DNA of 64,000 nucleotides, taken from positions 64,001 to 128,000 of IMG/VR virus record IMGVR_UViG_3300029288_000059. One strand, 5' to 3'. This stretch comes from a virus. Taxonomy: Duplodnaviria; Heunggongvirae; Uroviricota; Caudoviricetes. Under the pieces are notes generated by a model that ran no database searches, had not been told where the DNA came from, and saw only the letters and a program-made list of their open reading frames with translations. The position numbers and the translations under genes are program-made. This document shows positions 1 to 64,000 of the stretch, piece after piece (positions within the stretch are counted from its first letter, which is position 1; the number at the start of each line of letters is the position of its first letter).

Positions 1-226
1 ATACAAAGATGTTCCAACAATATGTGATTGGTTATGGGATTACGAAGTAATATACATATCGACAAGAATTACGGACAGTAATAGGATATCAAGATATCCT
101 AATAATAATATGAGTATTTCAAAACATAACATACAGTTTTCTATGGAGGCCGATAGAACATATATTATAACATCAAAGTATTATCCTTCAATGACAGCTG
201 AAAAATACAGAATTAAACAAATAATG

Positions 227-442
227 CTACATGATTAGTACTGTTAAGTTATCTTCTTTACCAATATCAGTCACTCTATCTTTATAACCCTTATAATATT
301 TAAACTTAATATTAGTAGACATATTAAAACGAGCAATACAACGTTCAAACTTAAGAATTACATCTATGTCGTAAGGGAATGGTAATATGTATCGGTCTTC
401 TCGCATTGACATACATGGTTCGATATTTCGGTATTGCCTCAT
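227..442 (-). CDS. small RxLEPY-family protein (degenerate)
   Basis: MRQYRNIEPC N-terminus and IKFKYYKG resembling the family FKYVxG motif; start moved to ATG at 442. Confidence 0.5.
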   Translation of the reverse strand: MRQYRNIEPCMSMREDRYILPFPYDIDVILKFERCIARFNMSTNIKFKYYKGYKDRVTDIGKEDNLTVLIM

Positions 443-756
443 TATAACCACCATTGTTTGTTTAAATCATAAGAACTAATGTGATGCGTTCTATGTGGGG
501 AAGTGCGTTTTATCTCTATCTTTTTTTGAAATTGTTTCATTGCTTCACGTAATATACAATCGTCTAAGAATCGTTCAAACTGTATTAATTCAATTTTGTT
601 CGGTGAGTATTTGGTAGCGATAGGAGATGAGTTATATACATAGTTACGACTAATGACGGACTCACATTTGGTTATGCTTATTCCAACGTTACCCTTATAA
701 CTATATTTTTCTAGTAATATAGCATCATCAGTTATTGAGATTGTACGATAGGTCAT
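442..756 (-). CDS. hypothetical protein
   Basis: 104-aa ORF with upstream GGAG RBS, in operon with the RxLEPY array. Confidence 0.5.
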   Translation of the reverse strand: MTYRTISITDDAILLEKYSYKGNVGISITKCESVISRNYVYNSSPIATKYSPNKIELIQFERFLDDCILREAMKQFQKKIEIKRTSPHRTHHISSYDLNKQWWL

Positions 757-764
757 AACTACTC

Positions 765-1142
765 CTAATAATTGTAGTTGATATTATTAATTATAATAGT
801 ACCTTTATCCTCGGGTGGGGTATTAAAATCCCATCCTCGAAAAATCCTACCAACGTATAATGGACAACCATCGATTGTCCCTATATGATTATCTTGACAT
901 ATAAAGTCACCACCTACATAACGAGGACTACCCGTTAGTGAATATAATTCTATATGATTACATATAAACGTACCACTCACATATTTGAAATGTGGTAGTT
1001 GGTATTTCGTATCCATTATAACAGTCCCACGGTCGATAATATTATACAATGCACAATCATTGTATACTGTAATGCTTAATTCCCCCGTCCGTACTGATGA
1101 GTATGAGTAATTGTCATTGTATGGTTCTAAGTTTCTATTCAT
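765..1142 (-). CDS. RxLEPY-family LRR protein
   Basis: MNRNLEPY leader; LPHFKYVSG; SLTGSPRYVGGDFIC repeats. Confidence 0.75.
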   Translation of the reverse strand: MNRNLEPYNDNYSYSSVRTGELSITVYNDCALYNIIDRGTVIMDTKYQLPHFKYVSGTFICNHIELYSLTGSPRYVGGDFICQDNHIGTIDGCPLYVGRIFRGWDFNTPPEDKGTIIINNINYNY

Positions 1143-1542
1143 TTATAAATTCACCACTAATAGTAACTCCTTCAGACGAGGTAATATAGTTATGGAAATA
1201 ATTTAAACTACCACCTACATAGATAGGACAATATTTTAAACTTGTTAATTGGTTATTATCACAATCAAAATCTCTACCCACATAAATCGGACAACCCTTT
1301 AAACTTGTTAGTTTCATGTTACTACAAGTAAAGTCACCACCTACATAGATAGGGCATCCCTTTAAACTTGTTAATTGGTGATGATAACAAGCGAAATCGC
1401 CACGGGCATACTTGAAATGTGGTAATGTTTTAACCCCTGAATCATTCAAGTATTCATTATCACGAGTAATAATGTTAACATCACTAACTCGATATTTAAT
1501 AGATCTAACATCTGAACGGTATGGGTTAAGTTGTCTATTCAT
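1135..1542 (-). CDS. RxLEPY-family LRR protein
   Basis: MNRQLNPY leader; three 21-aa LTSLKxCPIYVGxxxxx repeats; ATGAATAG start/stop overlap with next gene. Confidence 0.8.
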   Translation of the reverse strand: MNRQLNPYRSDVRSIKYRVSDVNIITRDNEYLNDSGVKTLPHFKYARGDFACYHHQLTSLKGCPIYVGGDFTCSNMKLTSLKGCPIYVGRDFDCDNNQLTSLKYCPIYVGGSLNYFHNYITSSEGVTISGEFINE

Positions 1543-1960
1543 TTTGAAAACGACCTATGATTTTAATATTACGTGGTCTCTTCAAACTAATTCGATTGTC
1601 GTAACATGAAAATACATTACCTACATACTTAGGACTATATTTTAAATCAATTAAGTCATTGTTGTTACAAGTGAAATTACCTCCAACATACAACGGTGCA
1701 TATTGTAATGTTGTTAAATTATTTATATCACAATCAAAATCTCTACCCACATAGATTGGACTACCCTTTAAACTTGTTAGTTTCATTCCACTACAAGTAA
1801 TAAACCCCGCAACATATTTAAAGTTAGGTAGTCTATCATTATGTAATGTACAAGAACCTCTAATAATCATATTCGTAAATCCATCCATCCTATCGTATAA
1901 ACGAGTTAATGGTGATGAATTGCATTCTAATTGAGTATATGGTTCTAAGTCTCTATTCAT
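1535..1960 (-). CDS. RxLEPY-family LRR protein
   Basis: MNRDLEPY leader; 21-aa LRR-like repeats. Confidence 0.8.
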   Translation of the reverse strand: MNRDLEPYTQLECNSSPLTRLYDRMDGFTNMIIRGSCTLHNDRLPNFKYVAGFITCSGMKLTSLKGSPIYVGRDFDCDINNLTTLQYAPLYVGGNFTCNNNDLIDLKYSPKYVGNVFSCYDNRISLKRPRNIKIIGRFQNE

Positions 1961-2351
1961 TTTGAAAGTTACCCAATATTGTTATATGAACGGGGTGTGA
2001 TAGTTTTATTTTATTATTATAGCAATAGAATCCTCGTCCTGTATATAGAGGACTGTAATCCAAATTAGTTAATTGGTTATCCTCACAATGAAACCCACCA
2101 CCTACATAAATCGGGCAACCTTCTAAACTGGTTAATTGATTATCGTTACAGGTGAAATGACTACTCACATATTTAAATAGGGGTAGGGAATTCCCGTCTG
2201 CACGACAGTACCCTCTAATGATAATATTATTACTACCATTTAGACGAAGATAATAGTTTTGTTGTATATTATAATCGGATTCACATCTCCATTCTATTTT
2301 ACTATATGGCTCTAGTTTCCGTTTATATGGATTTATATAACTTTTCTTCAT
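1953..2351 (-). CDS. RxLEPY-family LRR protein
   Basis: RKLEPY motif; NQLTSLEGCPIYVGGGFHC repeats. Confidence 0.8.
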   Translation of the reverse strand: MKKSYINPYKRKLEPYSKIEWRCESDYNIQQNYYLRLNGSNNIIIRGYCRADGNSLPLFKYVSSHFTCNDNQLTSLEGCPIYVGGGFHCEDNQLTNLDYSPLYTGRGFYCYNNKIKLSHPVHITILGNFQNE

Positions 2352-2528
2352 ATATTAATGAACTCAATCTTGTATATGGTTCTTGTACTTATTAAATTTC
2401 TTACAGTATTTAATCCGTTTGAATGCATTGAAGTCATCAACCCCACGCCCTCATAACTACTAATGTTAATTAACAGTTAATTAAACTTAATTTAACCTAT
2501 CATTATTAATTTAACAAGACGGTATTTT

Positions 2529-2536
2529 TATAAATA
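2529..2536 (+). promoter_or_regulatory. T4-type late promoter (TATAAATA); further copies or near-copies at 9208, 11957, 18903, 21298(-), 24959, 26507, 35617, 37149, 40182, 40200(-), 49859, 57132, 57925
   Basis: match to the T4 gp55 late promoter consensus, recurring about 25-50 nt upstream of structural-gene starts. Confidence 0.7.
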
Positions 2537-2565
2537 TAACAAATAATGAATTGGAGTACAAGAAC

Positions 2566-3174
2566 ATGAGTATGAATCGTCAACAAAGATATACATATAC
2601 AATAACTTTAACCGATACAGATATCATCGGTTCGACTGTTGGATTCGTTACTAATAAGAAGATATGGCAGTATGATACGTTCACAACGGTTAAACCATTT
2701 ACTCCTGGTACTAATATACCAACATCAACCGCGATTTCAACAATGTTATCCGCTAGTAATTTTAGATGGAATCAAATATTAAAAAACATTGGATTTAATG
2801 CAATGCCTATATTAATTGGCAATGTCGTTACTAGTTCAATGACGATAGACACTTGTCCATCAACGATTACATTTGATGTAGTATATGAGAATGTTGACTA
2901 TATAACATATCCAGATAGTTTTAATGACGGGGTTGTCTTAACCGGTGTTGATGCAATAAAGAGAATGGTTTCTCTTGTATTAGCTAACCAATATTCACAA
3001 CAACTTTGTGAAGTGTTTAATGCCACTTTAGATGATTTAAATCGTCCATACGGGGTTAGTACTATTAAGATTGATATATTACCAATAGTAACTGGTTCAA
3101 CACTAGAAGCCCGTGTAACGGCATTAGAAACTAATAATATAACAGTTACCGTGGTCAAGGAAGAGATTATCTAG
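2566..3174 (+). CDS. late hypothetical protein, possibly structural
   Basis: downstream of TATAAATA and a GGAG RBS; Thr/Ile-rich composition. Confidence 0.5.
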   Translation: MSMNRQQRYTYTITLTDTDIIGSTVGFVTNKKIWQYDTFTTVKPFTPGTNIPTSTAISTMLSASNFRWNQILKNIGFNAMPILIGNVVTSSMTIDTCPSTITFDVVYENVDYITYPDSFNDGVVLTGVDAIKRMVSLVLANQYSQQLCEVFNATLDDLNRPYGVSTIKIDILPIVTGSTLEARVTALETNNITVTVVKEEII

Positions 3175-3459
3175 TTACAAAATGTTATTCATTACGGGGT
3201 GATTTATTTTTAATTCATTTGAGTCACTTTCCGTAAATTGTGATACTCTACCTTCATCATGCCATACTCTTAATGCATATAAACATTTTGTCGTACTAGT
3301 TAATAAAACGTATGTTTCATGGTTATTAGTATTTTTTAATATAATGTTAAGAGTATCACCATATGCAACGCATTGATTCCAGGTATTCCACCATAAGTTA
3401 GGATTACCTGTTTCTACTTGTAACTCACCCCGTTCTTCTTCTGGTCTAAACATAATCAT
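3175..3459 (-). CDS. hypothetical protein
   Basis: 94-aa ORF with GGAGG RBS and upstream TTGACT. Confidence 0.5.
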   Translation of the reverse strand: MIMFRPEEERGELQVETGNPNLWWNTWNQCVAYGDTLNIILKNTNNHETYVLLTSTTKCLYALRVWHDEGRVSQFTESDSNELKINHPVMNNIL

Positions 3460-3562
3460 TCCTCCATAATATATTTTTATATTATAACAAACTTTAGCTT
3501 AAAGTCAAGTAGTTGACTTTTATATTTGTATAATCTATTATGTTGAAACTGGAGATGACGGA

Positions 3563-5067
3563 TGTTATTTAACATCATATAATCTATTACATTTTATAAC
3601 AAAATACAACATTATTTGTATATAAAACATATTGACTGACTTATTAATTTAGTACATAATAACGTTAAATAATAAGGAATTTATATGATACGTACAAGTA
3701 CTCATTCTATACAAGACAGCAATACAGGTAAGTTAAACAACTTGGCTATATTGCATAATGAGTACATACGGGTATGTACGCAACTGATTGATTATTGTTG
3801 GGATAATCCAGTTATTACTTCTTATACATCAAGTGATAACATAATACATACTACTACTTTTGACGTATCACGTAATTTATTTGACTTGCCTGTATTTTTA
3901 CCAACTAACATAACAAAACTAGCCAAAATTGATACCTTTTTAACGGGTAAATCCCTTAAAAGTATCATTACTAAAGTGAATGGTATGCTTAAAGCAAGTA
4001 CTATTAAACAAAGAAAACGCATATACCAATATAATAAATTAAAGCAAGAGGGATATACTAAAAAACAACTATCTTCCCTTATTAAGAAAATAAAACAAAA
4101 TATACCACAAAAGCCAAATTGTTCCAATATCAATATGGAATACGATACCAATTGTTGTAAATTCTATTATACTAATAAAAATAACAATGAATTCAATGGG
4201 TTTGATGGCTTTTTACGTCTTACCGCCATTACTAAAAGTAAGATGAATATATGTATTCCTATTAAGATGACTAAACATTCTAATAAATTTAAAGATATTG
4301 GAAAGATGAAGACTTCCTTCCTAATAACACCAAAGAAAGTAGATATTAGATGGGATATACCAACACCACAACTCTGCACAACTGGTGAAGTTGTTGGTGC
4401 GGACCAAGGACTGTTAGATGTATTGACCCTATCAGATAAACAAGTAACAACCAAAGTAGACATACATGGACATACGCAGAAATCCATTATAGACAAAGTA
4501 TGTAGGAAGAAAAGAGGAAGTAAGGCATTTAAACGTGCTAAACAACATCAAGTCAATTTTGTTAATTGGTCTATCAACCAACTCAATTTTGATAATGTTA
4601 AGCAAGTAAATTTAGAAGATATATGGAACATTAATTATAAGAAGAATTCATGTTCAATGCTAACGCATTGGCAGAATACTATTATCAGAGACAAGTTGTT
4701 GTCTGTTTGCGAGCTACTCGGGGTCCGAGTAATCAAACAGGCATCTACTTATAGAAGTCAAAGATGTAGTGCGTGTGGACAAGTGCGGAAGTCGAATCGG
4801 AAAGGCAAGCTCTATACCTGCCATAATTGTGGTTTAGATATGGATGCAGATTTAAATGCATCTATCAATCTAAGTATGGATTTACCTGAAATCCCGTGGA
4901 ATTTACGCAAACTTAATTTGAATAGAAAAGGGTTTTACTGGACAAAAGACGGGTTGTTTAGTGATAACACCTATCTAGATAGATTAAGCGATGGGAGTTT
5001 ACAGTCCCCATCTCCGAATAAACTTAAAACAATACAAAGTTAATAATGTATTGGTTTAGGTGACTGT
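3563..5067 (+). mobile_element. non-autonomous IS607-type element 1 (TnpB only), TGT at both ends
   Basis: left end tgttatttaacatcatataatctattac shared with element 2; right end tgtattggtttaggtgactgt; removing it restores GGAG...ATG TTG AGA TAT TTA GAA CCT TAT. Confidence 0.85.
3685..5043 (+). CDS. tnpB: TnpB RNA-guided endonuclease
   Basis: RuvC motifs GADQG, NLED, DADLNA; zinc ribbon CSACG..CHNCG; KKRGSKAFKR. Confidence 0.9.
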   Translation: MIRTSTHSIQDSNTGKLNNLAILHNEYIRVCTQLIDYCWDNPVITSYTSSDNIIHTTTFDVSRNLFDLPVFLPTNITKLAKIDTFLTGKSLKSIITKVNGMLKASTIKQRKRIYQYNKLKQEGYTKKQLSSLIKKIKQNIPQKPNCSNINMEYDTNCCKFYYTNKNNNEFNGFDGFLRLTAITKSKMNICIPIKMTKHSNKFKDIGKMKTSFLITPKKVDIRWDIPTPQLCTTGEVVGADQGLLDVLTLSDKQVTTKVDIHGHTQKSIIDKVCRKKRGSKAFKRAKQHQVNFVNWSINQLNFDNVKQVNLEDIWNINYKKNSCSMLTHWQNTIIRDKLLSVCELLGVRVIKQASTYRSQRCSACGQVRKSNRKGKLYTCHNCGLDMDADLNASINLSMDLPEIPWNLRKLNLNRKGFYWTKDGLFSDNTYLDRLSDGSLQSPSPNKLKTIQS

Positions 5068-5083
5068 TGAGATATTTAGAACC
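4985..5083 (+). ncRNA. 3' part of predicted omegaRNA plus guide of element 1
   Basis: hairpin GATGGG-loop(ACAGTC)-CCCATC, second hairpin CAATACA..TGTATTG, terminal GACTGT complementary to the loop; 5' boundary not determined. Confidence 0.65.
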
Positions 5084-5360
5084 TTATAATTCAATACAAC
5101 GTACTCCTATTATACATTTAAAGAATACTAATATGATTAGTCGTGAATCCATATATGTTCGTTGGTATCATAATTCAATTAAATATATTGGTTCCGATGT
5201 ATACGTTAGAGAGGATGAATTTATAATTAACAATTACCCTCGATATATTGGCGGTAAATTAATGGTATCAGGAGTTAGTTATACATCGATGGTTAATGAT
5301 TTCACACGTTATATTAATGATCATGGTATCGTTATAATGAAAGGATTAAGTTTTGGTTAG
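5067..5360 (+). CDS. RxLEPY-family protein whose ATG/RBS were separated by element 1
   Basis: (M)LRYLEPY; degenerate KYIG/PRYIGG repeats. Confidence 0.65.
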   Translation: MRYLEPYNSIQRTPIIHLKNTNMISRESIYVRWYHNSIKYIGSDVYVREDEFIINNYPRYIGGKLMVSGVSYTSMVNDFTRYINDHGIVIMKGLSFG

Positions 5361-5640
5361 GTATTTAGAGCCTTATATCCAACATATAGATATTAATGAT
5401 GTAGTTAGATATAAACGCTATATCTGTCGTAAGAACCTATCATTAGAAAAACTTAATATGGATAGTATATTATCAATCAAATATATTAACGGTAAATTGT
5501 ATTATAAATCATTAGACCAATGGAAGAATCACGATTTTACTTTTTATTGTAATACATTGGAATATCAGAACCTATGGTGTGATTACCCAACCATTTTTCT
5601 TGGAAGTAGATTTCATGAATGTGGTATAATCCATGTATAG
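5353..5640 (+). CDS. RxLEPY-family protein
   Basis: VRYLEPY; IKYING degenerate repeat. Confidence 0.6.
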   Translation: MVRYLEPYIQHIDINDVVRYKRYICRKNLSLEKLNMDSILSIKYINGKLYYKSLDQWKNHDFTFYCNTLEYQNLWCDYPTIFLGSRFHECGIIHV

Positions 5641-5899
5641 AAATTTAGAACCATACAAAAAAATAATACATAATAATAGTGAAGTTTATAGTACTTCCCA
5701 TGAGTATAAATTTACTTGTAAATCTATAGAACAGAAGTATAAGAATCAAGTATTGCGTTTTGATAGCTACTATTCCAGCGACATATATTACAATTTCTAT
5801 TTTGGTTATAGAATATTCAATAACGTAGGAATGGATAATCAACCATTGAAATATGGTACTAATATATTTGAACATATGGGCGTCTTTTTGGAACTGTAA
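5633..5899 (+). CDS. RxLEPY-family protein
   Basis: MYRNLEPY leader. Confidence 0.6.
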   Translation: MYRNLEPYKKIIHNNSEVYSTSHEYKFTCKSIEQKYKNQVLRFDSYYSSDIYYNFYFGYRIFNNVGMDNQPLKYGTNIFEHMGVFLEL

Positions 5900-5912
5900 T
5901 ATTGGGTCAACG

Positions 5913-6197
5913 ATGATTAGACTTCTTGAACCATACTTAACTTATAGTTTATCCCATAATAAATTAAGAGATATGCATTAGTATTCTTATAATTGTATTA
6001 CTAGTGGTAGTAAACAGATTCTGTGTAGTCACGAATTATGTTGTAATTTAATTCACCAAGTTACGATTATTCATAATGATAAACGTGATGATAGTGACTA
6101 TTATAGAATGTTTTTACGAATGAAGTATTTTAATATGAATTATAATGAACGCTCATACGAATTCGTTCATGTGAAACATTGTGATATAGGTCGTTAA
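5913..6197 (+). pseudogene. RxLEPY-family gene with in-frame TAG at 5979-5981
   Basis: ATG ATT AGA CTT CTT GAA CCA TAC (MIRLLEPY); frame stays open after the TAG until TAA at 6195. Confidence 0.55.
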
Positions 6198-6883
6198 ATA
6201 ACCCCTTCATTACGATAGAATGTATATAACGTTTCAATCCATTCATCTTTGAGTGTATCAAATTCTTTACCATTAAAGACAAACTCTTGATATCCCCCTG
6301 TTCTATCGGCTATAAACAATACACCTTGATTTATATTTGTATCGTATAATTGATTATGTGCTATGGCGTATGCTGCGAGTTGTAACTGATACCCTTTAAT
6401 ATATTCTAGTTTTTTAGGTTTTTTTGTATTCTTATAGTCCATTATACTTGGAACACCTTTAAACGTCCCAATAAGGTCACTAGTACCAGCATAAAGCCCT
6501 TCCATATATAAACGGGCTTCACAGCCCCATACCTCCTGTACGTTGATTACCCCCTTATTTACGATGGCATTAGCTTGTAGTTGGGCAATCTTATATATCG
6601 CATTAGAATAATTAGGTATGGGTGTACCATTAACAACATATTCTTCTAACATTTCATGCATTAACGTACCTAGTTCAGATGCTTCTTTACCTTCACGCTC
6701 GGCTTGTTTGACACCAATACGTTTTTTCCATTCTTCTAAGAACGCATGGTCACTAGTTTCACCAAGTATCGTTGTAACTGAATGTATGTACTTATGAGTC
6801 TTAGGACATAGATATACCCGTCTACCCTTTGAATCAGTATTACGTTCGAATGTTGGATAGATATACTTATTAAGAATATGCAT
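6194..6883 (-). CDS. PD-(D/E)xK exonuclease (Cas4/MGME1-like phage exonuclease)
   Basis: SVTTIL, GTLMH, AGTSDLIG, DYKN, QLAAYA motifs. Confidence 0.85.
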   Translation of the reverse strand: MHILNKYIYPTFERNTDSKGRRVYLCPKTHKYIHSVTTILGETSDHAFLEEWKKRIGVKQAEREGKEASELGTLMHEMLEEYVVNGTPIPNYSNAIYKIAQLQANAIVNKGVINVQEVWGCEARLYMEGLYAGTSDLIGTFKGVPSIMDYKNTKKPKKLEYIKGYQLQLAAYAIAHNQLYDTNINQGVLFIADRTGGYQEFVFNGKEFDTLKDEWIETLYTFYRNEGVI

Positions 6884-6967
6884 TATATAGGTTCCCAGTA
6901 ACAAAATTAAATTTTGACTTACGTATGTAATATGTTAAAGTTAATTGAATTTAAAGGAGAAGTCAAA

Positions 6968-7339
6968 ATGTATATGATTAGCAAGACGGTTGAATTAGGA
7001 CATTCTATTTATACTGGTGGTTCTATCCGAATTGGTTTAGAATTCGATGATGTCGTAAATGATACAGATAAGGAATTTTATTCAAAGTTAATTGATTCAT
7101 TAGACCATACAATTATTACCATCGATGAATCAATTAAACAACAATCACGTAGATATTTTTTATTGAAGTCTTCATCTAATATTTTTTATGATATATGTTA
7201 TGTAATAACTAGTCTATTGAAAGATTCACCTAAGAGTAATAAGGAAAGATTTAAAATCCATATTGAATACGGGGATGAAACATATACGGGTGGGATGATA
7301 GTTGGTGAACATTTAATAAGTTATAATATAGAGGGTTAG
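6968..7339 (+). CDS. hypothetical protein, possibly a degenerate QueD-fold paralog
   Basis: MYMISK..GHS and LDH resemble QueD motifs; adjacent to queD. Confidence 0.4.
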   Translation: MYMISKTVELGHSIYTGGSIRIGLEFDDVVNDTDKEFYSKLIDSLDHTIITIDESIKQQSRRYFLLKSSSNIFYDICYVITSLLKDSPKSNKERFKIHIEYGDETYTGGMIVGEHLISYNIEG

Positions 7340-7342
7340 TAC

Positions 7343-7936
7343 ATGATTATTAGAAAACAGTTCAAATTTAATAATACTCACGTCGTTAGAAATTGTTCTA
7401 GTGAACGTTGTAAGCATAGTATTCATTCCCATACATATAAAGTAGAACTATTATTTGAAGCTCATGGTTTAGATAATGGTCATATGGTAATGGATTTTGG
7501 ATTAATGAAAGATAATATCAAAGATATTATTATGTCATTTAATAAATCTGTTACATATTGGGACAAAGACACTAGTGAATATATTGATTCTGTTAAAGGT
7601 GATAGGTGGATTAGTTTACCAGTGAATCCATCAGCTGAACAAATAAGTAGAGTTATATTCATGCTAGTAAACTCAATTATTAGTAAGACTGAGTTTGCTA
7701 ACGGTGAATGTACTCCTATTGTAAATTCTGTAATTGTACACGAGACAGAAACAGGATATGCACAGTGCTTTAGAGAAGATGTTACTAATCCTAATATGGG
7801 AACTATAACACTTGATACAATTATAGTTTCCGATGGGGTCGCGTCTTCTTGGAAAGATAAAGACTTATATAACAAGATTAAGTCTAGTAATCGTATTGAG
7901 TTCATTAATGTTAAACCGTTGATTCAGGTACAATAG
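7343..7936 (+). CDS. queD: 6-carboxytetrahydropterin synthase (long QueD type)
   Basis: HVVRNCSSERCKHSIHSHTYKVE, MDFGLMK, PSAEQ, VHETETGYA. Confidence 0.85.
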   Translation: MIIRKQFKFNNTHVVRNCSSERCKHSIHSHTYKVELLFEAHGLDNGHMVMDFGLMKDNIKDIIMSFNKSVTYWDKDTSEYIDSVKGDRWISLPVNPSAEQISRVIFMLVNSIISKTEFANGECTPIVNSVIVHETETGYAQCFREDVTNPNMGTITLDTIIVSDGVASSWKDKDLYNKIKSSNRIEFINVKPLIQVQ

Positions 7937-8242
7937 ATGAATAGTAGAGATATCATACTTGAGAATAGTTTTAATGAACTAGTTCGTTATATGGAAGAAG
8001 AAATCCCTAGTTACGAGTTTGTATCTGGAATTGAATACTTTAAGAAGATGACTGAGTTTCACGCCAATGATATGGACGCAGTAATTGCTTATGATACCAT
8101 TATACAGTTATATAATTGGTGGAAATATAAGAGACCTACTCGTCCCGAGCCATTAAATGTAACGGATATGGAATCTAATATGATGGAAGACAATGTAAAG
8201 TTCTCAAGTTTGGCTAGTGTTTGGAGTTGGTTATGGATTTAA
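7937..8242 (+). CDS. hypothetical protein, paralog of downstream gene
   Basis: LYNWWK..RPTRPEP and terminal LW motif shared with 8233-8817. Confidence 0.55.
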   Translation: MNSRDIILENSFNELVRYMEEEIPSYEFVSGIEYFKKMTEFHANDMDAVIAYDTIIQLYNWWKYKRPTRPEPLNVTDMESNMMEDNVKFSSLASVWSWLWI

Positions 8243-8817
8243 ATATTAGAGGGTATCGTTATAAACTATTCCCATTCACAGATGTAAAGATGGATATTGA
8301 CCATAACTATATGGATACTAGAGACCGTTTATTGTATTCACTAATGCAATGTGTGGTGGACTATGTTGAAGTCGAAAATGCAATGATGTATTTGTTTTGC
8401 TTTTCAGATGCGAAGAAAGAGTTATCATTAAAGGATAAGATATTCTATTATCTTCCTCTACCATTTAGAAGTGCTAAACTTGGTATGAAGTATTTAGAAG
8501 AAGAAATAAAAACCGATGATGTAAATGACTTTCAACGTATACGTGCCGAAGTAACATTAGAAGTATATAAATGGTGGAAGTTAATTCGTCCATATAGACA
8601 AGACCCATATACTGCATTTGACGAACCATTGGTTACTCCGATAATAAACAAAGTCAACCTTGATTTACCATTTACGGAAGTTTCATATACAGAAGAAGAA
8701 TCAAAGTTATTGAATGAACATTATAGTAAGATTAATGAATTGGAAACCAAGTATGACAAAGAAGATAATGAAATGATGCATAAGATTATTAATATTAGAC
8801 TTAGTATGTGGGTTTAG
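8233..8817 (+). CDS. conserved phage hypothetical protein
   Basis: VYKWWK..RPYRQDP...EDNEMM..IR.SMW motif. Confidence 0.6.
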   Translation: MDLNIRGYRYKLFPFTDVKMDIDHNYMDTRDRLLYSLMQCVVDYVEVENAMMYLFCFSDAKKELSLKDKIFYYLPLPFRSAKLGMKYLEEEIKTDDVNDFQRIRAEVTLEVYKWWKLIRPYRQDPYTAFDEPLVTPIINKVNLDLPFTEVSYTEEESKLLNEHYSKINELETKYDKEDNEMMHKIINIRLSMWV

Positions 8818-8827
8818 GGAGTAACAA

Positions 8828-9178
8828 TTGAATAGAAACTTAGAATCATACCAATCAGACATTGAATTTAGTGAGTATCGAGTTAGTGATGTTAATATTA
8901 TCACTCGTGATAAGGTAGACTTGAGCGGTTTATCTTTAGTAACATTACCTCATTTCAAAAGTATAGGTGGTAATTTAGATTGTCGTCATAACCAATTAAC
9001 TAGTTTAAAAGGATGTCCTACTTATATAAGTGGTACTTTAGATTGTCGTTATAATCAATTAACAAGTTTAGAAGGATGTCCTACCAGTATAGGTGGTGGT
9101 TTATATTGTTATCATAACAAAGACAAATTATCGTGTCCTAAAGGGGTTGAGATTGGAGGGAAATTTATAAATTCATGA
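8828..9178 (+). CDS. RxLEPY-family LRR protein (mosaic)
   Basis: NRNLESY leader; LRR DNA nearly identical to the PcfJ-LRR genes. Confidence 0.8.
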   Translation: MNRNLESYQSDIEFSEYRVSDVNIITRDKVDLSGLSLVTLPHFKSIGGNLDCRHNQLTSLKGCPTYISGTLDCRYNQLTSLEGCPTSIGGGLYCYHNKDKLSCPKGVEIGGKFINS

Positions 9179-9254
9179 TAATATCTTAAAATAAGAATTT
9201 AACCTATTATAAATAATAGTATAATTTGTTTCAATTATTGGGAAGTCCAATCAA

Positions 9255-10025
9255 ATGGTAAAACAACAAAAGAAGAATACACGGTTTAATAAACAAACAA
9301 GACGTACCGATAAGGCTGGATTCCAACAAGACCAAACTAAAAAAGTATCAATCGTGCCGAAACATAATAATATCGAAGTTATTCCTCGTAATGTGGAACA
9401 AGAAAAATATCTTGAAATGTTAAATGACCCTAGTAAATTTGTTGTTGTTTGTACCGGACGGGCAGGTAGTGGTAAAACCCATTTAGCAACTTTATGGGCA
9501 ATCCAACAATATCAAATGGGTAAAGCAGATAAGATTGTTATTACACGCCCTAACGTGGCGACTGATGGTATGGGTATTGGTTTTATGCCGGGTACACTTA
9601 TTGAAAAGATGTGGGATTGGATTGGTCCATTTGTTGACGCATTCTATCAAGCCGGATATTCTAAGATTGAATTGGAAAAATTCTTAGAGATTGGCGTTAT
9701 AGAAATTATTCCTATTGCATTTATAAGAGGGCGTTCATTAACTGATTGTGTTATCTTAGCAGATGAATGTCAAAACTTAACTAAGAATTCAATGCTTAGT
9801 ATCTTAACCCGTTTTGGTAAGAATTCTAAATTGGTTGTAATTGGTGATGTTAAACAATCTGATTTGGGTAGAGATAATAAGAATGGATTGGGCGACTTTA
9901 TTGAAAGATTTAAAAGTCGAGTAGATAGTGGTGTCGCGGTAACGTCATTGACACAGTGTGAACGTCATCCCGTAATCCAAGAGATATTGGACGTATATGA
10001 AGCCAATGGAGTTTGGGATAGTTAA
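9255..10025 (+). CDS. phoH: PhoH-like ATPase
   Basis: GRAGSGKT, ITRP, GFMPG, FIRGRSL, DECQN, GDVKQSD. Confidence 0.95.
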   Translation: MVKQQKKNTRFNKQTRRTDKAGFQQDQTKKVSIVPKHNNIEVIPRNVEQEKYLEMLNDPSKFVVVCTGRAGSGKTHLATLWAIQQYQMGKADKIVITRPNVATDGMGIGFMPGTLIEKMWDWIGPFVDAFYQAGYSKIELEKFLEIGVIEIIPIAFIRGRSLTDCVILADECQNLTKNSMLSILTRFGKNSKLVVIGDVKQSDLGRDNKNGLGDFIERFKSRVDSGVAVTSLTQCERHPVIQEILDVYEANGVWDS

Positions 10026-10026
10026 T

Positions 10027-10329
10027 ATGAGTATTGTAACGTATCGTAATATTGAACTCTTACCATTAACGTTTGTTTTGGAACAAATTACTAATGGTGA
10101 TGTTGTATCTAATTCATTAACCGATTGGATGAATGAATTCTTACGACAAGTTCAATATTTACGAACTACTAATGATATGATGTATGATTATTATCCTTAT
10201 GTTACTAATATGGTAACTAACGATTGTTTAGTTGGAATTACAACGATTGATAATATAACGATAGAACAAGCTAAATCGTTACTAATCACTATTAATGATA
10301 AGTTTTTTAATAATAATCCATTGTTTTAA
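10027..10329 (+). CDS. hypothetical protein
   Basis: ORF directly following phoH. Confidence 0.45.
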   Translation: MSIVTYRNIELLPLTFVLEQITNGDVVSNSLTDWMNEFLRQVQYLRTTNDMMYDYYPYVTNMVTNDCLVGITTIDNITIEQAKSLLITINDKFFNNNPLF

Positions 10330-10377
10330 TGTTATATTGTTTAATAGTTAAACTATTAATAAACGAGAAAAACCCAA

Positions 10378-10590
10378 ATGACTAGTATAGAAACAACGAT
10401 TGATGATACAATTAAACTTCATGGGAAGGTTAATGATGCATTACAGGATATGACAAGGGGTGAACCTTATCTTTCTAATAAAGAATGTGCGACTATTATT
10501 GACAAGATAATAGCTAAAAATAAAGAAATGGAGTACGAATTGAATTTATTAGCCGAAGATGTGAGTATTAACCCACACGATTATAATTAG
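10378..10590 (+). CDS. hypothetical protein
   Basis: 70-aa ORF. Confidence 0.45.
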   Translation: MTSIETTIDDTIKLHGKVNDALQDMTRGEPYLSNKECATIIDKIIAKNKEMEYELNLLAEDVSINPHDYN

Positions 10591-10623
10591 TACCTCGTTT
10601 AAACAATTAAACCACAATGGTAT

Positions 10624-10645
10624 AGGTGAGTATTAATACTCACCT
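10624..10645. terminator. palindrome between convergent genes, probable terminator
   Basis: perfect palindrome AGGTGAGTATTAATACTCACCT. Confidence 0.5.
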
Positions 10646-10942
10646 CTATTTTGATGCCTTATAATGTGCTGTTATAGTTACAACATCTATTTTAATTGAA
10701 GATTTACGGTTCTTATCCGTATTGAATAGACGGTCCAGTCGTATCAGTTCACCCAATATCAAATCTAAACTTCCTATCTTTTTAGTAAGTTTTCGATAAC
10801 CGGCAATACTTTTCCAATCTTTATTACTTTTTTTCATATAATTAATGATTTCTCTGAACGTATGTACCTTACGTCCCTTACCAATAGTATAATATATTGG
10901 TAATGTTCGTACCATTTTGGCGAATTTATGACGTTTTGACAT
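10646..10942 (-). CDS. basic hypothetical early protein
   Basis: AAGGAG RBS and early promoter upstream. Confidence 0.55.
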   Translation of the reverse strand: MSKRHKFAKMVRTLPIYYTIGKGRKVHTFREIINYMKKSNKDWKSIAGYRKLTKKIGSLDLILGELIRLDRLFNTDKNRKSSIKIDVVTITAHYKASK

Positions 10943-10965
10943 TGTAGTTCTCCTTGGTATGTTGT

Positions 10966-11003
10966 TTATAATTTAAGTATAACATATTATATTATAATGT
11001 CAA
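10966..11003 (-). promoter_or_regulatory. repeated early promoter TTGACA-N16/18-TATA(C/T)TTAAATTATAA; related copies near 11026(+), 14636(+), 18892(-), 26495(-), 32130(-), 32140(+), 37138(-), 48525(+), 58514(+), 58897(+), 62320(-), 63287(-)
   Basis: sigma70 -35/-10 with a conserved extension, recurring upstream of small accessory genes. Confidence 0.75.
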
Positions 11004-11085
11004 CTCTTATTTTAATAGAAAGTAATTGACTTAATATTGCATTATATGTTATATTAAAATTATAACATTATATAAGGAATATAAC

Positions 11086-11556
11086 ATGAAAGATTATACA
11101 TTAGAAGATTTAGAACGTGATGGTGGTTTTGGTTTGGATATAGACCTTAAACCAATTCCGTATGTCACCCATCTTCAAAAAACTCAGTTAGAAGAATTAA
11201 ACGAATTAATTTGTACTTTAAAGAATTTAAAGATTGGTGATTCATTTACTGTAAAGACGTATGACGAATTACAAAGAATAAGATATAAGTCTGCAGTTCT
11301 TCATGTTAATTTGCAATATGAACAAATTGATGATGGTTATCGTATAACTGCTATTGGTGAGAATGGTAATGACCTACTAATAAAACATAAGAAGGAAATG
11401 ATGGAATTATTAAAAAAGATGAAATCAGGGGAATCTTTTGTGATTAAGTCTACATCTAATCATAGGCATCAATATGTAAGATATGGACGTGAGTTGGGTA
11501 TTAAAATAGCCACTCGTTATGAATATAAAGACCATTATCGTGTTTGGAAGCTATAA
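11086..11556 (+). CDS. hypothetical protein with duplicated small domain
   Basis: two copies of a G[DE]SFx[VI]...YR[IV] unit; paralog of next gene. Confidence 0.6.
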   Translation: MKDYTLEDLERDGGFGLDIDLKPIPYVTHLQKTQLEELNELICTLKNLKIGDSFTVKTYDELQRIRYKSAVLHVNLQYEQIDDGYRITAIGENGNDLLIKHKKEMMELLKKMKSGESFVIKSTSNHRHQYVRYGRELGIKIATRYEYKDHYRVWKL

Positions 11557-11567
11557 GGAATATTACG

Positions 11568-11951
11568 ATGACAGAATGCATATTAGAGATTTTACAAGAT
11601 GTTGACATACTAAGTATTGCCGATACATTAAGAAATTTAAAACATGGTGATGTTATTAATGTTCGTACCAGTAAAGAACTATGTATCATATATGATGTGG
11701 CAGATAAGTTAAGAATAAAATTAGTTACTAGTAAACAGGAAAATGGGTATTATCTCGTATTAGATAGCGTTCGTACAGAACAGTATAGAAATAAAATCAT
11801 TAAACTACTTAGTCGAATGGAACATGGTGATTCATTTTGCATTGTTAAACGAAGTGATGATATATATTATAATAATATTAGTAAAAGAATTGGAATTAAT
11901 ATAGTTGCTCGTAGAGTATGTGATAATTATTATCGAATTTGGAAGATTTAA
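11568..11951 (+). CDS. paralog of upstream duplicated-domain protein
   Basis: LKHGDVI / MEHGDSF..YYRIWK. Confidence 0.6.
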   Translation: MTECILEILQDVDILSIADTLRNLKHGDVINVRTSKELCIIYDVADKLRIKLVTSKQENGYYLVLDSVRTEQYRNKIIKLLSRMEHGDSFCIVKRSDDIYYNNISKRIGINIVARRVCDNYYRIWKI

Positions 11952-11984
11952 AATCCCATAAATATAACAGTATGGGAGTTAATA

Positions 11985-13004
11985 ATGGTTAATATATTAA
12001 AGTTATTAGATGAGAAACGTTCACACGATGGATTGAACGTAAGAGTATCAACATATCAATTTTTATCAAAATATAAAAATGACCCAAATGCTTATCTACA
12101 TACATCAGCTATTAAGAAGATTGGTATTAAACCATTAACAAATGCAGAAGATGATACTCCATTAGGCGTTTATACTTTTAAAATAATGGATATATGGAAA
12201 CGGATTGAAGCTAGTAAGGATAAGAATGATTTATCATATCAACTAACTTACTATGGTGGTCCTGAATTATACATACTGCATCCAACTAAACCAATCATGG
12301 ATGAAAATACTTATACATTAAGTATGTATAAGAAAGATTTGAAACGATTAAATATTACACAAAAACGTGAATTAGAATTATTGTCCGATACTGGATATAA
12401 GTATAAGAATCTAAAACTACCATTATATAGATTTTGGGAAATAACTAAGTTATATGTTTGTGACTTCGACTATGGTGCTAATAACCCAGTTAAATGGAAT
12501 AACTTGTTAAGAAAGTTAGGCTATTATATTTTTAGTGATGATGGGGTTGGTTATATTCATGACCACGAACCAGTTCAAACGGTATTCTTAACAACTAATG
12601 CATTTGAAGTAATTGATACACATTATAACAATGAAGTATATAAAGTTAAGGTAGATGATAAAGAGTTACGTTCAAACCGTTTATCATCTATAATGAATAC
12701 TAAAACTTTACATCCATCTTACGATGATGAAATTCGTCCTGAACAATACCGTAATGTAAAAGTATGGAATGTTAAGGAAGTTGGATTACAAGAGTTACAT
12801 GACTTCTATGATGATTATGGTAGGACTGGTATGACTATTAATGTTGGTAAATTAGTTATCCCACATACTGTTATTGATTCATTAGACTATATATGTGATA
12901 ATATGAATAAATTTAAAACTATTAATGTTAATACTGTACATATTGATGGTGGTAAGAAAGAGGATTATGATTTAATCCCCTTTAAGTATAATGGTATTGT
13001 ATAA
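11985..13004 (+). CDS. putative virion-internal protein with MVNILKLL(N/D)E leader
   Basis: leader shared with five other proteins; CATAAATA upstream. Confidence 0.6.
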   Translation: MVNILKLLDEKRSHDGLNVRVSTYQFLSKYKNDPNAYLHTSAIKKIGIKPLTNAEDDTPLGVYTFKIMDIWKRIEASKDKNDLSYQLTYYGGPELYILHPTKPIMDENTYTLSMYKKDLKRLNITQKRELELLSDTGYKYKNLKLPLYRFWEITKLYVCDFDYGANNPVKWNNLLRKLGYYIFSDDGVGYIHDHEPVQTVFLTTNAFEVIDTHYNNEVYKVKVDDKELRSNRLSSIMNTKTLHPSYDDEIRPEQYRNVKVWNVKEVGLQELHDFYDDYGRTGMTINVGKLVIPHTVIDSLDYICDNMNKFKTINVNTVHIDGGKKEDYDLIPFKYNGIV

Positions 13005-13017
13005 TCTGTTATGATAA

Positions 13018-14523
13018 TGTTAATTAACTTCATATAATCTATTACATTTTATAATATAATACAACATTATTTGTATATAAATAATATATTGACTTCTTTG
13101 TTAATGAAGTACATACTAACTTTAAATAATAAGGAAGTTATATGATTAGAACTAGTACTCATAATATACAACAAAGCAATACAGGTAAGTTATCTAACTT
13201 AGCTATATTGCATAATGAGTATATACGTGTATGTTCTCAACTGATTGATTATTGTTGGGATAATCCAGTTATTACTTCATATACGTCAAGCGATAACATA
13301 ACCCATACTACTACTTTTGATGTATCACGTAATTTATTTGATTTGCCTGTATTTTTACCAACTAACATAACAAAATTAGCTAAAATTAATACTTTTTTGA
13401 CAGGTAAATCACTTAAAAGTATCATTACTAAAGTGAATGGTATGCTTAAAGCAAGTACTACGAAACAAAGGAAACGTATATACCAATATAATAAATTAAA
13501 ACAAGATGGATATACTAAAAAGCAATTATCACAACTGATTAAAAAAATAAAACAAAATATACCACAGAAACCAAATTGTTCCAATATTAATATGGAATAC
13601 GATACCAACTGTTGTAAATTCTATACAACTAATAAAAATAACAATGAATTCAATGGGGTTGATGGCTTTTTACGTCTTACTGCCATTACTAAAAGTAAGA
13701 TGAATATATGTATTCCTATTAATATGACTCGTCACTCGAATAAATTCAAGACTATTGGTAAAATGAAGACTTCCTTCCTAATAACACCAAAGAAAGTAGA
13801 TATTAGATGGGATATTCCTACTCCTGTATTACGCACAACTGGTAGTATAGTCGGTGCAGACCAAGGACTATTAGACGTATTAACCCTATCAGATACACAA
13901 GTTACCACTAACGAAGACATACATGGACATACTCAAAAATCCATACTAGACAAGGTATGTCGTAAGAAAAGAGGTAGTAAGGCCTTTAAACGTGCTAAAC
14001 AACACCAAGTCAACTTCGTTAATTGGTCAATCAACCAACTCAATTTTGATAATGTTAAGCAAGTAAATTTAGAAGATATATGGAACATTAACTATAAGAA
14101 GAATTCATGTCAAATGCTAAAACATTGGCAGAATACTATCATCAGAGACAAGTTGTTGTCTGTTTGTGAATCACTCGGGGTCCGAGTGGAGAAGCAGGCA
14201 TCTACTTATAGAAGTCAAAGATGTAGTTGTTGTGGGCAAGTGCGGAAATCGAATCGGAAAGGGAAAACCTATACGTGCCATAATTGTGGTTTAGAACTAG
14301 ATGCAGACTTAAATGCATCTATCAATCTAAGTATGAAGTTGCCTGAAATCCCGTGGAATATCCGCAAACTTAATTTAAATAGAAAAGGGTTTTACTGGAC
14401 TGCCAATGGCATATTCAGTGATAATACCTATCTAGATAGATTAAGTGATGGGCGTTTACAGTCCCCATCACCAAAAAACTTAAAACAATACAAGGTTAAT
14501 AATGTATTGGTTTAGGTGACTGT
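13018..14523 (+). mobile_element. non-autonomous IS607-type element 2 (TnpB only)
   Basis: closely related to element 1 over its whole length; TGT at both ends; flanks differ. Confidence 0.85.
13142..14515 (+). CDS. tnpB: TnpB RNA-guided endonuclease
   Basis: intact RuvC D/E/D motifs, zinc ribbon. Confidence 0.9.
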   Translation: MIRTSTHNIQQSNTGKLSNLAILHNEYIRVCSQLIDYCWDNPVITSYTSSDNITHTTTFDVSRNLFDLPVFLPTNITKLAKINTFLTGKSLKSIITKVNGMLKASTTKQRKRIYQYNKLKQDGYTKKQLSQLIKKIKQNIPQKPNCSNINMEYDTNCCKFYTTNKNNNEFNGVDGFLRLTAITKSKMNICIPINMTRHSNKFKTIGKMKTSFLITPKKVDIRWDIPTPVLRTTGSIVGADQGLLDVLTLSDTQVTTNEDIHGHTQKSILDKVCRKKRGSKAFKRAKQHQVNFVNWSINQLNFDNVKQVNLEDIWNINYKKNSCQMLKHWQNTIIRDKLLSVCESLGVRVEKQASTYRSQRCSCCGQVRKSNRKGKTYTCHNCGLELDADLNASINLSMKLPEIPWNIRKLNLNRKGFYWTANGIFSDNTYLDRLSDGRLQSPSPKNLKQYKVNNVLV

Positions 14524-14697
14524 AAAAACTCTTAATCCTTGTTTTATTGATTTATTAAGGAGATGTTTTGTCCTTCTTGCATATATTGAATGAATCTTTC
14601 TCTTCTGTTTCAACTACTGAATTAATGATTGTCTATTGACTTAGTAATGAAATACTATTATACTTAAATTATAAATTGAACATTAGGAGTAACAATA

Positions 14698-14994
14698 ATG
14701 AGTTTATTTTATGTAACCACTAATGCATTAGAGTGTGGAATTGGTTTATATCATGGTGAATTATTGGAGAATAATAAAGTAGTCTTACAAGCAGATAAAA
14801 AGGAATACGAGTTAAACGTTGATTGTTTTACCAGTTTAACGGCTGCACGTAATAAGTTACGGGAAATGACTGATGATGAGATTAACCGTTTAGAGTGTAA
14901 TATAAGCAATTTAAAGAATACGTTGAATCGTTTAAAGAATTCACCTTTTTGTTCTAGTAATTTTATTGACTGTGAAGATGTTAATTTAACATGA
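14698..14994 (+). CDS. hypothetical early protein
   Basis: early promoter plus AGGAG RBS; coiled-coil-like C-terminus. Confidence 0.55.
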   Translation: MSLFYVTTNALECGIGLYHGELLENNKVVLQADKKEYELNVDCFTSLTAARNKLREMTDDEINRLECNISNLKNTLNRLKNSPFCSSNFIDCEDVNLT

Positions 14995-15368
14995 CTAGAT
15001 ATTTAGAACCATATAAAGAACAGAAGGGAAGTTACCCACGTATATGTAGTGATAGGTATTATGAATTGAACGCTAGTCATAAATGGAAAAATATCATCAC
15101 TCGTTATTCATTAGTATTAACAACTCGTGCTACTCCAACTCATATAATTCCGAGTATTAAGTACATTAATTGGAATATAACAATGGAGGACGGTAGTTTG
15201 TTGCCCGTGTGTAAGAACCCCTTTTATGTAGGAAATGATATTTTTACAAATGGAAATACATCAAATGACTTAGTAGAACATTATGTATTAGGCGAACATA
15301 CAAAATGGTATTGTAATGTTTCTAAAAATAGTTCACCTTTTTATGTAACTCATTGTAGCAGTATATAA
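14991..15368 (+). CDS. RxLEPY-family protein (degenerate LRR)
   Basis: MTRYLEPY, NIITR, IKYIN, PFYVG. Confidence 0.7.
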   Translation: MTRYLEPYKEQKGSYPRICSDRYYELNASHKWKNIITRYSLVLTTRATPTHIIPSIKYINWNITMEDGSLLPVCKNPFYVGNDIFTNGNTSNDLVEHYVLGEHTKWYCNVSKNSSPFYVTHCSSI

Positions 15369-15739
15369 TGAGATATTTAGAGCCATATATCAAGCATGAT
15401 AATTCTATATTAAATAATACGTATGAAGACGTTGTACTTCGTAGTCGTGAAGAATCGAATTATAGTAATATAATAGTGAGAGGTACGGCAGCGATTGGTT
15501 GTAGTAGAAGTTGGTTTCGTCCTTATTATAAGTATGTAAAAGACAACTTTTTAGGTAGTCCGATTTATGCAGGAGGATTATTATGTTGTAATAATTTTGG
15601 TTTAAAATCATTAGACAGATTTCCATTAGCGATAGGTAAAGATTTATATTATTCAAATAATAATATTCCCATTCACGAAGTTATATCAAAAATTCATCCT
15701 TTTGTTGGTGGGTTACTTATAAGTAATAAATATACTTAG
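15368..15739 (+). CDS. RxLEPY-family LRR protein
   Basis: MRYLEPY, NIIVRG, SPIYAGG, LKSLDRFPLAIG. Confidence 0.7.
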   Translation: MRYLEPYIKHDNSILNNTYEDVVLRSREESNYSNIIVRGTAAIGCSRSWFRPYYKYVKDNFLGSPIYAGGLLCCNNFGLKSLDRFPLAIGKDLYYSNNNIPIHEVISKIHPFVGGLLISNKYT

Positions 15740-15769
15740 GATTTTTAATTTGTTAATGGGGTATTCATA

Positions 15770-16462
15770 ATGCGTATAGATGATATAGAAGTAGGATTGA
15801 ATGAGGAAATACTAACTAATCTTACTCATAACCCTAACGAATTTCCAAGTAAGTATAGATTCGAATTAGGATTAAAAATTGTATCTAATAATGTACATAA
15901 TATTATACAAAACATTGCTGATGCATATATTATATCACTATTAGATAAACGCAGTGTATTTGATATTATTAATGAAGAACATGGAAGTATAAGTGATACA
16001 TTAGCCGTTATAAATGATGCATTACATAATTATTCAGACCATGATAGTTTTTTAAAGTTTGTATCCGCCAAAGATTGCAAACAAGAACTACAAAAATTAG
16101 TTAAGATATCAAATCTTGTTTTAGACCGTTCTTATTCATTAAGAGTTAATATTGATAAAACCTTACCTCAAGAATTTCAAAGTTTGTTATTTCAATGTTG
16201 TTGTACATTAATGGATGTTTGCTCTAATATAACATTAGGGTGTCGTAGTGTTGTAACTAATGTATATAGAGAACCTAAGATGCAATTTTCTATTGGTAAG
16301 TTATCTATGAAAGTAAGAGATTTTTTATATGCCGTTCAAAAGAATAGTAATCCTATTGAGGAAGATGAAGCGTGCGGCTTATCAGAATTAGAAGTGCAAC
16401 AACTGCGTGCATTGAGAAAATTAAAGAAACAATTAGATGAGATGCAGTTTAAAGACATTTAA
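15770..16462 (+). CDS. hypothetical protein, possibly virion-internal
   Basis: MRIDDIEVGLNEE N-terminus contains an LNE like the leader family. Confidence 0.5.
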   Translation: MRIDDIEVGLNEEILTNLTHNPNEFPSKYRFELGLKIVSNNVHNIIQNIADAYIISLLDKRSVFDIINEEHGSISDTLAVINDALHNYSDHDSFLKFVSAKDCKQELQKLVKISNLVLDRSYSLRVNIDKTLPQEFQSLLFQCCCTLMDVCSNITLGCRSVVTNVYREPKMQFSIGKLSMKVRDFLYAVQKNSNPIEEDEACGLSELEVQQLRALRKLKKQLDEMQFKDI

Positions 16463-16465
16463 TCA

Positions 16466-16663
16466 TCATTCATAAAGACGACCTGATAAGTATTTACGGT
16501 CGGGTAATCCGTCATTAAGATGTTGTTTATTAAACCAAAAATCACCTCTTATTATTATATTTTTGTTGTTACTGGATATGTAACCAATTGAATAATTCTA
16601 GTTAATATATGGGTACTCGTCGTATTCCTCATTATATGGTTCTAAATAACGGAATCTCATCAT
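16466..16663 (-). pseudogene. RxLEPY-family gene with in-frame TAG at 16598-16600
   Basis: MMRFRYLEPY...YIN*NYS...NIIIRGD...LPDRKYLSG; family motifs continue in frame past the TAG. Confidence 0.6.
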
Positions 16664-16941
16664 CAAACTCGTTTTTCTAATTCTGATATAGAACAGTTCT
16701 TTAGCTCATTAATACCCGGTTCTTTAATTACATTATTTATCAACATCATCGAACCATTTAGGAATAACGTTAATAGGAAAATCCCGTGCATACCAAAAGA
16801 ACCACTATATAGCATCATCAAACCATTTAGGAATATTAGTCCGAAGATAAACTTACGAATCTTTAGAAATTTACGCCGATTATACGATACTGAATATAAG
16901 TATGCATTATATAACGATTGATATCTTGTGAATTTATCCAT
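16663..16941 (-). CDS. small membrane protein (2 TM)
   Basis: two hydrophobic segments; AGGAG RBS. Confidence 0.55.
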   Translation of the reverse strand: MDKFTRYQSLYNAYLYSVSYNRRKFLKIRKFIFGLIFLNGLMMLYSGSFGMHGIFLLTLFLNGSMMLINNVIKEPGINELKNCSISELEKRV

Positions 16942-16990
16942 TATTTAAGTCTCCTCTTTTGTGATATATTATTGTATTCATCGAATTATG

Positions 16991-17449
16991 TCAATCTGTT
17001 AGGCGTCTAAATTTCCCATGGACTATTAATGTTGGTGGTTGTATTGGTATACCAGTACGATTAGTATAAATAAAATCACCCCGTACTTCAGTATTAATAT
17101 CTTCTAAATTGGTTATATTGGTACTACTATAAATTGCATTCTTGCCTATATAGAGAGGACTATATTTGGCAGAAGTAAGTTCATAATTTAATGAACAGTC
17201 AACGTCACCACCTACATATAACGGACAACCATATAATGATTCTATCTTCAAATTACAAATACAGAATTTACCAGCCACATATTTAAATTTTGGTAAATTA
17301 ATAATACGCGAACCATATAAGAAGACATCATTCCGAGTTATAATATTACCCGTGGTGCATAAGTAACGAGTGGTAATATTATGTTCACGCCATTGTTCTT
17401 CAGGATATCTACTATTAAAGATTTGATATGGTTCAATAGTCCTAATCAT
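16991..17449 (-). CDS. RxLEPY-family LRR protein
   Basis: MIRTIEPY, NIITR, LPKFKYVAG, SLYGCPLYVGG. Confidence 0.75.
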   Translation of the reverse strand: MIRTIEPYQIFNSRYPEEQWREHNITTRYLCTTGNIITRNDVFLYGSRIINLPKFKYVAGKFCICNLKIESLYGCPLYVGGDVDCSLNYELTSAKYSPLYIGKNAIYSSTNITNLEDINTEVRGDFIYTNRTGIPIQPPTLIVHGKFRRLTD

Positions 17450-18629
17450 CGAAGTCATTCCATGATAATTCATATTTGATATTACCAAACATATTACGAA
17501 TGTTATTAATATCCGTCTGAGAATGACTATTTTTTACAATATACCGTTTTAACAATTCAACGGCATCTTGTCCCTTTAATACGTAATGAACAACACAGTT
17601 AAGTTGTTGGTATTGAAATAAAGGCAAGTATTTCATAGCGAATGCTTTTCTGCGTTCAACGTCATTATGTATAAGGTCTAACGTTTTTTTAGATTCTTTA
17701 ACGAAACTATCAATTAATTTGGCAGTATTGAGAATTTGAGAATTTAATTCATTCTCAAAACGTTCAACTACTTCACGGTCAATATCTGATAATAACGATT
17801 TAAAATCATCTAATCCATCACCTGCAATAATATGCCATACGTCTTTTTCACGTAAGATAGCTTCTTGAGCTTTATGCATCATAATGTATTGTTCACATTT
17901 AATCTTGTACATCGTACCGTCATTAAACCGTAATACGAATCCTTCGATATCTTGCATTTGAGATATTAGTTGTACTACATCATTAATATTATTCGTATCG
18001 ACTTGTAAGCATGAAACTACATCAATGTTATAGTTTTTAGCAACTGATACTAAGTCATCATATGACATATACATACCCGTATTATTTTGACGTATTGCCG
18101 TTAAAGTTAAAGCAGGTTTGTTATACGCAACAACTATGCGATTTGTTGGGGAAGTATATTCATATATAGGTGACATATTGTTTTGAACGCATTCTTTATA
18201 TAAACGATAAAACTTATCATCATTTAAAAAGAAATTTTCACATTCAATGGCAACGTCAGTATGCCCCATCTTAGTATGAAACTGGAATACGCCATTAATT
18301 TCAACCGTATTGATTAATGAACCGTCTAATTTGTTTAAAATTATATGTGGTTTTGATAAATCAATATCGTTTATTTGTGAGGATTCGTTTTCATTAATAT
18401 TAAAAAACTTATGATACTTACGTACTAATATATCACCGTTATCATCAAACGTTAATCCACGACATTCACGTCGAATGGCATCAATTGTGGAATCACCACT
18501 AAAGAACGTATCTTTAAACGCGACGTTGTAGTTGATAATTTGATAACCATTACGTTTGGCTACGATGAACTCATCACGCCCTTGTATGGCGGGTAAAACG
18601 TCCATTATGTTGTTGATAATTGGGAACAT
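17442..18629 (-). CDS. rnlA: T4 Rnl1-like RNA ligase
   Basis: RECRGL, KFFNINE, KLDGS (motif I), EYTSPTNRIV, EGFV, KIK. Confidence 0.9.
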   Translation of the reverse strand: MFPIINNIMDVLPAIQGRDEFIVAKRNGYQIINYNVAFKDTFFSGDSTIDAIRRECRGLTFDDNGDILVRKYHKFFNINENESSQINDIDLSKPHIILNKLDGSLINTVEINGVFQFHTKMGHTDVAIECENFFLNDDKFYRLYKECVQNNMSPIYEYTSPTNRIVVAYNKPALTLTAIRQNNTGMYMSYDDLVSVAKNYNIDVVSCLQVDTNNINDVVQLISQMQDIEGFVLRFNDGTMYKIKCEQYIMMHKAQEAILREKDVWHIIAGDGLDDFKSLLSDIDREVVERFENELNSQILNTAKLIDSFVKESKKTLDLIHNDVERRKAFAMKYLPLFQYQQLNCVVHYVLKGQDAVELLKRYIVKNSHSQTDINNIRNMFGNIKYELSWNDFDD

Positions 18630-18832
18630 TATTTTGCCTCCCGTGCTTCTAAGATTGATTCTACATTATTAAGAACTTGTTGTAAATCATAACGCATTAA
18701 GCTATATGATTCACTATCCATAATTTCAGTATGAAGAATTATGGTAATTTCATTTTTACAATTAACCAATTCTTCATCGGTTACAGTTAAACAACGACTT
18801 AACTTTTCTTTTACTGTTATAATATTTGCCAT
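18629..18832 (-). CDS. hypothetical early protein
   Basis: likely true start MANIITV downstream of the early promoter. Confidence 0.5.
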   Translation of the reverse strand: MANIITVKEKLSRCLTVTDEELVNCKNEITIILHTEIMDSESYSLMRYDLQQVLNNVESILEAREAK

Positions 18833-18938
18833 TGTTTTGTTCCTTTGTTTGTGTTTATAATTTAAGTATAACACATTATAATCTATTGTCAATAGTCATT
18901 TTAATAAATATAACAAATTAATATAGGAGCATAAGATA

Positions 18939-19259
18939 ATGGTTAACATATTAAAATTGTTAAACGAAGATTGCGTAAGTAATACATGGACAACAATAGA
19001 AATACATGAAGGTGATTATCCGGGTATTAAATTAGATAATGACGGTGTTTTGGGGTCACGTAGTTATGACAAAGGTAATTGTACATTAGATGTACATTTA
19101 GATTATAGCGTTCCATCTCTTAATGGGGTTCGTGCTATATATAAGGGCGAAGTTATTAAATTAGATACTGATAAGATGTCACCCGATTTTAAAAAGAAGA
19201 TAGATTCAATATTACAGGATGAAATACTTAAATTATTCACTGAATGGAATAATAAATGA
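18939..19259 (+). CDS. putative virion-internal protein with MVNILKLLNE leader
   Basis: leader motif; AATAAATA upstream. Confidence 0.6.
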   Translation: MVNILKLLNEDCVSNTWTTIEIHEGDYPGIKLDNDGVLGSRSYDKGNCTLDVHLDYSVPSLNGVRAIYKGEVIKLDTDKMSPDFKKKIDSILQDEILKLFTEWNNK

Positions 19260-19678
19260 TTAAATCTATTGGGGCATTATTTATCGCACAAGACACGGGG
19301 AGGATATTATTAGCCCTGCGTTCTTCACGACAAAGTCACCCATTAGAATTTAGTTTATTTGGTGGTAAAGTTAATAGTGATGAAACGTTAATCGAAGGAT
19401 TAGAACGTGAATTACATGAGGAATTAGGACAGTTACCCCATATAGTTAAAACTATACCAATTGATGTATTTAAGAGTAAGGATAATAACTTTGAGTATTA
19501 CTCAATGTTAGTCGTAACTCCATGTGAATTTATACCTATATTGAATAGTGAGAACTCAGGTTATGTATGGGTACTACCAGGAGAATGGCCTAAGATGATT
19601 CATCCTGGTGCAAAATCTATGTTATTCAATCAATCATTTATTAGACAGATAAAGAAAATTATTAGTTCCCAAAAATAA
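19256..19678 (+). CDS. NUDIX hydrolase
   Basis: GGKVNSDETLIEGLERELHEELG Nudix box. Confidence 0.9.
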   Translation: MIKSIGALFIAQDTGRILLALRSSRQSHPLEFSLFGGKVNSDETLIEGLERELHEELGQLPHIVKTIPIDVFKSKDNNFEYYSMLVVTPCEFIPILNSENSGYVWVLPGEWPKMIHPGAKSMLFNQSFIRQIKKIISSQK

Positions 19679-19913
19679 GGGCATATACTAATGAATTATC
19701 AGTTGTATCACCCGCTTTAATAGCTTGCCAAGATGTACCATTCGATACTTCTAATAATCCACTTGTGGTATTCAATCTAACAACACCTTTATTACTTATC
19801 GGTGATATATTAGTACCATCACCAATTAGTACACCACCAGTACCACCAACTGAGATAATACCATCATCATTTGTTTCTATTACATTTTTTTTATGGTCTG
19901 TATTAATTGACAT
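19662..19913 (-). CDS. virion structural protein
   Basis: GVVRLNTTSGLLEV..GTSW, ALIFG C-terminus typical of phage tail proteins. Confidence 0.6.
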   Translation of the reverse strand: MSINTDHKKNVIETNDDGIISVGGTGGVLIGDGTNISPISNKGVVRLNTTSGLLEVSNGTSWQAIKAGDTTDNSLVYALIFGN

Positions 19914-19925
19914 TTTAAATTACTC

Positions 19926-20678
19926 CTAGAGAACTAATGTTTTAGTCATCATTTTCCAATTTACTTGATTGGTACCACTAACACCATATAATGTGAATCT
20001 TAAATAATTATTATATGCTGTTACAGTCACAGACCAATTTTCTGCATTACCTGATGAACGACCTAATAGTTGTATTGTTGGATTACCAATAATTGAAACA
20101 ACCCCCGCCACGTTAATGAATAATCCACTTATCTCCCAAGCTGCTACATCTGTTAATGTAACAATGTCTTTCGCTATAATAGAGGTATTAAATTTATGTG
20201 TACAACCCAATGTGGATGATAAATCTTTAATGACTGTTGTGCTACCAGTTATTGTTGATGCTGTATCCGAAATGATACCTTCCCCAGCACTAGGCCCAAT
20301 AGCAATCCAGTTTTCATTATAGTAGATATATAATGTTGTTGATACCGTATCAAAATATAAATCTGTATCATGTGCGGGTGATGGTCTAGTTGTATATAGG
20401 AATGTAATAGTCCTAAATTTATCAGTACCTGTTTCAGTAATACATATTTTAGGTTTAAGGGTAGAAGTATCAAACCATAGCTGACCAATTATTGGGTTGG
20501 CTGGTTCTGAATCAGATGCAAAATGTTCCATTAAATGAAGAAAGTTTTCATTTTGTACAGTACCAATACCAACAGTATCTTGTCCTATTAAGGATATAGA
20601 ACGGTTAGTATTAACTGTTTTTGGTGGTACAGTAGCTTCTAAATTACCATTAGTTCTTTTTATACTATATGTAGTCAT
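19926..20678 (-). CDS. baseplate/tail structural protein
   Basis: NENFLHLMEHFA..P.NPIIGQLWFD motif of jumbo-phage baseplate/tail proteins. Confidence 0.7.
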   Translation of the reverse strand: MTTYSIKRTNGNLEATVPPKTVNTNRSISLIGQDTVGIGTVQNENFLHLMEHFASDSEPANPIIGQLWFDTSTLKPKICITETGTDKFRTITFLYTTRPSPAHDTDLYFDTVSTTLYIYYNENWIAIGPSAGEGIISDTASTITGSTTVIKDLSSTLGCTHKFNTSIIAKDIVTLTDVAAWEISGLFINVAGVVSIIGNPTIQLLGRSSGNAENWSVTVTAYNNYLRFTLYGVSGTNQVNWKMMTKTLVL

Positions 20679-20687
20679 CTGTAACCC

Positions 20688-21272
20688 CTATACCATTTGA
20701 ATTCTTATTTTATAGATAAACTTAAATCTTCTATTTAATGATTTTGTTAGTGGTGAAAATATGGCATGAGTAAGTAAATTACCATCATAGTCTTTTAATC
20801 CAATCTCATCAAACGTATAACTACCTTCAGTAGTTGAAGTAGTGTCTGTTAAGTTTTGACCAGTTGGCTCACCATAATCTAATGTACAAGTGACTGTTAA
20901 ATCAGAATATAAATTACCCGTAGTATGACTAACAGTCATAAAATTATTAGTAGGGTCAGTATTGGAAGTATTTAAATTATCAACTATTTTATAATATGTT
21001 GTATTATATAAATCCGCACCTTGTCCATCAACATTAGGTGTTTGATAACTAACTTCACCTAGTGCATTAACAACACTACCACCATTACCTAAGTATAACC
21101 AATTAATTGGACCCGTTGGTTTATTACCTAACGATTTTACAATTGCGTAACTTAGATTTTCAAAGTGAATATCATTATGAGTTTCAAACACAGTTGATAA
21201 GACATTGTCATTACTGTCAACATCTAATATCGTGATAAACCCTTGTGCTTTAACTTGTGCTACTTCTAACAT
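20688..21272 (-). CDS. baseplate-associated structural protein
   Basis: LDYGEP..FDEIGL..LLTH.IFSP..KSLNR motif. Confidence 0.7.
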   Translation of the reverse strand: MLEVAQVKAQGFITILDVDSNDNVLSTVFETHNDIHFENLSYAIVKSLGNKPTGPINWLYLGNGGSVVNALGEVSYQTPNVDGQGADLYNTTYYKIVDNLNTSNTDPTNNFMTVSHTTGNLYSDLTVTCTLDYGEPTGQNLTDTTSTTEGSYTFDEIGLKDYDGNLLTHAIFSPLTKSLNRRFKFIYKIRIQMV

Positions 21273-21328
21273 CTAATATAACCCTCATTATTTGTTATAT
21301 TTATAAAAATAGTGATAGGTTAAAATAA

Positions 21329-24300
21329 TCAATTTATAATCCTTAATAGTCCACCCACGTTAGGCGTGAATGTGAGCTTTATAGCTTTATTACTATAAAT
21401 GTAATCAACACCTTTAGTTAGACGTTTAATCGTACTACCTTGTATAACCATTCCAGTAGATTTAGTTGTTAGTTCCACATCTACATCATTCGTATAAATG
21501 TCTTTTAATACGTCATATACATTAGTATACGTATCGACTTTTTTAAAGAAGTATTTAATTTCATTTAGCCATACTTCCCCATGTTTAGTTGGTAAAATAC
21601 CATTAATCGTTACTTTGCTATCGTTGTAAATGAAAACACTATTACCCGATGTATTAGATAGTCCTAATATGGATAAATTGTCAAGCGAAGTAAGATTGTT
21701 AATCTCTATACCACTACCAGCAGTATTGATAATTTGTAATTTATTATTTTTAACTTGGGCCATTATGTATTGAATATCTGCATTATTAATATCATTAACA
21801 ATATCTAACGTTGTTGTACCAGTAAAGATAACATCCGTCCCATTGATTGATATACCATTATAACCATCCACCGTAACAGAACTATTATTACCTAGTATTG
21901 TAGCACCAAATAAGTCTTGTAATGGATAACCTAGTGCATTACCTAATACTAATGATAATCCATTTTTAACAGAGAATCTTAACGTGTGATATGATGTTGT
22001 ATAATTAGTTGTAATGGTAACAATTTCGGAACTAACACCATATTTGATAGCCGTTAAGTTCGTATTAATTGTAGTTACTAAATCTTCCCAATCAATAGAA
22101 GTGATTATAATAGGAAACGTTTCACCCTCAATGGTAAAATTAATAATATCACCAATAGTTAATTCCCCTATGTAATTATTACCATTGTCTATTATCGTAT
22201 TATCTGGCAAATTAAGAACGGATGAATCATTAACGTTTATAGTGGTATCGTTAGACGTAAGGTCACTATATAACTTGGTAGCGGGGATATAATCAACTCT
22301 TATATCATCTATATTGTGAATAGTTCCTCTTATATGATACCATGTATCAAAATTAGAATCTAAGTTATGGGTAATCTTATTAACTTTGGGTAATACATAG
22401 GGAGTTTTGTATTTGTTATGATAATCAATAACCGTCTCACCACTATAATGAGTAACAGAACTATCCATTTCTAAATCAGATATTGTATTGGTTGTATAGT
22501 CTATACTCCAAAACTTAATAATGTCATTATTGATTAATATCTGTCCAGGAATTGAGTTTTTAGGATTACGATGTTTATACGGTGGGGTTATAACAGTCAC
22601 ATCACTTAATATGATTGAATTACTATTAGGTGTTAAGTCATTCGCTAATGTAGTAATATGTTTATCATTAATAGTATGTTGAACCCATTCATTACCTTGT
22701 TTTTTAATAATAAAAGTAGATGGTTCACTACCCTTAGTTTCTAATTCATAAATTACTTGAACGACTCGTTCATCTTCATTTGTAGGTAGTATCAATTTAT
22801 CATCATTAATAAAGTAATCAACCCCTTTATGTTGAAACAAACCATCAATGAACACACCTAATAATTTATCATCCGTTATTGGAGTTGATAGGGGTATTGT
22901 ACTTTCAACAGTATTAAAAACTTCAGTTATCAACTTAGTCGAAATTTGATTCTTATATGTATAGATATCTACATTTGAACTTGTAGCTAATGTTAAGATA
23001 TTGTTCGTAATATAATAATCGTTTGTTAAGTTATGCGTATATATATCAATAACTGTTCCTAATACCATAGTACCTAAAAAGGTAATAGTATTATCAATCA
23101 TCGAATATTGAGTAGTAGGAGTACCATCTACATAGACAGTATAGTCACCTACATAATTAGATGGTGCAAATGTCTTATATGATACGGTTGCATCATTAAC
23201 AACATATCTTTTATGATATTGTGGTGTTAATAGTTTCCCTGTTGTATCAAATACGTGTATGGCTTGATAATTCATTGGTACAGTAAGGTTATAGTGTTGT
23301 AGTGTAATTGTACTAGTATTAGATGAGTTCTGTTTGTAGACCCTATTAAAAACGTCCGATACAGAAGAATATACGGTTATAATAACAGTACTATTTGTTG
23401 GTTGAGTGGATAAGGTAATTGTTTTATCATTTAATGTAAAATCTACATAGTTACCATCAACGGTTATTACAATGTAACTAACATCGGTTACGATAGATTC
23501 AATTATATGTGAGATATCAGAATTGTTATATTTAATGATTCTTTCTTCTACTCGTCCACCACCATCTTTAAAGGTAATAATGTCTACATAGTTAGATGGG
23601 ATTATGTTGATGGTTGGATTTGTTATATGTGTATCAGTTTTAATATCCGCCCAATTCAAAGTATAGTTATTAGTATATAATCTATCATTAAATACCCAAA
23701 TAGATTCATTTGATTGTGGTAATTGGGGTAGTTCAAGTTGATTGTTAAATACTTCATTATTATTAATATGTAATTGAGATATGGTAGTGGCAATATAATC
23801 AGTTGTACCCGTAAAGTTAGTATCATACGGCATACTATCAAATGGAGTATCATCATATCCACTTGTTATATTATAGATATTCTTATCATTCGTTTCTACG
23901 GTGATTTGTATATCTTCATAGGTTAAGACTCTTGATAACTCTTCAGGTCTGTTTCTCTCCCATTTTGGGCGGAGCAATCCATCACCATTGAATATATAAT
24001 CCATCTCTGATATATCTTGAAACCCAGTAGAAGAATATATTTTATCATATATGTAATTAAAATCTAATACTGCTATAAAGACTATACTATTTTCTAATGG
24101 TGCAGAAGTTAGAACAACACAGTTATTGATGACTGTGAAGTCGGTAATGTTTGTTCTTATATCATTATTAGTGATATAAACTTCTACTTTGTTAGTATGA
24201 TAATTCGTTGTAGGTAATTCGAATATAGTTGAACCGATTGATTTAATAGCACGAACGGTTGTATCATCTTCTTGTCCGAGTTCAAAAGGTGCCACATTAC

Positions 24301-24907
24301 CATCAGTTATATAATAATATGCTTCGAATGTTGGTCCATCATATCCTTTAGAGAAGTAATAGTCATTATCATAACCAATATTAGTCGAATCAAAATCTGC
24401 ACCATTTATAGTGTAAGATTTAAAATCACAACCGAGTATCTCACTAATGTTTAATTGATACGCGGAACTAGAATCATAATAAGTATAAATTCTATTAGCG
24501 GCATTATTCATATTGGTAGTTATATCATTAACTGTTGTATCATAGTTAATAGAATCATATCCACCACAATCATACCCACCCAATTCAGGAGTAATTGATA
24601 TACGGTCAAAGTTAATCGTTACTTCTTGAGATAACGTATCAGTAGCTTCAATATTACCTATATCATCAGTCGTATTATATTCTTCAGTTAGTACTGATAT
24701 TTTTGAATGGTATGGTTTAGTTTCATTAATAAAGTCACGGAAGTATGCATTCTTGTCTGTAGTATCTAATAATGCATTTTGACCTAATACTTGTGATAAG
24801 CCAGATATATCAATAATGGACGTTTTAAAAGCCCAATCAACATTCTCTTGTTCAGAAAATATCTGATGTAACAATGTAAAGAAGACTTTGTTTTGTGCTT
24901 TAGTCAT
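21329..24907 (-). CDS. large baseplate structural protein
   Basis: VDWAFKTS, INETKPYHSKI, GYD repeats; late promoter-like TAAATA upstream. Confidence 0.7.
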   Translation of the reverse strand: MTKAQNKVFFTLLHQIFSEQENVDWAFKTSIIDISGLSQVLGQNALLDTTDKNAYFRDFINETKPYHSKISVLTEEYNTTDDIGNIEATDTLSQEVTINFDRISITPELGGYDCGGYDSINYDTTVNDITTNMNNAANRIYTYYDSSSAYQLNISEILGCDFKSYTINGADFDSTNIGYDNDYYFSKGYDGPTFEAYYYITDGNVAPFELGQEDDTTVRAIKSIGSTIFELPTTNYHTNKVEVYITNNDIRTNITDFTVINNCVVLTSAPLENSIVFIAVLDFNYIYDKIYSSTGFQDISEMDYIFNGDGLLRPKWERNRPEELSRVLTYEDIQITVETNDKNIYNITSGYDDTPFDSMPYDTNFTGTTDYIATTISQLHINNNEVFNNQLELPQLPQSNESIWVFNDRLYTNNYTLNWADIKTDTHITNPTINIIPSNYVDIITFKDGGGRVEERIIKYNNSDISHIIESIVTDVSYIVITVDGNYVDFTLNDKTITLSTQPTNSTVIITVYSSVSDVFNRVYKQNSSNTSTITLQHYNLTVPMNYQAIHVFDTTGKLLTPQYHKRYVVNDATVSYKTFAPSNYVGDYTVYVDGTPTTQYSMIDNTITFLGTMVLGTVIDIYTHNLTNDYYITNNILTLATSSNVDIYTYKNQISTKLITEVFNTVESTIPLSTPITDDKLLGVFIDGLFQHKGVDYFINDDKLILPTNEDERVVQVIYELETKGSEPSTFIIKKQGNEWVQHTINDKHITTLANDLTPNSNSIILSDVTVITPPYKHRNPKNSIPGQILINNDIIKFWSIDYTTNTISDLEMDSSVTHYSGETVIDYHNKYKTPYVLPKVNKITHNLDSNFDTWYHIRGTIHNIDDIRVDYIPATKLYSDLTSNDTTINVNDSSVLNLPDNTIIDNGNNYIGELTIGDIINFTIEGETFPIIITSIDWEDLVTTINTNLTAIKYGVSSEIVTITTNYTTSYHTLRFSVKNGLSLVLGNALGYPLQDLFGATILGNNSSVTVDGYNGISINGTDVIFTGTTTLDIVNDINNADIQYIMAQVKNNKLQIINTAGSGIEINNLTSLDNLSILGLSNTSGNSVFIYNDSKVTINGILPTKHGEVWLNEIKYFFKKVDTYTNVYDVLKDIYTNDVDVELTTKSTGMVIQGSTIKRLTKGVDYIYSNKAIKLTFTPNVGGLLRIIN

Positions 24908-24998
24908 TACTGTTAATACCCTTCATCTGTTAATACTATTTATTAAGACGATAACTATTATAAATAATGTAGTGATTCATCAATCGGAGTAATATAAT

Positions 24999-25820
24999 AT
25001 GTCACATGGTTTAAGCAAGAAATGGTTTGATAATACTACCAATACCGGGAAACAATTTATCATTCATGGTAATTTAAGTGGTACTGTTGGTAGTGGTTAT
25101 ATCAATAAGCAAGTTGGTTCACGCCGTTATGATTCAACTATTGGTTCTGATACAGGTAGACTTGCATTGGTTGGTAATGAAACTCCAGCATTAAACGAAG
25201 GATTTATTAAGGTATATCCTTTCGGTGCTGGTAATGTTGAAGTTGGACATGGTGCTAATTTAACAGCTGTTATGGAACTTGATACGGCTACAATTAATGT
25301 AGGTGGTAGTGGTTATGAAGTAGGTGATACTATTTCTGTTGGTAATGGTACAGTTATTACCGTTTCTACTGTTGATGGTAGTGGTGTAATTTTAACTTTC
25401 GCATTAACCAATAGAGGTTCATTTACTACTATTTCAAGTTATACTGGTGTTGCAACTAGTGCAGTAAGTAGTGATGGTATTGATTCAACTTTTAATCTTA
25501 CATTTAGATTAAAAGATGTTACTATCGTTAGTGGTGGTGTTAGTTACGATGTAGCACCAACAGTAACCATTGATGGTAATGCAACTATCACAGTTACAAG
25601 AACTAATGGTGTTATTACTAGTAAAACAGTTACTGCTGTTGGTAGTGGTTATACTTCAATTCCTGTGATTCATGTAACTGCAAATACCGAAGGTGCCGTA
25701 TACGAATTAGCACACAAGATTAATCGTCATGTAGTTGTTACATTTAGTGGTAATACATATAAATGGAATAAAGATATCGATGCAAGTGTTGATGGTGAAG
25801 CAGATATCGAATCTGCTTAG
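24999..25820 (+). CDS. virion structural protein
   Basis: GGSGY/VGSGY beta repeats; late promoter. Confidence 0.65.
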   Translation: MSHGLSKKWFDNTTNTGKQFIIHGNLSGTVGSGYINKQVGSRRYDSTIGSDTGRLALVGNETPALNEGFIKVYPFGAGNVEVGHGANLTAVMELDTATINVGGSGYEVGDTISVGNGTVITVSTVDGSGVILTFALTNRGSFTTISSYTGVATSAVSSDGIDSTFNLTFRLKDVTIVSGGVSYDVAPTVTIDGNATITVTRTNGVITSKTVTAVGSGYTSIPVIHVTANTEGAVYELAHKINRHVVVTFSGNTYKWNKDIDASVDGEADIESA

Positions 25821-25839
25821 TTTATAATACAATATAGTT

Positions 25840-25876
25840 AAAAAATAGTGGGAATTAAAAACTCCCACTATTTTTT
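25840..25876. terminator. bidirectional intrinsic terminator
   Basis: AAAAATAGTGGGA-loop-TCCCACTATTTTTT between convergent genes. Confidence 0.8.
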
Positions 25877-25878
25877 AT

Positions 25879-26328
25879 TCACTTATAATTCTTCCCATCA
25901 GGGGTTGTAACTTTAACGTAGGATACATAGTCGTCAAACGAGCGACAATAGTGATTTTTATTAGCTGTTTCGATGTCAATTTCATCATACTCAACCGATA
26001 CATTCACCAATTCCCACGAATCATCTTTTGTTTTAGCCCAATATAATCCAATTTCGAGATTATATTTAGATAATAATTTGTTATCTTCAGTATCTGAAAT
26101 ACAACGAAGTAAACGGTCGTTTAATTCATCAGACAATAGATTTAGACTGTTAAAGTAATCATGGTTGATATAAATTTCGTCAATATTATCACGTTCTTCC
26201 CGTTTATGAATCGCATTAATAACATATTCTTCACCATACAACTTACATAACTCATTGTATGCTCTTTTATGGGTAACGCCACAGCTATAACTAATATCAT
26301 TCCATAATTGTTTTTCTGTTTTACTCAT
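25879..26328 (-). CDS. hypothetical protein
   Basis: 149-aa ORF with GGGAG RBS. Confidence 0.55.
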   Translation of the reverse strand: MSKTEKQLWNDISYSCGVTHKRAYNELCKLYGEEYVINAIHKREERDNIDEIYINHDYFNSLNLLSDELNDRLLRCISDTEDNKLLSKYNLEIGLYWAKTKDDSWELVNVSVEYDEIDIETANKNHYCRSFDDYVSYVKVTTPDGKNYK

Positions 26329-26541
26329 CAGTTTAATACTCCCGAAATAATTAAATGAAGTAGAGGGACGGTAGCATAATCATTAACCCATGATGATAAA
26401 CGTATATCATCATTATGTTTGATTCTTAATGCCATTGTTGTTCTCCTCATTAATTGTTTATAATTTAATAATAACATATTACGATATAATGTCAATATCC
26501 ATTTTTAATAAATATAGTTAATAGTGATAAGGAAGATTAGT

Positions 26542-27777
26542 ATGGTAAACATCTTAAAATTATTAAACGAATATAGGGTCTATAACGACAATACTTTAAG
26601 TGACTACTTAAAGCAATACATTCAAAATCCTTATCTTTATAAGTTATTTTATAAAGAAATATCTAATAATCCAAAATATATGTCCAAAATAACATCTAAA
26701 CTTACTAATGAATGGGATATTAAAGACAAAGAAAATGATACATTACGCGAATTTGAACCAAATGACGACTTAACTAACCAACTAATACATATACGTGATT
26801 GGATTACTCGCAGTAATCCAAATCCAGCCACATTTAACACTATTAAAAATATTGATATGGCTTTTAATATAGCAGAAACTTGGTTTAATAAACAAAAAGT
26901 AACAAATACACAAGATGGTGTTACTGGTACTAAATTAATACATACATATAGTGATGGTTATAAGATATTACAACTACTTACTCCATTAGCACTTGATTAC
27001 GAATCACAACACATGGGGCATTGTGTGGGTAAAGGCGGTTATGATACGAATGTTACTAGTGGAAAAACTATAATTTACTCACTAAGGGATACTAAAAATA
27101 TACCCCATGCTACATTAGAAGTAACTGATAATATACTCGAACAGATAAAGGGTAAGCAAAATCAACCAGTTGTTGAGAAATATCGCGACTATATAGCTAC
27201 TTTTATTAATCTTAATAACTTTAAAGATGTTAATGATATTAAGAGTATTGGTATGATTAAATTAGATAACAAAATATATACACTAAAACAATTATACGAA
27301 ATGAAGGATATTGTTGTTAAAGGAGATGTAAATTTAAGTAGTATGGGATTAACCAAGTTACCTCACTTCAAAAGCATAGGTGGTTATTTAGATTGTAGAG
27401 GTAACCAATTAACAAGTTTAGAAGGTTGTCCTACTAGTATAGGTGGTTATTTAAATTGTTATCATAACCAATTAACTAGTTTGAAGGGTTGTGCTACTTA
27501 TATAGGTGGTAGTTTAAATTGTAGTGGTAACCAATTAACAAGTTTAGAGGGTTGTCCAATTAGTATAGGTGGTGTTTTTAATTGTATGCATAATGCATTA
27601 ACTAGCTTACGATATGGTCCTAAGTATGTAGGTGGTGATTTATGGTGTAACGATAACAAATTAACCAGTTTAAAATATTGTGCTACTAGTATAGGTGGTG
27701 GGTTATATTGTTATGATAACAAAGTAGAATTATCGCGTCCTAAGGGTATTAAGATAGGTGATGGATTTAGTAATTAA
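26542..27777 (+). CDS. PcfJ-like domain plus C-terminal 21-aa LRR protein with MVNILKLLNE leader
   Basis: ESQHMGHCVG..IYSLRD..PHATLEV..QIKGKQN (PcfJ-like); six xLxCxxN LRR units. Confidence 0.8.
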   Translation: MVNILKLLNEYRVYNDNTLSDYLKQYIQNPYLYKLFYKEISNNPKYMSKITSKLTNEWDIKDKENDTLREFEPNDDLTNQLIHIRDWITRSNPNPATFNTIKNIDMAFNIAETWFNKQKVTNTQDGVTGTKLIHTYSDGYKILQLLTPLALDYESQHMGHCVGKGGYDTNVTSGKTIIYSLRDTKNIPHATLEVTDNILEQIKGKQNQPVVEKYRDYIATFINLNNFKDVNDIKSIGMIKLDNKIYTLKQLYEMKDIVVKGDVNLSSMGLTKLPHFKSIGGYLDCRGNQLTSLEGCPTSIGGYLNCYHNQLTSLKGCATYIGGSLNCSGNQLTSLEGCPISIGGVFNCMHNALTSLRYGPKYVGGDLWCNDNKLTSLKYCATSIGGGLYCYDNKVELSRPKGIKIGDGFSN

Positions 27778-27842
27778 TAACTATTGGTGGTGATTTTATA
27801 AATTAAATAAAAGAATACATAAAAATAACTTAGGGGATTGAT

Positions 27843-28907
27843 ATGGTTCATCATTATTTTGCTAGTAAGAAAAACGGAGATTATAATTTCATTGATAAAT
27901 CAATATTATCATGGATGGAAATGGGGGGTGCTTGTTTGCATATATATAAGTATCTTGGACCAAAGGAAACTACGTCTACCGATTTAACATTGTCTAATAC
28001 GTTAAATGAATCAAGTATTGGTGATACAGTATTAATGACTAATGCTACTAGAAGATATTCAACTGATTTTTATGAAATATTCGGCCTTACTACATTATCT
28101 GATGTTAAATTTGATTTATCACAGTTTGGTTTTTCATTATCAACAACCGATACTTTATATTTTACATTCCATATAAACGATTCAGTTAAACGTATTGGTA
28201 GAAAATTAATGTGTGGTGATATTATTGAATGTACATTTATGCGTGATGCCGATATATTAGACGAAGATAAAGCAGCTATTAATAGATTTTATGTAATACA
28301 AGATGTAGATAGAGATGCAGCTGGATACTCAGCAACATGGAAACCACACTTATTAAAATGTCGTGCAACCGTATTAACAGATAGTCCTGAATTTTCTGAT
28401 ATATTAGGTAGTGTAGATGACCCTAATTCATTAAAATCAAACTTATCAACATATAAACAAGAAATGTCAATTATGGATACTTTATTGGCACAAGCAGATA
28501 TAGAAGTACCTTATAATGGATTTAGTGAACATCAGTTCTGGGTAGACCCTAGTGTTGAAACTAACGCATTAGATAAATGTGAATGTACGAGTGCGGATAC
28601 TGGTGTTGATGGGATACCGATTAATATGAATCCAAATGATGTAGAACGAGGTACTTACTTCCCACCATCCCCAACCGATAATATGTATTATCTAAGAACC
28701 GATTATCCGGAACCAAGATTGTTTAAATATTATAAGAATCGCTGGAGATTGATTGAAGTTAATACTAAGAAAGCATGGACTCCAGGACCACAACCAATCG
28801 TAGACTTAATTAATAATACAACAACGTTTACAGATGAAGAGAAGAATCTTGTTAAAAGCAGACAAGCATTATCACAAGTTGTTAAACCAAGAGATGAATT
28901 ATATTAA
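27843..28907 (+). CDS. neck/head-completion protein (gp14-like)
   Basis: FDLSQFG, GRKLMCGDIIE, GYSATWKPHL motifs of jumbo-phage neck proteins. Confidence 0.7.
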   Translation: MVHHYFASKKNGDYNFIDKSILSWMEMGGACLHIYKYLGPKETTSTDLTLSNTLNESSIGDTVLMTNATRRYSTDFYEIFGLTTLSDVKFDLSQFGFSLSTTDTLYFTFHINDSVKRIGRKLMCGDIIECTFMRDADILDEDKAAINRFYVIQDVDRDAAGYSATWKPHLLKCRATVLTDSPEFSDILGSVDDPNSLKSNLSTYKQEMSIMDTLLAQADIEVPYNGFSEHQFWVDPSVETNALDKCECTSADTGVDGIPINMNPNDVERGTYFPPSPTDNMYYLRTDYPEPRLFKYYKNRWRLIEVNTKKAWTPGPQPIVDLINNTTTFTDEEKNLVKSRQALSQVVKPRDELY

Positions 28908-30115
28908 TTATTCTTTCTATATTGTGTAATAAGTTGTTTAACTTTATGTCCTTCATCGGTAAAGATACCTTCAGCGACAAGTATGTTTTGATATAAGGTA
29001 GTATTAATTAAGTTATGTTCTTCACATAGTAATTTTAAGAACCCAATAAATTCCATTGAGTATTTTATTAGGTTATATGTAATAGTATCTTCCCCACCTA
29101 AATACTCAATAACTTGATGTTCCTCAAAATTATTACTAGTGCCACGACCAGAAGAATTAACTTCAATCGTTTTATTATTATATGTATATTGTCCTCTTGG
29201 AACTTCGGGTAAGTAAAAACCATTAGTAATAGGGGTGAAGTTTTTCACTTGTTGGCGTTTATTGATTTGTTTTGGAATTGGACAACTCGTACAGTAAGTC
29301 ACAACATCACTCATTTGAGAATTGTAAGGTCGTCCCAATCTACCTAACTTTTGTAACAATAATTCATCTGTATTCCACATAGAACGTTCAATGAACAAAT
29401 TTGAACACGTGAAATTAACTCCTTGTGCCAATAAGTTAGTAGCACATATCGTAGTTAGTTGCCCCGTTTTAAATTTATATTGAGTAATTAAACGTTTACT
29501 AGGCGTATTAAGTGAGGTCAAACTTGCTGCTTTAACACCGTTAGATTGAAGTTCATCCGCATAATTGATTGCTTCATTAATACTTCCACAGAAAAAGATG
29601 GTAGGAATACCCGACATCATTCTTTGTTCAAATTCAGTCCAACCAATTTCGACTTTTGGGGGTGCTTCAAGTGTAGGCATATAAGTTGTCTTGTAATGAG
29701 GAAAGTCTTTCTTACGTAGACTATTAGTAGCCGTCAATAAGTAGATTTCTTTTTGTTGCTCTTTTGCTACATCTAATAATTTACTTAAATTAGCACCACG
29801 GTCTTCATCACAAAGAAAATGTGCCTCATCAATAATTAACGCTGAATAATTTTTAATTTGTTCAACGTTTAGTGATTCATAAACCGCAAATAAGTTACCA
29901 TATTGTTTGTTAATAATTTTAACTTCACCTGTTGATAAGTCATCTTCAGGATGACTATATTCAATAAATGTTTCATACACCAATTGACGACATGGTGCGA
30001 TATATACAAACGATGTATTATCGTTTTGTAGTTTCTTAATGGTAGAGTAGGTTTTACCACAACCCGTCTCACCAGTTATAATATTTAGTTTGAAAACAGT
30101 ACCCATCGTTGACAT
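28904..30115 (-). CDS. SF2 DEAH helicase (Suv3/Ski2-like)
   Basis: GETGCGKT, YIAPCRQL, TGE, DEAH..D..RG, TAT, QKLGRLGR. Confidence 0.85.
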   Translation of the reverse strand: MSTMGTVFKLNIITGETGCGKTYSTIKKLQNDNTSFVYIAPCRQLVYETFIEYSHPEDDLSTGEVKIINKQYGNLFAVYESLNVEQIKNYSALIIDEAHFLCDEDRGANLSKLLDVAKEQQKEIYLLTATNSLRKKDFPHYKTTYMPTLEAPPKVEIGWTEFEQRMMSGIPTIFFCGSINEAINYADELQSNGVKAASLTSLNTPSKRLITQYKFKTGQLTTICATNLLAQGVNFTCSNLFIERSMWNTDELLLQKLGRLGRPYNSQMSDVVTYCTSCPIPKQINKRQQVKNFTPITNGFYLPEVPRGQYTYNNKTIEVNSSGRGTSNNFEEHQVIEYLGGEDTITYNLIKYSMEFIGFLKLLCEEHNLINTTLYQNILVAEGIFTDEGHKVKQLITQYRKNN

Positions 30116-30121
30116 CCTATA

Positions 30122-30256
30122 TTAAGAATTTATAATTTTATTAGCTAAATCTGTTGATTCACTAAAGATTTTCTTAAATGACTCATATTTTCTTTTAATG
30201 CGTTCAGCTTTTCGTTGTGCCACACGTTCTTTATTAATAATATGATTCTTTAGACG
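30122..30256 (-). pseudogene. 3' part of the gene interrupted by element 3
   Basis: joining the flanks at TGT gives an in-frame ...KKKNT-RLKNHIINKERVAQRK...KIINS*. Confidence 0.7.
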
Positions 30257-30353
30257 TGTTAATTAAGTTCATTTAAAATGACATATTTTAATACATAAAT
30301 CAACATATTTTGTAAAATGTTATAAATAATGTATATAACATATAGGTGATAAA

Positions 30354-30515
30354 ATGCAACGAATTAGATTATCAAAATGGGCAGAATTAAACGGATATAC
30401 AAAAAGAGGAGCGTATAATCTGTTTAAACAAGGAAAATTACCCAATGCAACTCAATTACCTACTGGTACTAAACGTAAGACTGAGAAGTTAATACAGGAA
30501 CTTAATAATGATTAG
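30354..30515 (+). pseudogene. tnpA: IS607 TnpA remnant (N-terminal HTH fused to C-terminal tail, catalytic domain deleted)
   Basis: MQRIRLSKWAELNGYTKRGAYNLFKQGKLPNATQLPTGT-KRKTEKLIQELNND*, overlapping the tnpB start. Confidence 0.75.
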
Positions 30516-31788
30516 GTCAAGTAAGCTATCACTTAAATTTATGAATACTAATAAACGTGATAGATATAACGAGTTCCTACTTGACTATAATCATGCAGTA
30601 CAATTTTATATCAATTACTTATGGAATACCGAAATCACAAGAAATATTAAAGATAAACAATATAAATGGTATCCATCAAAACAGATGTATGAACTACCAA
30701 CTATGTTATCAACCACGGATATACAAATAGATACTCCTTTATCAGCCCGAGCTTTGAAATGTGCAATTACTCAATCTATTGGCATTATACAATCAGTTGT
30801 ACGAAAATATAATAAGAAGAAATATGTATTAACAAAAAAACAGAAATCGAATACTCAATCTATTAGAAAATTACAAAGTTTTATTGATAAAAATCAACCA
30901 ACCAAACCATTAATAAACAAAATAGAGATGGAACTAAACTCAATAGTGGCTAAATTAGTTGATAATAAAACAAAATTTGATTGTTTGCTTAAATTATCAT
31001 GTTTAGGTAAGAAGTATGGTACTATTATAATACCAATAAAATACACGACACATAGTAATAAATTAAGCAATATGGGACAAGTCAAAACTTCTTTCTTGTT
31101 TGGAAACAATGCAGTTTCATTTAGATATGATATAGAACCAATACATAATACGTCAAATGTGATAGTTGGTGGTGATATAGGGCAAACTACTACTTTGACT
31201 TTAAGTGATGGAAATATAACCAAGCCAAATAATCATGGGTATGACTTGAAGTTAATCAATAACATCATGGCAAGGAAGAAAAAAGGAAGCAAGGCATTTG
31301 CCCGTTGTCAAGCACACAGAACTAATTATATAAATTGGTCTATTAAACAACTAAACTTAGGTAATTATAAAGAAATAAGACTCGAATCGAATAAAAATAT
31401 CAAGAAGGGACGTAGAATGAGTAAGTCACTTACTCACTGGTCTTGGAAGGATATTAATAATTCCATAACAATGAATGCGGAACTACATGATGTTCATGTA
31501 GTAATGCAACATCCGACTTATAAAAGTCAGAGATGTAATTGTTGTGGTTATGTACATAAAGGAAATCGCAAAAGTAAATTGTTCAAGTGCCGTCATTGTG
31601 GTTATACTGCGGATGCGGATTTGAATGGTGCTTTGAATAATAGCATTGATTTGCCTATTATTAGTCGTACCTTTATGGCTGAAAAACATAATACCATTGG
31701 TTTCTTTTGGAATACAACTGGTATTAGTTTATCGGGAGAGGCACGTACAGTTCCTCTTACTAAAAAACATAAACCAATACAAGGTTAA
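30508..31788 (+). CDS. tnpB: TnpB RNA-guided endonuclease (divergent from the other two)
   Basis: GGDIG, RLES, DADLNG; CNCCG..CRHCG. Confidence 0.9.
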   Translation: MIRSSKLSLKFMNTNKRDRYNEFLLDYNHAVQFYINYLWNTEITRNIKDKQYKWYPSKQMYELPTMLSTTDIQIDTPLSARALKCAITQSIGIIQSVVRKYNKKKYVLTKKQKSNTQSIRKLQSFIDKNQPTKPLINKIEMELNSIVAKLVDNKTKFDCLLKLSCLGKKYGTIIIPIKYTTHSNKLSNMGQVKTSFLFGNNAVSFRYDIEPIHNTSNVIVGGDIGQTTTLTLSDGNITKPNNHGYDLKLINNIMARKKKGSKAFARCQAHRTNYINWSIKQLNLGNYKEIRLESNKNIKKGRRMSKSLTHWSWKDINNSITMNAELHDVHVVMQHPTYKSQRCNCCGYVHKGNRKSKLFKCRHCGYTADADLNGALNNSIDLPIISRTFMAEKHNTIGFFWNTTGISLSGEARTVPLTKKHKPIQG

Positions 31789-31800
31789 TAATGTATTGGT

Positions 31801-32067
31801 TTAAGTAACTGTGTTTTTCTTTTTAGCCTCAATTTCATTCCGTTTAATTATTTTAGCGTTATTAATAGCAACTTCTTCTGCTATGATTTCATCTTTCAAT
31901 TCGTAATTACCGTTTTGGGTACATACGAAGTCTTCTATATCTTCCTTTAATTCGTCATCATCAACATTGGCACAGACGCTATTAGGGTCCATTTTCTTAT
32001 TACATATATCATACATAAGACATTCTTTACAATTAACATTTTCAAAATATTCTTTTACTGTTGTCAT
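31801..32067 (-). CDS. 5' part of a hypothetical gene truncated by element 3
   Basis: MTTVKEY..; terminal codons VT* are supplied by the element end. Confidence 0.65.
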   Translation of the reverse strand: MTTVKEYFENVNCKECLMYDICNKKMDPNSVCANVDDDELKEDIEDFVCTQNGNYELKDEIIAEEVAINNAKIIKRNEIEAKKKNTVT

Positions 32068-32199
32068 AATATTTAACTCCCTTTGTTCGTATTTATAATT
32101 TAAGTATAACATATTATAAACCAATGTCAACAATTTTGTTTGACTTTTTATGTGATATATTATAAATTAGTTATAAATTATCAACTAGGAGTTAAACAA

Positions 32200-32853
32200 A
32201 TGAGAGTTGTTGGTATAGACAAACATTGGTATGGTGATAAGTATTCGCTTGTTGCCTTACAAAAAGAAGAAGCAACATTAAAATACAAGGGTAGAGAATA
32301 TACTGTTTCAAAACCTAGAAATGCTTATTTTAAATTCCCAGTATCACAAGCTAGTTTCATCGTGGGGAGTGATGTCCCATTACAAGACATTGTGAATTTA
32401 TACTATGACGATTTTGTCGAACAATTATTAGATAAATTGAGTGAAACGGAAACCATTCAAACGAATCATCATAATTTAAAGACTTTACCACCATCGACCC
32501 CTTGTTTAATTTTTCTAATTCCAATAACCACTAACGATATGAGCATTGGTAAAATTGCCAAACTGGCATTACAAGGTAATCGTAACGCGATGTTTTCATT
32601 GGCGTATTATTACTATTTCGGTAATCCAAAATTAAAAATGAATGATACATTATCATATATATGGTTTAATATTTATCATGGGACTTCAAAGACGGGTAAG
32701 GACTCATTAATTAATAAAGCAAGTGAAATGAGGGACTTATTATATTCACAGTTAGGGGATTCCCATTTAAGGGAATGGTCTAATATACAGAAGAAGATAT
32801 TTGATAAAGTATCACGCAATATTGAACAAGCACAGTTAATAGATTTTACGTAA
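32200..32853 (+). CDS. Sel1-like repeat protein
   Basis: ALQGNRNAMFSLAYYYYFG...SYIWF. Confidence 0.55.
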   Translation: MRVVGIDKHWYGDKYSLVALQKEEATLKYKGREYTVSKPRNAYFKFPVSQASFIVGSDVPLQDIVNLYYDDFVEQLLDKLSETETIQTNHHNLKTLPPSTPCLIFLIPITTNDMSIGKIAKLALQGNRNAMFSLAYYYYFGNPKLKMNDTLSYIWFNIYHGTSKTGKDSLINKASEMRDLLYSQLGDSHLREWSNIQKKIFDKVSRNIEQAQLIDFT

Positions 32854-32918
32854 TACAATATATAGATATGTTGAATATTCTAATGAATATCATCCAATAT
32901 AATGAAAGATGAATTAAA

Positions 32919-34409
32919 ATGTTAATAGCAATCACGGGTCAAATTTGTAGCGGAAAATCTACTGCTATAAAATTACTAAAGACATCGTTTACTAAGTATG
33001 AATATATTGATTTGGATGTTGTAGTTAAATCATTTGTACCAACACCTACTGAACATAGTGTGGAACAATTATTAACTGATGATTCACTATATTATAATAT
33101 GATATCCACATATAGTGAACAGTTATATACATATATAACCAACCTAGATAAGAACAAAAATTACATAATAGAGGCATCTTCATTATATGCATATCCACAA
33201 TTACTCCCTTTGTTTGATAAAGTTATTGAGATTATAGCAAGTGATACAATACGTAACAATAATAGGAAGAAACGTCAATTACCAAAACAATTATATGACT
33301 TGTTTAATGCCCGTTATACTAGAAACGTATCATTAAACAAAGCTATACAGTCAATGGATATAATATATGTCCATATTACTAGAGGGACATTATTAGAATT
33401 ACGGGGTGAAATCGAAGCGGCATTAATAAGAGCTACCTCAAATGATTTTAATACATTCCTATTATTAAATAGTATTAGTAAATTGAATGATGATGGTTGG
33501 GACAATCCATATCATAATATAAATCATACCAAAACAGTATTAACGAATTTATTACAAAAGACTAATGATTTAGAATTGGGTGTTGCTGCGATATTTCATG
33601 ACTTTATGTATAGTCCAAAGAATGATAGTGATGATAATTTGGGGCGTGCTGAAATTGCATTTAATAACAATATATCTAAGTTATCATTAAATCATCTTAT
33701 AACCGCTGAATCATATAAAAAGATTAATAATTTAATAGCTACATCTGATTACAATAGTAAAAAAGATGAGTACAGTAATATACTATTCGAATCGGATATA
33801 TCACATTTTACGCGTACTAAGGAAGAAATTATTGAAACAGAGATGTTATTATTTAAAGAATATCAACAGTATGATTTTATGATGTATAGAAAAGAACATA
33901 CAAAAATATTACGGACTATTTATGAGATTACTAATAACTCACAAGTTAAGATGGGTATTGAGGTAGCGATATCTTGGCTATCTACCTTTACTCCCAAGAT
34001 TGGTTGGTTCTGTGGCTCATTTAACCCATTCACAATAGGTCACTTGGATATATTACAAAAGGCAGAGTTACAGTTTGATAAGGTTGTAATTGTGCAAGCA
34101 CAAAATCCTACTAAAACCCAAATTAATAAGATACAGTGTGAATCATTAAACAACGAATGTATTATTGTTGAAAATATGCCTAATGCAATTAATCAATGTT
34201 ATTATACTCCAACATTAATTAGAGGGGTTCGAAACCAACGTGATGTTGAGGATTCACAGTTATGGTTATCCCAAATTAATGAATTGGTTAATGAGCCAGT
34301 CCAATGTACGGTTATCATTGGAGACCAACGTTTAACGCATATTAGTTCTACCTTTGTAAGACAAGTTAAAGATATGGGTAATGATATAACTCCTTGGTTG
34401 GTCTCATAA
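32919..34409 (+). CDS. fusion: dephospho-CoA kinase-like + HD domain + phosphopantetheine adenylyltransferase-like
   Basis: IAITGQICSGKST; YHNINH..FHD..D; GSFNPFTIGHLDI, IRGVRN, HISSTFVR. Confidence 0.8.
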   Translation: MLIAITGQICSGKSTAIKLLKTSFTKYEYIDLDVVVKSFVPTPTEHSVEQLLTDDSLYYNMISTYSEQLYTYITNLDKNKNYIIEASSLYAYPQLLPLFDKVIEIIASDTIRNNNRKKRQLPKQLYDLFNARYTRNVSLNKAIQSMDIIYVHITRGTLLELRGEIEAALIRATSNDFNTFLLLNSISKLNDDGWDNPYHNINHTKTVLTNLLQKTNDLELGVAAIFHDFMYSPKNDSDDNLGRAEIAFNNNISKLSLNHLITAESYKKINNLIATSDYNSKKDEYSNILFESDISHFTRTKEEIIETEMLLFKEYQQYDFMMYRKEHTKILRTIYEITNNSQVKMGIEVAISWLSTFTPKIGWFCGSFNPFTIGHLDILQKAELQFDKVVIVQAQNPTKTQINKIQCESLNNECIIVENMPNAINQCYYTPTLIRGVRNQRDVEDSQLWLSQINELVNEPVQCTVIIGDQRLTHISSTFVRQVKDMGNDITPWLVS

Positions 34410-34430
34410 CATAGTAGACTAGAAGGAATA

Positions 34431-34886
34431 ATGATTATGGATATAGGAAGTGGTAAGGGTTATCCTGAAAGTGCATTATCAAATTTTGCAGGACATAGAT
34501 TTACGATTGATGAAATCGTATGTAATTCGATGGAAGGATTTTTACAATCATTAAAATTCTCAAATGTAGATATGCAAGTTCATATATGTTCATTGGTTGG
34601 ACGTGCAGCTAAATTTGCCGGAGCTAAAAAGAATTGGAAAACAAAAGGAATACTATATTGGAGAGGTAATAATATTGACCGTTTTAGTAATGAATATCAG
34701 ACGTTACTAGATAGGGCATTTACGGAGATGTTTAAACAATCCGAAGGATTTAGAAACGCATTATTGGCATCTAATAACGCTACATTAACTCATTCTATTG
34801 GTAAAAGTGATGCTAAGGATACCGTATTAACGAGGGCGGAGTTTTGCTCCCGTTTAACAAAACTCCGCCAATATGGTAATATCTAA
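34431..34886 (+). CDS. NADAR/YbiA-like protein (T4 gp30.3-like)
   Basis: LSNFA..SMEGFLQSLKF..LTHSIG..TVLT. Confidence 0.75.
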   Translation: MIMDIGSGKGYPESALSNFAGHRFTIDEIVCNSMEGFLQSLKFSNVDMQVHICSLVGRAAKFAGAKKNWKTKGILYWRGNNIDRFSNEYQTLLDRAFTEMFKQSEGFRNALLASNNATLTHSIGKSDAKDTVLTRAEFCSRLTKLRQYGNI

Positions 34887-35539
34887 TCAATCTTACAGTT
34901 ATATTCCCGTTGCCATACATCATCCGCTAACCGAGACTTTTGTTCTAATGATTGGTTAATGATAGATGTTTCACATTCTGTATATGGAATTTCTAACTTA
35001 CTAACTCGTACATCACCCCATAGTCTTTTATATAATAATCCATATTGTGATGGAGTAAATGATATAATGACTTTCTTAAACGACATTATACGTGGTTCTA
35101 TTTGTTCTTCCCATATATTACAGATTGTCTCTTCCCTATGATATGCTAGTTCGTCAATGATAACGATATCCGCATTGATATACATATTAGTAGTAATTTT
35201 ACTACCATTTGAAAATTCAATTGTTGTATTAGTAGAAACATTAAACTTCAACGATGGAAATCCAACAATTAACTGTTTCATGCGTTGAATTATAAACGAG
35301 CTTTGTGCTTGTTTAGTAGATAGAAAAGAAATAGTAATATTGGGATTATCAGATACATACTTTAATGCATATAGTATCAATAATGTTGTCATACCACATT
35401 GACGACATTTATTAATCATAACAAACTCATTATCATCAATAAAATTAGATATTTTTGTCTGTTGTCTAAACGGTTTGAAATATACTGGGATTTGTATGTT
35501 ACCTAATAATACGGACGGCATTTGTTCAATTGTATTCAT
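34883..35539 (-). CDS. terminase large-subunit ATPase-like protein (short, degenerate)
   Basis: KCRQCGMTT, FSNGSKI, IIDELAY, SFTP, WQREYNC. Confidence 0.7.
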   Translation of the reverse strand: MNTIEQMPSVLLGNIQIPVYFKPFRQQTKISNFIDDNEFVMINKCRQCGMTTLLILYALKYVSDNPNITISFLSTKQAQSSFIIQRMKQLIVGFPSLKFNVSTNTTIEFSNGSKITTNMYINADIVIIDELAYHREETICNIWEEQIEPRIMSFKKVIISFTPSQYGLLYKRLWGDVRVSKLEIPYTECETSIINQSLEQKSRLADDVWQREYNCKID

Positions 35540-35649
35540 TTTAGAACCTCACATTAAGGATACTATGGCTACCAATTAACCATTCAATCCTATTTGTATT
35601 TATTAACATGGAAAGTTATAAATATAACAAATAATAAGGAGTTATAGTT

Positions 35650-36237
35650 ATGGCATTAATCGGACAGTATGATAATTCAAATAGATTTGCATTAGCGGAT
35701 GGTTCTAATTTAACCCCTGCTAATGGTTGGTCCACAATTTATATTCCATCTTCAGCATTTACAAAACCGTTAAACACTACTACATATCCTGCGTATAGTA
35801 CCTTAACTGATAATGATATAACACAATACGCCGTTTTCTTACCAAGTGTAGATACTTACGCTCAAACTAATTTCTTAATTCCTGCAAAGATGATAGCATC
35901 ACATGGATTACAAATAAAATTCCATACATACGGTATTCATACCAGTTCTAGTGATGATAATAATATTGTGTTGGGTGTTATGGGTAAAACATTTAATCCA
36001 AATACGACTATTGCAACCACATATAGTAATATAGTTACAACGACTGCAACTATTAATGCTTCTAAAATGCGTGAATCAACAGTTACGATTACCCCACAAG
36101 ATTTTGCAGCCGATTGCCCTGTAAGTTTAATATTTGGACGTATTGGTACGAATAGTTCTGATTTATTAACTACCCAGAATATTGGAATAATGGGAATTAC
36201 AGTATATTATTATACTATCTTTACAAGTGATATCTAA
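35650..36237 (+). CDS. late structural protein
   Basis: TATAAATA promoter; Thr-rich composition. Confidence 0.55.
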   Translation: MALIGQYDNSNRFALADGSNLTPANGWSTIYIPSSAFTKPLNTTTYPAYSTLTDNDITQYAVFLPSVDTYAQTNFLIPAKMIASHGLQIKFHTYGIHTSSSDDNNIVLGVMGKTFNPNTTIATTYSNIVTTTATINASKMRESTVTITPQDFAADCPVSLIFGRIGTNSSDLLTTQNIGIMGITVYYYTIFTSDI

Positions 36238-36287
36238 CCTGTTAGATTAATTCAATGTTCATTTACCATTGGGTAGATGTAATTGCC

Positions 36288-36320
36288 AAACAGTTAAGGT
36301 GAAAAAGTCCTTAACTGTTT
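36288..36320 (+). terminator. stem-loop, probable terminator
   Basis: AAACAGTTAAGG-loop-CCTTAACTGTTT. Confidence 0.55.
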
Positions 36321-36343
36321 TGGTTTATAAGGAGTTATATATA

Positions 36344-36571
36344 ATGGAAATATTATATGATAAGAATGGTACAGTATTAAAAGTTGGTGATTTAGTTGGA
36401 GAACCATACGATTACGGCTGCTTCGGAAAAGGATATCGTCGATTTACGATAGTGATTCATGAAGGTGAATATAAATTCTGTGACGTTGAAACCCATTCAT
36501 GCAAAAGTAAATACGATTCTGATATCTGTTATAATGAAATATTACTATTGACGGATGGAGTTAAAGTTTAG
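36344..36571 (+). CDS. hypothetical protein (YopX-like fragment)
   Basis: YDKNGTVLKVGDLV. Confidence 0.45.
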   Translation: MEILYDKNGTVLKVGDLVGEPYDYGCFGKGYRRFTIVIHEGEYKFCDVETHSCKSKYDSDICYNEILLLTDGVKV

Positions 36572-36573
36572 AT

Positions 36574-36756
36574 TTAGGATTCATTAATTAATTTAATCTT
36601 ATCGTTGATTTCTCGTATATTGTTATACCAATAATTAATTTCACGATTCATTTCTGTTGTAAAACCATCAGCATTTTCTGCCATAGTTAATTGACGTTGT
36701 GCATATTCTAAATCTTGAGTTAGTAAGAATACTTCTAAGTCATATTGGTTTGACAT
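36574..36756 (-). CDS. hypothetical protein
   Basis: ORF after AGGA RBS. Confidence 0.45.
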   Translation of the reverse strand: MSNQYDLEVFLLTQDLEYAQRQLTMAENADGFTTEMNREINYWYNNIREINDKIKLINES

Positions 36757-36772
36757 ATTTTTAATCCTATAT

Positions 36773-37078
36773 TTAATTGTAAAATTGCCATTCACCTTGT
36801 TCGTTTGCTTCAATAAGATGTTCTATTTTGCCATCTTCTTTAAGTAAATCAACATCAATATATGTTCCGAAGTCTGTTGAGAAAAAAACTATTATGTTTT
36901 TTCCCATGAATTTACATAAAATCTCTTCTATATATTCTCCGTTATGAGTTGATTTTTTAATATCTAAAATTTCTAACTGTGGAACCAACTTTAATTTGTC
37001 AACGGTATTTATATTTGATAAAGAAAAAACACTAAGAAGTTTATGTTTAAATTCTTGGTCGATTGGTTGCTCATCCAT
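36773..37078 (-). CDS. hypothetical early protein
   Basis: early promoter upstream. Confidence 0.5.
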   Translation of the reverse strand: MDEQPIDQEFKHKLLSVFSLSNINTVDKLKLVPQLEILDIKKSTHNGEYIEEILCKFMGKNIIVFFSTDFGTYIDVDLLKEDGKIEHLIEANEQGEWQFYN

Positions 37079-37178
37079 CTTTTTAATTCCTTATATTAGT
37101 TTATAATTTAAGTATAACACATCACATCGTAATGTCAATTGTTATTTTAATAAATATAACAAACATGGGGAGATTGAT

Positions 37179-37901
37179 ATGTTAACAGTGAATAATTTGA
37201 TTGGGTTTAATGGTAGTGGTATAAAAGAATACACTATTACGATTGCTACTAATACAACCACGTTTGATTTAAATACTCAATTAACATTATTGGGTGCTGA
37301 TATAACGGATTCACTTACTGTTAATATAATCATTAATAATGGAATCATACTTGGTTCCACATCTAGTTCTATACCTGCATTAACTGTCAACTTAACTAAT
37401 TCAATTGTTAATCTTATTAATAATGGATACCTTGTTGGAAAAGGTGGTAATGGTTCGGAAGTAGATAACACTGATGGTGATAACGGTGGTGATGCATTAG
37501 TCGTACATAGTCCTGTTAATTTAACTAATAATGGAACTATTGGTGGTGGTGGGGGTGGTGGGGGAAAAGGGGCTCATACTGTACGAGATAATGGTTCCCG
37601 TGGTGGTGGTGGTGCTGGATGGAATGTAGGTGAAGGTGGACAAGGTGTACCATTAAGTAATATTGATGGTTGTTATGGTGGGGAAGATGGAACATTATTA
37701 ACGGGTGGACTAGGTGGACATGGTGGGGCATGGAATGATGGTCCTTATGGTGGTGACGGTGGTAATGGTGGTGATTTGGGACAAGATGGATATAATGGTG
37801 CGGACACTTGGGGTGGTCGTGCTGGTTATGCCATCGTAGGATTTAATAGAGTTAATGTTATTAATATAGGCACTACCGCTGGTTATCTCATAGCAAATTA
37901 A
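37179..37901 (+). CDS. glycine-rich tail-fibre adhesin (gp38-like)
   Basis: NNGYLVGKGGNG, NNGTIGGGGGGGG, GGxGG repeats, GRAGYAI. Confidence 0.75.
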   Translation: MLTVNNLIGFNGSGIKEYTITIATNTTTFDLNTQLTLLGADITDSLTVNIIINNGIILGSTSSSIPALTVNLTNSIVNLINNGYLVGKGGNGSEVDNTDGDNGGDALVVHSPVNLTNNGTIGGGGGGGGKGAHTVRDNGSRGGGGAGWNVGEGGQGVPLSNIDGCYGGEDGTLLTGGLGGHGGAWNDGPYGGDGGNGGDLGQDGYNGADTWGGRAGYAIVGFNRVNVINIGTTAGYLIAN

Positions 37902-37957
37902 AATAACTTGACATATCATTATATCATAATTATATTCTTAATAGAGGAGATATAATT

Positions 37958-38161
37958 ATGATTATTAGTGATGACGATAAAAAGAAAATAGAGGAAGTTA
38001 TTAGTCGTTCTGTGAAAGAAATACTTAAAACTAATATAACGGTTAGTTTGGGTGATTTACATTATACAGGTGATAAAATAAAAACGTTGGTAACTATGGA
38101 AACCCATAATGACCAACGTTTATCTAATACAATGTTAGCTAACTTTTTAAGAACTCGTTAA
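37958..38161 (+). CDS. hypothetical protein
   Basis: TTGACA promoter and GAGGAG RBS. Confidence 0.45.
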   Translation: MIISDDDKKKIEEVISRSVKEILKTNITVSLGDLHYTGDKIKTLVTMETHNDQRLSNTMLANFLRTR

Positions 38162-38508
38162 ACTCTTTCTACTACACTTGCAGTAACTTCAATATCACCA
38201 CTCATTGGTGTACGAACTCTTAACATTTCTAATGTTTCCAATGTGATTTGTTTATCCCAACTAAGTGTCGTTCCCGCCGGAATTGTAATTTGGAATCCAA
38301 GATAAACGGATGTTGTACCGTCAAAACGTGTAACATCCACTTTAATATCATTAATGCCATCAACATTAGAAATGAATAATGAATGAATAATGGCAGTACT
38401 ATTAGCTGAACGAGTTTTACCCATTCCAATACTACCTGCGGCAGGTACAACAATCGTATCTGTCGCACCAATAATAGCTCCCGCGTAACTTCTAAATGTT
38501 TCTGACAT
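38158..38508 (-). CDS. virion structural protein
   Basis: small beta-rich protein with SNVDG..IPAGTTL..K.TLE pattern. Confidence 0.55.
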   Translation of the reverse strand: MSETFRSYAGAIIGATDTIVVPAAGSIGMGKTRSANSTAIIHSLFISNVDGINDIKVDVTRFDGTTSVYLGFQITIPAGTTLSWDKQITLETLEMLRVRTPMSGDIEVTASVVERV

Positions 38509-38526
38509 AACTAGTAACTCCTATAT

Positions 38527-39051
38527 TTAGACAACTGGTACAACTGTACAATCAGTTAATTGTAATTTTAGACTTTCATATGATTCCAACAAACTGATTA
38601 CTTCATCATGGAACGGAATAACAGCCGAATTAAAAGCAGTATTGATATCGGTATTATTAAGGATGCCAATAATTGAAGCCATTAAATTATATGTCTCTTG
38701 ATGTAGTCTTAATTCTTTGTATGGTATACTACAATAACTCAACCCTTCTGTAATTGAATTGAATATAAGACAGTTTGAAAGATAATCACCATATAATGGA
38801 TAATCAATAACTAATTGAGAGTCAGATGGTTCATCATCGTATAGTATAGAATATGTGTCTGTATTTTCATACAAATCATCAACGAGTGTTTTTGTTGCTA
38901 TTATTGTATATTTAGCATCTAATAAAATACCACATACACCTAAATCATTAGTTGTATTCGAAAACGTCACTAACCACTTCATACTTTTATCCCCCAAATG
39001 TTTAATACTATTATATTTATTGATTAAACGAGATATTCTCGATACCTGCAC
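38527..39051 (-). CDS. hypothetical protein (start uncertain)
   Basis: 174-aa ORF downstream of uvsY. Confidence 0.45.
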   Translation of the reverse strand: MQVSRISRLINKYNSIKHLGDKSMKWLVTFSNTTNDLGVCGILLDAKYTIIATKTLVDDLYENTDTYSILYDDEPSDSQLVIDYPLYGDYLSNCLIFNSITEGLSYCSIPYKELRLHQETYNLMASIIGILNNTDINTAFNSAVIPFHDEVISLLESYESLKLQLTDCTVVPVV

Positions 39052-39478
39052 AACTTAGTTTAGTAATATGACTAATCATGAAATTTTTAGTATCAAACCC
39101 TTTCATGATAGATAAGAATTTATTTCTAACTCGTGCTATATCATTAATAATGATTGCTAAATTCATAACATCATCTTCACCCTCAATATACTTCTCAACG
39201 TCACGTGAGGATAATGCTTTATTATAAGTTTCTGATAACTTTTTAAATTTATCCGATTTAACTTTATTATATTGTATATTAAGATATTCTAATACTGCTT
39301 CAATATCTTGTAATTGTGAATATCGGGTCTCAACATAACTAGCTAATGTTAAAGCCGAATCAATCAACTTACCATTAGTAGTTATTTCCTTCTTAGCTAA
39401 CTCATATTCATTAAGATAATAAGCAACACAATTATCTAACTCACGGATATCATTCTTAACAGTAATGTACCAATCCAT
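39017..39478 (-). CDS. uvsY: recombination mediator UvsY-like
   Basis: YNKALSSRDVEKYIEGE..RNKFLSIMKGFDTKNF. Confidence 0.8.
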   Translation of the reverse strand: MDWYITVKNDIRELDNCVAYYLNEYELAKKEITTNGKLIDSALTLASYVETRYSQLQDIEAVLEYLNIQYNKVKSDKFKKLSETYNKALSSRDVEKYIEGEDDVMNLAIIINDIARVRNKFLSIMKGFDTKNFMISHITKLSCAGIENISFNQ

Positions 39479-39541
39479 ATTAATACTCCTTATTATGGTA
39501 AGATTATTATAGTTAATCTTACCACTAAGTCAATGAATTGT

Positions 39542-40159
39542 TTAGTCTAAATGGTTTTCGTAATATGTATGCTGTCCGTCCCATTTACGGGCATGGGCAA
39601 CGCTATTAATCTTAATACTATTACCATTAATGACTCGATACTTAGTAATTTCATTACTTGTAAAATCATCTCTTTTAGGTTTTACTTGACCCGACCAATC
39701 ATCCCATTCGACGTATTCTTTGCCGATTGGTTTAACTCCAACGGAATTATCACCGATTAACTGTACGACTTGAAAGCAATCTACAATCGTCATATCGTAG
39801 CCCCAACTAGCTACTAGTATATCACCAACTAATAATTCACGTACCTTACTAGCACGTTCTAGTTTACGGTCAGCCATAGTCTTTTCTCTTAGACGTACTG
39901 TATTAAAGAATACATCGATTGCATTATTCATACGTTCTAATGTTGAATATCTATTATAGAAATCTGCTTTATCACGTTTGCCTTGATATCCTTTAATGAT
40001 AAATGACTTAGTGGATGGGTCTTCATCTTGTACATATACAACGGCACTCGACTTATCATCTTTAATTTCACGACCTCTTGTATCTCTAACTAACCAAGGA
40101 CTCTTTGGACCTTCGTTTAATTTATCAAGTTCACGAATTAATTTTGACATTTCATCCAT
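39542..40159 (-). CDS. conserved phage protein, possibly virion-internal
   Basis: VGDILVASWGYDMTIVDCFQV motif; KLNE near the N-terminus; late promoter. Confidence 0.55.
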   Translation of the reverse strand: MDEMSKLIRELDKLNEGPKSPWLVRDTRGREIKDDKSSAVVYVQDEDPSTKSFIIKGYQGKRDKADFYNRYSTLERMNNAIDVFFNTVRLREKTMADRKLERASKVRELLVGDILVASWGYDMTIVDCFQVVQLIGDNSVGVKPIGKEYVEWDDWSGQVKPKRDDFTSNEITKYRVINGNSIKINSVAHARKWDGQHTYYENHLD

Positions 40160-40225
40160 AATAAACACTCCTAATGGAAATTATAAATAACATTGTATTT
40201 ATTTATAAAATTAATCGGGGTAATA

Positions 40226-40582
40226 GTGGTTAAATTCATTGGTTATACAACAGAGGGTACTGCAAGAATACTGTATGATATTAATACATCAATACAAGGA
40301 GTACTTAATTGGTTCAATACACCGTATGGGAGTTTAGATTGGAATCCTACATACGGTAGTATCGTTCAAAACTTATTATTTGAAACCAAAAATGTAACCA
40401 CTGAGAATTTATTAAAAGCCGATGTTCAGAAAGGCTTCGCTACTGACCCAAGATTAAAATTAACTAATTTAACGATGTATCAATTAACAAATGGCTATAC
40501 AGTTAATTGTGAAGTATCATATTTAGGTGGTAATCCAGTAACGTTAAGTTTACAGTTTGATGGTAAGGATTTAACTCAATGA
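40226..40582 (+). CDS. baseplate gp25-like protein
   Basis: TPYGS..NPTYGSIV..LLFE..DPRL. Confidence 0.8.
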   Translation: MVKFIGYTTEGTARILYDINTSIQGVLNWFNTPYGSLDWNPTYGSIVQNLLFETKNVTTENLLKADVQKGFATDPRLKLTNLTMYQLTNGYTVNCEVSYLGGNPVTLSLQFDGKDLTQ

Positions 40583-43500
40583 GTTCATATAGACAAAATA
40601 ATCTATTACGTGCAGAAGATTGGAAAAAGATATATCAAGCTGCTACTAATGTTAATTTTCAAACCACTGATTTTGCTTCATATAGAACAGCATTAGTTGA
40701 TTACCTACGCACAACTTATCCAGAGGATTTTCAAGATTGGATTAATAACTCGGAAATGGTTATGTTATTAGACATGACTGCCTATGTAGCATTCAATCTT
40801 GCGTTTAAAATGGATTTAAATTCACATAATAACGTAATCGAATTAGCCGAAGATGAAACAATGGTATTGAATCTAGCCAATACTGTTGGTTACTATCCAT
40901 CCCGAAATTTACCAGCCCGTTCACTAGCAAAGATTGTGTCAATATCTACAACTGAAGATGTTAAGGATATAGATGGTAGTTCATTAAAGAATGTATTAAT
41001 TAACTGGAATGATTCAACCAATACAAGCTGGTTCGACCAATTTATTAAAGTTTTGAATTCAACATTTATATTGACTAATCCATTCGGTAGTCCTGTTAAA
41101 AAAGGTACGGTGGGTGATGTTAATACATATTCATATCAAATAGATTCAGAATTATATTCTAATATTGTTTATCCATTTACTGCAACCATCAATAATACAT
41201 CTTCAAACTTTGAAGTTGTAAATCCTGATTTCAATGATGCATTTTTCGAACGGGCTCCTTCCCCCGAGAATGCATTTAATTTAATATATAGAAATGATGG
41301 TACGGGTAATAGTTCAAATGATACTGGGTTCTTTGTATATTTCAAACAAGGTACATTAGGATATAATGATTATAATTTCAGTTCGTTAATATCTAATAGG
41401 ACTGTTGACATCTCCGTTGATAATATTAATGATTTAGATGTATGGGTACATGAAATTAATAGTACGACTGGGAAGTCAAAAGTTAAATGGACTAAAGTTG
41501 ATAGTGCTGATAATGTATATTTTAATGATATAGGTAAAGTCACTAGAACAATTTATGAAGTTAAAACTAAACAAAATGACAATGTACAAATTAAGTTCGC
41601 GGATGGTATATACGGTGATATCCCTATTGGTACGTTTAGAGTATGGTACCGTACGTCATTGGGTGCATCATATACAATTACTACTAATGATATAGATAAC
41701 GTCACAGTATCTGTCCCATACGTTAAAAACGATACGACATATCTATTAAAATTAACATTTTCATTAATGGAATCTGTTACTAATTCTGCCACTAGAGAGA
41801 CGATTGAACAAATTAAACAACGTGCCCCACAAGTTTCATCAGCCCAAAAAAGAATGGTTACTGGAGATGACTATAATGTTTATCCATTAAAGTATGGTAG
41901 TTCTATTAAGAAATTAAAAGCAATCAATAGAACCTTTGCAGGACATTCACGTTATATTGATTTGAATGACCCAACAGGAACATATCAAAATACTAATATC
42001 TTTAGTGAAGATGGATTGATATATAAGGAAGATTCATCTATATCAAAATCTGAACCATTACCAACTACAAAGACGGTTAGTGAGTTAGTTGTAGATTATA
42101 TTAATCCATTGTTATCTGAACCAAACCTAGTTAATTTTTACTATAACTATTTTCCAAATTATACATGGATTTATAATAGTACAAAGGTTGCTTGGAAGAG
42201 TACGACGGTTGGTTCTTCGACCTCAACTGGTAATTTTGTCGATTCGACTAATAGTAATGCAATATTAGCTTATAGTTTATCTAATATTAAGGAAGAAACA
42301 TTAGTACGATTGGTTAATGGTGCAACAATTACAACGACCGATTCAAATTACAAGGAAGTTTGGGTTAAGGTTGTAACTATTAATACAGATGGTACTATTA
42401 TTATAAATGAGCCGTTAGATTCAAGTATAACATGGTATGTCGACATATATTATCCAACGTTGAGACATAGTTTCAATGATGAAGAAGTTGTTGAGATAGA
42501 ATCTCAATTATCACTCAATAATTCATTTGGGATAAGATATGACCAAATTAATAGTAAATGGATTATTGTTACTGATGATAATTTAGATACAACGAGTAAT
42601 TTCTCCTTATCATTAGCGGGGGATAATACTTTATCTAATAAGGATAGTAGTTGGTTAATATTAGTTAGTTATAGTTCTACGGGTTGGACTTTTAAATTGC
42701 GTACATTGATGTATGTATTTGAAAGTTTAAACGATGTAAGATTCTTCTATGATAATTCTATAAAAGTTGTAGATATTAATACATCAACGGCATTAAACGA
42801 CTATATCAAGATTTTACGGATTAATTCGAAAGCTAGTAATCATGATAGTAGTTTAGGTAGTGATTATACGTTCACACTGGTTGATTCAATAACATATAAT
42901 GATGGTTACATTGAACCTCGTAGAATACAAATTACATTAAATGATTCTGATAATGATGGTACTGTTGATAATCCATTACAGTTTGTTGAAGTGGTAGAAC
43001 CCGTTACAACTCAAACAGTGGAGGATAATAGATTTCTATTTTGGACTAAAACATTATCAACAGATGGGTATTATTACTATATTCCTACTACTGATATAAC
43101 CATCGTACAAACAACGGTTAGTGGTGCTAGTGGAACATATTTTATTATAGATACTTTATCATTTGTTGAATGGGATGGGACAACAAGTACAACGCCTTCT
43201 ACTGACCAATACTATTATAGAATAGGTAGACAAGGTGTTATATTCCAATGGAAGCATTATGCCAATTTAACACATCGTATTGACCCATCTCCTACTAATA
43301 TAATTGATTTGTTTGTATTAACTAATGAATATTACGACGAAGTGCAAACATGGATGAATACTACAAATAGAGGTGATTTACCAACTCCGCCAGATAGTTC
43401 GGATTTGATGTTGCAGTTTTCAGATTTGAATTTAGCTAAGACTACTAGTGATGAAATAGTATGGCATCCAGTTACGTTCAAATTGTTATTTGGAAGTGAA

Positions 43501-43851
43501 GCTAGTTCAACATTACAAGCCAACTTTAAAATTGTTAAAACGGATTCAACACAACTAACCGATAATGGTATAAAGACAAGTGTTATATCTTATATTAATA
43601 AATTCTTTGATGTTGATAATTGGTCTTTTAGTGAAACATTTTCATTTACTGAATTATCAACTTATATTCATCAAAATATGTTAGGTGATATATCACAGAT
43701 TGTTATCGTCCCTTCAACTGAAACATTGAAGTTTGGTAATCTATTTCAAATCCGTTCAGAATCAAATGAGTTATTTTTATCAACAGCAACAGTAAATAAT
43801 GTACAGATTGTATCAAACTTAAACGATGTTAATATGAGAATAGGTAATTAG
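40579..43851 (+). CDS. baseplate wedge subunit (gp6-like)
   Basis: EDWKKIYQ..DF..YPEDFQDW, ETIEQIKQRAP, RMVTGDDYN. Confidence 0.85.
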   Translation: MSSYRQNNLLRAEDWKKIYQAATNVNFQTTDFASYRTALVDYLRTTYPEDFQDWINNSEMVMLLDMTAYVAFNLAFKMDLNSHNNVIELAEDETMVLNLANTVGYYPSRNLPARSLAKIVSISTTEDVKDIDGSSLKNVLINWNDSTNTSWFDQFIKVLNSTFILTNPFGSPVKKGTVGDVNTYSYQIDSELYSNIVYPFTATINNTSSNFEVVNPDFNDAFFERAPSPENAFNLIYRNDGTGNSSNDTGFFVYFKQGTLGYNDYNFSSLISNRTVDISVDNINDLDVWVHEINSTTGKSKVKWTKVDSADNVYFNDIGKVTRTIYEVKTKQNDNVQIKFADGIYGDIPIGTFRVWYRTSLGASYTITTNDIDNVTVSVPYVKNDTTYLLKLTFSLMESVTNSATRETIEQIKQRAPQVSSAQKRMVTGDDYNVYPLKYGSSIKKLKAINRTFAGHSRYIDLNDPTGTYQNTNIFSEDGLIYKEDSSISKSEPLPTTKTVSELVVDYINPLLSEPNLVNFYYNYFPNYTWIYNSTKVAWKSTTVGSSTSTGNFVDSTNSNAILAYSLSNIKEETLVRLVNGATITTTDSNYKEVWVKVVTINTDGTIIINEPLDSSITWYVDIYYPTLRHSFNDEEVVEIESQLSLNNSFGIRYDQINSKWIIVTDDNLDTTSNFSLSLAGDNTLSNKDSSWLILVSYSSTGWTFKLRTLMYVFESLNDVRFFYDNSIKVVDINTSTALNDYIKILRINSKASNHDSSLGSDYTFTLVDSITYNDGYIEPRRIQITLNDSDNDGTVDNPLQFVEVVEPVTTQTVEDNRFLFWTKTLSTDGYYYYIPTTDITIVQTTVSGASGTYFIIDTLSFVEWDGTTSTTPSTDQYYYRIGRQGVIFQWKHYANLTHRIDPSPTNIIDLFVLTNEYYDEVQTWMNTTNRGDLPTPPDSSDLMLQFSDLNLAKTTSDEIVWHPVTFKLLFGSEASSTLQANFKIVKTDSTQLTDNGIKTSVISYINKFFDVDNWSFSETFSFTELSTYIHQNMLGDISQIVIVPSTETLKFGNLFQIRSESNELFLSTATVNNVQIVSNLNDVNMRIGN

Positions 43852-43852
43852 T

Positions 43853-45088
43853 ATGGTAAACATCTTAAAATTATTAAACGAATATAGAGTATATAACGAC
43901 AATACTTTAAGTGACTACTTGAAACAATACATTCAAAATCCATATATGTATAAACTGTTTTATAAAGATATATCTAATAATCCCAAGTATATGTCCAAAA
44001 TTACATCCAAACTTACTAACGAATGGGATATTAAAGACAAACAAAATGACACATTACGTCAATTTAAACCTACTTCTAATTTAACAGATAAATTAACCCA
44101 TATACGTGATTGGCTAACAGCTAGTAATCCAAACCCAGCCACATTTAACACCATTAAAAATATAGATGGTGCTTATCAAACTGCCGAAACTTGGTTTAAT
44201 AAACAAAAAGTAACTAATACACAAGATGGTGTTACTGGTACTAAATTAATACATACATATAGTGATGGTTATAAGATATTACAATTGCTTACTCCATTAG
44301 CACTTGATTACGAGTCACAACACATGGGACATTGTGTTGGTAAAGGAAGTTATGATAAGAAAGTTACTAGTGGTAAAACTATAATTTACTCATTACGTGA
44401 TACTAAAAACGAACCCCATGCTACTATGGAAGTAACTAATAACACACTTAAACAAATAAAAGGTAAGCAAAATCAACCAGTTGTTGAGAAATATCGCGAC
44501 TATATAAGAGATCTTATTAATCTTAATGACTTTAAAGAAGTTAACGATATTAGAAATATAGGCATGGTTGAACTAGATAACAAGATATATACATTAAAAC
44601 AACTTTATGAAATGAAAGATATTGTTGTAAAAGGAGATGTTAATTTACGTGAAATGGGATTAACCAAGTTACCTCATTTCAAAAGTATAGGTGGTAGTTT
44701 AGATTGTAGTCATAACCAATTAACGAGTTTAGAGGGTTGTCCGACTAGTATAGGTGGTGGTTTATGGTGTAACGATAACCAATTAACAAGTTTAGAAGGT
44801 TGTGCTACTAGTATAGGTGGTAGTTTAGGTTGTAATGATAACCAATTAACCAGTTTAAAATATTGTGCTACTAGTATAGGTGGTGATTTAATTTGTAGTC
44901 ATAACCAATTAACAAGTTTAGAAGGTTGTGCTACATATATAGGTCGTGGTTTATGGTGTAACGATAACCAATTAACAAGTTTAGATGGTTGTGCTACATA
45001 TATAGGTGTTAGTTTAAATTGCCGTAATAACAAAGTTAAATTATCTCGTCCTGAAGGTATTAAGATTGGTTGGAACTTTAGTAACTAA
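43853..45088 (+). CDS. PcfJ-like domain plus C-terminal 21-aa LRR protein with MVNILKLLNE leader (paralog of 26542-27777)
   Basis: same length (411 aa) and architecture; differs at LRR variable positions. Confidence 0.8.
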   Translation: MVNILKLLNEYRVYNDNTLSDYLKQYIQNPYMYKLFYKDISNNPKYMSKITSKLTNEWDIKDKQNDTLRQFKPTSNLTDKLTHIRDWLTASNPNPATFNTIKNIDGAYQTAETWFNKQKVTNTQDGVTGTKLIHTYSDGYKILQLLTPLALDYESQHMGHCVGKGSYDKKVTSGKTIIYSLRDTKNEPHATMEVTNNTLKQIKGKQNQPVVEKYRDYIRDLINLNDFKEVNDIRNIGMVELDNKIYTLKQLYEMKDIVVKGDVNLREMGLTKLPHFKSIGGSLDCSHNQLTSLEGCPTSIGGGLWCNDNQLTSLEGCATSIGGSLGCNDNQLTSLKYCATSIGGDLICSHNQLTSLEGCATYIGRGLWCNDNQLTSLDGCATYIGVSLNCRNNKVKLSRPEGIKIGWNFSN

Positions 45089-45122
45089 ATAAAGTATACG
45101 TTGAGTGAACGGGGTTAATATA

Positions 45123-45542
45123 ATGGTAAACATCTTAAAATTGTTAAACGAAGCATATGAAGTATCTACTTATAGAGGAGATACTGAATATAGTATAATT
45201 TGTACTGGTGATTGTGTTGGTGGTGATGAAGTAGCATTTGAACGTGCAACATTTAGTGGTAGTTTTAGAAGTCCACATTTTGATGGTTTTGAGTTAGTTA
45301 AGGGCAAGATTATAAAAGATTCATATGGAGCAGATAAGCAACAACATACATTCACATTACAAAAAGATGATGGTACTACGTTTAGAATTAAAGGACGTAA
45401 CCTATACGGTAATGGCACATATAGAAAACGTTGGAAGAATGAAGATGAACGTAAAGTTGCACAGGATGAAAAACATGAGCGTGGTAATGCCGCAAGAGCC
45501 ATTAGAGACCAACGACGCGAATTAGAAAAACAAGGATTTTAA
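45123..45542 (+). CDS. MVNILKLLNE-leader protein with CTGD..SYGxxKQQHTFT..KGRNLY domain
   Basis: motifs recalled from the C-terminal domain of plant CCCH62-type proteins. Confidence 0.65.
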   Translation: MVNILKLLNEAYEVSTYRGDTEYSIICTGDCVGGDEVAFERATFSGSFRSPHFDGFELVKGKIIKDSYGADKQQHTFTLQKDDGTTFRIKGRNLYGNGTYRKRWKNEDERKVAQDEKHERGNAARAIRDQRRELEKQGF

Positions 45543-45545
45543 GAT

Positions 45546-46865
45546 ATGAAATTAGGCGATATAGATTTCTTATGTGAACGAATTTCGGTAGATAATGTAT
45601 ATCGTGAAACAGTATCTACATTACAAGAATTATTTAAAGATAAATTCTTTTATGATAGATTTTATGATAAGATGAGTTCTGCTTTAACTAATATTGCTAC
45701 TAAGACGGCGGATAATGTATTACGATGGACTAATAAGAAAGCCATTATGAACGTTAAAGTTGAATCATCAAAACAAGGTGGTGGCGGTACATCATCACAA
45801 GTTTATAAAGAACATTGTCGTATTACTAATATTGAAATACAATTACCATTGGTAAAAGAATTAAAGGATTGGTTATCGGGTACAACTAATTTACCAATTA
45901 ATACTAGGGATGATATTATCGAATATATTGCTCATGTGTTTAGTCATGAGATGACTCATGCTATACAAGAATTACGAGTTAAAGAACCTGCTTATAGTGA
46001 TAATCAAAAATTTAATAAGATTAAAGATAAAACCGCATTAATGCGTACTCCAGAGGAACACCATACTCAACAAATGACAGATGACTTATATACTAAGTAT
46101 CTATCTACAATCGCCGAAATAGGCGCGTATGCAGGTGATGCTTCGCGTGAACTAACACATATAGCTGGTAGTAAACAAGCCGCTCTAGCACTACTTAAAA
46201 CTAACGACAAACGATTGATGCAATCTAGTACATATTACACTTACTTTACTAAAGTAAAAACGAACCGTCCTGTCGCATGGAAAGAGTTTTTAATCTCATT
46301 ACATTTCAATTTAACAGAATCAATTGACGAATCAGTTAAACAGAATACATATAGAGTCTATCATGGTTCTAAGTCCGATTTTAATAGTTTTATCGAGGAA
46401 TATATTTCTGTTAATAATGACCAAGCACTTGGTTGGGGTTTTTATTTTACAGATGATAAGGAAGATGCACAAACATATACTAGTAGTGATGGTGGATATC
46501 TATTAGAATGTGATGTTACTATAAAGAACCCATTATCCAATACAAAACCATTCAAGTATAAAGATGCAGAGACATTAATTAAAAATACACCTAATTATTT
46601 AGATGGCCTAGCTAATTTTGGTGATGTAGATTATGAGGGTGAACGAATAGTCTTACATCAAGCCATTAGTTCCTATATCGATAAAGATATGTTAAGTTCT
46701 TCATTCGCGATTGCTAATGATTTTTATGGTAAAAATGTTAAGACATTTTTAGCAAATATGATAAAGATAGGTTATGATGGAGTTATCGATAGAACTCAGT
46801 CAGCATTACATATAGTTGTGTTCTCTCCTAACCAAGTTAAAATTATCAGTAAAATGAAAGTTTGA
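45546..46865 (+). CDS. polyvalent protein: zincin-like metallopeptidase plus ADP-ribosyltransferase-like domain
   Basis: SHEMTH (HExxH); VYHGS..F, GFYFT, GYDGVI, VVFSPNQVK. Confidence 0.75.
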   Translation: MKLGDIDFLCERISVDNVYRETVSTLQELFKDKFFYDRFYDKMSSALTNIATKTADNVLRWTNKKAIMNVKVESSKQGGGGTSSQVYKEHCRITNIEIQLPLVKELKDWLSGTTNLPINTRDDIIEYIAHVFSHEMTHAIQELRVKEPAYSDNQKFNKIKDKTALMRTPEEHHTQQMTDDLYTKYLSTIAEIGAYAGDASRELTHIAGSKQAALALLKTNDKRLMQSSTYYTYFTKVKTNRPVAWKEFLISLHFNLTESIDESVKQNTYRVYHGSKSDFNSFIEEYISVNNDQALGWGFYFTDDKEDAQTYTSSDGGYLLECDVTIKNPLSNTKPFKYKDAETLIKNTPNYLDGLANFGDVDYEGERIVLHQAISSYIDKDMLSSSFAIANDFYGKNVKTFLANMIKIGYDGVIDRTQSALHIVVFSPNQVKIISKMKV

Positions 46866-46869
46866 TATA

Positions 46870-47316
46870 ATGGTTAGTATATTGAATTTATTAAATGAGA
46901 CAAATTTAGTTAATGATTTTTTAAAACAGGCATCACCTAACGAAATTAAACAATATTCAATGCGTGATAATTGCGGTATTGCTGCATTAGATATGATTGA
47001 GTATGCAAAGAAACATGATAAATTATTAACGAGGGTTAGTGGATACTTTATTGCTGATAAAATAGTAAGTAGTAAGAAGGACTTCACTAATGAGATGCGG
47101 GATGAGTTAATTCTTGATGGGGTTAATTTTAACGATGATAAATTACGATATGAATGGATAATGAAATCTAAATATAAAAATACTATGAAAGAGATACCAC
47201 ATTATTGGTTGATTGACAAACAAGGGAATATTTATGACCCAAGCGGATATTTACAATTTATTAAACGTGGGTATGCAACCGATTTGAATTCTTGGCGTTA
47301 TAAACAAGAAAATTAA
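46870..47316 (+). CDS. putative virion-internal protein with MVSILNLLNE leader (possible papain/transglutaminase-like Cys-His-Asp)
   Basis: DNCG, PHYWL, YDPS. Confidence 0.5.
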   Translation: MVSILNLLNETNLVNDFLKQASPNEIKQYSMRDNCGIAALDMIEYAKKHDKLLTRVSGYFIADKIVSSKKDFTNEMRDELILDGVNFNDDKLRYEWIMKSKYKNTMKEIPHYWLIDKQGNIYDPSGYLQFIKRGYATDLNSWRYKQEN

Positions 47317-47402
47317 AATAAACTATTGACAACCCCGTATAGATAACATACTATAATAAATGTTAGCAAATAATGTGAAAATAAGGTTAAGATTTATTAT
47401 GC

Positions 47403-47439
47403 AAAAATAACCCTACCCGAAAGGCTAGGGTTATTTTTT
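47403..47439 (+). terminator. intrinsic terminator
   Basis: AAAAATAACCCTA-loop-TAGGGTTATTTTTT. Confidence 0.8.
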
Positions 47440-47515
47440 GAACATACCTGTAAATTATCATTTTGACTAACATTCACCCATAAGTTACAATCCTTATGAA
47501 TTTAAATAATGAGGA

Positions 47516-48391
47516 TTGAAATTAATGGTTAAACATATAGATGCATCGTATAACTTATTACACGAAATGAACCAGTATAAGTTAGTAGAATTAGCAGGTA
47601 GAGTTTGTTATAAGTCGGAAGATAAAATTACAGACGAATCATATAAACCGTTTATCACCACTGTTATGAAACGTGGTCATGAAGCAGTATTAGAACATGG
47701 TACGATTTATTTTAAGACATTGGAAAAATTCAAACCCTTATTCGATAGAAGTGATTATATTAAAACAATCTATAACTTCAATGACGGGTTATTATACGGT
47801 GTTGCCAACTTCAGAGCTATGCGTAATTTTATTAAACTAATCGCTAACCCATCGAACTTAAATGTTATTATTGATGGTATTGATGACTTATTATTTAAAG
47901 ATATAGAACAACCCACAAATACAAGTTCAATCATATGTTACTCTATTCCATTAAATGAGTTTAAACAAGTTCCTGGTGCTGCACGGTATGAACGTAAATC
48001 TGTTAAGTTTATATGTGATAGGGCTATTGCAAATGAGATTGTAAGACATAGACCACCTTCATATGCACAAGAGTCAACAAGATATTGTAACTATGGTAAG
48101 ACTAACGGTATTAGTGTTATCACTAGTGATTTCTATGCTAATAATCCAATAGCACAACCGATAATAGATAATGCGTATAAAGTATGTGAATCTGCATATT
48201 TAGAATTATTGTCATTAGGGTTTAAAGCACAAGATGCACGTGAAGTATTACCATTGGGGTTGAAGACTGAAATCTTTGTGACTTGTGATATCATTGAATG
48301 GGAATGGATATTCGAGTTACGTTGTGATAATGCGGCACATCACGAAATTCAAAAGCTAATGAAGCCATTAAAATTAGAAATGTCAAAATAA
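47516..48391 (+). CDS. thyX: flavin-dependent thymidylate synthase
   Basis: GRVCYKS, GHEAVLEHG, RHR..SYAQESTRY, AREVLP. Confidence 0.92.
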   Translation: MKLMVKHIDASYNLLHEMNQYKLVELAGRVCYKSEDKITDESYKPFITTVMKRGHEAVLEHGTIYFKTLEKFKPLFDRSDYIKTIYNFNDGLLYGVANFRAMRNFIKLIANPSNLNVIIDGIDDLLFKDIEQPTNTSSIICYSIPLNEFKQVPGAARYERKSVKFICDRAIANEIVRHRPPSYAQESTRYCNYGKTNGISVITSDFYANNPIAQPIIDNAYKVCESAYLELLSLGFKAQDAREVLPLGLKTEIFVTCDIIEWEWIFELRCDNAAHHEIQKLMKPLKLEMSK

Positions 48392-48471
48392 ACTCTTGAC
48401 ATTATGATATGAATATCATAATATGATATACGTACTTAACTAAATATGATTAAGATGGACATTTTGTTACT

Positions 48472-48508
48472 AAAATAACCATAACCTGCAAGTTATGGTT
48501 ATTTTTTT
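48472..48508 (+). terminator. intrinsic terminator
   Basis: AAAATAACCATAAC-loop-GTTATGGTTATTTTTTT. Confidence 0.8.
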
Positions 48509-48584
48509 GATTATCTGAAAGTTGTTGACAGAACTTACTATTTTTGTTATAACTTAAATTATAACAATATTTTGGAGACGGACA

Positions 48585-48644
48585 ATGATGAAAACATTAT
48601 ATCACGGGATTATTTTCGGGTTTATATTTGGATTAATTATGTAG
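48585..48644 (+). CDS. 19-aa hydrophobic peptide
   Basis: MMKTLYHGIIFGFIFGLIM with GGAG RBS behind the early promoter at 48525. Confidence 0.35.
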   Translation: MMKTLYHGIIFGFIFGLIM

Positions 48645-49044
48645 TTGGTTTAGTAGGCCATGCAATAGTATTAGGATACCCTTCTTGATTTTTAATATCA
48701 CGTAATGCTGCCCGGTATTCTTTGAACTGTTTAACTAGTGGTTTATTCTTTGAAATTGGACTATCCGGTAACATATAGAAATCCGTCTCACTCAATAGTT
48801 GTTGTATAACAACTTTAACTTTTTCGCATTCTTTACTTTTTAACATCGCATCGTATTGGGATAATATATCTGTTTCAGACGGTACTGAAACTGTATTACT
48901 TTTTGACCATAGTAATATATAATCATCACTTAGTTTATGTTCTGTGCTATGAATGTCGTCATCTAGCCCACCATTGTGGATTGAGTATTGTGCATTAGGA
49001 ACGAGTTGTTCAATAATAGAAGATAAAATTTTAATATCGTACAT
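48637..49044 (-). CDS. tail fibre assembly chaperone
   Basis: LLSETDF.MLPD.P..YRAALRDI..QEGYP..IAWPTKP. Confidence 0.8.
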   Translation of the reverse strand: MYDIKILSSIIEQLVPNAQYSIHNGGLDDDIHSTEHKLSDDYILLWSKSNTVSVPSETDILSQYDAMLKSKECEKVKVVIQQLLSETDFYMLPDSPISKNKPLVKQFKEYRAALRDIKNQEGYPNTIAWPTKPTT

Positions 49045-49046
49045 AG

Positions 49047-49754
49047 TTAAACCTCAATTTCAAATATTTCTAAACTAGTAATGACTGCACCACCAAACGC
49101 TGCATTAGTACCATTGAATGAATTAACGTATAAGCTACCAGCACTTGCACCAACTCGAACCGTGTAAGTAACACTAGCGGAACTAGAGGTAGCAAATGAG
49201 GCTCCAAATGTCAATGTTCCTTCATACCCGGATTGTAATTGAATCGTACTAGCAACAATGGCATTTGCAGTCGAACCCGCAAATATAGCACCAACTGCAC
49301 TAGCAGCAGTACTAACGCTAAATAATAAATTAGCAATTAATAATAAACGATTACCAGATTTTTTTGGTGCATAACTCATCGATATAATTTGAGTACCTTC
49401 TGTAATCTGTGGAATAGTTGCATCTACTGGTATTCTTGCCGCGGTTGATACAACAGTACTAATATTAGTTAGTGAATAATTAACAAATACACCGGCAGCT
49501 AACTTTGAATAATCAATACTAGAATTGGCAATATCATCCCCATCGATTAATCCATTAGTACCCAGATTTAATAGTTTGCAGTAAGTACCACTAACACGTT
49601 GGTATGTGGCAGAATTAGCCCCATTATTATAGATATATAAATCTCCATCACTACCAATTGCATTATTTGGAGTTGTGGAACCTGACCGAACAGTTGGTCC
49701 TTTTTTACCTATTTGGAATGAGTTACCACTTATACCCTTTATATTATCTTTCAT
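49047..49754 (-). CDS. tail fibre-related structural protein
   Basis: FQIGKKGP..P.N.IG.DGDLY (shared with the 49897 N-terminus); IPQITEG. Confidence 0.65.
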   Translation of the reverse strand: MKDNIKGISGNSFQIGKKGPTVRSGSTTPNNAIGSDGDLYIYNNGANSATYQRVSGTYCKLLNLGTNGLIDGDDIANSSIDYSKLAAGVFVNYSLTNISTVVSTAARIPVDATIPQITEGTQIISMSYAPKKSGNRLLLIANLLFSVSTAASAVGAIFAGSTANAIVASTIQLQSGYEGTLTFGASFATSSSASVTYTVRVGASAGSLYVNSFNGTNAAFGGAVITSLEIFEIEV

Positions 49755-49896
49755 AATATCCTCGTTCGGTTAATTTAATCTATAATATTATATATTTAAG
49801 GTTATAAGTCAAATATATATTTAAAAATTAAATTCTATATTTTCATTTATTATTATACTATAAATATACGTATATTTAATAAGAAGGGATATTGTT

Positions 49897-52800
49897 ATGA
49901 CGGGTGTTACATATACATCATTATCAATTGGAAAAGACGGTCCAAATATATTGAATGGGACGGGAATACCAAATTCTAGTATTGGTATAAATGGTGATGT
50001 TTATGTTAGAAAAGATACTACTGATATATATAGGAAAATATCAGGCACGTGGTCTCCTGTATCCTCTTCAGGTAGTGTTGTTGGTAGTGAGTCCTTCGCT
50101 ACAAACGTAAGTGTTGGTAACTTAGTTTATTATAATTCTACCACAAAACAATATGAGTTAGCAGATGCGTTAATTGGTTGTAACGGTGTCAGAGGTATTA
50201 ACAATAACGTATTATCCTTTAGTGATGTATTTGATACTGGAACAACCACTTTAAGTGTTGGTACGGTATATTATGTTGGTAGTTCTGTTAATAATGAACA
50301 GGGTGGTTATACTACTAATGATACTGGATTAATTTTAGGAACTGCAATTACAACTAGTTCCATTATATTAGAAGTTGGTTTACCATTCGCAGTTACATCA
50401 GAGTTAGTTAATACGAATCGTTCTAAAGTTATGAATCCACAAAATACATTTCAAGCTATTGATTTGTATATGATTCAAGAATTTATGAATAAAGCGAATC
50501 TATGGGAATCATCAAGAAGAATGCCAAACACATTAACTAGTGTTAATGGCGTTGTTGATGTTGATTTTAATAATACGAATTATTATCTTACTACTACTGA
50601 AAATTCAATATTTGCAAATCCATCTAATACAATTTTAACTAATAACGTTGGGAAACGTGGTATTATAACGGTTAAACAAGAATCAACCCCTTATACTGTT
50701 GATTTTAAAAATAAATGGACCGTTGCTGATGGGGTTGATATTACCCATACTTCAAATGCTAAAGACTTAATTGACTATTATATTAATAATGATAATCAAA
50801 TAGATTGTAATATAATTAAAAATGTAATAGCACGTTCCGCGATTATAACGGTAAATCATGCACCTACTATTACATCACCTAGTTCGATTTTAACTAGTGA
50901 AGATACACCATATACCCTATCAAATGTATCATTTGATGATAGTCTTGACACACAGGAATTAGTAGCATCAACCGTAACATTAAGTTGTACTCATGGTACA
51001 TTTACTGTTACCGATAGTAATGTTACAATTACTAATAATGGTACTAGTAATGTAACGGTTACTGGTATGATTGCTCAACTTAATACTGCAATGGGAAATA
51101 CTGTTTATACTCCTGTATTAAACTATAATGGTAATGATTCATTAAGTGTATCAATTAATGATAATAACAATGGTGGTGGTGTATCCGCACAAATAACATC
51201 TACCAACATAGATATTACTATTAGTGCGGTATGGGATGGGTCTAGTTGGGGTCTTACAGCCATTAATACTAATGTTAATACCCCTGTCATCGTAGACACA
51301 TTTATCAATCAAATAGTTAAGAACGTATCGACGGAAGTTTGGAAATGGGAGTTTACAGTACCCACTACTTCTATAACTATTGGTGGAACAAGAGTAGGTG
51401 ATGTATGGGTGGTATTAGATAGTGAATTGTCTACCTCTTCTATAACATTCACCGAAGCAGTACCAACACAGGCTGGTTTATTATTAAACTTTTATGACGA
51501 TACCGAATTATATTTGAGTAATAATTGGCATTTCACCGTACTATCTAATGTTACATATACAAATCATGCACCTATATTATCTGCACCATCTTCGTTTACA
51601 ATGAATGAGGATACTGTTTATAATTTTTCAAATATTAGCATTAGTGATAGTGAAGACTTACATGAAATTGCTAATACAACAATTACATTTACTTGCTCGA
51701 ACGGAACGCTAATATCCAACTCAACCGATGGAACACATACGATTACTCTTTCTGGTGCAGGTACTAGTACATTTAGCATGATAGGTAGAATTGTTGACCT
51801 TAACGCACTATTAACCACCTTAACATATACCCCTACTAGTAATTATAATGGTAGTGATACTATTAGTATTAGTGTAAGTGATGGTGGTAATGGTAGTGAA
51901 ACAGCTGGAACTAATGTATTAACAACATCAGGAAGTATTGATGTAACGATTAGTAACGTATTAGATGCACCAGTATTAACAGTATCTGATATATATGTAA
52001 CCCCAAATACAACTACCCCATTTCCAATAACAGTAACAGATATAGATTCAAGTGCAGTATTAACAGTGGAAATATCAGGACTTGGTACTACATATACTCT
52101 TAATTATGGAACTTATAATAGTGGTACTGATGTATGGAGTCTATCGTATGCAGATTTAACGGGATTAACTGTTACATCACCAGTAACAGAAGGTACAATT
52201 AGTCCTGTTATAACGGCGTTTGCAACTTTGGGTGTTGATGTGGCATCAAGTTCAAACTCTATAACAATTTATAATGCATCAATTTTAACGGTCGATAATA
52301 ATACCTTGATATTAGCACCATTAACAACATCAAATCAGTACCTAGTTGATAGTTCACTAAGAAATCGTTTATTTACGATGAGCCAACCATTGAGTACTGA
52401 CCATGTTTTTAATAGTACTAAATCTATTAATGGTGAGTGTACAATAAGAAAAAGAATATCGAATCCAGATAGATTTAATTTCGAAAATGGATACACGATT
52501 GAATTTTGGCATAATTACGAAGCACCCACCACTACCTTTAATCCAAATACTTATCAACTTATTAAATTAACTAGTGACGATACATCTTATATTAAATTAT
52601 CGTGTGTTAGTGGTGATATGCGTTGGGATTTTTATGATACCGTAATAGGAATACAATCGGGTCAGGTTGGTAGTGCTATGTCGGTTGGTTGGCATCATAT
52701 AGCATTAGTCTATGTTGGAACTATTAACATTGGTAATGATTGTGTATTATATATTGACGGTACTTCTGTAGCAACTATTCCAATTGCTCGTTCACCTAGT

Positions 52801-54873
52801 AATTATAATTCATATATCGAAGTTGGGGAGATAAATACTAGTAATAGTATCTATATCGACGGAATACGTATAACTAACGGTATCCGTTATACAACCACAT
52901 TTACCCCCCCTGTTGATTTAACAATATATGATGAATTTACATATCAAACTGTATTATTACTAGATGCTGAACAACAAGCCGCTGGACGTAATATAGAAGA
53001 CCACTCACCCGAACCATTACGGATTAATAATATGGTATCTATTAATCAACTTGTGTTAATACCTAACACAAATGGTAATACTGAATGCATCCATTTAGGT
53101 CAAAACCATAATATTCAGATAACTAATAATATAGCGGATTTTAACCTTACTACCTTTACATTAGATTTTTATACTAGAATTATAAACAATGTTTTTTATA
53201 ATGGGTATATCCATATCGGTACAACGGCAACTGATGGTACTGAATGGTTCGTAGAAGTACAACCGAATTATATCTATATATATACGGGTACCCAGACATT
53301 TTTATATCCAACAATACAGTTCGCTGATATGAATTGGCATCATATAGCGTTTAGTTCGGATGGTAGTAATTTATATCTTTTTGTTGATGGTAAGTTATTA
53401 TCTACTTATAGTATAACGAGTGCTGATTTTGTTAACCCATCTTATGGATTACAAATATATAAAAGTGGTGGATACCATGGTTCAAATGAATTAGGTGAAT
53501 TACGCCTGTCTAATGTATGTAGATATACAAGTGATTTTACAATCCCTACATCAAGTGATTATTTATCAGCTAATGATACACAATGGGCATCGGTATTATT
53601 ATTAACGGGTGCTGGTAATGTTACATCAACAACATGGACTGATGCAACATCTCGACATAGTATTACAGGTACTGGATTCGTAGTATCACCTATTAATAGC
53701 GTTATTGCCCCAACAAGTCGTATTAAAACTCTTAATATTATAGGTGGTACTGATATAACTTCGTTTTGGGATTATCAACATATATTCTCTTCAACTTCTA
53801 AAAATTATTATGATGAATCGTTCATGTTTGGGTTGGTAAATGGTAGAGAATATACTCTTGAATTTAACGTGTATATCCCATCGGGTACAGGTAGTTGCTA
53901 TATCTTATATCAAGGCAGTGTACAATGTCTTAATATTCAATTTGATGGTACTAATTTAGTATTAACTTCCAATGGTGGAATACCTATTACTACTGATGTA
54001 TGGCATCACGTCGCTGTTACTGGCGGCGTAAATGAAAATGTATGGATTGATGGTATATTAGTGTCTAGTATGGCCAAGAATGGCAATGCGTATGTTGATG
54101 GGGAATCATTAACTATTGGTCACCCTTGGATTTATATGGATAATGTAAGATTTACATACGATGTTAATCGTTATACATCAACCTTTACACCCCCAACAAC
54201 ATTAGGTACTAATGTTACTGATGATATATATTACAATAAAGTTAATCTGTTATTAACCGACTTACAAGATAGTGTCAAGTATGTATCTGAATCAAACATT
54301 AACTCACATGATGTTATTTTACAAGGTACTTCTACTATTGATACTAATATAACAAAGTTTGGTACTGGTAGTTTATTATTAGCGAATCCAACAGATGGTA
54401 TCACTGATGCATGGGCTATTATTCCAGTAACTAAGAATGATAATCATACATTCTCACTACATAATACATGGACAATTGAAATGTGGGTATATCCATTAAC
54501 TATTAAAAATTGTACAGTATTATCAGTCAGTCCTGATTGGTCTATAAAATTATCAAATTCGGAATTAGTATTGGATGCGGAAGAAAGCCAATATGCATTA
54601 TCAATATATCCAAACATTAATGAATGGACTCATATAGCAGTTACATATGATGGTACGATATTAAGATGGTTTATGAATGGTGCTTTATCAATCTCATTGG
54701 TTGATACGATTGGTACGATTACCACAACGAATAACTTAGTTATTGGTTGTTCATTAGATAATACGTCTGTGGACGCTTTTAATGGGCATATAGAGGGGTT
54801 GCGTATCACTAGTAGTTGTTTGTACACTACTACATTCACACCCCCTACAACCTCAAATTATGGCTATGTATAA
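49897..54873 (+). CDS. large tail fibre/adhesin with cadherin-like and LamG domains
   Basis: NHAP..EDT..YTP..NYNG.D repeats; WHHIA, IDGIRIT..RYT..FTPP LamG repeats. Confidence 0.8.
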   Translation: MTGVTYTSLSIGKDGPNILNGTGIPNSSIGINGDVYVRKDTTDIYRKISGTWSPVSSSGSVVGSESFATNVSVGNLVYYNSTTKQYELADALIGCNGVRGINNNVLSFSDVFDTGTTTLSVGTVYYVGSSVNNEQGGYTTNDTGLILGTAITTSSIILEVGLPFAVTSELVNTNRSKVMNPQNTFQAIDLYMIQEFMNKANLWESSRRMPNTLTSVNGVVDVDFNNTNYYLTTTENSIFANPSNTILTNNVGKRGIITVKQESTPYTVDFKNKWTVADGVDITHTSNAKDLIDYYINNDNQIDCNIIKNVIARSAIITVNHAPTITSPSSILTSEDTPYTLSNVSFDDSLDTQELVASTVTLSCTHGTFTVTDSNVTITNNGTSNVTVTGMIAQLNTAMGNTVYTPVLNYNGNDSLSVSINDNNNGGGVSAQITSTNIDITISAVWDGSSWGLTAINTNVNTPVIVDTFINQIVKNVSTEVWKWEFTVPTTSITIGGTRVGDVWVVLDSELSTSSITFTEAVPTQAGLLLNFYDDTELYLSNNWHFTVLSNVTYTNHAPILSAPSSFTMNEDTVYNFSNISISDSEDLHEIANTTITFTCSNGTLISNSTDGTHTITLSGAGTSTFSMIGRIVDLNALLTTLTYTPTSNYNGSDTISISVSDGGNGSETAGTNVLTTSGSIDVTISNVLDAPVLTVSDIYVTPNTTTPFPITVTDIDSSAVLTVEISGLGTTYTLNYGTYNSGTDVWSLSYADLTGLTVTSPVTEGTISPVITAFATLGVDVASSSNSITIYNASILTVDNNTLILAPLTTSNQYLVDSSLRNRLFTMSQPLSTDHVFNSTKSINGECTIRKRISNPDRFNFENGYTIEFWHNYEAPTTTFNPNTYQLIKLTSDDTSYIKLSCVSGDMRWDFYDTVIGIQSGQVGSAMSVGWHHIALVYVGTINIGNDCVLYIDGTSVATIPIARSPSNYNSYIEVGEINTSNSIYIDGIRITNGIRYTTTFTPPVDLTIYDEFTYQTVLLLDAEQQAAGRNIEDHSPEPLRINNMVSINQLVLIPNTNGNTECIHLGQNHNIQITNNIADFNLTTFTLDFYTRIINNVFYNGYIHIGTTATDGTEWFVEVQPNYIYIYTGTQTFLYPTIQFADMNWHHIAFSSDGSNLYLFVDGKLLSTYSITSADFVNPSYGLQIYKSGGYHGSNELGELRLSNVCRYTSDFTIPTSSDYLSANDTQWASVLLLTGAGNVTSTTWTDATSRHSITGTGFVVSPINSVIAPTSRIKTLNIIGGTDITSFWDYQHIFSSTSKNYYDESFMFGLVNGREYTLEFNVYIPSGTGSCYILYQGSVQCLNIQFDGTNLVLTSNGGIPITTDVWHHVAVTGGVNENVWIDGILVSSMAKNGNAYVDGESLTIGHPWIYMDNVRFTYDVNRYTSTFTPPTTLGTNVTDDIYYNKVNLLLTDLQDSVKYVSESNINSHDVILQGTSTIDTNITKFGTGSLLLANPTDGITDAWAIIPVTKNDNHTFSLHNTWTIEMWVYPLTIKNCTVLSVSPDWSIKLSNSELVLDAEESQYALSIYPNINEWTHIAVTYDGTILRWFMNGALSISLVDTIGTITTTNNLVIGCSLDNTSVDAFNGHIEGLRITSSCLYTTTFTPPTTSNYGYV

Positions 54874-54884
54874 GGATAGAATAT

Positions 54885-57131
54885 ATGTCAGCAATTTCAT
54901 TTATAATTAAAAAACAGAATAGTACTCCCGTGTTTCGTAACCTATTGTTATCATCAAGTGGATTGGTGGGTTGTGTTCAGTTATTAGCAGCAGGATGTGA
55001 TGTTAATGATACGTATGTCACTAATGGGTTAGGACTAATTGATAACGGACCATTAACTCATATATTTTATTCACAAGATGAATTGACGTGTTTAGATAGT
55101 ACCAACACTCGTTATAATAGTTCTAGTATATCATTAGATAAACCATTAATTGCGACATCTCAGTATATGAATAGTATTAATCAGTTTGATTTTAGTTCAA
55201 ACATATATACGATTGAATTTTGGTATTACACTACTTCTATAACCACGTATAAAACATTATGTCGTATGGAATCACGTACTATTGAACTAAATAAATGGAG
55301 TTCCGCGATTGGTTATATACAAACAGAGGCGGGTAAGATACAAATAACAAACTTCGATACTCATATCTTTACATTTGAGGAAACTTTAAATGTTAATACA
55401 TGGTATCATGTCGCATTCGTTGCCGATGGTACTAATATAAATCTATATCTAAATGGGGTTAAATCATCTACTAGTGCCGATTGTACAATGTATAATCAAG
55501 TTGGTCCATATACTTCGAGTTTTAGTAATTATGATTTTGAAGTTGAAATGTTATCCGGGTGTGTTAGTGGTAAACCTCGTATTACTAAAGAAGTAAGTAG
55601 ATATACTTCTAATTTTACACCACTGGCATATGGTACGGATGGTTCGTGGAGTCTAAGTCAATTAAATGACCCATATTGGAAAGATGTTGTTTTTTATATT
55701 AATGAAGATATATCCCCATTAGGTGACTATAGAGTGGTATGGGATTCGAGTATGAGTCCTAATCGAATTAACACTTATGGTTCAAGTTCAGGTAATCATA
55801 GAATATTATTAGCATCAAATTACTCATTAACAATAATGAATCATATACATTTAAATTATAGATATTTTCTAAAATCTAATATACATACATCTACAAATTT
55901 AAATTGGTATCCACAAGAACCATTCCCACAATTATCACAGGGTAGAATTTATACATTAGAATATCAAATTTATATTCCTGATACGGTTACGGTATGGACT
56001 CCAATTATTGGTACATTAAAAGGACCACAAATTGGTATGTGGTTAACTACTGATAAACATATTTGTTTTGGTACTTTAAAATTAGATACTAGTTTATATG
56101 ATTACAATGTGGGACATTGGGTGGGTACATATCCACCTACCCAATTAGTTGATACGTTGTCATTAACATCACCTATTACCACTGGTTGGCACCATATTGC
56201 AGTCGTATATGATGGTGGTGCTAATACCGTTATGTATATTGATGGCATTACATCCAGTACTATGGCTTCACAGACATTGAGTGTAGATACTACTCAAAAT
56301 GGATTTGGTATATTAATTGGGGCGGATAGTTCTAATGTATTATTAGACGATTTAAGATTAACATTAGAAGTAGCACGATATACAACAGATTTCACCCCAC
56401 CTAATAGTTCTCTACCAATCGGTTCTAGTGATACATATTGGGATAATGTATGGATTTTATTACAAGGTGGTGATACAGAACGACAATATGTACCATCACG
56501 TATTGGTAAGAATATTGTATTACATGGTAATACTCAAGTATTAACTACTCCAGTTGCCGTTACTGATACAAAAACAACTCCTAAGGGTTCAACTTTGTTC
56601 TTTGATAATCCAACTAAAGGTGAGACTGAGTCATGGGCTACCGTTGCCTGTGAAATGTATAATCCATATACTTGGTCGATAACAGATACTGGGTTTACTG
56701 CCGAGTTATGGGTTAATACAAAGGATAGTAGGACTGCAAAATTAGTATCTACTCGTAGTAGTGATGAATCAGGTTGGGAAGTATGGCTAAACGGTTTGGA
56801 GATTAGAGTTCAAATACATGGTGTTGGAGTTTTTAATACATCAACTGCTTTAACGATTAATACGTGGTATCATATAGCGTTTACATACGACCCTACGTCC
56901 CATTCTATAAAAATATTCATTAATGGGGTGCTTGAATCAACATCTACTAGTGTGTCACCAACTAATGGTATGAAATGGCGAGTATTGGATATTGGGGCTC
57001 CAATGAATGGTCCATTTCCTACTACTGAATCGTTTAATGGGTATATTCAAGACCTACGTATTACTAATAAATGTCTCTATACTGAAGATTTTATACCGCG
57101 TACAACAACGTTTGGTTTAACCACTTATTAG
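54885..57131 (+). CDS. LamG-domain tail protein
   Basis: three WxH[IV]A..RIT..YT..F.P units. Confidence 0.8.
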   Translation: MSAISFIIKKQNSTPVFRNLLLSSSGLVGCVQLLAAGCDVNDTYVTNGLGLIDNGPLTHIFYSQDELTCLDSTNTRYNSSSISLDKPLIATSQYMNSINQFDFSSNIYTIEFWYYTTSITTYKTLCRMESRTIELNKWSSAIGYIQTEAGKIQITNFDTHIFTFEETLNVNTWYHVAFVADGTNINLYLNGVKSSTSADCTMYNQVGPYTSSFSNYDFEVEMLSGCVSGKPRITKEVSRYTSNFTPLAYGTDGSWSLSQLNDPYWKDVVFYINEDISPLGDYRVVWDSSMSPNRINTYGSSSGNHRILLASNYSLTIMNHIHLNYRYFLKSNIHTSTNLNWYPQEPFPQLSQGRIYTLEYQIYIPDTVTVWTPIIGTLKGPQIGMWLTTDKHICFGTLKLDTSLYDYNVGHWVGTYPPTQLVDTLSLTSPITTGWHHIAVVYDGGANTVMYIDGITSSTMASQTLSVDTTQNGFGILIGADSSNVLLDDLRLTLEVARYTTDFTPPNSSLPIGSSDTYWDNVWILLQGGDTERQYVPSRIGKNIVLHGNTQVLTTPVAVTDTKTTPKGSTLFFDNPTKGETESWATVACEMYNPYTWSITDTGFTAELWVNTKDSRTAKLVSTRSSDESGWEVWLNGLEIRVQIHGVGVFNTSTALTINTWYHIAFTYDPTSHSIKIFINGVLESTSTSVSPTNGMKWRVLDIGAPMNGPFPTTESFNGYIQDLRITNKCLYTEDFIPRTTTFGLTTY

Positions 57132-57178
57132 TATAAATATGTATAATGTTGACTGTAATTGGATAAGGATTAAAATAT

Positions 57179-57895
57179 ATGACTATTGATATTACTAGTA
57201 TAGTAAAGATAATTCAAAAAGGTACAGAATCATTCCCAACAGGGGCAATTGTTGTTGATGATGGTGATATCGTATTTAAGATGATTGGTGATATAAATTA
57301 TGTCGCTCCTGGAGTAACATTATCTTATTCAGATATACCACCAATATTGAGTGAGGAATTAAGTCCAAATGGTAATAAGAGTTTATTTTTTAATAATGTT
57401 GTTGGTTACCCATACTCAGAACCCCCTTACCCACATTTAAGTGTGGATGTATCCTCAGTCTTCACTGAGAATAGTGCATTAGAAGAGTATACATTTGAAT
57501 TGTATTTTAAACCCTCAGAGCAGAGAACTGGGAAAATACTATCTACTCGTTCATGGACACGAGGGTTTGAATTGGGTTCATGGGATGCGAATTTAGGTAT
57601 GGAGTCATTTAGTATTTATCAACATACTAGTATGTCGTGTGTTGCGTATTCCGCACAAAACTGGTATCATTTAGTTTATCAACAGAAAAAAGTTGGAATA
57701 GATTACATTTCAACATTTGCCATAAATGGTACAGTATATCTATCGTCCGACCCAGAGTTCACTCCTTATGGAAAACTAAATCCTTGGGGACAGTTTGTAG
57801 ACTTCGGTAATCCGTATCATGCCGATTTTAGAGAACCTATACGTGGATATATCGCAGATATTGGAATTTATAAAACCGCAAAATATTCTTATTAG
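57179..57895 (+). CDS. LamG-like domain protein
   Basis: YTFELYFKP, NWYHLV, GYIADIGIY. Confidence 0.65.
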   Translation: MTIDITSIVKIIQKGTESFPTGAIVVDDGDIVFKMIGDINYVAPGVTLSYSDIPPILSEELSPNGNKSLFFNNVVGYPYSEPPYPHLSVDVSSVFTENSALEEYTFELYFKPSEQRTGKILSTRSWTRGFELGSWDANLGMESFSIYQHTSMSCVAYSAQNWYHLVYQQKKVGIDYISTFAINGTVYLSSDPEFTPYGKLNPWGQFVDFGNPYHADFREPIRGYIADIGIYKTAKYSY

Positions 57896-57956
57896 GGTGG
57901 TTGTTATGTGCTTCCTATTCAAAATATAAATACTATATGATGGATAGGAGGTTGTT

Positions 57957-58175
57957 ATGAATAATCTAATAGTCTTTTTAATAATTATATTAGCATTTGT
58001 TGGTGCATTTAAGATAGAATCTACTATTAATGACGTTGTGGTTATTCCACAGGAACAAGTAGATAGAGAAATTAATAAAATATATAACGATTGTTTAAAA
58101 CATCATACTATTATTAATAAAGTTGTCAATGATGATTGTAAAAAGATTGCAATTAATAACGCACAACATAAATGA
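57957..58175 (+). CDS. small membrane-anchored late protein
   Basis: N-terminal TM segment; late promoter. Confidence 0.5.
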   Translation: MNNLIVFLIIILAFVGAFKIESTINDVVVIPQEQVDREINKIYNDCLKHHTIINKVVNDDCKKIAINNAQHK

Positions 58176-58259
58176 AATAGATTAATTTTCTAAACAATTG
58201 ACTAATGGTTAATTTCCTGTTATTTTTAAAACTAGTTTAAAATTACAGGAGTTAATATT

Positions 58260-58517
58260 ATGAATCTTACAGTTAAGGAAATACTCGAACTTTCACCTTC
58301 TAATATTAATAAACTCAAATTTGAGTTATTAAAAGTTAACATAACTAACAAGTTAAAGAATACATTAGATGATGTTGAGTTGAATGGAGTCACTATTGAA
58401 ACTATTAATCAACTTAACGATGAGTTACCAATCATCGAAGCATTAGAAATCTTGTTGGGTTTAACAGAACAACAAACAAATGAAAAATTAGTACGATTAG
58501 ATGATCTAGCTAGTTGA
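58260..58517 (+). CDS. hypothetical protein
   Basis: AGGAG RBS. Confidence 0.5.
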   Translation: MNLTVKEILELSPSNINKLKFELLKVNITNKLKNTLDDVELNGVTIETINQLNDELPIIEALEILLGLTEQQTNEKLVRLDDLAS

Positions 58518-58663
58518 CAATGAATCGTCCTTATGTTATATTTAAATTATAAATTAAACATAAGGACGAAATTCAATGTTTAAATTAAAGTGTCAATTAA
58601 CTGTCATACTCCCGGTCCATATTGTCATTCATAAGTATGTATTAAAAACAGCGATGAAAGGGT

Positions 58664-58879
58664 ATGGCTATGTCAGAAAATAAAGAAATTAAGGAATTTG
58701 ATGAAACTATATTTCATGTCGGCCCATGCCATAATACGAATATGGAAGCATTGCATTATGAGTTATCACGGGATTCATTAGTTGATTCTTTGTCTTATTG
58801 GCTAGATGATGAAGGTAATGAAAATCTAGCCAACCATGATTTGGACGAACAAGACCCTGATGGTGATTATAATGAGTAA
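58664..58879 (+). CDS. small acidic protein
   Basis: D/E-rich sequence. Confidence 0.45.
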   Translation: MAMSENKEIKEFDETIFHVGPCHNTNMEALHYELSRDSLVDSLSYWLDDEGNENLANHDLDEQDPDGDYNE

Positions 58880-58955
58880 GAAATACGTGATATTATTTGA
58901 CATTAATAATTAATTGTTATAATATAATTATAGTAGGTTATAATTTAGGAACACA

Positions 58956-59426
58956 ATGATGAAAAAAGCATATATCATGATTGGATTACCAGGTAGTGGT
59001 AAATCCACTTGGATAAACGATAATGCTAGTTGTGCTAAAGTGTTAAGCACTGATAATATCATTGACTCCTATTGTCGTCAAAATAACATTACTTATAATG
59101 AAGGGTTCAAACGTTTTATTAAACTTGCTACTAATCAGTTCAATAACGAATTATCTAATATTAATAATTATAAGGGTGATATTGTTATTGACCAAACAAA
59201 TCTAACTAAGAAATCACGGGCTTATAAATTAAAGAAATTATCTTCATTCAAGAAGATAGCAGTTGTTTGTAAACTTGATAGTGATGAGTTGCAACGCAGA
59301 TTAGATAATCGTTCAATTCAAGATGGTAAGACAATACCATCAAATATTATATCAAGTATGATACTTTCTTATGAACAACCAACACTAGATGAGTTTGATG
59401 AAATTATATATGTGAATGGAAAGTGA
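58956..59426 (+). CDS. P-loop kinase (AAA_33/polynucleotide kinase-like)
   Basis: GLPGSGKSTW, STD, IDQTNL..KSR. Confidence 0.85.
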   Translation: MMKKAYIMIGLPGSGKSTWINDNASCAKVLSTDNIIDSYCRQNNITYNEGFKRFIKLATNQFNNELSNINNYKGDIVIDQTNLTKKSRAYKLKKLSSFKKIAVVCKLDSDELQRRLDNRSIQDGKTIPSNIISSMILSYEQPTLDEFDEIIYVNGK

Positions 59427-59853
59427 TATGATTGAAATCCATACAGATGGTGCTTGTAGTGGTAATCCAGGACCGGGTGGTTGGGGTGCTATTATTGTTT
59501 ATCCAACTGAAAAAGTTGAATTAAAAGGTGGTGAACCACATACTACCAATCAACGAATGGAGTTAATGGGTGTTATTAAGTCATTAGAGACAATTACTGA
59601 ACCAAATGACATTATAATCCATACGGATTCACAATATGTCCAAAAAGGATTTATGGAATGGTTATCTAATTGGATTAAGAATGGTTGGGTTAATAGTAAT
59701 AAGAAACCAGTCGCTAATAAGGACTTATGGTTAGCATTAATTAACGCTAGTAAAATTCATCATGTTAAGATTGTATGGGTTAAGGGACATAACGGTAATG
59801 AGATGAATGAACGAGTTAATACTTTAGCTCAACATGAGAGTAAGCATAATTAG
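59416..59853 (+). CDS. rnhA: ribonuclease HI
   Basis: TDGACSGNPGPGGWG, TTNQRMEL, TDSQY, WVKGH..NE. Confidence 0.95.
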   Translation: MESDMIEIHTDGACSGNPGPGGWGAIIVYPTEKVELKGGEPHTTNQRMELMGVIKSLETITEPNDIIIHTDSQYVQKGFMEWLSNWIKNGWVNSNKKPVANKDLWLALINASKIHHVKIVWVKGHNGNEMNERVNTLAQHESKHN

Positions 59854-60287
59854 TTCCTGTATATTACCATTTCCATTTCCTTTTCATTTTTTATTATGTA
59901 TGATGTTTCATTGAATTGTGATGAGAATATTTTACGATATTCTCTATATTTTGGTGAGAACCATATATTATAACGTGGAATGATATATCTATACCAAACA
60001 TAGTCTAAAACGTTATTAGCATCGTATGATAGTTCATTCGGTTCTGTTATCTCAATAATCCCATTAGTTTTCAATATTCGTTTAAATTCTAGTACCAACG
60101 CCCCTAAGTCTTGCACGTGATGAATTACGTTTTGGCATTTGATACAATCGACAGATGAATCGTTTATTCCAATAATTCTATTTTGTTCTATGTCATAAAG
60201 ATAATCAAGTGTGAACGTCGGTTCAATATCACAGGTGAAATATCCATCTGTTGGTGAATAGCCGGAGCCAAAATCTAACTTAAACAT
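59850..60287 (-). CDS. class I SAM-dependent methyltransferase
   Basis: LDFGSG, NVIHHV, EFKRILKTNG. Confidence 0.8.
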   Translation of the reverse strand: MFKLDFGSGYSPTDGYFTCDIEPTFTLDYLYDIEQNRIIGINDSSVDCIKCQNVIHHVQDLGALVLEFKRILKTNGIIEITEPNELSYDANNVLDYVWYRYIIPRYNIWFSPKYREYRKIFSSQFNETSYIIKNEKEMEMVIYRN

Positions 60288-60994
60288 AGATGACCCTTCC
60301 CGTTAATAACATCATTAAACTCTAATGTGCTTGTACTATTGGGCAGAATAATAAGGTTGTCATGTGTATTATCGTGGTGGAATGACCAAAAATTAAAATT
60401 ATTACGAGTAAGAGTGAATACATTGTAGTTTTGATGTTGTTCTATACTATATGGTTCATCTATTATTTTTGAGAATATAGAAGTCTCTATTGGAATATCT
60501 TTCATATCTTCACAAAACGTTAATCCTATATTATTAGAACTAGCATATTTTATAATATCATAGTATGTACTGAAATTGCCAATTCTTGACATAAAAACAT
60601 TTAATCGTACATTACAATGATTTTGTAACTCTTTAATTTTAAAAAGAATATTATGGTTTTTGAAGTTTGGCATACTTATATTAATATTTGTAATACCGGC
60701 ATTAATACAATCATTGTAAAATGAAATATCACCTTTGCCATTAGTCGTAAGGTTGTATTGTTGTGCTTTATTTAATGGTATAATTGTATTTAATAGTTCA
60801 ATGGTTTTGGTGGGATAATCGGACAACTCACCACCCATGAATGTCATATACTCTACATCAGGAACATTACTTAGTGCCAATAAGGCATTAGAAGGGGTTA
60901 AGAATACCCCTTCTTTATGTTTTTGATAACAGAATGGACAATTAGAATTACATTTGTATGTTCCAATTATCCTTATACCTGTTATATTAGCCAT
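60275..60994 (-). CDS. radical SAM protein
   Basis: CNSNCPFC, MGGE, TTNG; likely true start MANITG at 60994. Confidence 0.85.
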   Translation of the reverse strand: MANITGIRIIGTYKCNSNCPFCYQKHKEGVFLTPSNALLALSNVPDVEYMTFMGGELSDYPTKTIELLNTIIPLNKAQQYNLTTNGKGDISFYNDCINAGITNINISMPNFKNHNILFKIKELQNHCNVRLNVFMSRIGNFSTYYDIIKYASSNNIGLTFCEDMKDIPIETSIFSKIIDEPYSIEQHQNYNVFTLTRNNFNFWSFHHDNTHDNLIILPNSTSTLEFNDVINGKGHLCLS

Positions 60995-61127
60995 CGCTGT
61001 CTTCATCATGAATAAGTGACATTTGCCCACACGCTGCATTAGCTTGTATTTCTGCTTCGGTTGCAATGGCAATAGCACAATCAAATCCAACATCTTCAAC
61101 GGTTTTAAGTAATTCTTCTTTAGTCAT
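60987..61127 (-). CDS. 46-aa peptide corresponding to the RlmN C-terminal AACGQ segment
   Basis: MTKEELLKTVEDVGFDCAIAIATEAEIQANAACGQMSLIHDEDSDG; own AAGGAG RBS; overlaps the next start. Confidence 0.8.
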   Translation of the reverse strand: MTKEELLKTVEDVGFDCAIAIATEAEIQANAACGQMSLIHDEDSDG

Positions 61128-61139
61128 TTATATTACTCC

Positions 61140-62003
61140 TTATATGTTGTTCTTATAATGGAACAACGTTTTAATCCCCGATTCGTCCGAACTAACGTTT
61201 TCATTAATTGGGGATATCTTAATGAAGACTGTATCTTTATCGAACTGAGTAAGTAAGTCACTTGGTACAAACGGGGTATTTTCCGATAGTGCAAAGTTTA
61301 AAGTTACTTTCCATGGTCGATTAGGAATACTATTGTAATAGTATTTGATAAGTTCACCAAGTTCTTTATTATCAATTACTAATTTATTTTGAAGCCATTT
61401 ACGATAACTATTATCTGAGCTATGGATTGAAAACTGTAACTCGAGCCAATCTTTACCGTATATTAGTTCCAACTTCATTAACTTATTAACGAGTTTATAC
61501 GATTGACTTATACCAATGGTCGATATTTGAATTCTTGCCATTGGGTACTTATCTTTAATTAATCTAATACCGTCAATGACGTTATCGATATTTAGACTTG
61601 GTTCGCCCATACGAGTAAAGAGTACTCTGAATATTTCAGAATCATTAGGTGATTTAACCTTATTAGTAATAGTCAAAGTATGTTTAATGGCCATTTCAAC
61701 TTGGTCAAATATTTCCTGACTAGTTAAGTTTCTAAATCCTTGTTTTTCTGTTAGTTTATTAACGGCACAGAATTTACATTTTATTGGACAACCACTTTGA
61801 GTGGAAACGCCAATGCACCATTTTTCATTCCATAAATCCATATCTTTAAGATTTATATCTGTCGCATTGTTTTGTTTGCCGGTTATTCGTATTTCGGTAC
61901 TTTTTGGTAAACAGGTCGAAGTTGTTTCAATCTTCATATTATCATGTAACAATACAACCCCTACCCAACCGTTTGTAAATTTTCTAATCTTTGATAATTT
62001 CAT
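61140..62003 (-). CDS. RlmN/Cfr-like radical SAM protein lacking the C-terminal AACGQ segment
   Basis: IET, VSTQSGCPIKCKFC, RNLT..EIFDQV, RMGEP, ISTIG, LQFSIHS. Confidence 0.85.
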   Translation of the reverse strand: MKLSKIRKFTNGWVGVVLLHDNMKIETTSTCLPKSTEIRITGKQNNATDINLKDMDLWNEKWCIGVSTQSGCPIKCKFCAVNKLTEKQGFRNLTSQEIFDQVEMAIKHTLTITNKVKSPNDSEIFRVLFTRMGEPSLNIDNVIDGIRLIKDKYPMARIQISTIGISQSYKLVNKLMKLELIYGKDWLELQFSIHSSDNSYRKWLQNKLVIDNKELGELIKYYYNSIPNRPWKVTLNFALSENTPFVPSDLLTQFDKDTVFIKISPINENVSSDESGIKTLFHYKNNI

Positions 62004-62015
62004 GATAGAAAATCC

Positions 62016-62261
62016 TTATAATGAATACATTAATGTTTGTAATTGTTTTTTAAGTTGGGCGGTACATTTGACTTCTTCGAGTTCTACTAAAAAGCCATAA
62101 GTAAATGACCAAACTTTACAATCACATCCGCTTGCGTTGATTTGACCAATAAACATAACGGTACTATGTTTAACTACATAATAGTAACCGTCACATTTAA
62201 AGATACCATCTTTCTTAGTTTTAGCGTTCTCTATTAACTTTTGTAATATATCTCTTTTCAT
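62016..62261 (-). CDS. hypothetical early protein
   Basis: GAGG RBS plus early promoter. Confidence 0.55.
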   Translation of the reverse strand: MKRDILQKLIENAKTKKDGIFKCDGYYYVVKHSTVMFIGQINASGCDCKVWSFTYGFLVELEEVKCTAQLKKQLQTLMYSL

Positions 62262-62302
62262 AACTACCTCTATATGTTAATTTATAACTTTAATATAACA
62301 TA
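62261..62302. repeat. 42-bp direct repeat (promoter core plus RBS), second copy at 63228-63269
   Basis: taactacctctatatgttaatttataactttaatataacata is identical in both places. Confidence 0.85.
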
Positions 62303-62474
62303 AAACATACATACTGTCAAATGAAATAGTCATTATTATGATTCACGAATGGCTATTTGATTGTCGAAACTTTTTCAATATTCAATAGAAAATTCAAATG
62401 CTTTATTTTTAGATACAATTACCATTTCAAAATCGTCCATAAATAATAAGATTTTTTTACGTTATTAAACTGGT

Positions 62475-63224
62475 TTATAAATATCTATCCCAGTATGCCT
62501 CAATTAGACCGTAGCACCCCTCATCACTTACCCCTTCTGCAACTATGACGGATTTGTTATTTGGCAAAAAAATATAAATACTTATATATTCTGACCCACA
62601 AGAATGCGACCTTGTAATCACAAATACGTCACCTTTAAATTTTATTTTGTATCTTTCGCCTTCCTCTTTTTCAAGATATTCAAAACAATCAAAACAACCT
62701 AAATCTACAGTCACCCCTTCTTCCTTACGCCCTTCGGAGTTTATTATCTCTATAACTTCGTCCATGGTTTCTTTTTTGGTTACAACGAAATCACTACCCA
62801 AAAATATTAGGGCTTCTTGGTTCATGTACTCCGCGAAACCAAGAATATCCTGTGGGGTAATTTTGTAGCCAAAGCCAATAGCTGTTTTTATTTCGTCGAC
62901 GGTCGATTTATATCTATGTTTATTTTTTTTGAATCGGTTGCCCATTTCACCAAAAAACATATATTTTATGTCATCCGGTATTTCCCCATTAGTTTTTAAT
63001 GTGATAAAAATACGTGCATCTTGTATTTCTTTATCGGTAGCTATGTAAGAACGTTCTTCTACAAACCTAGAAGGTTTTTGGGTTGCAACATAATCAAGAA
63101 CCGCCATGTCTCCTATAAAACGGTAGATTACTTTAAAATTATCTATTTCCATAATTTGGCATGGGCGGCTAGTTTTTTTAGAATTTGAAAAAACTCTACC
63201 TGTATATATTTTATAATCACACAT
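62475..63224 (-). CDS. hypothetical early protein between the direct repeats
   Basis: 249-aa ORF with RBS/promoter inside the repeat. Confidence 0.6.
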   Translation of the reverse strand: MCDYKIYTGRVFSNSKKTSRPCQIMEIDNFKVIYRFIGDMAVLDYVATQKPSRFVEERSYIATDKEIQDARIFITLKTNGEIPDDIKYMFFGEMGNRFKKNKHRYKSTVDEIKTAIGFGYKITPQDILGFAEYMNQEALIFLGSDFVVTKKETMDEVIEIINSEGRKEEGVTVDLGCFDCFEYLEKEEGERYKIKFKGDVFVITRSHSCGSEYISIYIFLPNNKSVIVAEGVSDEGCYGLIEAYWDRYL

Positions 63225-63359
63225 TTGTAACTACCTCTATATGTTAATTTATAACTTTAATATAACATAGGCTTAATTAGTTGTCAACTTCAATATTGAC
63301 ATTATGTTAAAATAACGTTATAAATATTTCATAATTTTAAACAGGAGTGAGTTTGAACA

Positions 63360-64000
63360 ATGTTACCTGTAACAACTGATAGTCTTTCTTTATATATGTA
63401 CCAAATCAAACAATTTCCATTGTTGACATTGGAAGAAGAAATGGATTTGGCGAATCGATATATACAATCACAGGATGTAAATGCCGCATATAAATTAGTC
63501 ACAAGTCATTTACGCTACGCCGCTAGTATAGCATTCAAATATAGGGGTTATGGTTTGCCGATGATGGATATTATATCCGAAGCTAATATTGGACTAATGA
63601 AAGCTCTTAAACGATATGATCCAACAATAGGTAGGTTTGTAACGTATTCTCGGTTATGGATTAAAGCTCAAATACATGAATTTCTATTAGCTAATGTGTC
63701 AATGTTAAAGATATGTAGTAATAAGACTCGTTCAAAACTACTAAAGGGATTACATAATTTAACTCGGCAGTTACATTATTGTCAAGATATTGAACAAACA
63801 TATATTACTGTTGCTAAAGACATAGATGTAACCGTAGATGAACTTAGAGAGTTCCAACAGAGGTTTTACCCTACTATATCATTAAATTGTCCACAGGATG
63901 AAAACTCATCGGCGGCAACATTACAAGATAGAATTGTCGATGAAACACCATTAGTAGAGGAAGTATTAATCGAAGAACAAGAAACTACTAATGTTAATAA
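63360..64000 (+). CDS. RpoH (sigma32)-like sigma factor, runs off the window end
   Basis: MLPVTTDSLSLY..FPLLTLEEE..KLVTSHLR..YRGYGLPMMDIISEANIGLMKALKRYDP..WIKAQIHEF. Confidence 0.85.
   Translation, partial: MLPVTTDSLSLYMYQIKQFPLLTLEEEMDLANRYIQSQDVNAAYKLVTSHLRYAASIAFKYRGYGLPMMDIISEANIGLMKALKRYDPTIGRFVTYSRLWIKAQIHEFLLANVSMLKICSNKTRSKLLKGLHNLTRQLHYCQDIEQTYITVAKDIDVTVDELREFQQRFYPTISLNCPQDENSSAATLQDRIVDETPLVEEVLIEEQETTNVN

Follow-up and report, generated by a model that had tools for sequence, protein, structure and literature searches.

A Family of About 40 Small Phage Genes Joins a Common N-Terminal RxLEPY Tag to Variable Leucine-Rich Repeat Binders

The Locus

The window, that is, the whole stretch of 64,000 nt that was analyzed, belongs to a 290-kb contig (79% complete) of an uncultured T4-like jumbo (giant) phage. 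Its left part carries a series of small genes whose products begin with M-x-R-x-L-E-P-Y or a variant of it (the RxLEPY tag), most of them followed by leucine-rich repeats (LRRs), and two larger PcfJ-LRR fusions lie further along (Table 1). The strict form of the motif, R-x-[LI]-E-P-Y, occurs 11 times in the window and never beyond 17.5 kb. All 14 starts listed in the initial annotation of this DNA were located, and these correspond to 12 intact ORFs and two relics. The N-terminal extension of the member at 1953..2351 is also kept in its ortholog, P0191. The TTG start of the member at 5067..5360 directly adjoins the right-hand end of a TnpB element.

Table 1. Members of the tagged family and associated features, in window coordinates
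Feature	Position	Strand	Remarks
3' part of a family member	1..238	+	RGLEPY start ~20 nt before the window; genome 63978-64238
71-aa variant member, RNIEPC	227..442	-	Body unrecognizable as LRR
125-aa member	765..1142	-	Tag, then NIIDRG, then 2 LRRs; body HMM 107 bits
135-aa member, RQLNPY	1135..1542	-	4 LRRs; AlphaFold2 target 1
141-aa member	1535..1960	-	4 LRRs; ATGAATAG overlap with neighbor
132-aa member, first gene of the array	1953..2351	-	Motif at residues 11-16, preceded by a degenerate extra copy (INPY)
97-aa member, decayed LRR, TTG start	5067..5360	+	Body HMM 19 bits
95-aa member, decayed LRR	5353..5640	+	Body HMM 15 bits
88-aa member, no LRR detectable in body	5633..5899	+	Body HMM 0 bits
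22-aa truncated relic, tag at its start	5913..5981	+	One of the two relics
116-aa member, RNLESY, TTG start	8828..9178	+	3 LRRs
Consensus early promoter (TTGACT, 17 nt, TATACT, extended -10)	14636..14680	+	Predicted to drive operon 14698-15739
125-aa member	14991..15368	+	Gene 2 of the early operon
123-aa member	15368..15739	+	Gene 3 of early operon 14698-15739
Pseudogene relic	16469..16663	-	Tag, in-frame stop after 21 aa, then in-frame NIIIRG and LPxxKY remnants
152-aa member, RTIEPY	16991..17449	-	8-nt overlap with RNA ligase gene; downstream of early promoter near 18870
PcfJ-LRR fusion, MVNILKLLNE leader	26542..27777	+	Same LRR module, without RxLEPY tag
Second PcfJ-LRR fusion, MVNILKLLNE leader	43853..45088	+	Same LRR module

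Family Size and the LRR Body

The initial annotation counted at least 13 such genes; the members that it described in the window are real, but the family is larger, and about 40 small genes across the genome combine a common eight-residue N-terminal tag with an LRR binder that has a variable binding face. Across the 290 kb of the genome the strict motif is found 29 times, whereas 10 block shuffles gave 0.3 on average. When loose variants of M-x-R-x-L-E-P-Y are included, roughly 39 intact ORFs of ≥60 aa are obtained. Arg occupies residue 3 in 33 of the 43 tagged members. All of the tagged proteins are small, and at least 27 are clearly LRR proteins.

The NIIxRG and LPxFKYVxG elements and the 21-aa repeats are present as first described, as is a C-cap. 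The LRR superfamily is defined by tandem units of 20–29 residues with an LxxLxLxxNxL core, and such repetition was found here, with 43 repeats of 21 aa extracted (up to about seven recognizable repeats per member, and none in decayed members). In the register x-[LF]-x-C-x-x-N-x-L, positions C1, N4, L6, L9, and L/F20 are conserved (entropy 0.3–1.5 bits). Entropy is 0.3–1.3 bits at the scaffold positions C1, N4, L6, T7, S8, L9, P13, Y15, V16, and G17, rising to at least ~3 bits at the four positions marked x in x-[LF]-x-C-x-x-N; judged by this register, the variability is concentrated at the canonical concave-face, or binding-face, positions. The linker from Y8 to NIIxR is also variable in sequence and runs from ~13 to >50 residues.

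Some LRRs had been described as decayed beyond recognition, and this applies to 11–12 members, whose bodies score no higher than shuffles with a body-only HMM. The tag is retained on all of them and, because most also keep NIIxR, they are probably decayed paralogs. The small members reach 19.3 bits at best against Pfam LRR_4 (cut-off 27 bits), with the PcfJ fusion P0002 above the cut-off at 32.9 bits, and ten small members that were scanned against Pfam and PHROGs gave no meaningful match.

Two wider occurrences of the module had been overlooked. It is carried, without the tag, by four PcfJ fusions with a T4-type leader, and its 21-residue LRR type is represented by 16,073 representative proteins at E≤1e-3, mostly viral. 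This viral family (NxLTSLxGxPxxVGGxFxC, including the PcfJ-LRR fusions) has the same repeat as the tagged members and the same N-cap (hydrophobic-x-hydrophobic-x-G-x-V-x-L, then LPxxFxxVxG). In other phages the members have different leaders (of the MK[HY]LKxYxxFES type) and, as a rule, a further helical segment of ~40 aa. Among the 251 LRR homologs that were retrieved from other phages, the tag is absent outside this clade, and this phage lineage is the only one in which the tagged expansion to ~40 copies was seen. The NIIxR Arg is likewise clade-specific and travels with the tag; its place is taken by N, D, K, or G in other phage LRRs. A search of the literature for multigene families of phage LRR proteins, or for LRR proteins in virions, found nothing relevant.

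Selection and Relatives

Selection at the protein level, as first proposed, is borne out by the synonymous variation in the motif and by ortholog dN/dS values of 0.23–0.68. Arg is encoded by AGA, CGA, AGG, CGT, or CGC, Leu by TTA, TTG, CTT, CTA, or CTG, and Pro by all four of its codons; usage is close to the genome background, with AGA and CCA modestly in excess and CGT scarce. Orthologs in a second metagenomic phage are 54–69% identical and retain the motif, with dN/dS of 0.23–0.39 in three L026 ortholog pairs (two decayed members among them) and 0.44–0.68 in the L027 pairs. An RNA-level signal (translation or a RegA-type operator) was dismissed because the x positions and synonymous sites are free to vary.

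The only relatives obtained were those on two short contigs from a single JGI metagenome. When the first 20 kb of the window were compared with 50,697 phage records by megablast there was no match, a single-member query against viral contigs found no relative, and an exact-pattern scan of IMG/VR with the commonest tag codons returned nine loci, all of them unrelated portal-like or other genes.

Gene Arrangement and Promoters

The gene overlaps reported earlier for these arrays are confirmed: three ATGAATAG overlaps lie in the array (at 1135, 1535, and 1953), and many more overlaps of -8, -4, and -1 occur genome-wide. In tandem arrays with 8-nt overlaps, ATGAATAG holds both the stop of the upstream gene and the start of the following one.

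A generic sigma-70 scan was uninformative (137 sites versus 136.8 expected), and early promoters were instead defined from the phage's own multicopy motif. On this basis, the statement that several members lie behind early promoters holds for five, namely those starting at 14991, 15368, and 17449 (RNA-ligase operon), and two elsewhere in the genome; the search assigned no promoter to most members. A late TATAAATA promoter was found directly upstream of none of the family members. Judging from promoter motifs, part of the family at least may be made early in infection, a proposal as tentative as the joint reading, given below, to which it belongs.

Predicted Structure of the Body and the Tag

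The bodies are predicted to be true LRR solenoids. In two AlphaFold2 runs (21 and 36 sequences) the body has a pLDDT of 85–98, ESM Atlas LRR_4 phage clusters match at TM 0.80–0.86, and LRR proteins account for nearly all of the top matches in PDB and BFVD, albeit with weak E-values. In the same runs residues 1–10 have a pLDDT of 55 and 46 and residues 11–20 of 59 and 59, values to be read with the caution that alignments of 21–36 sequences might simply miss placing a real cap. The tag has no secondary structure in these models, and it looks like an exposed flexible segment outside the confidently folded solenoid.

One might suppose instead that the tag is a structural N-cap, in which RxLEPY bends back to lie on the NIIxR strand, shields the solenoid core at its N-terminal end, and is conserved for stability only; this buried cap is the case that the initial annotation itself had set against its proposal. 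It would account for the single beta-bridge at residue 9 in the first AlphaFold2 model and for the persistence of RxLEPY and NIIxR together even in decayed members, with the clade-specific Arg of NIIxR traveling with the motif. Both runs nevertheless disfavor it, because the solenoid is modeled with confidence but residues 1–20 stay at 46–59. The variable linker also argues against a cap, as do the PcfJ fusions and the retrieved homologs from other phages, which lack the tag yet share the N-cap strand and the LRRs. On balance we find a structural cap rather unlikely.

Comparison with the Capsid-Targeting Leader

T4 packages its internal proteins by means of a capsid-targeting sequence (CTS), whose residues 4 and 7 are needed for targeting and residues 8 and 10 for cutting, a D10 mutant still being packaged (PMC9026906). 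The T4 proteins IPI, IPII, IPIII, and Alt (CTS MKTYQEFIAE; gp21 cuts at L/I-x-E) resemble the tagged family in that a short constant leader precedes diverse small bodies, which in T4 are thought to act on host defenses (PMC3012670, PMC9026906, PMC8442874). The present phage is also T4-like and encodes a gp21-like prohead protease (Peptidase_S77, PF03420; 90.8 bits; genome 284589-285059, minus strand). It has a CTS-type leader of its own (MVNILKLLNE type, ending in L-x-E), borne by at least 11 other proteins, including the four PcfJ-LRR fusions; MVNILKLLNE stands on PcfJ-LRR and on at least three unrelated bodies.

An [LI]-x-E ending at residues 8–20 is found in 2/39 tagged proteins versus 78/374 (21%) other genes, and a canonical CTS was rejected as the identity of the tag because L/I-x-E is lacking. 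RxLEPY further differs from the leaders of the T4 internal proteins in that it contains Pro, is confined to LRR-derived bodies that are paralogs of one another, shares the genome with a distinct canonical CTS-like leader, and has several members in early operons. By comparison of the leaders, then, the tag differs from the T4-type capsid-targeting leader of this phage, so the LRR module would occur in two addressed forms: CTS-tagged PcfJ-LRR proteins, which the phage probably packages and injects, and small proteins with the RxLEPY tag, which would be made after infection.

The tag could still be a T4-like leader minus its cut site, loading the LRR proteins uncleaved into proheads for injection. 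The prohead protease of the phage would be in keeping with this, and the leaders of LRR homologs in other phages point the same way: the first [LIM]-x-E ends at residues 8–13 in 92/251, a clear MK[HY]LKx[YF]xxFE[SA]-type leader is present in 33/251, and some read RHIKPYQ, which is near RxLEPYQ. L5 and Y8 of the tag also share the i, i+3 spacing of the T4 targeting residues 4 and 7 (PMC9026906). Against this stand the clear MVNILKLLNE-type leader of the phage, which is unlike RxLEPY, the scarcity of [LI]-x-E, a Pro that is ill-suited to a helical leader, the lack of a late promoter directly upstream of any member, and the placement of five members in early operons. We therefore hold uncleaved loading to be unlikely.

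Interpretation

The reading that we favor, at a probability of about 45%, is that a short linear tag, exposed on each of many variable LRR binders, provides them with a single interaction in common, with each LRR face having its own target. Each protein would consist of a flexible N-terminal M-x-R-x-L-E-P-Y, a variable linker, and an LRR solenoid with a hypervariable concave face. The tag would be the short linear motif by which every paralog docks on, or is addressed to, a common partner, and the LRR face would supply the individual target. Both the existence of a binding partner for the tag and the choice of host proteins as targets are inferred here. As part of this joint reading, and with the same reserve, the family may be regarded as a lineage-specific expansion of about 40 genes in which copies are born and lost. 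Since the tag occurs only on paralogs, common descent by itself accounts for some of its constancy and fixed position. Against the shared-interaction reading, no ClpP, ClpS, or Lon hub was found encoded in the 79%-complete contig, and the co-occurrence of the NIIxR Arg with the tag would also fit an intramolecular contact.

The adaptor interpretation of the initial annotation stands insofar as the expanded family is real and under selection, with a constant motif, a variable binding face, a tag modeled outside the fold, and some early members; its likeness to F-box proteins is an analogy only. Possible, though doubtful, is the fuller version, in which RxLEPY would be a second addressing system that tethers the ~40 LRR binders to a single hub, either a machine of the host or one of the phage, forming an early F-box-LRR-like adaptor repertoire that neutralizes or redirects host proteins.

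The tag might alternatively set protein lifetime, as a degron or cleavage site (e.g., a cut after R-x exposing Leu) through which a host protease clears early proteins. A motif at the extreme N-terminus with invariant Arg and Leu, the early members, and a tag modeled as flexible would suit such a signal, but ClpP, ClpS, and Lon of phage origin were not found in the contig and, to our knowledge, the tag is unlike the known ClpX N-terminal motifs; we judge it quite improbable. Least probable is a functionless by-product of inheritance, in which tandem duplication and gene conversion at the overlapping junctions keep the 5' ends alike. The ATGAATAG-sharing arrays and the modest excess of AGA and CCA would fit this, but the motif is written with five Arg, five Leu, and four Pro codons, and its x positions are free to change. 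The motif also stays constant where the residues on either side have diverged, and it is retained both by single, dispersed copies and by orthologs at dS 0.45–1.2.

Comparison with Other Systems

F-box-LRR proteins (FBXL, of SCF ligases) are alike in being an expanded family with a constant N-terminal docking element and a target-selecting variable LRR. The F-box, however, is a folded domain of 40–50 residues that binds Skp1, whereas the phage tag has 8 residues and no Pfam match: among ten small members scanned, no Pfam family, F-box (PF00646 and relatives) included, matches the N-terminus at E≤1. The phage contig also lacks a ubiquitin-like or protease hub.

The best PDB fold matches are the bacterial short-repeat LRR effectors IpaH, SspH1/2, YopM, and InlC, which have LRRs of 20–22 residues, a target-binding solenoid, and an N-terminal signal region ahead of it. 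These matches are weak (Foldseek E 0.2–2, TM by query ~0.5), and the phage proteins, at 60–220 aa, are without the NEL ligase domain or a type III secretion context. After the LRR there is no NEL E3 ligase domain; a short C-cap follows directly on the last repeat, with no Pfam hits.

The PEXEL motif of Plasmodium (RxLxE/Q/D) and the RxLR motif of oomycetes are host-targeting motifs of eukaryotic pathogen effector families. They share with RxLEPY a short Arg-x-Leu motif near the N-terminus of a large, fast-diverging effector family, but their biology is unrelated (signal peptide, export pathway), and the likeness is one of pattern and logic only.

Significance

Phage LRR proteins make up more than 16,000 sequence clusters without known function. 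The present phage offers a natural experiment, with one LRR scaffold, about 40 binders, and two N-terminal labels in a single phage; one label resembles the T4 head-loading signal, and the other, RxLEPY, is new. Should the tag turn out to be a cap and nothing more, the family would remain a clear example of a viral binder repertoire that diversifies by birth and death. A binding partner of the tag, if found, would be the common partner of dozens of variable binders and would give a handle on their targets. The tag may also be portable, in which case it could send engineered binders to its partner.

The tag and its proteins

Members of the RxLEPY family share one layout in two alignments (A2 and A3): the N-terminal tag M-x-R-x-L-E-P-Y, a linker that varies in both length and sequence, NIIxRG-x-V-x-L, LPxFKYVxGxFxC, a run of 21-residue LRRs, and a C-cap that finishes near G-x-F-I-N-E. 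Up to about seven repeats can be recognized, and none in decayed members. The overlapping tandem genes described in the initial annotation are present, with the stop of one gene and the start of the following one sharing ATGAATAG or similar overlaps of 8, 4, or 1 nt.

The genome has 29 copies of the strict pattern R.[LI]EPY, against a mean of 0.3 in block shuffles; 11 of these copies are in the window, all within its first 17.5 kb. Loose variants bring the set to about 39 ORFs (≥60 aa), and a profile built from the window members matches 58 segments over the contig; in 33 of 43 members the Arg is the third residue. Synonymous codon variation had been reported in the motif and is borne out, with five Arg, five Leu, and four Pro codons in use, in proportions near genome usage (AGA and CCA modestly over-used, CGT rare). 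Because the codons vary in this way and both x positions are freely variable, the tag is conserved at the protein level. It was also said to persist on bodies decayed beyond recognition, and this is the case: using a body-only HMM (tag removed; 800 shuffles), 27 members score well above shuffles and 11–12 are indistinguishable from them, most of the latter retaining NIIxR.

A TnpB element abuts the start of one RxLEPY gene, which now has a TTG start (see table). RYLEPY is encoded by the 20 nt that would act as the TnpB guide, and three other family starts match this stretch with 2–3 mismatches. With the flank of the element itself and an unrelated site added, the window has five matches versus 0.04 expected.

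The LRR body

The family body is an LRR. AlphaFold2 gives a solenoid (pLDDT 85–98), the best PDB matches are nearly all LRR proteins (InlC, SspH1, IpaH), with weak scores, the BFVD matches are viral LRR proteins, and phage clusters of the ESM Atlas, one of them PcfJ+LRR_4, match at TM 0.80–0.86. The repeat type is not a new one: representative proteins matched in a profile search number 16,073 with an E-value limit of 1e-3 and 7,864 with a limit of 1e-10. The fold-nearest Atlas clusters are mostly viral, sequence homologs are found in Vibrio phages and in megaphages of 640–735 kb, and the body belongs to a known but uncharacterized viral LRR family.

In a set of 43 repeats, entropy reaches about 3 bits or more at precisely the four x positions of x-[LF]-x-C-x-x-N, and is 0.3–1.3 bits at the core scaffold (C1, N4, L6, T7, S8, L9, P13, Y15, V16, G17). 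These x positions are the concave-face strand positions in canonical LRRs, and their high entropy supports the earlier proposal of a variable face.

Is the tag a buried cap?

The tag could be a structural cap, buried against the LRR. In AlphaFold2 models of two different members (21 and then 36 aligned sequences), pLDDT is 55 and 46 for residues 1–10 and 59 and 59 for residues 11–20, and the tag is without secondary structure in both, whereas the block that follows rises to 85–87. This difference argues against a cap, as do the variable linker and the occurrence of the N-cap strand and repeats without the tag, both in PcfJ fusions and in homologs retrieved from other phages. In its favor, only the tagged clade has an Arg in NIIxR, where other phages have N, D, K, or G, and decayed members retain this Arg together with the tag. 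Such retention would be consistent with either an intramolecular contact or a composite epitope, and we therefore keep the cap as an unlikely explanation.

Comparison with capsid-targeting leaders

A different leader in this phage, MVNILKLLNE and close variants, is of the T4 capsid-targeting sequence (CTS) type. Its 10 residues are hydrophobic at 4 and 7, with L at 8 and E at 10, and it always ends in L/I-x-E. Unrelated bodies follow it in at least 11 proteins. Four of these are PcfJ-LRR fusions (411–432 aa) that have the same C-terminal LRR module and lack RxLEPY, and a putative scaffold adjoining the prohead protease begins with a related leader. In T4 (leader sequence from PMC8442874), the first 10 residues of IPIII are enough for packaging and the prohead protease gp21 cuts after L/I-x-E (PMC9026906; PMC3012670), targeting being governed by residues 4 and 7 and cutting by residues 8 and 10 (PMC9026906). 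Judged by sequence, the MVNILKLLNE leader fits this pattern at all four positions, and the phage also has a gp21-like protease.

An [LI]-x-E ending at residues 8–20 is found in 2 of 39 RxLEPY proteins versus 78 of 374 other genes. Because this defining cut site is lacking, we rejected RxLEPY as a CTS; the tag also holds a Pro and is unlike the phage's own leader. An uncleaved capsid-targeting variant is improbable. T4 internal proteins with a CTS are the closest working analogue, from which RxLEPY differs in having no L/I-x-E cut site.

Small LRR homologs in other phages often start with MK[HY]LKx[YF]xxFE[SA], clearly so in 33 of the 251 retrieved from other phages and metagenomes (P0003–P0266); the first [LIM]-x-E ends at residues 8–13 in 92 of the 251, and a few leaders read RHIKPYQ. 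With 5 of 7 positions matching, RxLEPY may have descended from the first half of an MK[HY]LK-type leader.

Four LRR proteins (238–290 aa) are encoded in tandem in a 735-kb megaphage, and their leaders are of the kind MIKKFESY or MIKTFKLYE; neighboring non-LRR proteins have leaders that end in FINEN or FLNEN. These are CTS-type leader-tagged proteins in a very different phage.

Genome setting and expression

The source is a T4-like jumbo phage. Its 289,811-bp IMG/VR record (79% complete by CheckV, ~30% G+C), of which the window covers bases 64001–128000, holds baseplate wedge and virion structural genes and an RNA ligase of the T4 Rnl1 type. The T4-type late motif TATAAATA is present in 61 copies genome-wide, 27 of them 20–60 nt 5' of gene starts; 35 genes, including many structural ones, have a copy in the 100 nt upstream. 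Near-identical copies of an extended sigma-70-type early promoter (TTGACA, ~15 nt, TGTTATACTTAAATTATAA) number 40 genome sites when up to 2 mismatches are allowed; the majority have a recognizable TTGAC -35, and the majority precede operons of small genes.

Several members had been placed behind early promoters. For five this holds, in operons that follow the consensus early promoter; most arrays have no assignable promoter. The late motif stands directly upstream of no member.

Coordinates of features discussed in the text
Feature	Position	Coordinates	Strand	Remark
MVNILKLLNE-type leader proteins (starts)	11985, 18939, 26542, 43853, 45123, 46870	window	+	
Other MVNILKLLNE-type leader proteins	3001-4299(-), 46223-47521(+), 158716(+), 287017-287391(-)	genome		
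gp21-like prohead protease	284589-285059	genome		PF03420, 90.8 bits
Relic, 22-aa stub	5913-5981	window	+	decaying family copy
Relic, pseudogene	16469-16663	window	-	in-frame stop after 21 aa, then NIIIRG and LPxxKY remnants
Family members in early operon	14991, 15368	window		promoter 14636-14680
Family member	16991-17449	window		via RNA-ligase operon, promoter near 18870
Two further early-operon members		genome		outside window
Early promoter copies	14636-14680(+); near 18870(-), 10981(-), 11050(+), 26473(-), 32108(-), 37116(-), 58537(+)	window		
Late motif, example	2529	window		upstream of gene 2551-3174(+)
TnpB element	3685-5066	window		
TnpB right end	5045-5087	window	+	abuts RxLEPY gene start
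Candidate-guide matches, family starts	5357-5376, 14995-15014, 15369-15388	window		2–3 mismatches
Candidate-guide match, unrelated	63312-63331	window	-	
Megaphage LRR array (L014)	230287-242664	LR756501.1		

Gain and loss of copies

All 14 family starts named in the initial annotation are present, as 12 intact ORFs and two relics, and the relics show that gene death goes along with expansion. Syntenic orthologs (54–69% identity) on two short contigs of one JGI metagenome have the motif intact and different flanking residues; in one of them the repeat number differs by one, and one gene is absent. For three clear ortholog pairs, two of them decayed members, dN/dS is 0.23–0.39. The family is made up of real genes that are under purifying selection, and its copies are both gained and lost.

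Interpretation

Our best reading, to which we give a probability of about 0.45, is that the tag is an exposed short linear motif. It would make one shared interaction common to all paralogs, while the hypervariable LRR face would give each paralog its own target, and part of the family would be made early. As for a hub, ClpP, ClpS, and Lon are not encoded in the contig (79% complete). The comparison with F-box-LRR proteins drawn earlier holds as an analogy of logic and no further. A lifetime or processing signal is quite improbable. That the tag is a by-product of duplication is very improbable.

We found no paper on leader-tagged LRR or repeat-protein expansions in giant phages. This phage stands out for how large the expansion is and for a second, non-CTS tag that shares the genome with a canonical one.

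What the first reader, a model, noticed from the sequence alone, without database searches (positions are those of the whole stretch)
59850..62003. Split RlmN-like radical SAM enzyme with its catalytic Cys on a separate peptide and no resolving Cys, in an operon with a second radical SAM enzyme and a methyltransferase
Seen: 61140-62003 has RlmN/Cfr core motifs (CxxxCxxC, MGEP, STIG, SIHS) but stops before the C-terminal AACGQ. A 46-aa ORF absent from the ORF track (60987-61127) carries ..EIQANAACGQMS. It has its own AAGGAG RBS overlapping the upstream stop, and its stop overlaps the next ATG. The residue 7 before the first cluster Cys is Gly (WCIGVSTQSGC), not Cys; a Cys sits 2 residues further upstream. 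Known: in E. coli RlmN, C355 (AACGQ) is S-methylated and forms a covalent methylene-bridged adduct with RNA, C118 resolves it, and C118 mutants trap the crosslink. Inference: the peptide is a trans-acting methyl carrier or RiPP-like substrate. It may stay covalently attached to a nucleic acid or other target, or be tailored by the downstream radical SAM enzyme and methyltransferase. This would be a peptide-conjugation/modification pathway rather than ordinary rRNA methylation.
Basis: partly seen in the sequence, partly recalled or inferred. Interest (0 to 1): 0.85.

Follow-up and report, generated by a model that had tools for sequence, protein, structure and literature searches.

The report
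Two-piece phage RlmN-like radical SAM enzyme
This giant phage makes an RlmN/Cfr-type radical-SAM enzyme in two pieces: a 287-residue core that lacks the second catalytic cysteine, and a separate 46-residue peptide that carries the key cysteine. Thousands of phages share this design, I found no paper describing it, and its target is unknown.

Summary
The minus strand holds an RlmN/Cfr-like core (62003-61140), a 46-aa AACGQ peptide with its own AAGGAG site (61127-60987), a second radical SAM enzyme (60994-60275) and a small class I methyltransferase (60287-59850). The split is not a lesion. All 120 best relatives of the core are short. 80 of 85 viral loci carry a separate peptide gene. 113 of 127 peptide representatives are under 100 aa. 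The RlmN C118 position is Gly in the aligned and locus-scanned relatives (about 60); the window's Cys two residues upstream is not conserved. A rare natural fusion aligns end to end with E. coli RlmN through C355. The predicted complex passes (0.76 against 0.02 for the best control), though likeness to solved RlmN may explain that. The second enzyme and the methyltransferase are an optional pair, kept beside core and peptide in several gene orders. The peptide also occurs fused to each enzyme type. In 14 of 40 lineages NAD+ salvage genes flank the cassette. Whether the product is a methylated base or a lasting peptide adduct is untested. This scan found the family before, in at least eight other genomes. 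I found no paper on it.

The parts
62292..62320 (-). Promoter-like site (TTGACA, 17 nt, TG-TATATT; 11 of 12 matches) upstream of the 81-aa ORF that precedes the core. It is a possible start of the transcription unit.
   Evidence: This is a consensus match only. No terminator-like site was found on the minus strand between here and 59850.
62016..62261 (-). 81-aa ORF of unknown function directly upstream of the core (a 12-nt gap). It is possibly co-transcribed. It is not part of the conserved cassette.
   Evidence: no Pfam hit. It joined no recurrent neighbour cluster.
61140..62003 (-). Core enzyme A: a truncated RlmN/Cfr-like radical SAM protein of 287 aa. Cluster Cys are C72, C76 and C79. Gly65 occupies the RlmN C118 position. 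It has no C-terminal Cys loop and no RlmN N-terminal helical domain.
61136..61141 (-). AAGGAG ribosome-binding site of the peptide gene, overlapping the core's TAA stop.
   Evidence: Similar Shine-Dalgarno sites precede the peptide gene in relatives.
60987..61127 (-). 46-aa acidic peptide, homologous to RlmN's C-terminal helix-strand-loop. Invariant Cys33 (codon 61031-61029) lies in AACGQ and matches RlmN C355.
60275..60994 (-). Enzyme B: second radical SAM protein of 239 aa, with cluster Cys C15/C19/C22 and an invariant extra Cys161-Glu. Its fold is nearest MoaA and viperin. It is an optional partner that always travels with the methyltransferase.
59850..60287 (-). Enzyme M: minimal class I SAM-dependent methyltransferase of 145 aa (motifs DFGSG, CD, RNVxHH, WYR, YRD). 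In many relatives the peptide is fused to its C-terminus.

Best explanation
Core A and the peptide together form a two-piece class A (RlmN/Cfr-type) radical SAM enzyme.

SHOWN OR STRONGLY SUPPORTED
- The peptide is the homolog of RlmN's last ~40 residues.
- It is translated on its own.
- In the model its strand (residues 15-19) adds onto the core's last strand (259-265), beside the N-terminal hairpin. That would leave the AACGQ loop free to reach the SAM/cluster site, as in RlmN.

INFERRED FROM THE RlmN/Cfr MECHANISM
- One SAM methylates Cys33.
- A second SAM gives 5'-deoxyadenosyl radical, which takes an H from the S-methyl group.
- The resulting Cys-S-CH2 radical adds to an sp2 carbon of an adenine-type substrate.

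WHERE IT MUST DIFFER
The base that resolves this adduct in RlmN (C118) and Cfr (C105) is Gly in the aligned and locus-scanned family members. The reaction therefore cannot end the way RlmN's does.

MY COMMITMENT
The free peptide is an exchangeable, probably single-use methylene carrier. Splitting it off lets the core turn over while the peptide is consumed or handed on. I put the two-piece enzyme itself at about 0.85. I put the single-use carrier idea at about 0.4.

ACCESSORY GENES AND TARGET
B (a MoaA/viperin-like radical SAM enzyme) and M (a small methyltransferase) are an optional accessory pair. They act on the same substrate or on the peptide. The target is unknown. Gene neighbourhoods point more to an adenine nucleotide linked to NAD+ metabolism than to rRNA.
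For: THE SPLIT IS THE NORM
- 1298 relatives of the core at E<=1e-10. The best 120 are 169-320 aa, the full-length ones 260-304, and none carries the Cys tail. The two longest owe their length to upstream start calls.
- 453 viral contigs encode a relative.
- 80 of 85 loci have a separate same-strand peptide ORF.
- 113 of 127 peptide representatives in 1.84 billion proteins are under 100 aa.

HOMOLOGY TO RlmN
- The core profile hits only RlmN and Cfr structures, E 7e-19 to 6e-16.
- The rare natural fusion P0191 aligns with E. coli RlmN across residues 66-313, including ...aacgqls against ...AACGQLA.

THE RESOLVING CYS IS ABSENT
- G65 is invariant in 17 diverse sequences. The only invariant Cys are the three cluster ligands.
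- Gly also holds this position in about 45 genome loci and in the fusion P0191.
- C118 and C105 are indispensable for resolving the crosslink (PMC9692996).
- A sister phage RlmN-like family that keeps both Cys is unsplit.

BINDING
- Complex prediction gave ipSAE 0.76 against a best control of 0.02. This mark was reached by 58 of 80 solved complexes and 2 of 110 mismatched pairs.
- The runs agree in at least 52% of contacts, and the partner's pLDDT is at least 60.
- RlmN structures exist, so the pass may reflect likeness rather than show that this copy binds.

DOSAGE AND CARRIER HINTS
- Consensus Shine-Dalgarno sites precede the peptide gene.
- Vibrio phage D479 has a tandem double peptide. The two copies differ at 19% of bases but at only 2 of 32 residues.

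B AND M
- Four gene orders keep A, peptide, B and M together.
- The peptide is fused to M in 17 clusters, to a second radical SAM type in 3, and to A in 2.

TARGET LEAD
- NAD+ salvage genes of two non-homologous routes flank the cassette in 14 of 40 lineages.
- B's fold is nearest the NTP-using enzymes MoaA and viperin.
Against: - No biochemistry: methylation of Cys33, the substrate and the product are all inferred.
- Another base (a Glu, water, or a peptide residue) could replace C118 and allow ordinary methyl transfer.
- In this window alone, Cys63 lies two residues from G65, and the model lists residue 63 at the interface. A local substitute cannot be excluded.
- Fusions of the peptide to whole enzymes (M, B2) sit badly with a throw-away carrier. 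All M fusions do keep a Met at the peptide's start, so internal initiation is possible.
- Closely related crAss-like phages differ in having B and M or not, yet their peptides are nearly identical. B and M are therefore not needed for the core reaction.
- This phage record has no NAD+ salvage gene (the record is 79% complete). I did not measure a background rate for that neighbourhood link.
- The peptide profile alone does not retrieve RlmN from the PDB.
Confidence: 0.6

Rival explanations
1. An ordinary class A methylase in two neutral pieces. Core plus peptide make m2A or m8A on tRNA or rRNA with full turnover, and some other group does C118's job. The split is only a scar left by mobile-gene insertion.
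For: - Homing endonuclease genes sit at the junction. There is a GIY-YIG gene between core and peptide in L008, and the peptide ORF runs on from GIY-YIG or HNH genes in P0172, P0192 and P0195.
- Rare fused forms exist (P0191).
- A sister phage family with both Cys lies in a tRNA gene cluster.
- RtcB lies nearby in 3 lineages.
Against: - C118 and C105 are reported as indispensable in RlmN and Cfr. Yet Gly holds that position in the aligned and scanned family members, split or fused.
- The core lacks RlmN's N-terminal domain.
- This genome has only 2 tRNA genes, none in the window.
- The commonest neighbours are NAD+ salvage genes, not RNA genes.
Confidence: 0.3
2. A RiPP-like pathway. The peptide is a precursor whose Cys is tailored by A, B and M into a released bioactive product.
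For: - It is a small separate ORF beside two radical SAM enzymes and a methyltransferase.
- B gives weak NCBIfam hits to peptide maturases (PapB, HxsC, YydG) alongside MoaA and viperin.
Against: - The peptide is conserved across its full length in phages of Bacteroidota, Bacillota, Pseudomonadota and archaeal-binned contigs. It has no leader plus variable core.
- It is homologous to an enzyme segment.
- About half of the loci lack B and M.
- It works as a C-terminal tail of three different enzymes.
- B has no SPASM domain, and its fold is nearest MoaA and viperin.
Confidence: 0.07
3. B and M are passenger genes that merely share the operon and have no functional tie to core and peptide.
For: - B and M are absent from about half of the loci.
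- M homologs stand alone in 82 Bacillus phages.
- In the M-peptide fusion model the peptide tail has pLDDT 46-67, so it is not confidently packed on M.
Against: - In every family locus examined here, B appears with A and the peptide, in orders A-B-M-pep, A-pep-B-M, pep-B-A-M and A-pep-M-B across distant lineages.
- Stable M-peptide fusions occur in 17 clusters that are 38-84% identical to each other.
Confidence: 0.15
4. A broken gene or sequencing error: the stop after ...YKNNI is a lesion in a once-fused RlmN gene.
For: None beyond the first impression of a truncated enzyme.
Against: - The same end point recurs in all 17 aligned relatives, and none of the best 120 carries the tail.
- The peptide has its own start codon and ribosome-binding site.
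- The gene order varies, with the peptide upstream in L016 and L104.
Confidence: 0.01

Closest known systems
RlmN (23S rRNA A2503 / tRNA A37 C2-methyl synthase; TIGR00048; PDB 3RFA, 4PL1, 5HR7, 6FZ6)
   Same: - Radical SAM core with CX3CX2C, GEP, STxG and SxHS motifs.
- A C-terminal helix-strand-AACGQ loop with the methyl-carrier Cys.
- End-to-end alignment with the natural fusion P0191.
   Different: - The Cys loop is on a separate gene.
- The C118 position is Gly.
- There is no N-terminal helical RNA-binding domain.
- It scores 64 bits against a 290-bit cutoff.
- It is phage-borne and often sits among NAD+ salvage genes.
Cfr (23S rRNA A2503 C8-methyl synthase; TIGR04432; PDB 9P0P)
   Same: The same class A chemistry and fold. 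It is hit at E 6e-16 by the core profile.
   Different: Cfr is a single chain with both Cys (C338 and C105, per PMC9692996). The window protein scores 43-46 bits against cutoffs of 530-550.
RlmN C118A/S mutants (trapped covalent enzyme-RNA adduct; PDB 5HR7)
   Same: They lack the resolving Cys while keeping the methyl-carrier Cys. By analogy, the phage pair should stall at Cys-S-CH2-adenine.
   Different: Those are laboratory mutants of a single-chain enzyme. Here the state is natural and uniform in every relative examined, and the Cys is on a 4-5 kDa peptide, so any adduct would leave the core free.
Unsplit phage RlmN-like family (Stenotrophomonas phage ANB28, Salmonella phage Arash)
   Same: Phage-borne and short (310-320 aa), with no RlmN N-terminal domain and about 30% identity to the core.
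   Different: It is a single chain and keeps both Cys (..CCSTQSGC / ..MCVSTQAGC and GGGCGQLW). In ANB28 it lies in a tRNA gene cluster.
Genes in pieces made by homing endonuclease insertion (for example the split nrdA of Aeromonas phage Aeh1; recalled from memory, not checked here)
   Same: A functional enzyme is encoded as two ORFs, with a free-standing endonuclease gene at the junction in some relatives (L008).
   Different: Here the split goes with loss of a catalytic residue and with fusions of the small piece to other enzymes. The window itself has no endonuclease gene at the junction.

Membership tests
Class A radical SAM methylases (RlmN/Cfr) | Radical SAM CX3CX2C cluster motif and SAM-binding core | tested here: met
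   C72/C76/C79, TRMGEP, STIG and SIHS are present. Pfam PF04055 scores 38.4 bits against a cutoff of 29.5.
Class A radical SAM methylases (RlmN/Cfr) | Methyl-carrier Cys in a C-terminal AACGQ loop (RlmN C355, Cfr C338) | tested here: met
   It is present, but on a separate 46-aa peptide as Cys33. The fusion P0191 aligns it with RlmN's AACGQL.
Class A radical SAM methylases (RlmN/Cfr) | Resolving Cys seven residues before the first cluster Cys (RlmN C118, Cfr C105) | tested here: not met
   Gly65 is invariant in 17 aligned sequences and present in about 45 further loci. Cys63 is unique to this phage among the 17 aligned sequences.
Class A radical SAM methylases (RlmN/Cfr) | Score above the curated family cutoffs (TIGR00048 290 bits; TIGR04432 550 bits) | tested here: not met
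   64.3 and 42.9 bits.
Class A radical SAM methylases (RlmN/Cfr) | N-terminal helical RNA-binding domain | tested here: not met
   Alignments to RlmN start at chain residue ~95-116 and core residue ~60. The first 59 residues are a hairpin plus a family-specific insert. This was judged from alignment coverage only.
Class A radical SAM methylases (RlmN/Cfr) | Makes m2A or m8A on RNA | not testable with these tools
   This needs biochemistry.
RiPP precursor plus maturase systems | Precursor with a conserved leader and a variable core; the maturase has a peptide-recognition or SPASM/twitch domain | tested here: not met
   The peptide is conserved throughout, with 11 invariant residues. B has no SPASM domain and is nearest MoaA and viperin.
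Phage NAD+ reconstitution pathways (NARP2-like, Preiss-Handler-like) | Encodes NAMPT, NMNAT, PncA/PncB or NadE activities | tested here: not met
   The cassette genes are none of these. It is only a neighbour of such genes, in 14 of 40 lineages, and not in this genome.

The most novel reading that the evidence does not exclude
The peptide is a single-use methylene carrier that ends up joined, through Cys-S-CH2, to C2 or C8 of an adenine nucleotide. The nucleotide could be NAD+, ADP-ribose or an ADPR-derived immune signal. The product would be an enzyme-made peptide-nucleotide conjugate that phages use in the NAD+ conflict with host defence. B and M would process the same molecule further.
Probability: 0.2. 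Interest if true: 0.92.

Novelty: new variant of a known kind. Interest (0 to 1): 0.72.

Why it matters
RlmN and Cfr are the only characterised class A radical SAM methylases, and both need two cysteines on one chain. Here nature has removed the resolving cysteine and put the carrier cysteine on a free peptide. That is the state enzymologists create by mutation to trap the covalent intermediate.

The design occurs in over a thousand protein clusters, in phages of very different hosts:
- human-gut crAss-like phages;
- Vibrio, Pectobacterium and Yersinia phages;
- a Moorella phage.

Several of these are culturable, so the question is directly testable.

Depending on the outcome, it would reveal one of two things. 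One is a new way to finish class A methyl transfer. The other is a new enzyme-made peptide-nucleotide or peptide-nucleic acid conjugate. The repeated placement inside NAD+ salvage clusters suggests a role in the phage-host conflict over NAD+.

Tried and rejected
- DNA-level search of phage records found only short, unrelated matches.
- Aligning the fusion P0191 with cores and free peptides in one MAFFT run misplaced the peptides on the N-terminus (alignment A3). I did not use it for folding.
- The peptide profile against PDB sequences gave only chance hits and no RlmN. Homology of the peptide rests on the natural fusion instead.
- The M-peptide fusion model has a confident M domain but a low-confidence peptide tail. 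It gives no information on whether M binds the peptide.
- The fold search for M returned only generic class I methyltransferases at TM about 0.5.
- B has no match in isolated phage genomes.
- Net charge: cores range from -13 to +32, and the sister family is acidic too. Charge does not separate an RNA target from a small-molecule target.
- There are no tRNA genes in the window and two in the genome.
- Six literature searches found no description of a split or C118-less phage RlmN-like enzyme, and none linking radical SAM genes to the NARP pathways. NARP3 is unrelated.
- I ran no further search on M or B with the peptide, so those contacts remain untested.
Full report
WHAT IS IN THE WINDOW

The window is part of a 289.8-kb virus record with 31% G+C, estimated 79% complete. 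On the minus strand four genes follow each other with overlapping or near-abutting ends.

- Core A: 62003-61140, 287 aa.
- Peptide: 61127-60987, 46 aa.
- Enzyme B: 60994-60275, 239 aa, a second radical SAM enzyme.
- Enzyme M: 60287-59850, 145 aa, a class I methyltransferase.

- the core motifs CPIKCKFC, TRMGEP, QISTIG and QFSIHS;
- the core's end at ...YKNNI without AACGQ;
- AACGQ in the peptide;
- an AAGGAG site overlapping the core's stop codon;
- the next ATG lying inside the peptide's last codons;
- Gly seven residues before the first cluster Cys, with a Cys two residues further upstream.

A strong sigma-70-like site at 62320-62292 precedes an 81-aa ORF just upstream. No terminator-like site interrupts the minus strand, so the unit may hold five genes. 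Pfam calls both larger proteins Radical_SAM and the last one Methyltransf_11. NCBIfam ranks RlmN and then Cfr first for the core, but at 64 and 43-46 bits, far below the cutoffs of 290 and 530-550.

THE SPLIT IS REAL AND IS THE NORMAL STATE OF A LARGE PHAGE FAMILY

- A protein search found 1298 relatives of the core at E<=1e-10. The best 120 are 169-320 aa, the full-length ones 260-304, and none carries the Cys tail. The two longest I checked owe their length to upstream start calls, not to a Cys tail.
- Seventeen diverse members all end at the same point.
- IMG/VR holds 453 contigs with a relative.
- Of 85 loci examined, 80 carry a separate same-strand small ORF with the A-x-CGQ motif. It usually lies directly after the core.
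- Isolated phages show the same layout: Vibrio phage D479, Pectobacterium phages Wc4 and Arno, Yersinia phage P778, the crAss-like Kehishuvirus 'tikkala' and Moorella phage MTATph1.
- A profile of 13 peptides has 11 invariant positions (G14, A18, A20, A22, T23, E26, A31, A32, C33, G34, Q35).
- Read against 1.84 billion representative proteins, that profile finds 127 matches, of which 113 are under 100 aa.
- Outside Bacteroidota phages the peptide gene has consensus Shine-Dalgarno sites.
- Among one genome each of 185,579 prokaryote species, only about 45 contigs hold a full-length relative. Most are metagenome bins that look viral.

THE PEPTIDE IS RlmN'S C-TERMINAL SEGMENT

The core profile hits only RlmN and Cfr among solved structures, at E 7e-19 to 6e-16. 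A rare natural fusion of core and peptide, P0191 (318 aa), aligns with E. coli RlmN from residue 66 to 313. Its segment ...elaengydyaiatatdeeiaegaacgqls lies on RlmN's ...vlmsygfttivrktrgddi--daacgqla. The peptide is therefore the helix-strand-loop that carries C355.

The complex model supports docking:
- ipSAE is 0.76 against a best control of 0.02.
- This mark was reached by 58 of 80 solved complexes and 2 of 110 mismatched pairs.
- The runs agree in at least 52% of contacts, and the partner's pLDDT is at least 60.
- The best-defined contacts pair peptide residues 15-19 with core residues 259-265, the last strand.
- The peptide's helix lies on core residues 247-251, and residues 20-26 touch the N-terminal hairpin.

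RlmN structures are solved, so this pass may show likeness rather than prove that this copy binds.

THE RESOLVING CYSTEINE IS MISSING IN EVERY RELATIVE EXAMINED

In the alignments to RlmN, the position of C118 is Gly65 (the 4PL1 and 5HR6 chains are C118A mutants). G65 is invariant in the 17-sequence alignment, where the only invariant Cys are the three cluster ligands. Gly also holds this position in about 45 genome-derived loci and in the fused form P0191.

The window's Cys63 is Met or Thr in the relatives, so it cannot be the family's substitute. The model does list residue 63 at the interface, so a local role in this phage cannot be excluded.

A review of the field states three points (PMC9692996):
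- C355 in RlmN (C338 in Cfr) is methylated and forms the covalent adduct.
- C118 (C105 in Cfr) is indispensable for resolving it, probably acting as a base.
- C118A traps the crosslink.

A second phage RlmN-like family is a single chain with both Cys. It includes Stenotrophomonas phage ANB28, where the gene lies inside a tRNA gene cluster, and Salmonella phage Arash. So the family in which the gene is split is the one that lost the resolving Cys, though its rare fused members lack it too.

B AND M ARE AN OPTIONAL BUT LINKED PAIR

Architectures among the viral loci are:
- A-pep: 40 loci.
- A-B-M-pep: 40 loci.
- A-pep-B-M: the window and L013.
- pep-B-A-M: L016.

Genome-derived loci add A-pep-M-B and A-B2-pep. 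Closely related crAss-like phages, whose cores are 92% identical, differ by the presence of B and M while their peptides are nearly identical. So core and peptide suffice for the basic reaction.

A search for longer proteins holding the peptide gave these fusions:
- to the C-terminus of M in 17 clusters that are 38-84% identical to each other;
- to a second radical SAM type (B2; P0157, P0160, P0167);
- to the core itself (P0191 and the irregular P0186).

It also found the peptide running on from GIY-YIG or HNH endonuclease genes. Every M fusion keeps a Met at the start of the peptide part, so free peptide may still be made.

In an AlphaFold model of an M-peptide fusion the M domain is confident (pLDDT above 90). 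The peptide tail is not (pLDDT 46-67). This fits a tethered arm that docks elsewhere.

On the individual enzymes:
- M's fold is a generic class I methyltransferase.
- M homologs also stand alone in 82 Bacillus phages.
- B has an invariant fourth Cys, C161, followed by Glu.
- B has no SPASM domain.
- B's fold is nearest MoaA (TM 0.69-0.74) and viperin (TM about 0.6). Both act on nucleoside triphosphates.

HOW THE SPLIT MAY HAVE ARISEN

In L008 a GIY-YIG endonuclease gene lies between core and peptide. Other gene insertions occupy the same junction: small ORFs in Wc4, P778 and L006, and B plus M in the crAss-like loci. In one contig (L140) a LAGLIDADG-type intein interrupts the core exactly at the third cluster Cys. 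The locus is clearly a target for mobile elements. This can explain how the two pieces came apart. It does not explain why the resolving Cys is gone.

TARGET

Nothing here shows the substrate. I clustered all ORFs of 70 aa or more around the cassette in 131 loci, which fall into 40 lineages (cores under 80% identical). Apart from B and M, the most recurrent neighbours are NAD+ salvage genes:
- an NMN adenylyltransferase-Nudix fusion, in 11 lineages;
- NAMPT;
- nicotinamidase-NAPRTase fusions;
- nicotinamidase-NAD synthase fusions;
- a NadD-like enzyme.

Together they appear in 14 of 40 lineages. In L013 the four-gene cassette sits between the NMNAT-Nudix gene and NAMPT on one strand. In L087 these two genes directly follow the M-peptide fusion.

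Two non-homologous salvage routes are involved, which argues against simple inherited synteny. I did not measure a background rate, and this window's own genome has none of these genes. RtcB lies nearby in 3 lineages.

Taken with B's MoaA/viperin-like fold and the missing RNA-binding domain, I lean towards an adenine nucleotide linked to NAD+ metabolism, at about 0.4, over rRNA or tRNA. Earlier notes of this scan on other genomes reached the same lead. I tested it independently here.

MECHANISM

What is shown is the anatomy and the homology. The chemistry is inferred: SAM methylates Cys33, 5'-deoxyadenosyl radical activates the S-methyl group, and the methylene radical adds to an sp2 carbon.

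With no C118, two outcomes are possible:
- another base completes methyl transfer (about 0.3-0.35); or
- the adduct persists or is processed differently, with the peptide as an exchangeable, probably single-use carrier (about 0.4).

The second outcome would explain several things:
- why the split family is the one without the resolving Cys;
- why fused cores are so rare;
- why the peptide gene has strong translation signals;
- why phage D479 keeps a tandem double peptide whose copies differ at 19% of bases but at only 2 of 32 residues.

The fusions to whole enzymes count against a throw-away carrier.

NOVELTY

Six full-text searches found no description of this system. This scan has met the same family in at least eight other genomes. 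I file it as a new variant of a known kind: class A radical SAM chemistry, in two pieces, without the resolving cysteine.

Noticed in passing
L001:4863-5048 (Vibrio phage D479): The peptide gene holds two tandem copies of the whole peptide unit (96-bp period). The copies match at only 81% of bases but differ at 2 of 32 residues. Both copies are therefore under purifying selection, and this is not an assembly artefact.
   Followed up: partly
L140:143-1768 (contig binned with a Methanoregula MAG): The core gene carries an insert of about 340 aa exactly at the third cluster Cys (..GCKF|CLLPTS...VHN|CATG..). The insert has LAGLIDADG-like motifs, so it is probably an intein in the radical SAM cluster motif.
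   Followed up: no
L008:2568-3266 (minus strand): A GIY-YIG-type homing endonuclease gene lies between the core and the peptide gene. Elsewhere the peptide ORF runs on from GIY-YIG or HNH genes (P0172, P0192, P0195).
   Followed up: partly
L090:2426-3385 (Stenotrophomonas phage ANB28); L091:2393-3322 (Salmonella phage Arash): A second phage RlmN-like family: short, unsplit, and keeping both catalytic Cys. In ANB28 it sits inside a cluster of tRNA genes.
   Followed up: partly
L013:1389-7347; L087:3307-7987: The cassette is embedded between or beside an NMNAT-Nudix gene and a NAMPT gene on one strand. NAD+ salvage genes of two different routes neighbour the cassette in 14 of 40 lineages.
   Followed up: partly
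L086:6470-8049: RtcB appears as two consecutive ORFs (185 and 276 aa) a few genes after the B2-peptide fusion. RtcB also lies near the cassette in L019, L022 and L029.
   Followed up: no
L026:4280-5047 and relatives: In crAss-like phages, enzyme B has a stretched cluster motif (C-x11-C-x2-C) in place of the window's C-x3-C-x2-C.
   Followed up: no
L002:4879-5157; L003:4878-5150: Pectobacterium phage Wc4 and Yersinia phage P778 share a homologous ORF of about 90 aa, with one conserved Cys, between core and peptide. The window has no such ORF.
   Followed up: no
L172:3007-4444 (Bacillus phage TsarBomba): A stand-alone homolog of M lies two genes after a tRNA-His guanylyltransferase gene. 82 Bacillus phages carry M homologs, and none appeared among the core's tblastn matches listed.
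   Followed up: no
window 58956-59853 (+) and 63360-63998 (+): An AAA_33 kinase-like gene and an RNase H gene converge on the operon's end, with a 4-nt tail-to-tail overlap at 59850-59853. A sigma-70 family gene starts at 63360.
   Followed up: no
window 54816-57131 (+): A 771-aa protein with three Laminin_G_3 (concanavalin-like) stretches. It is probably a structural or host-binding protein.
   Followed up: no
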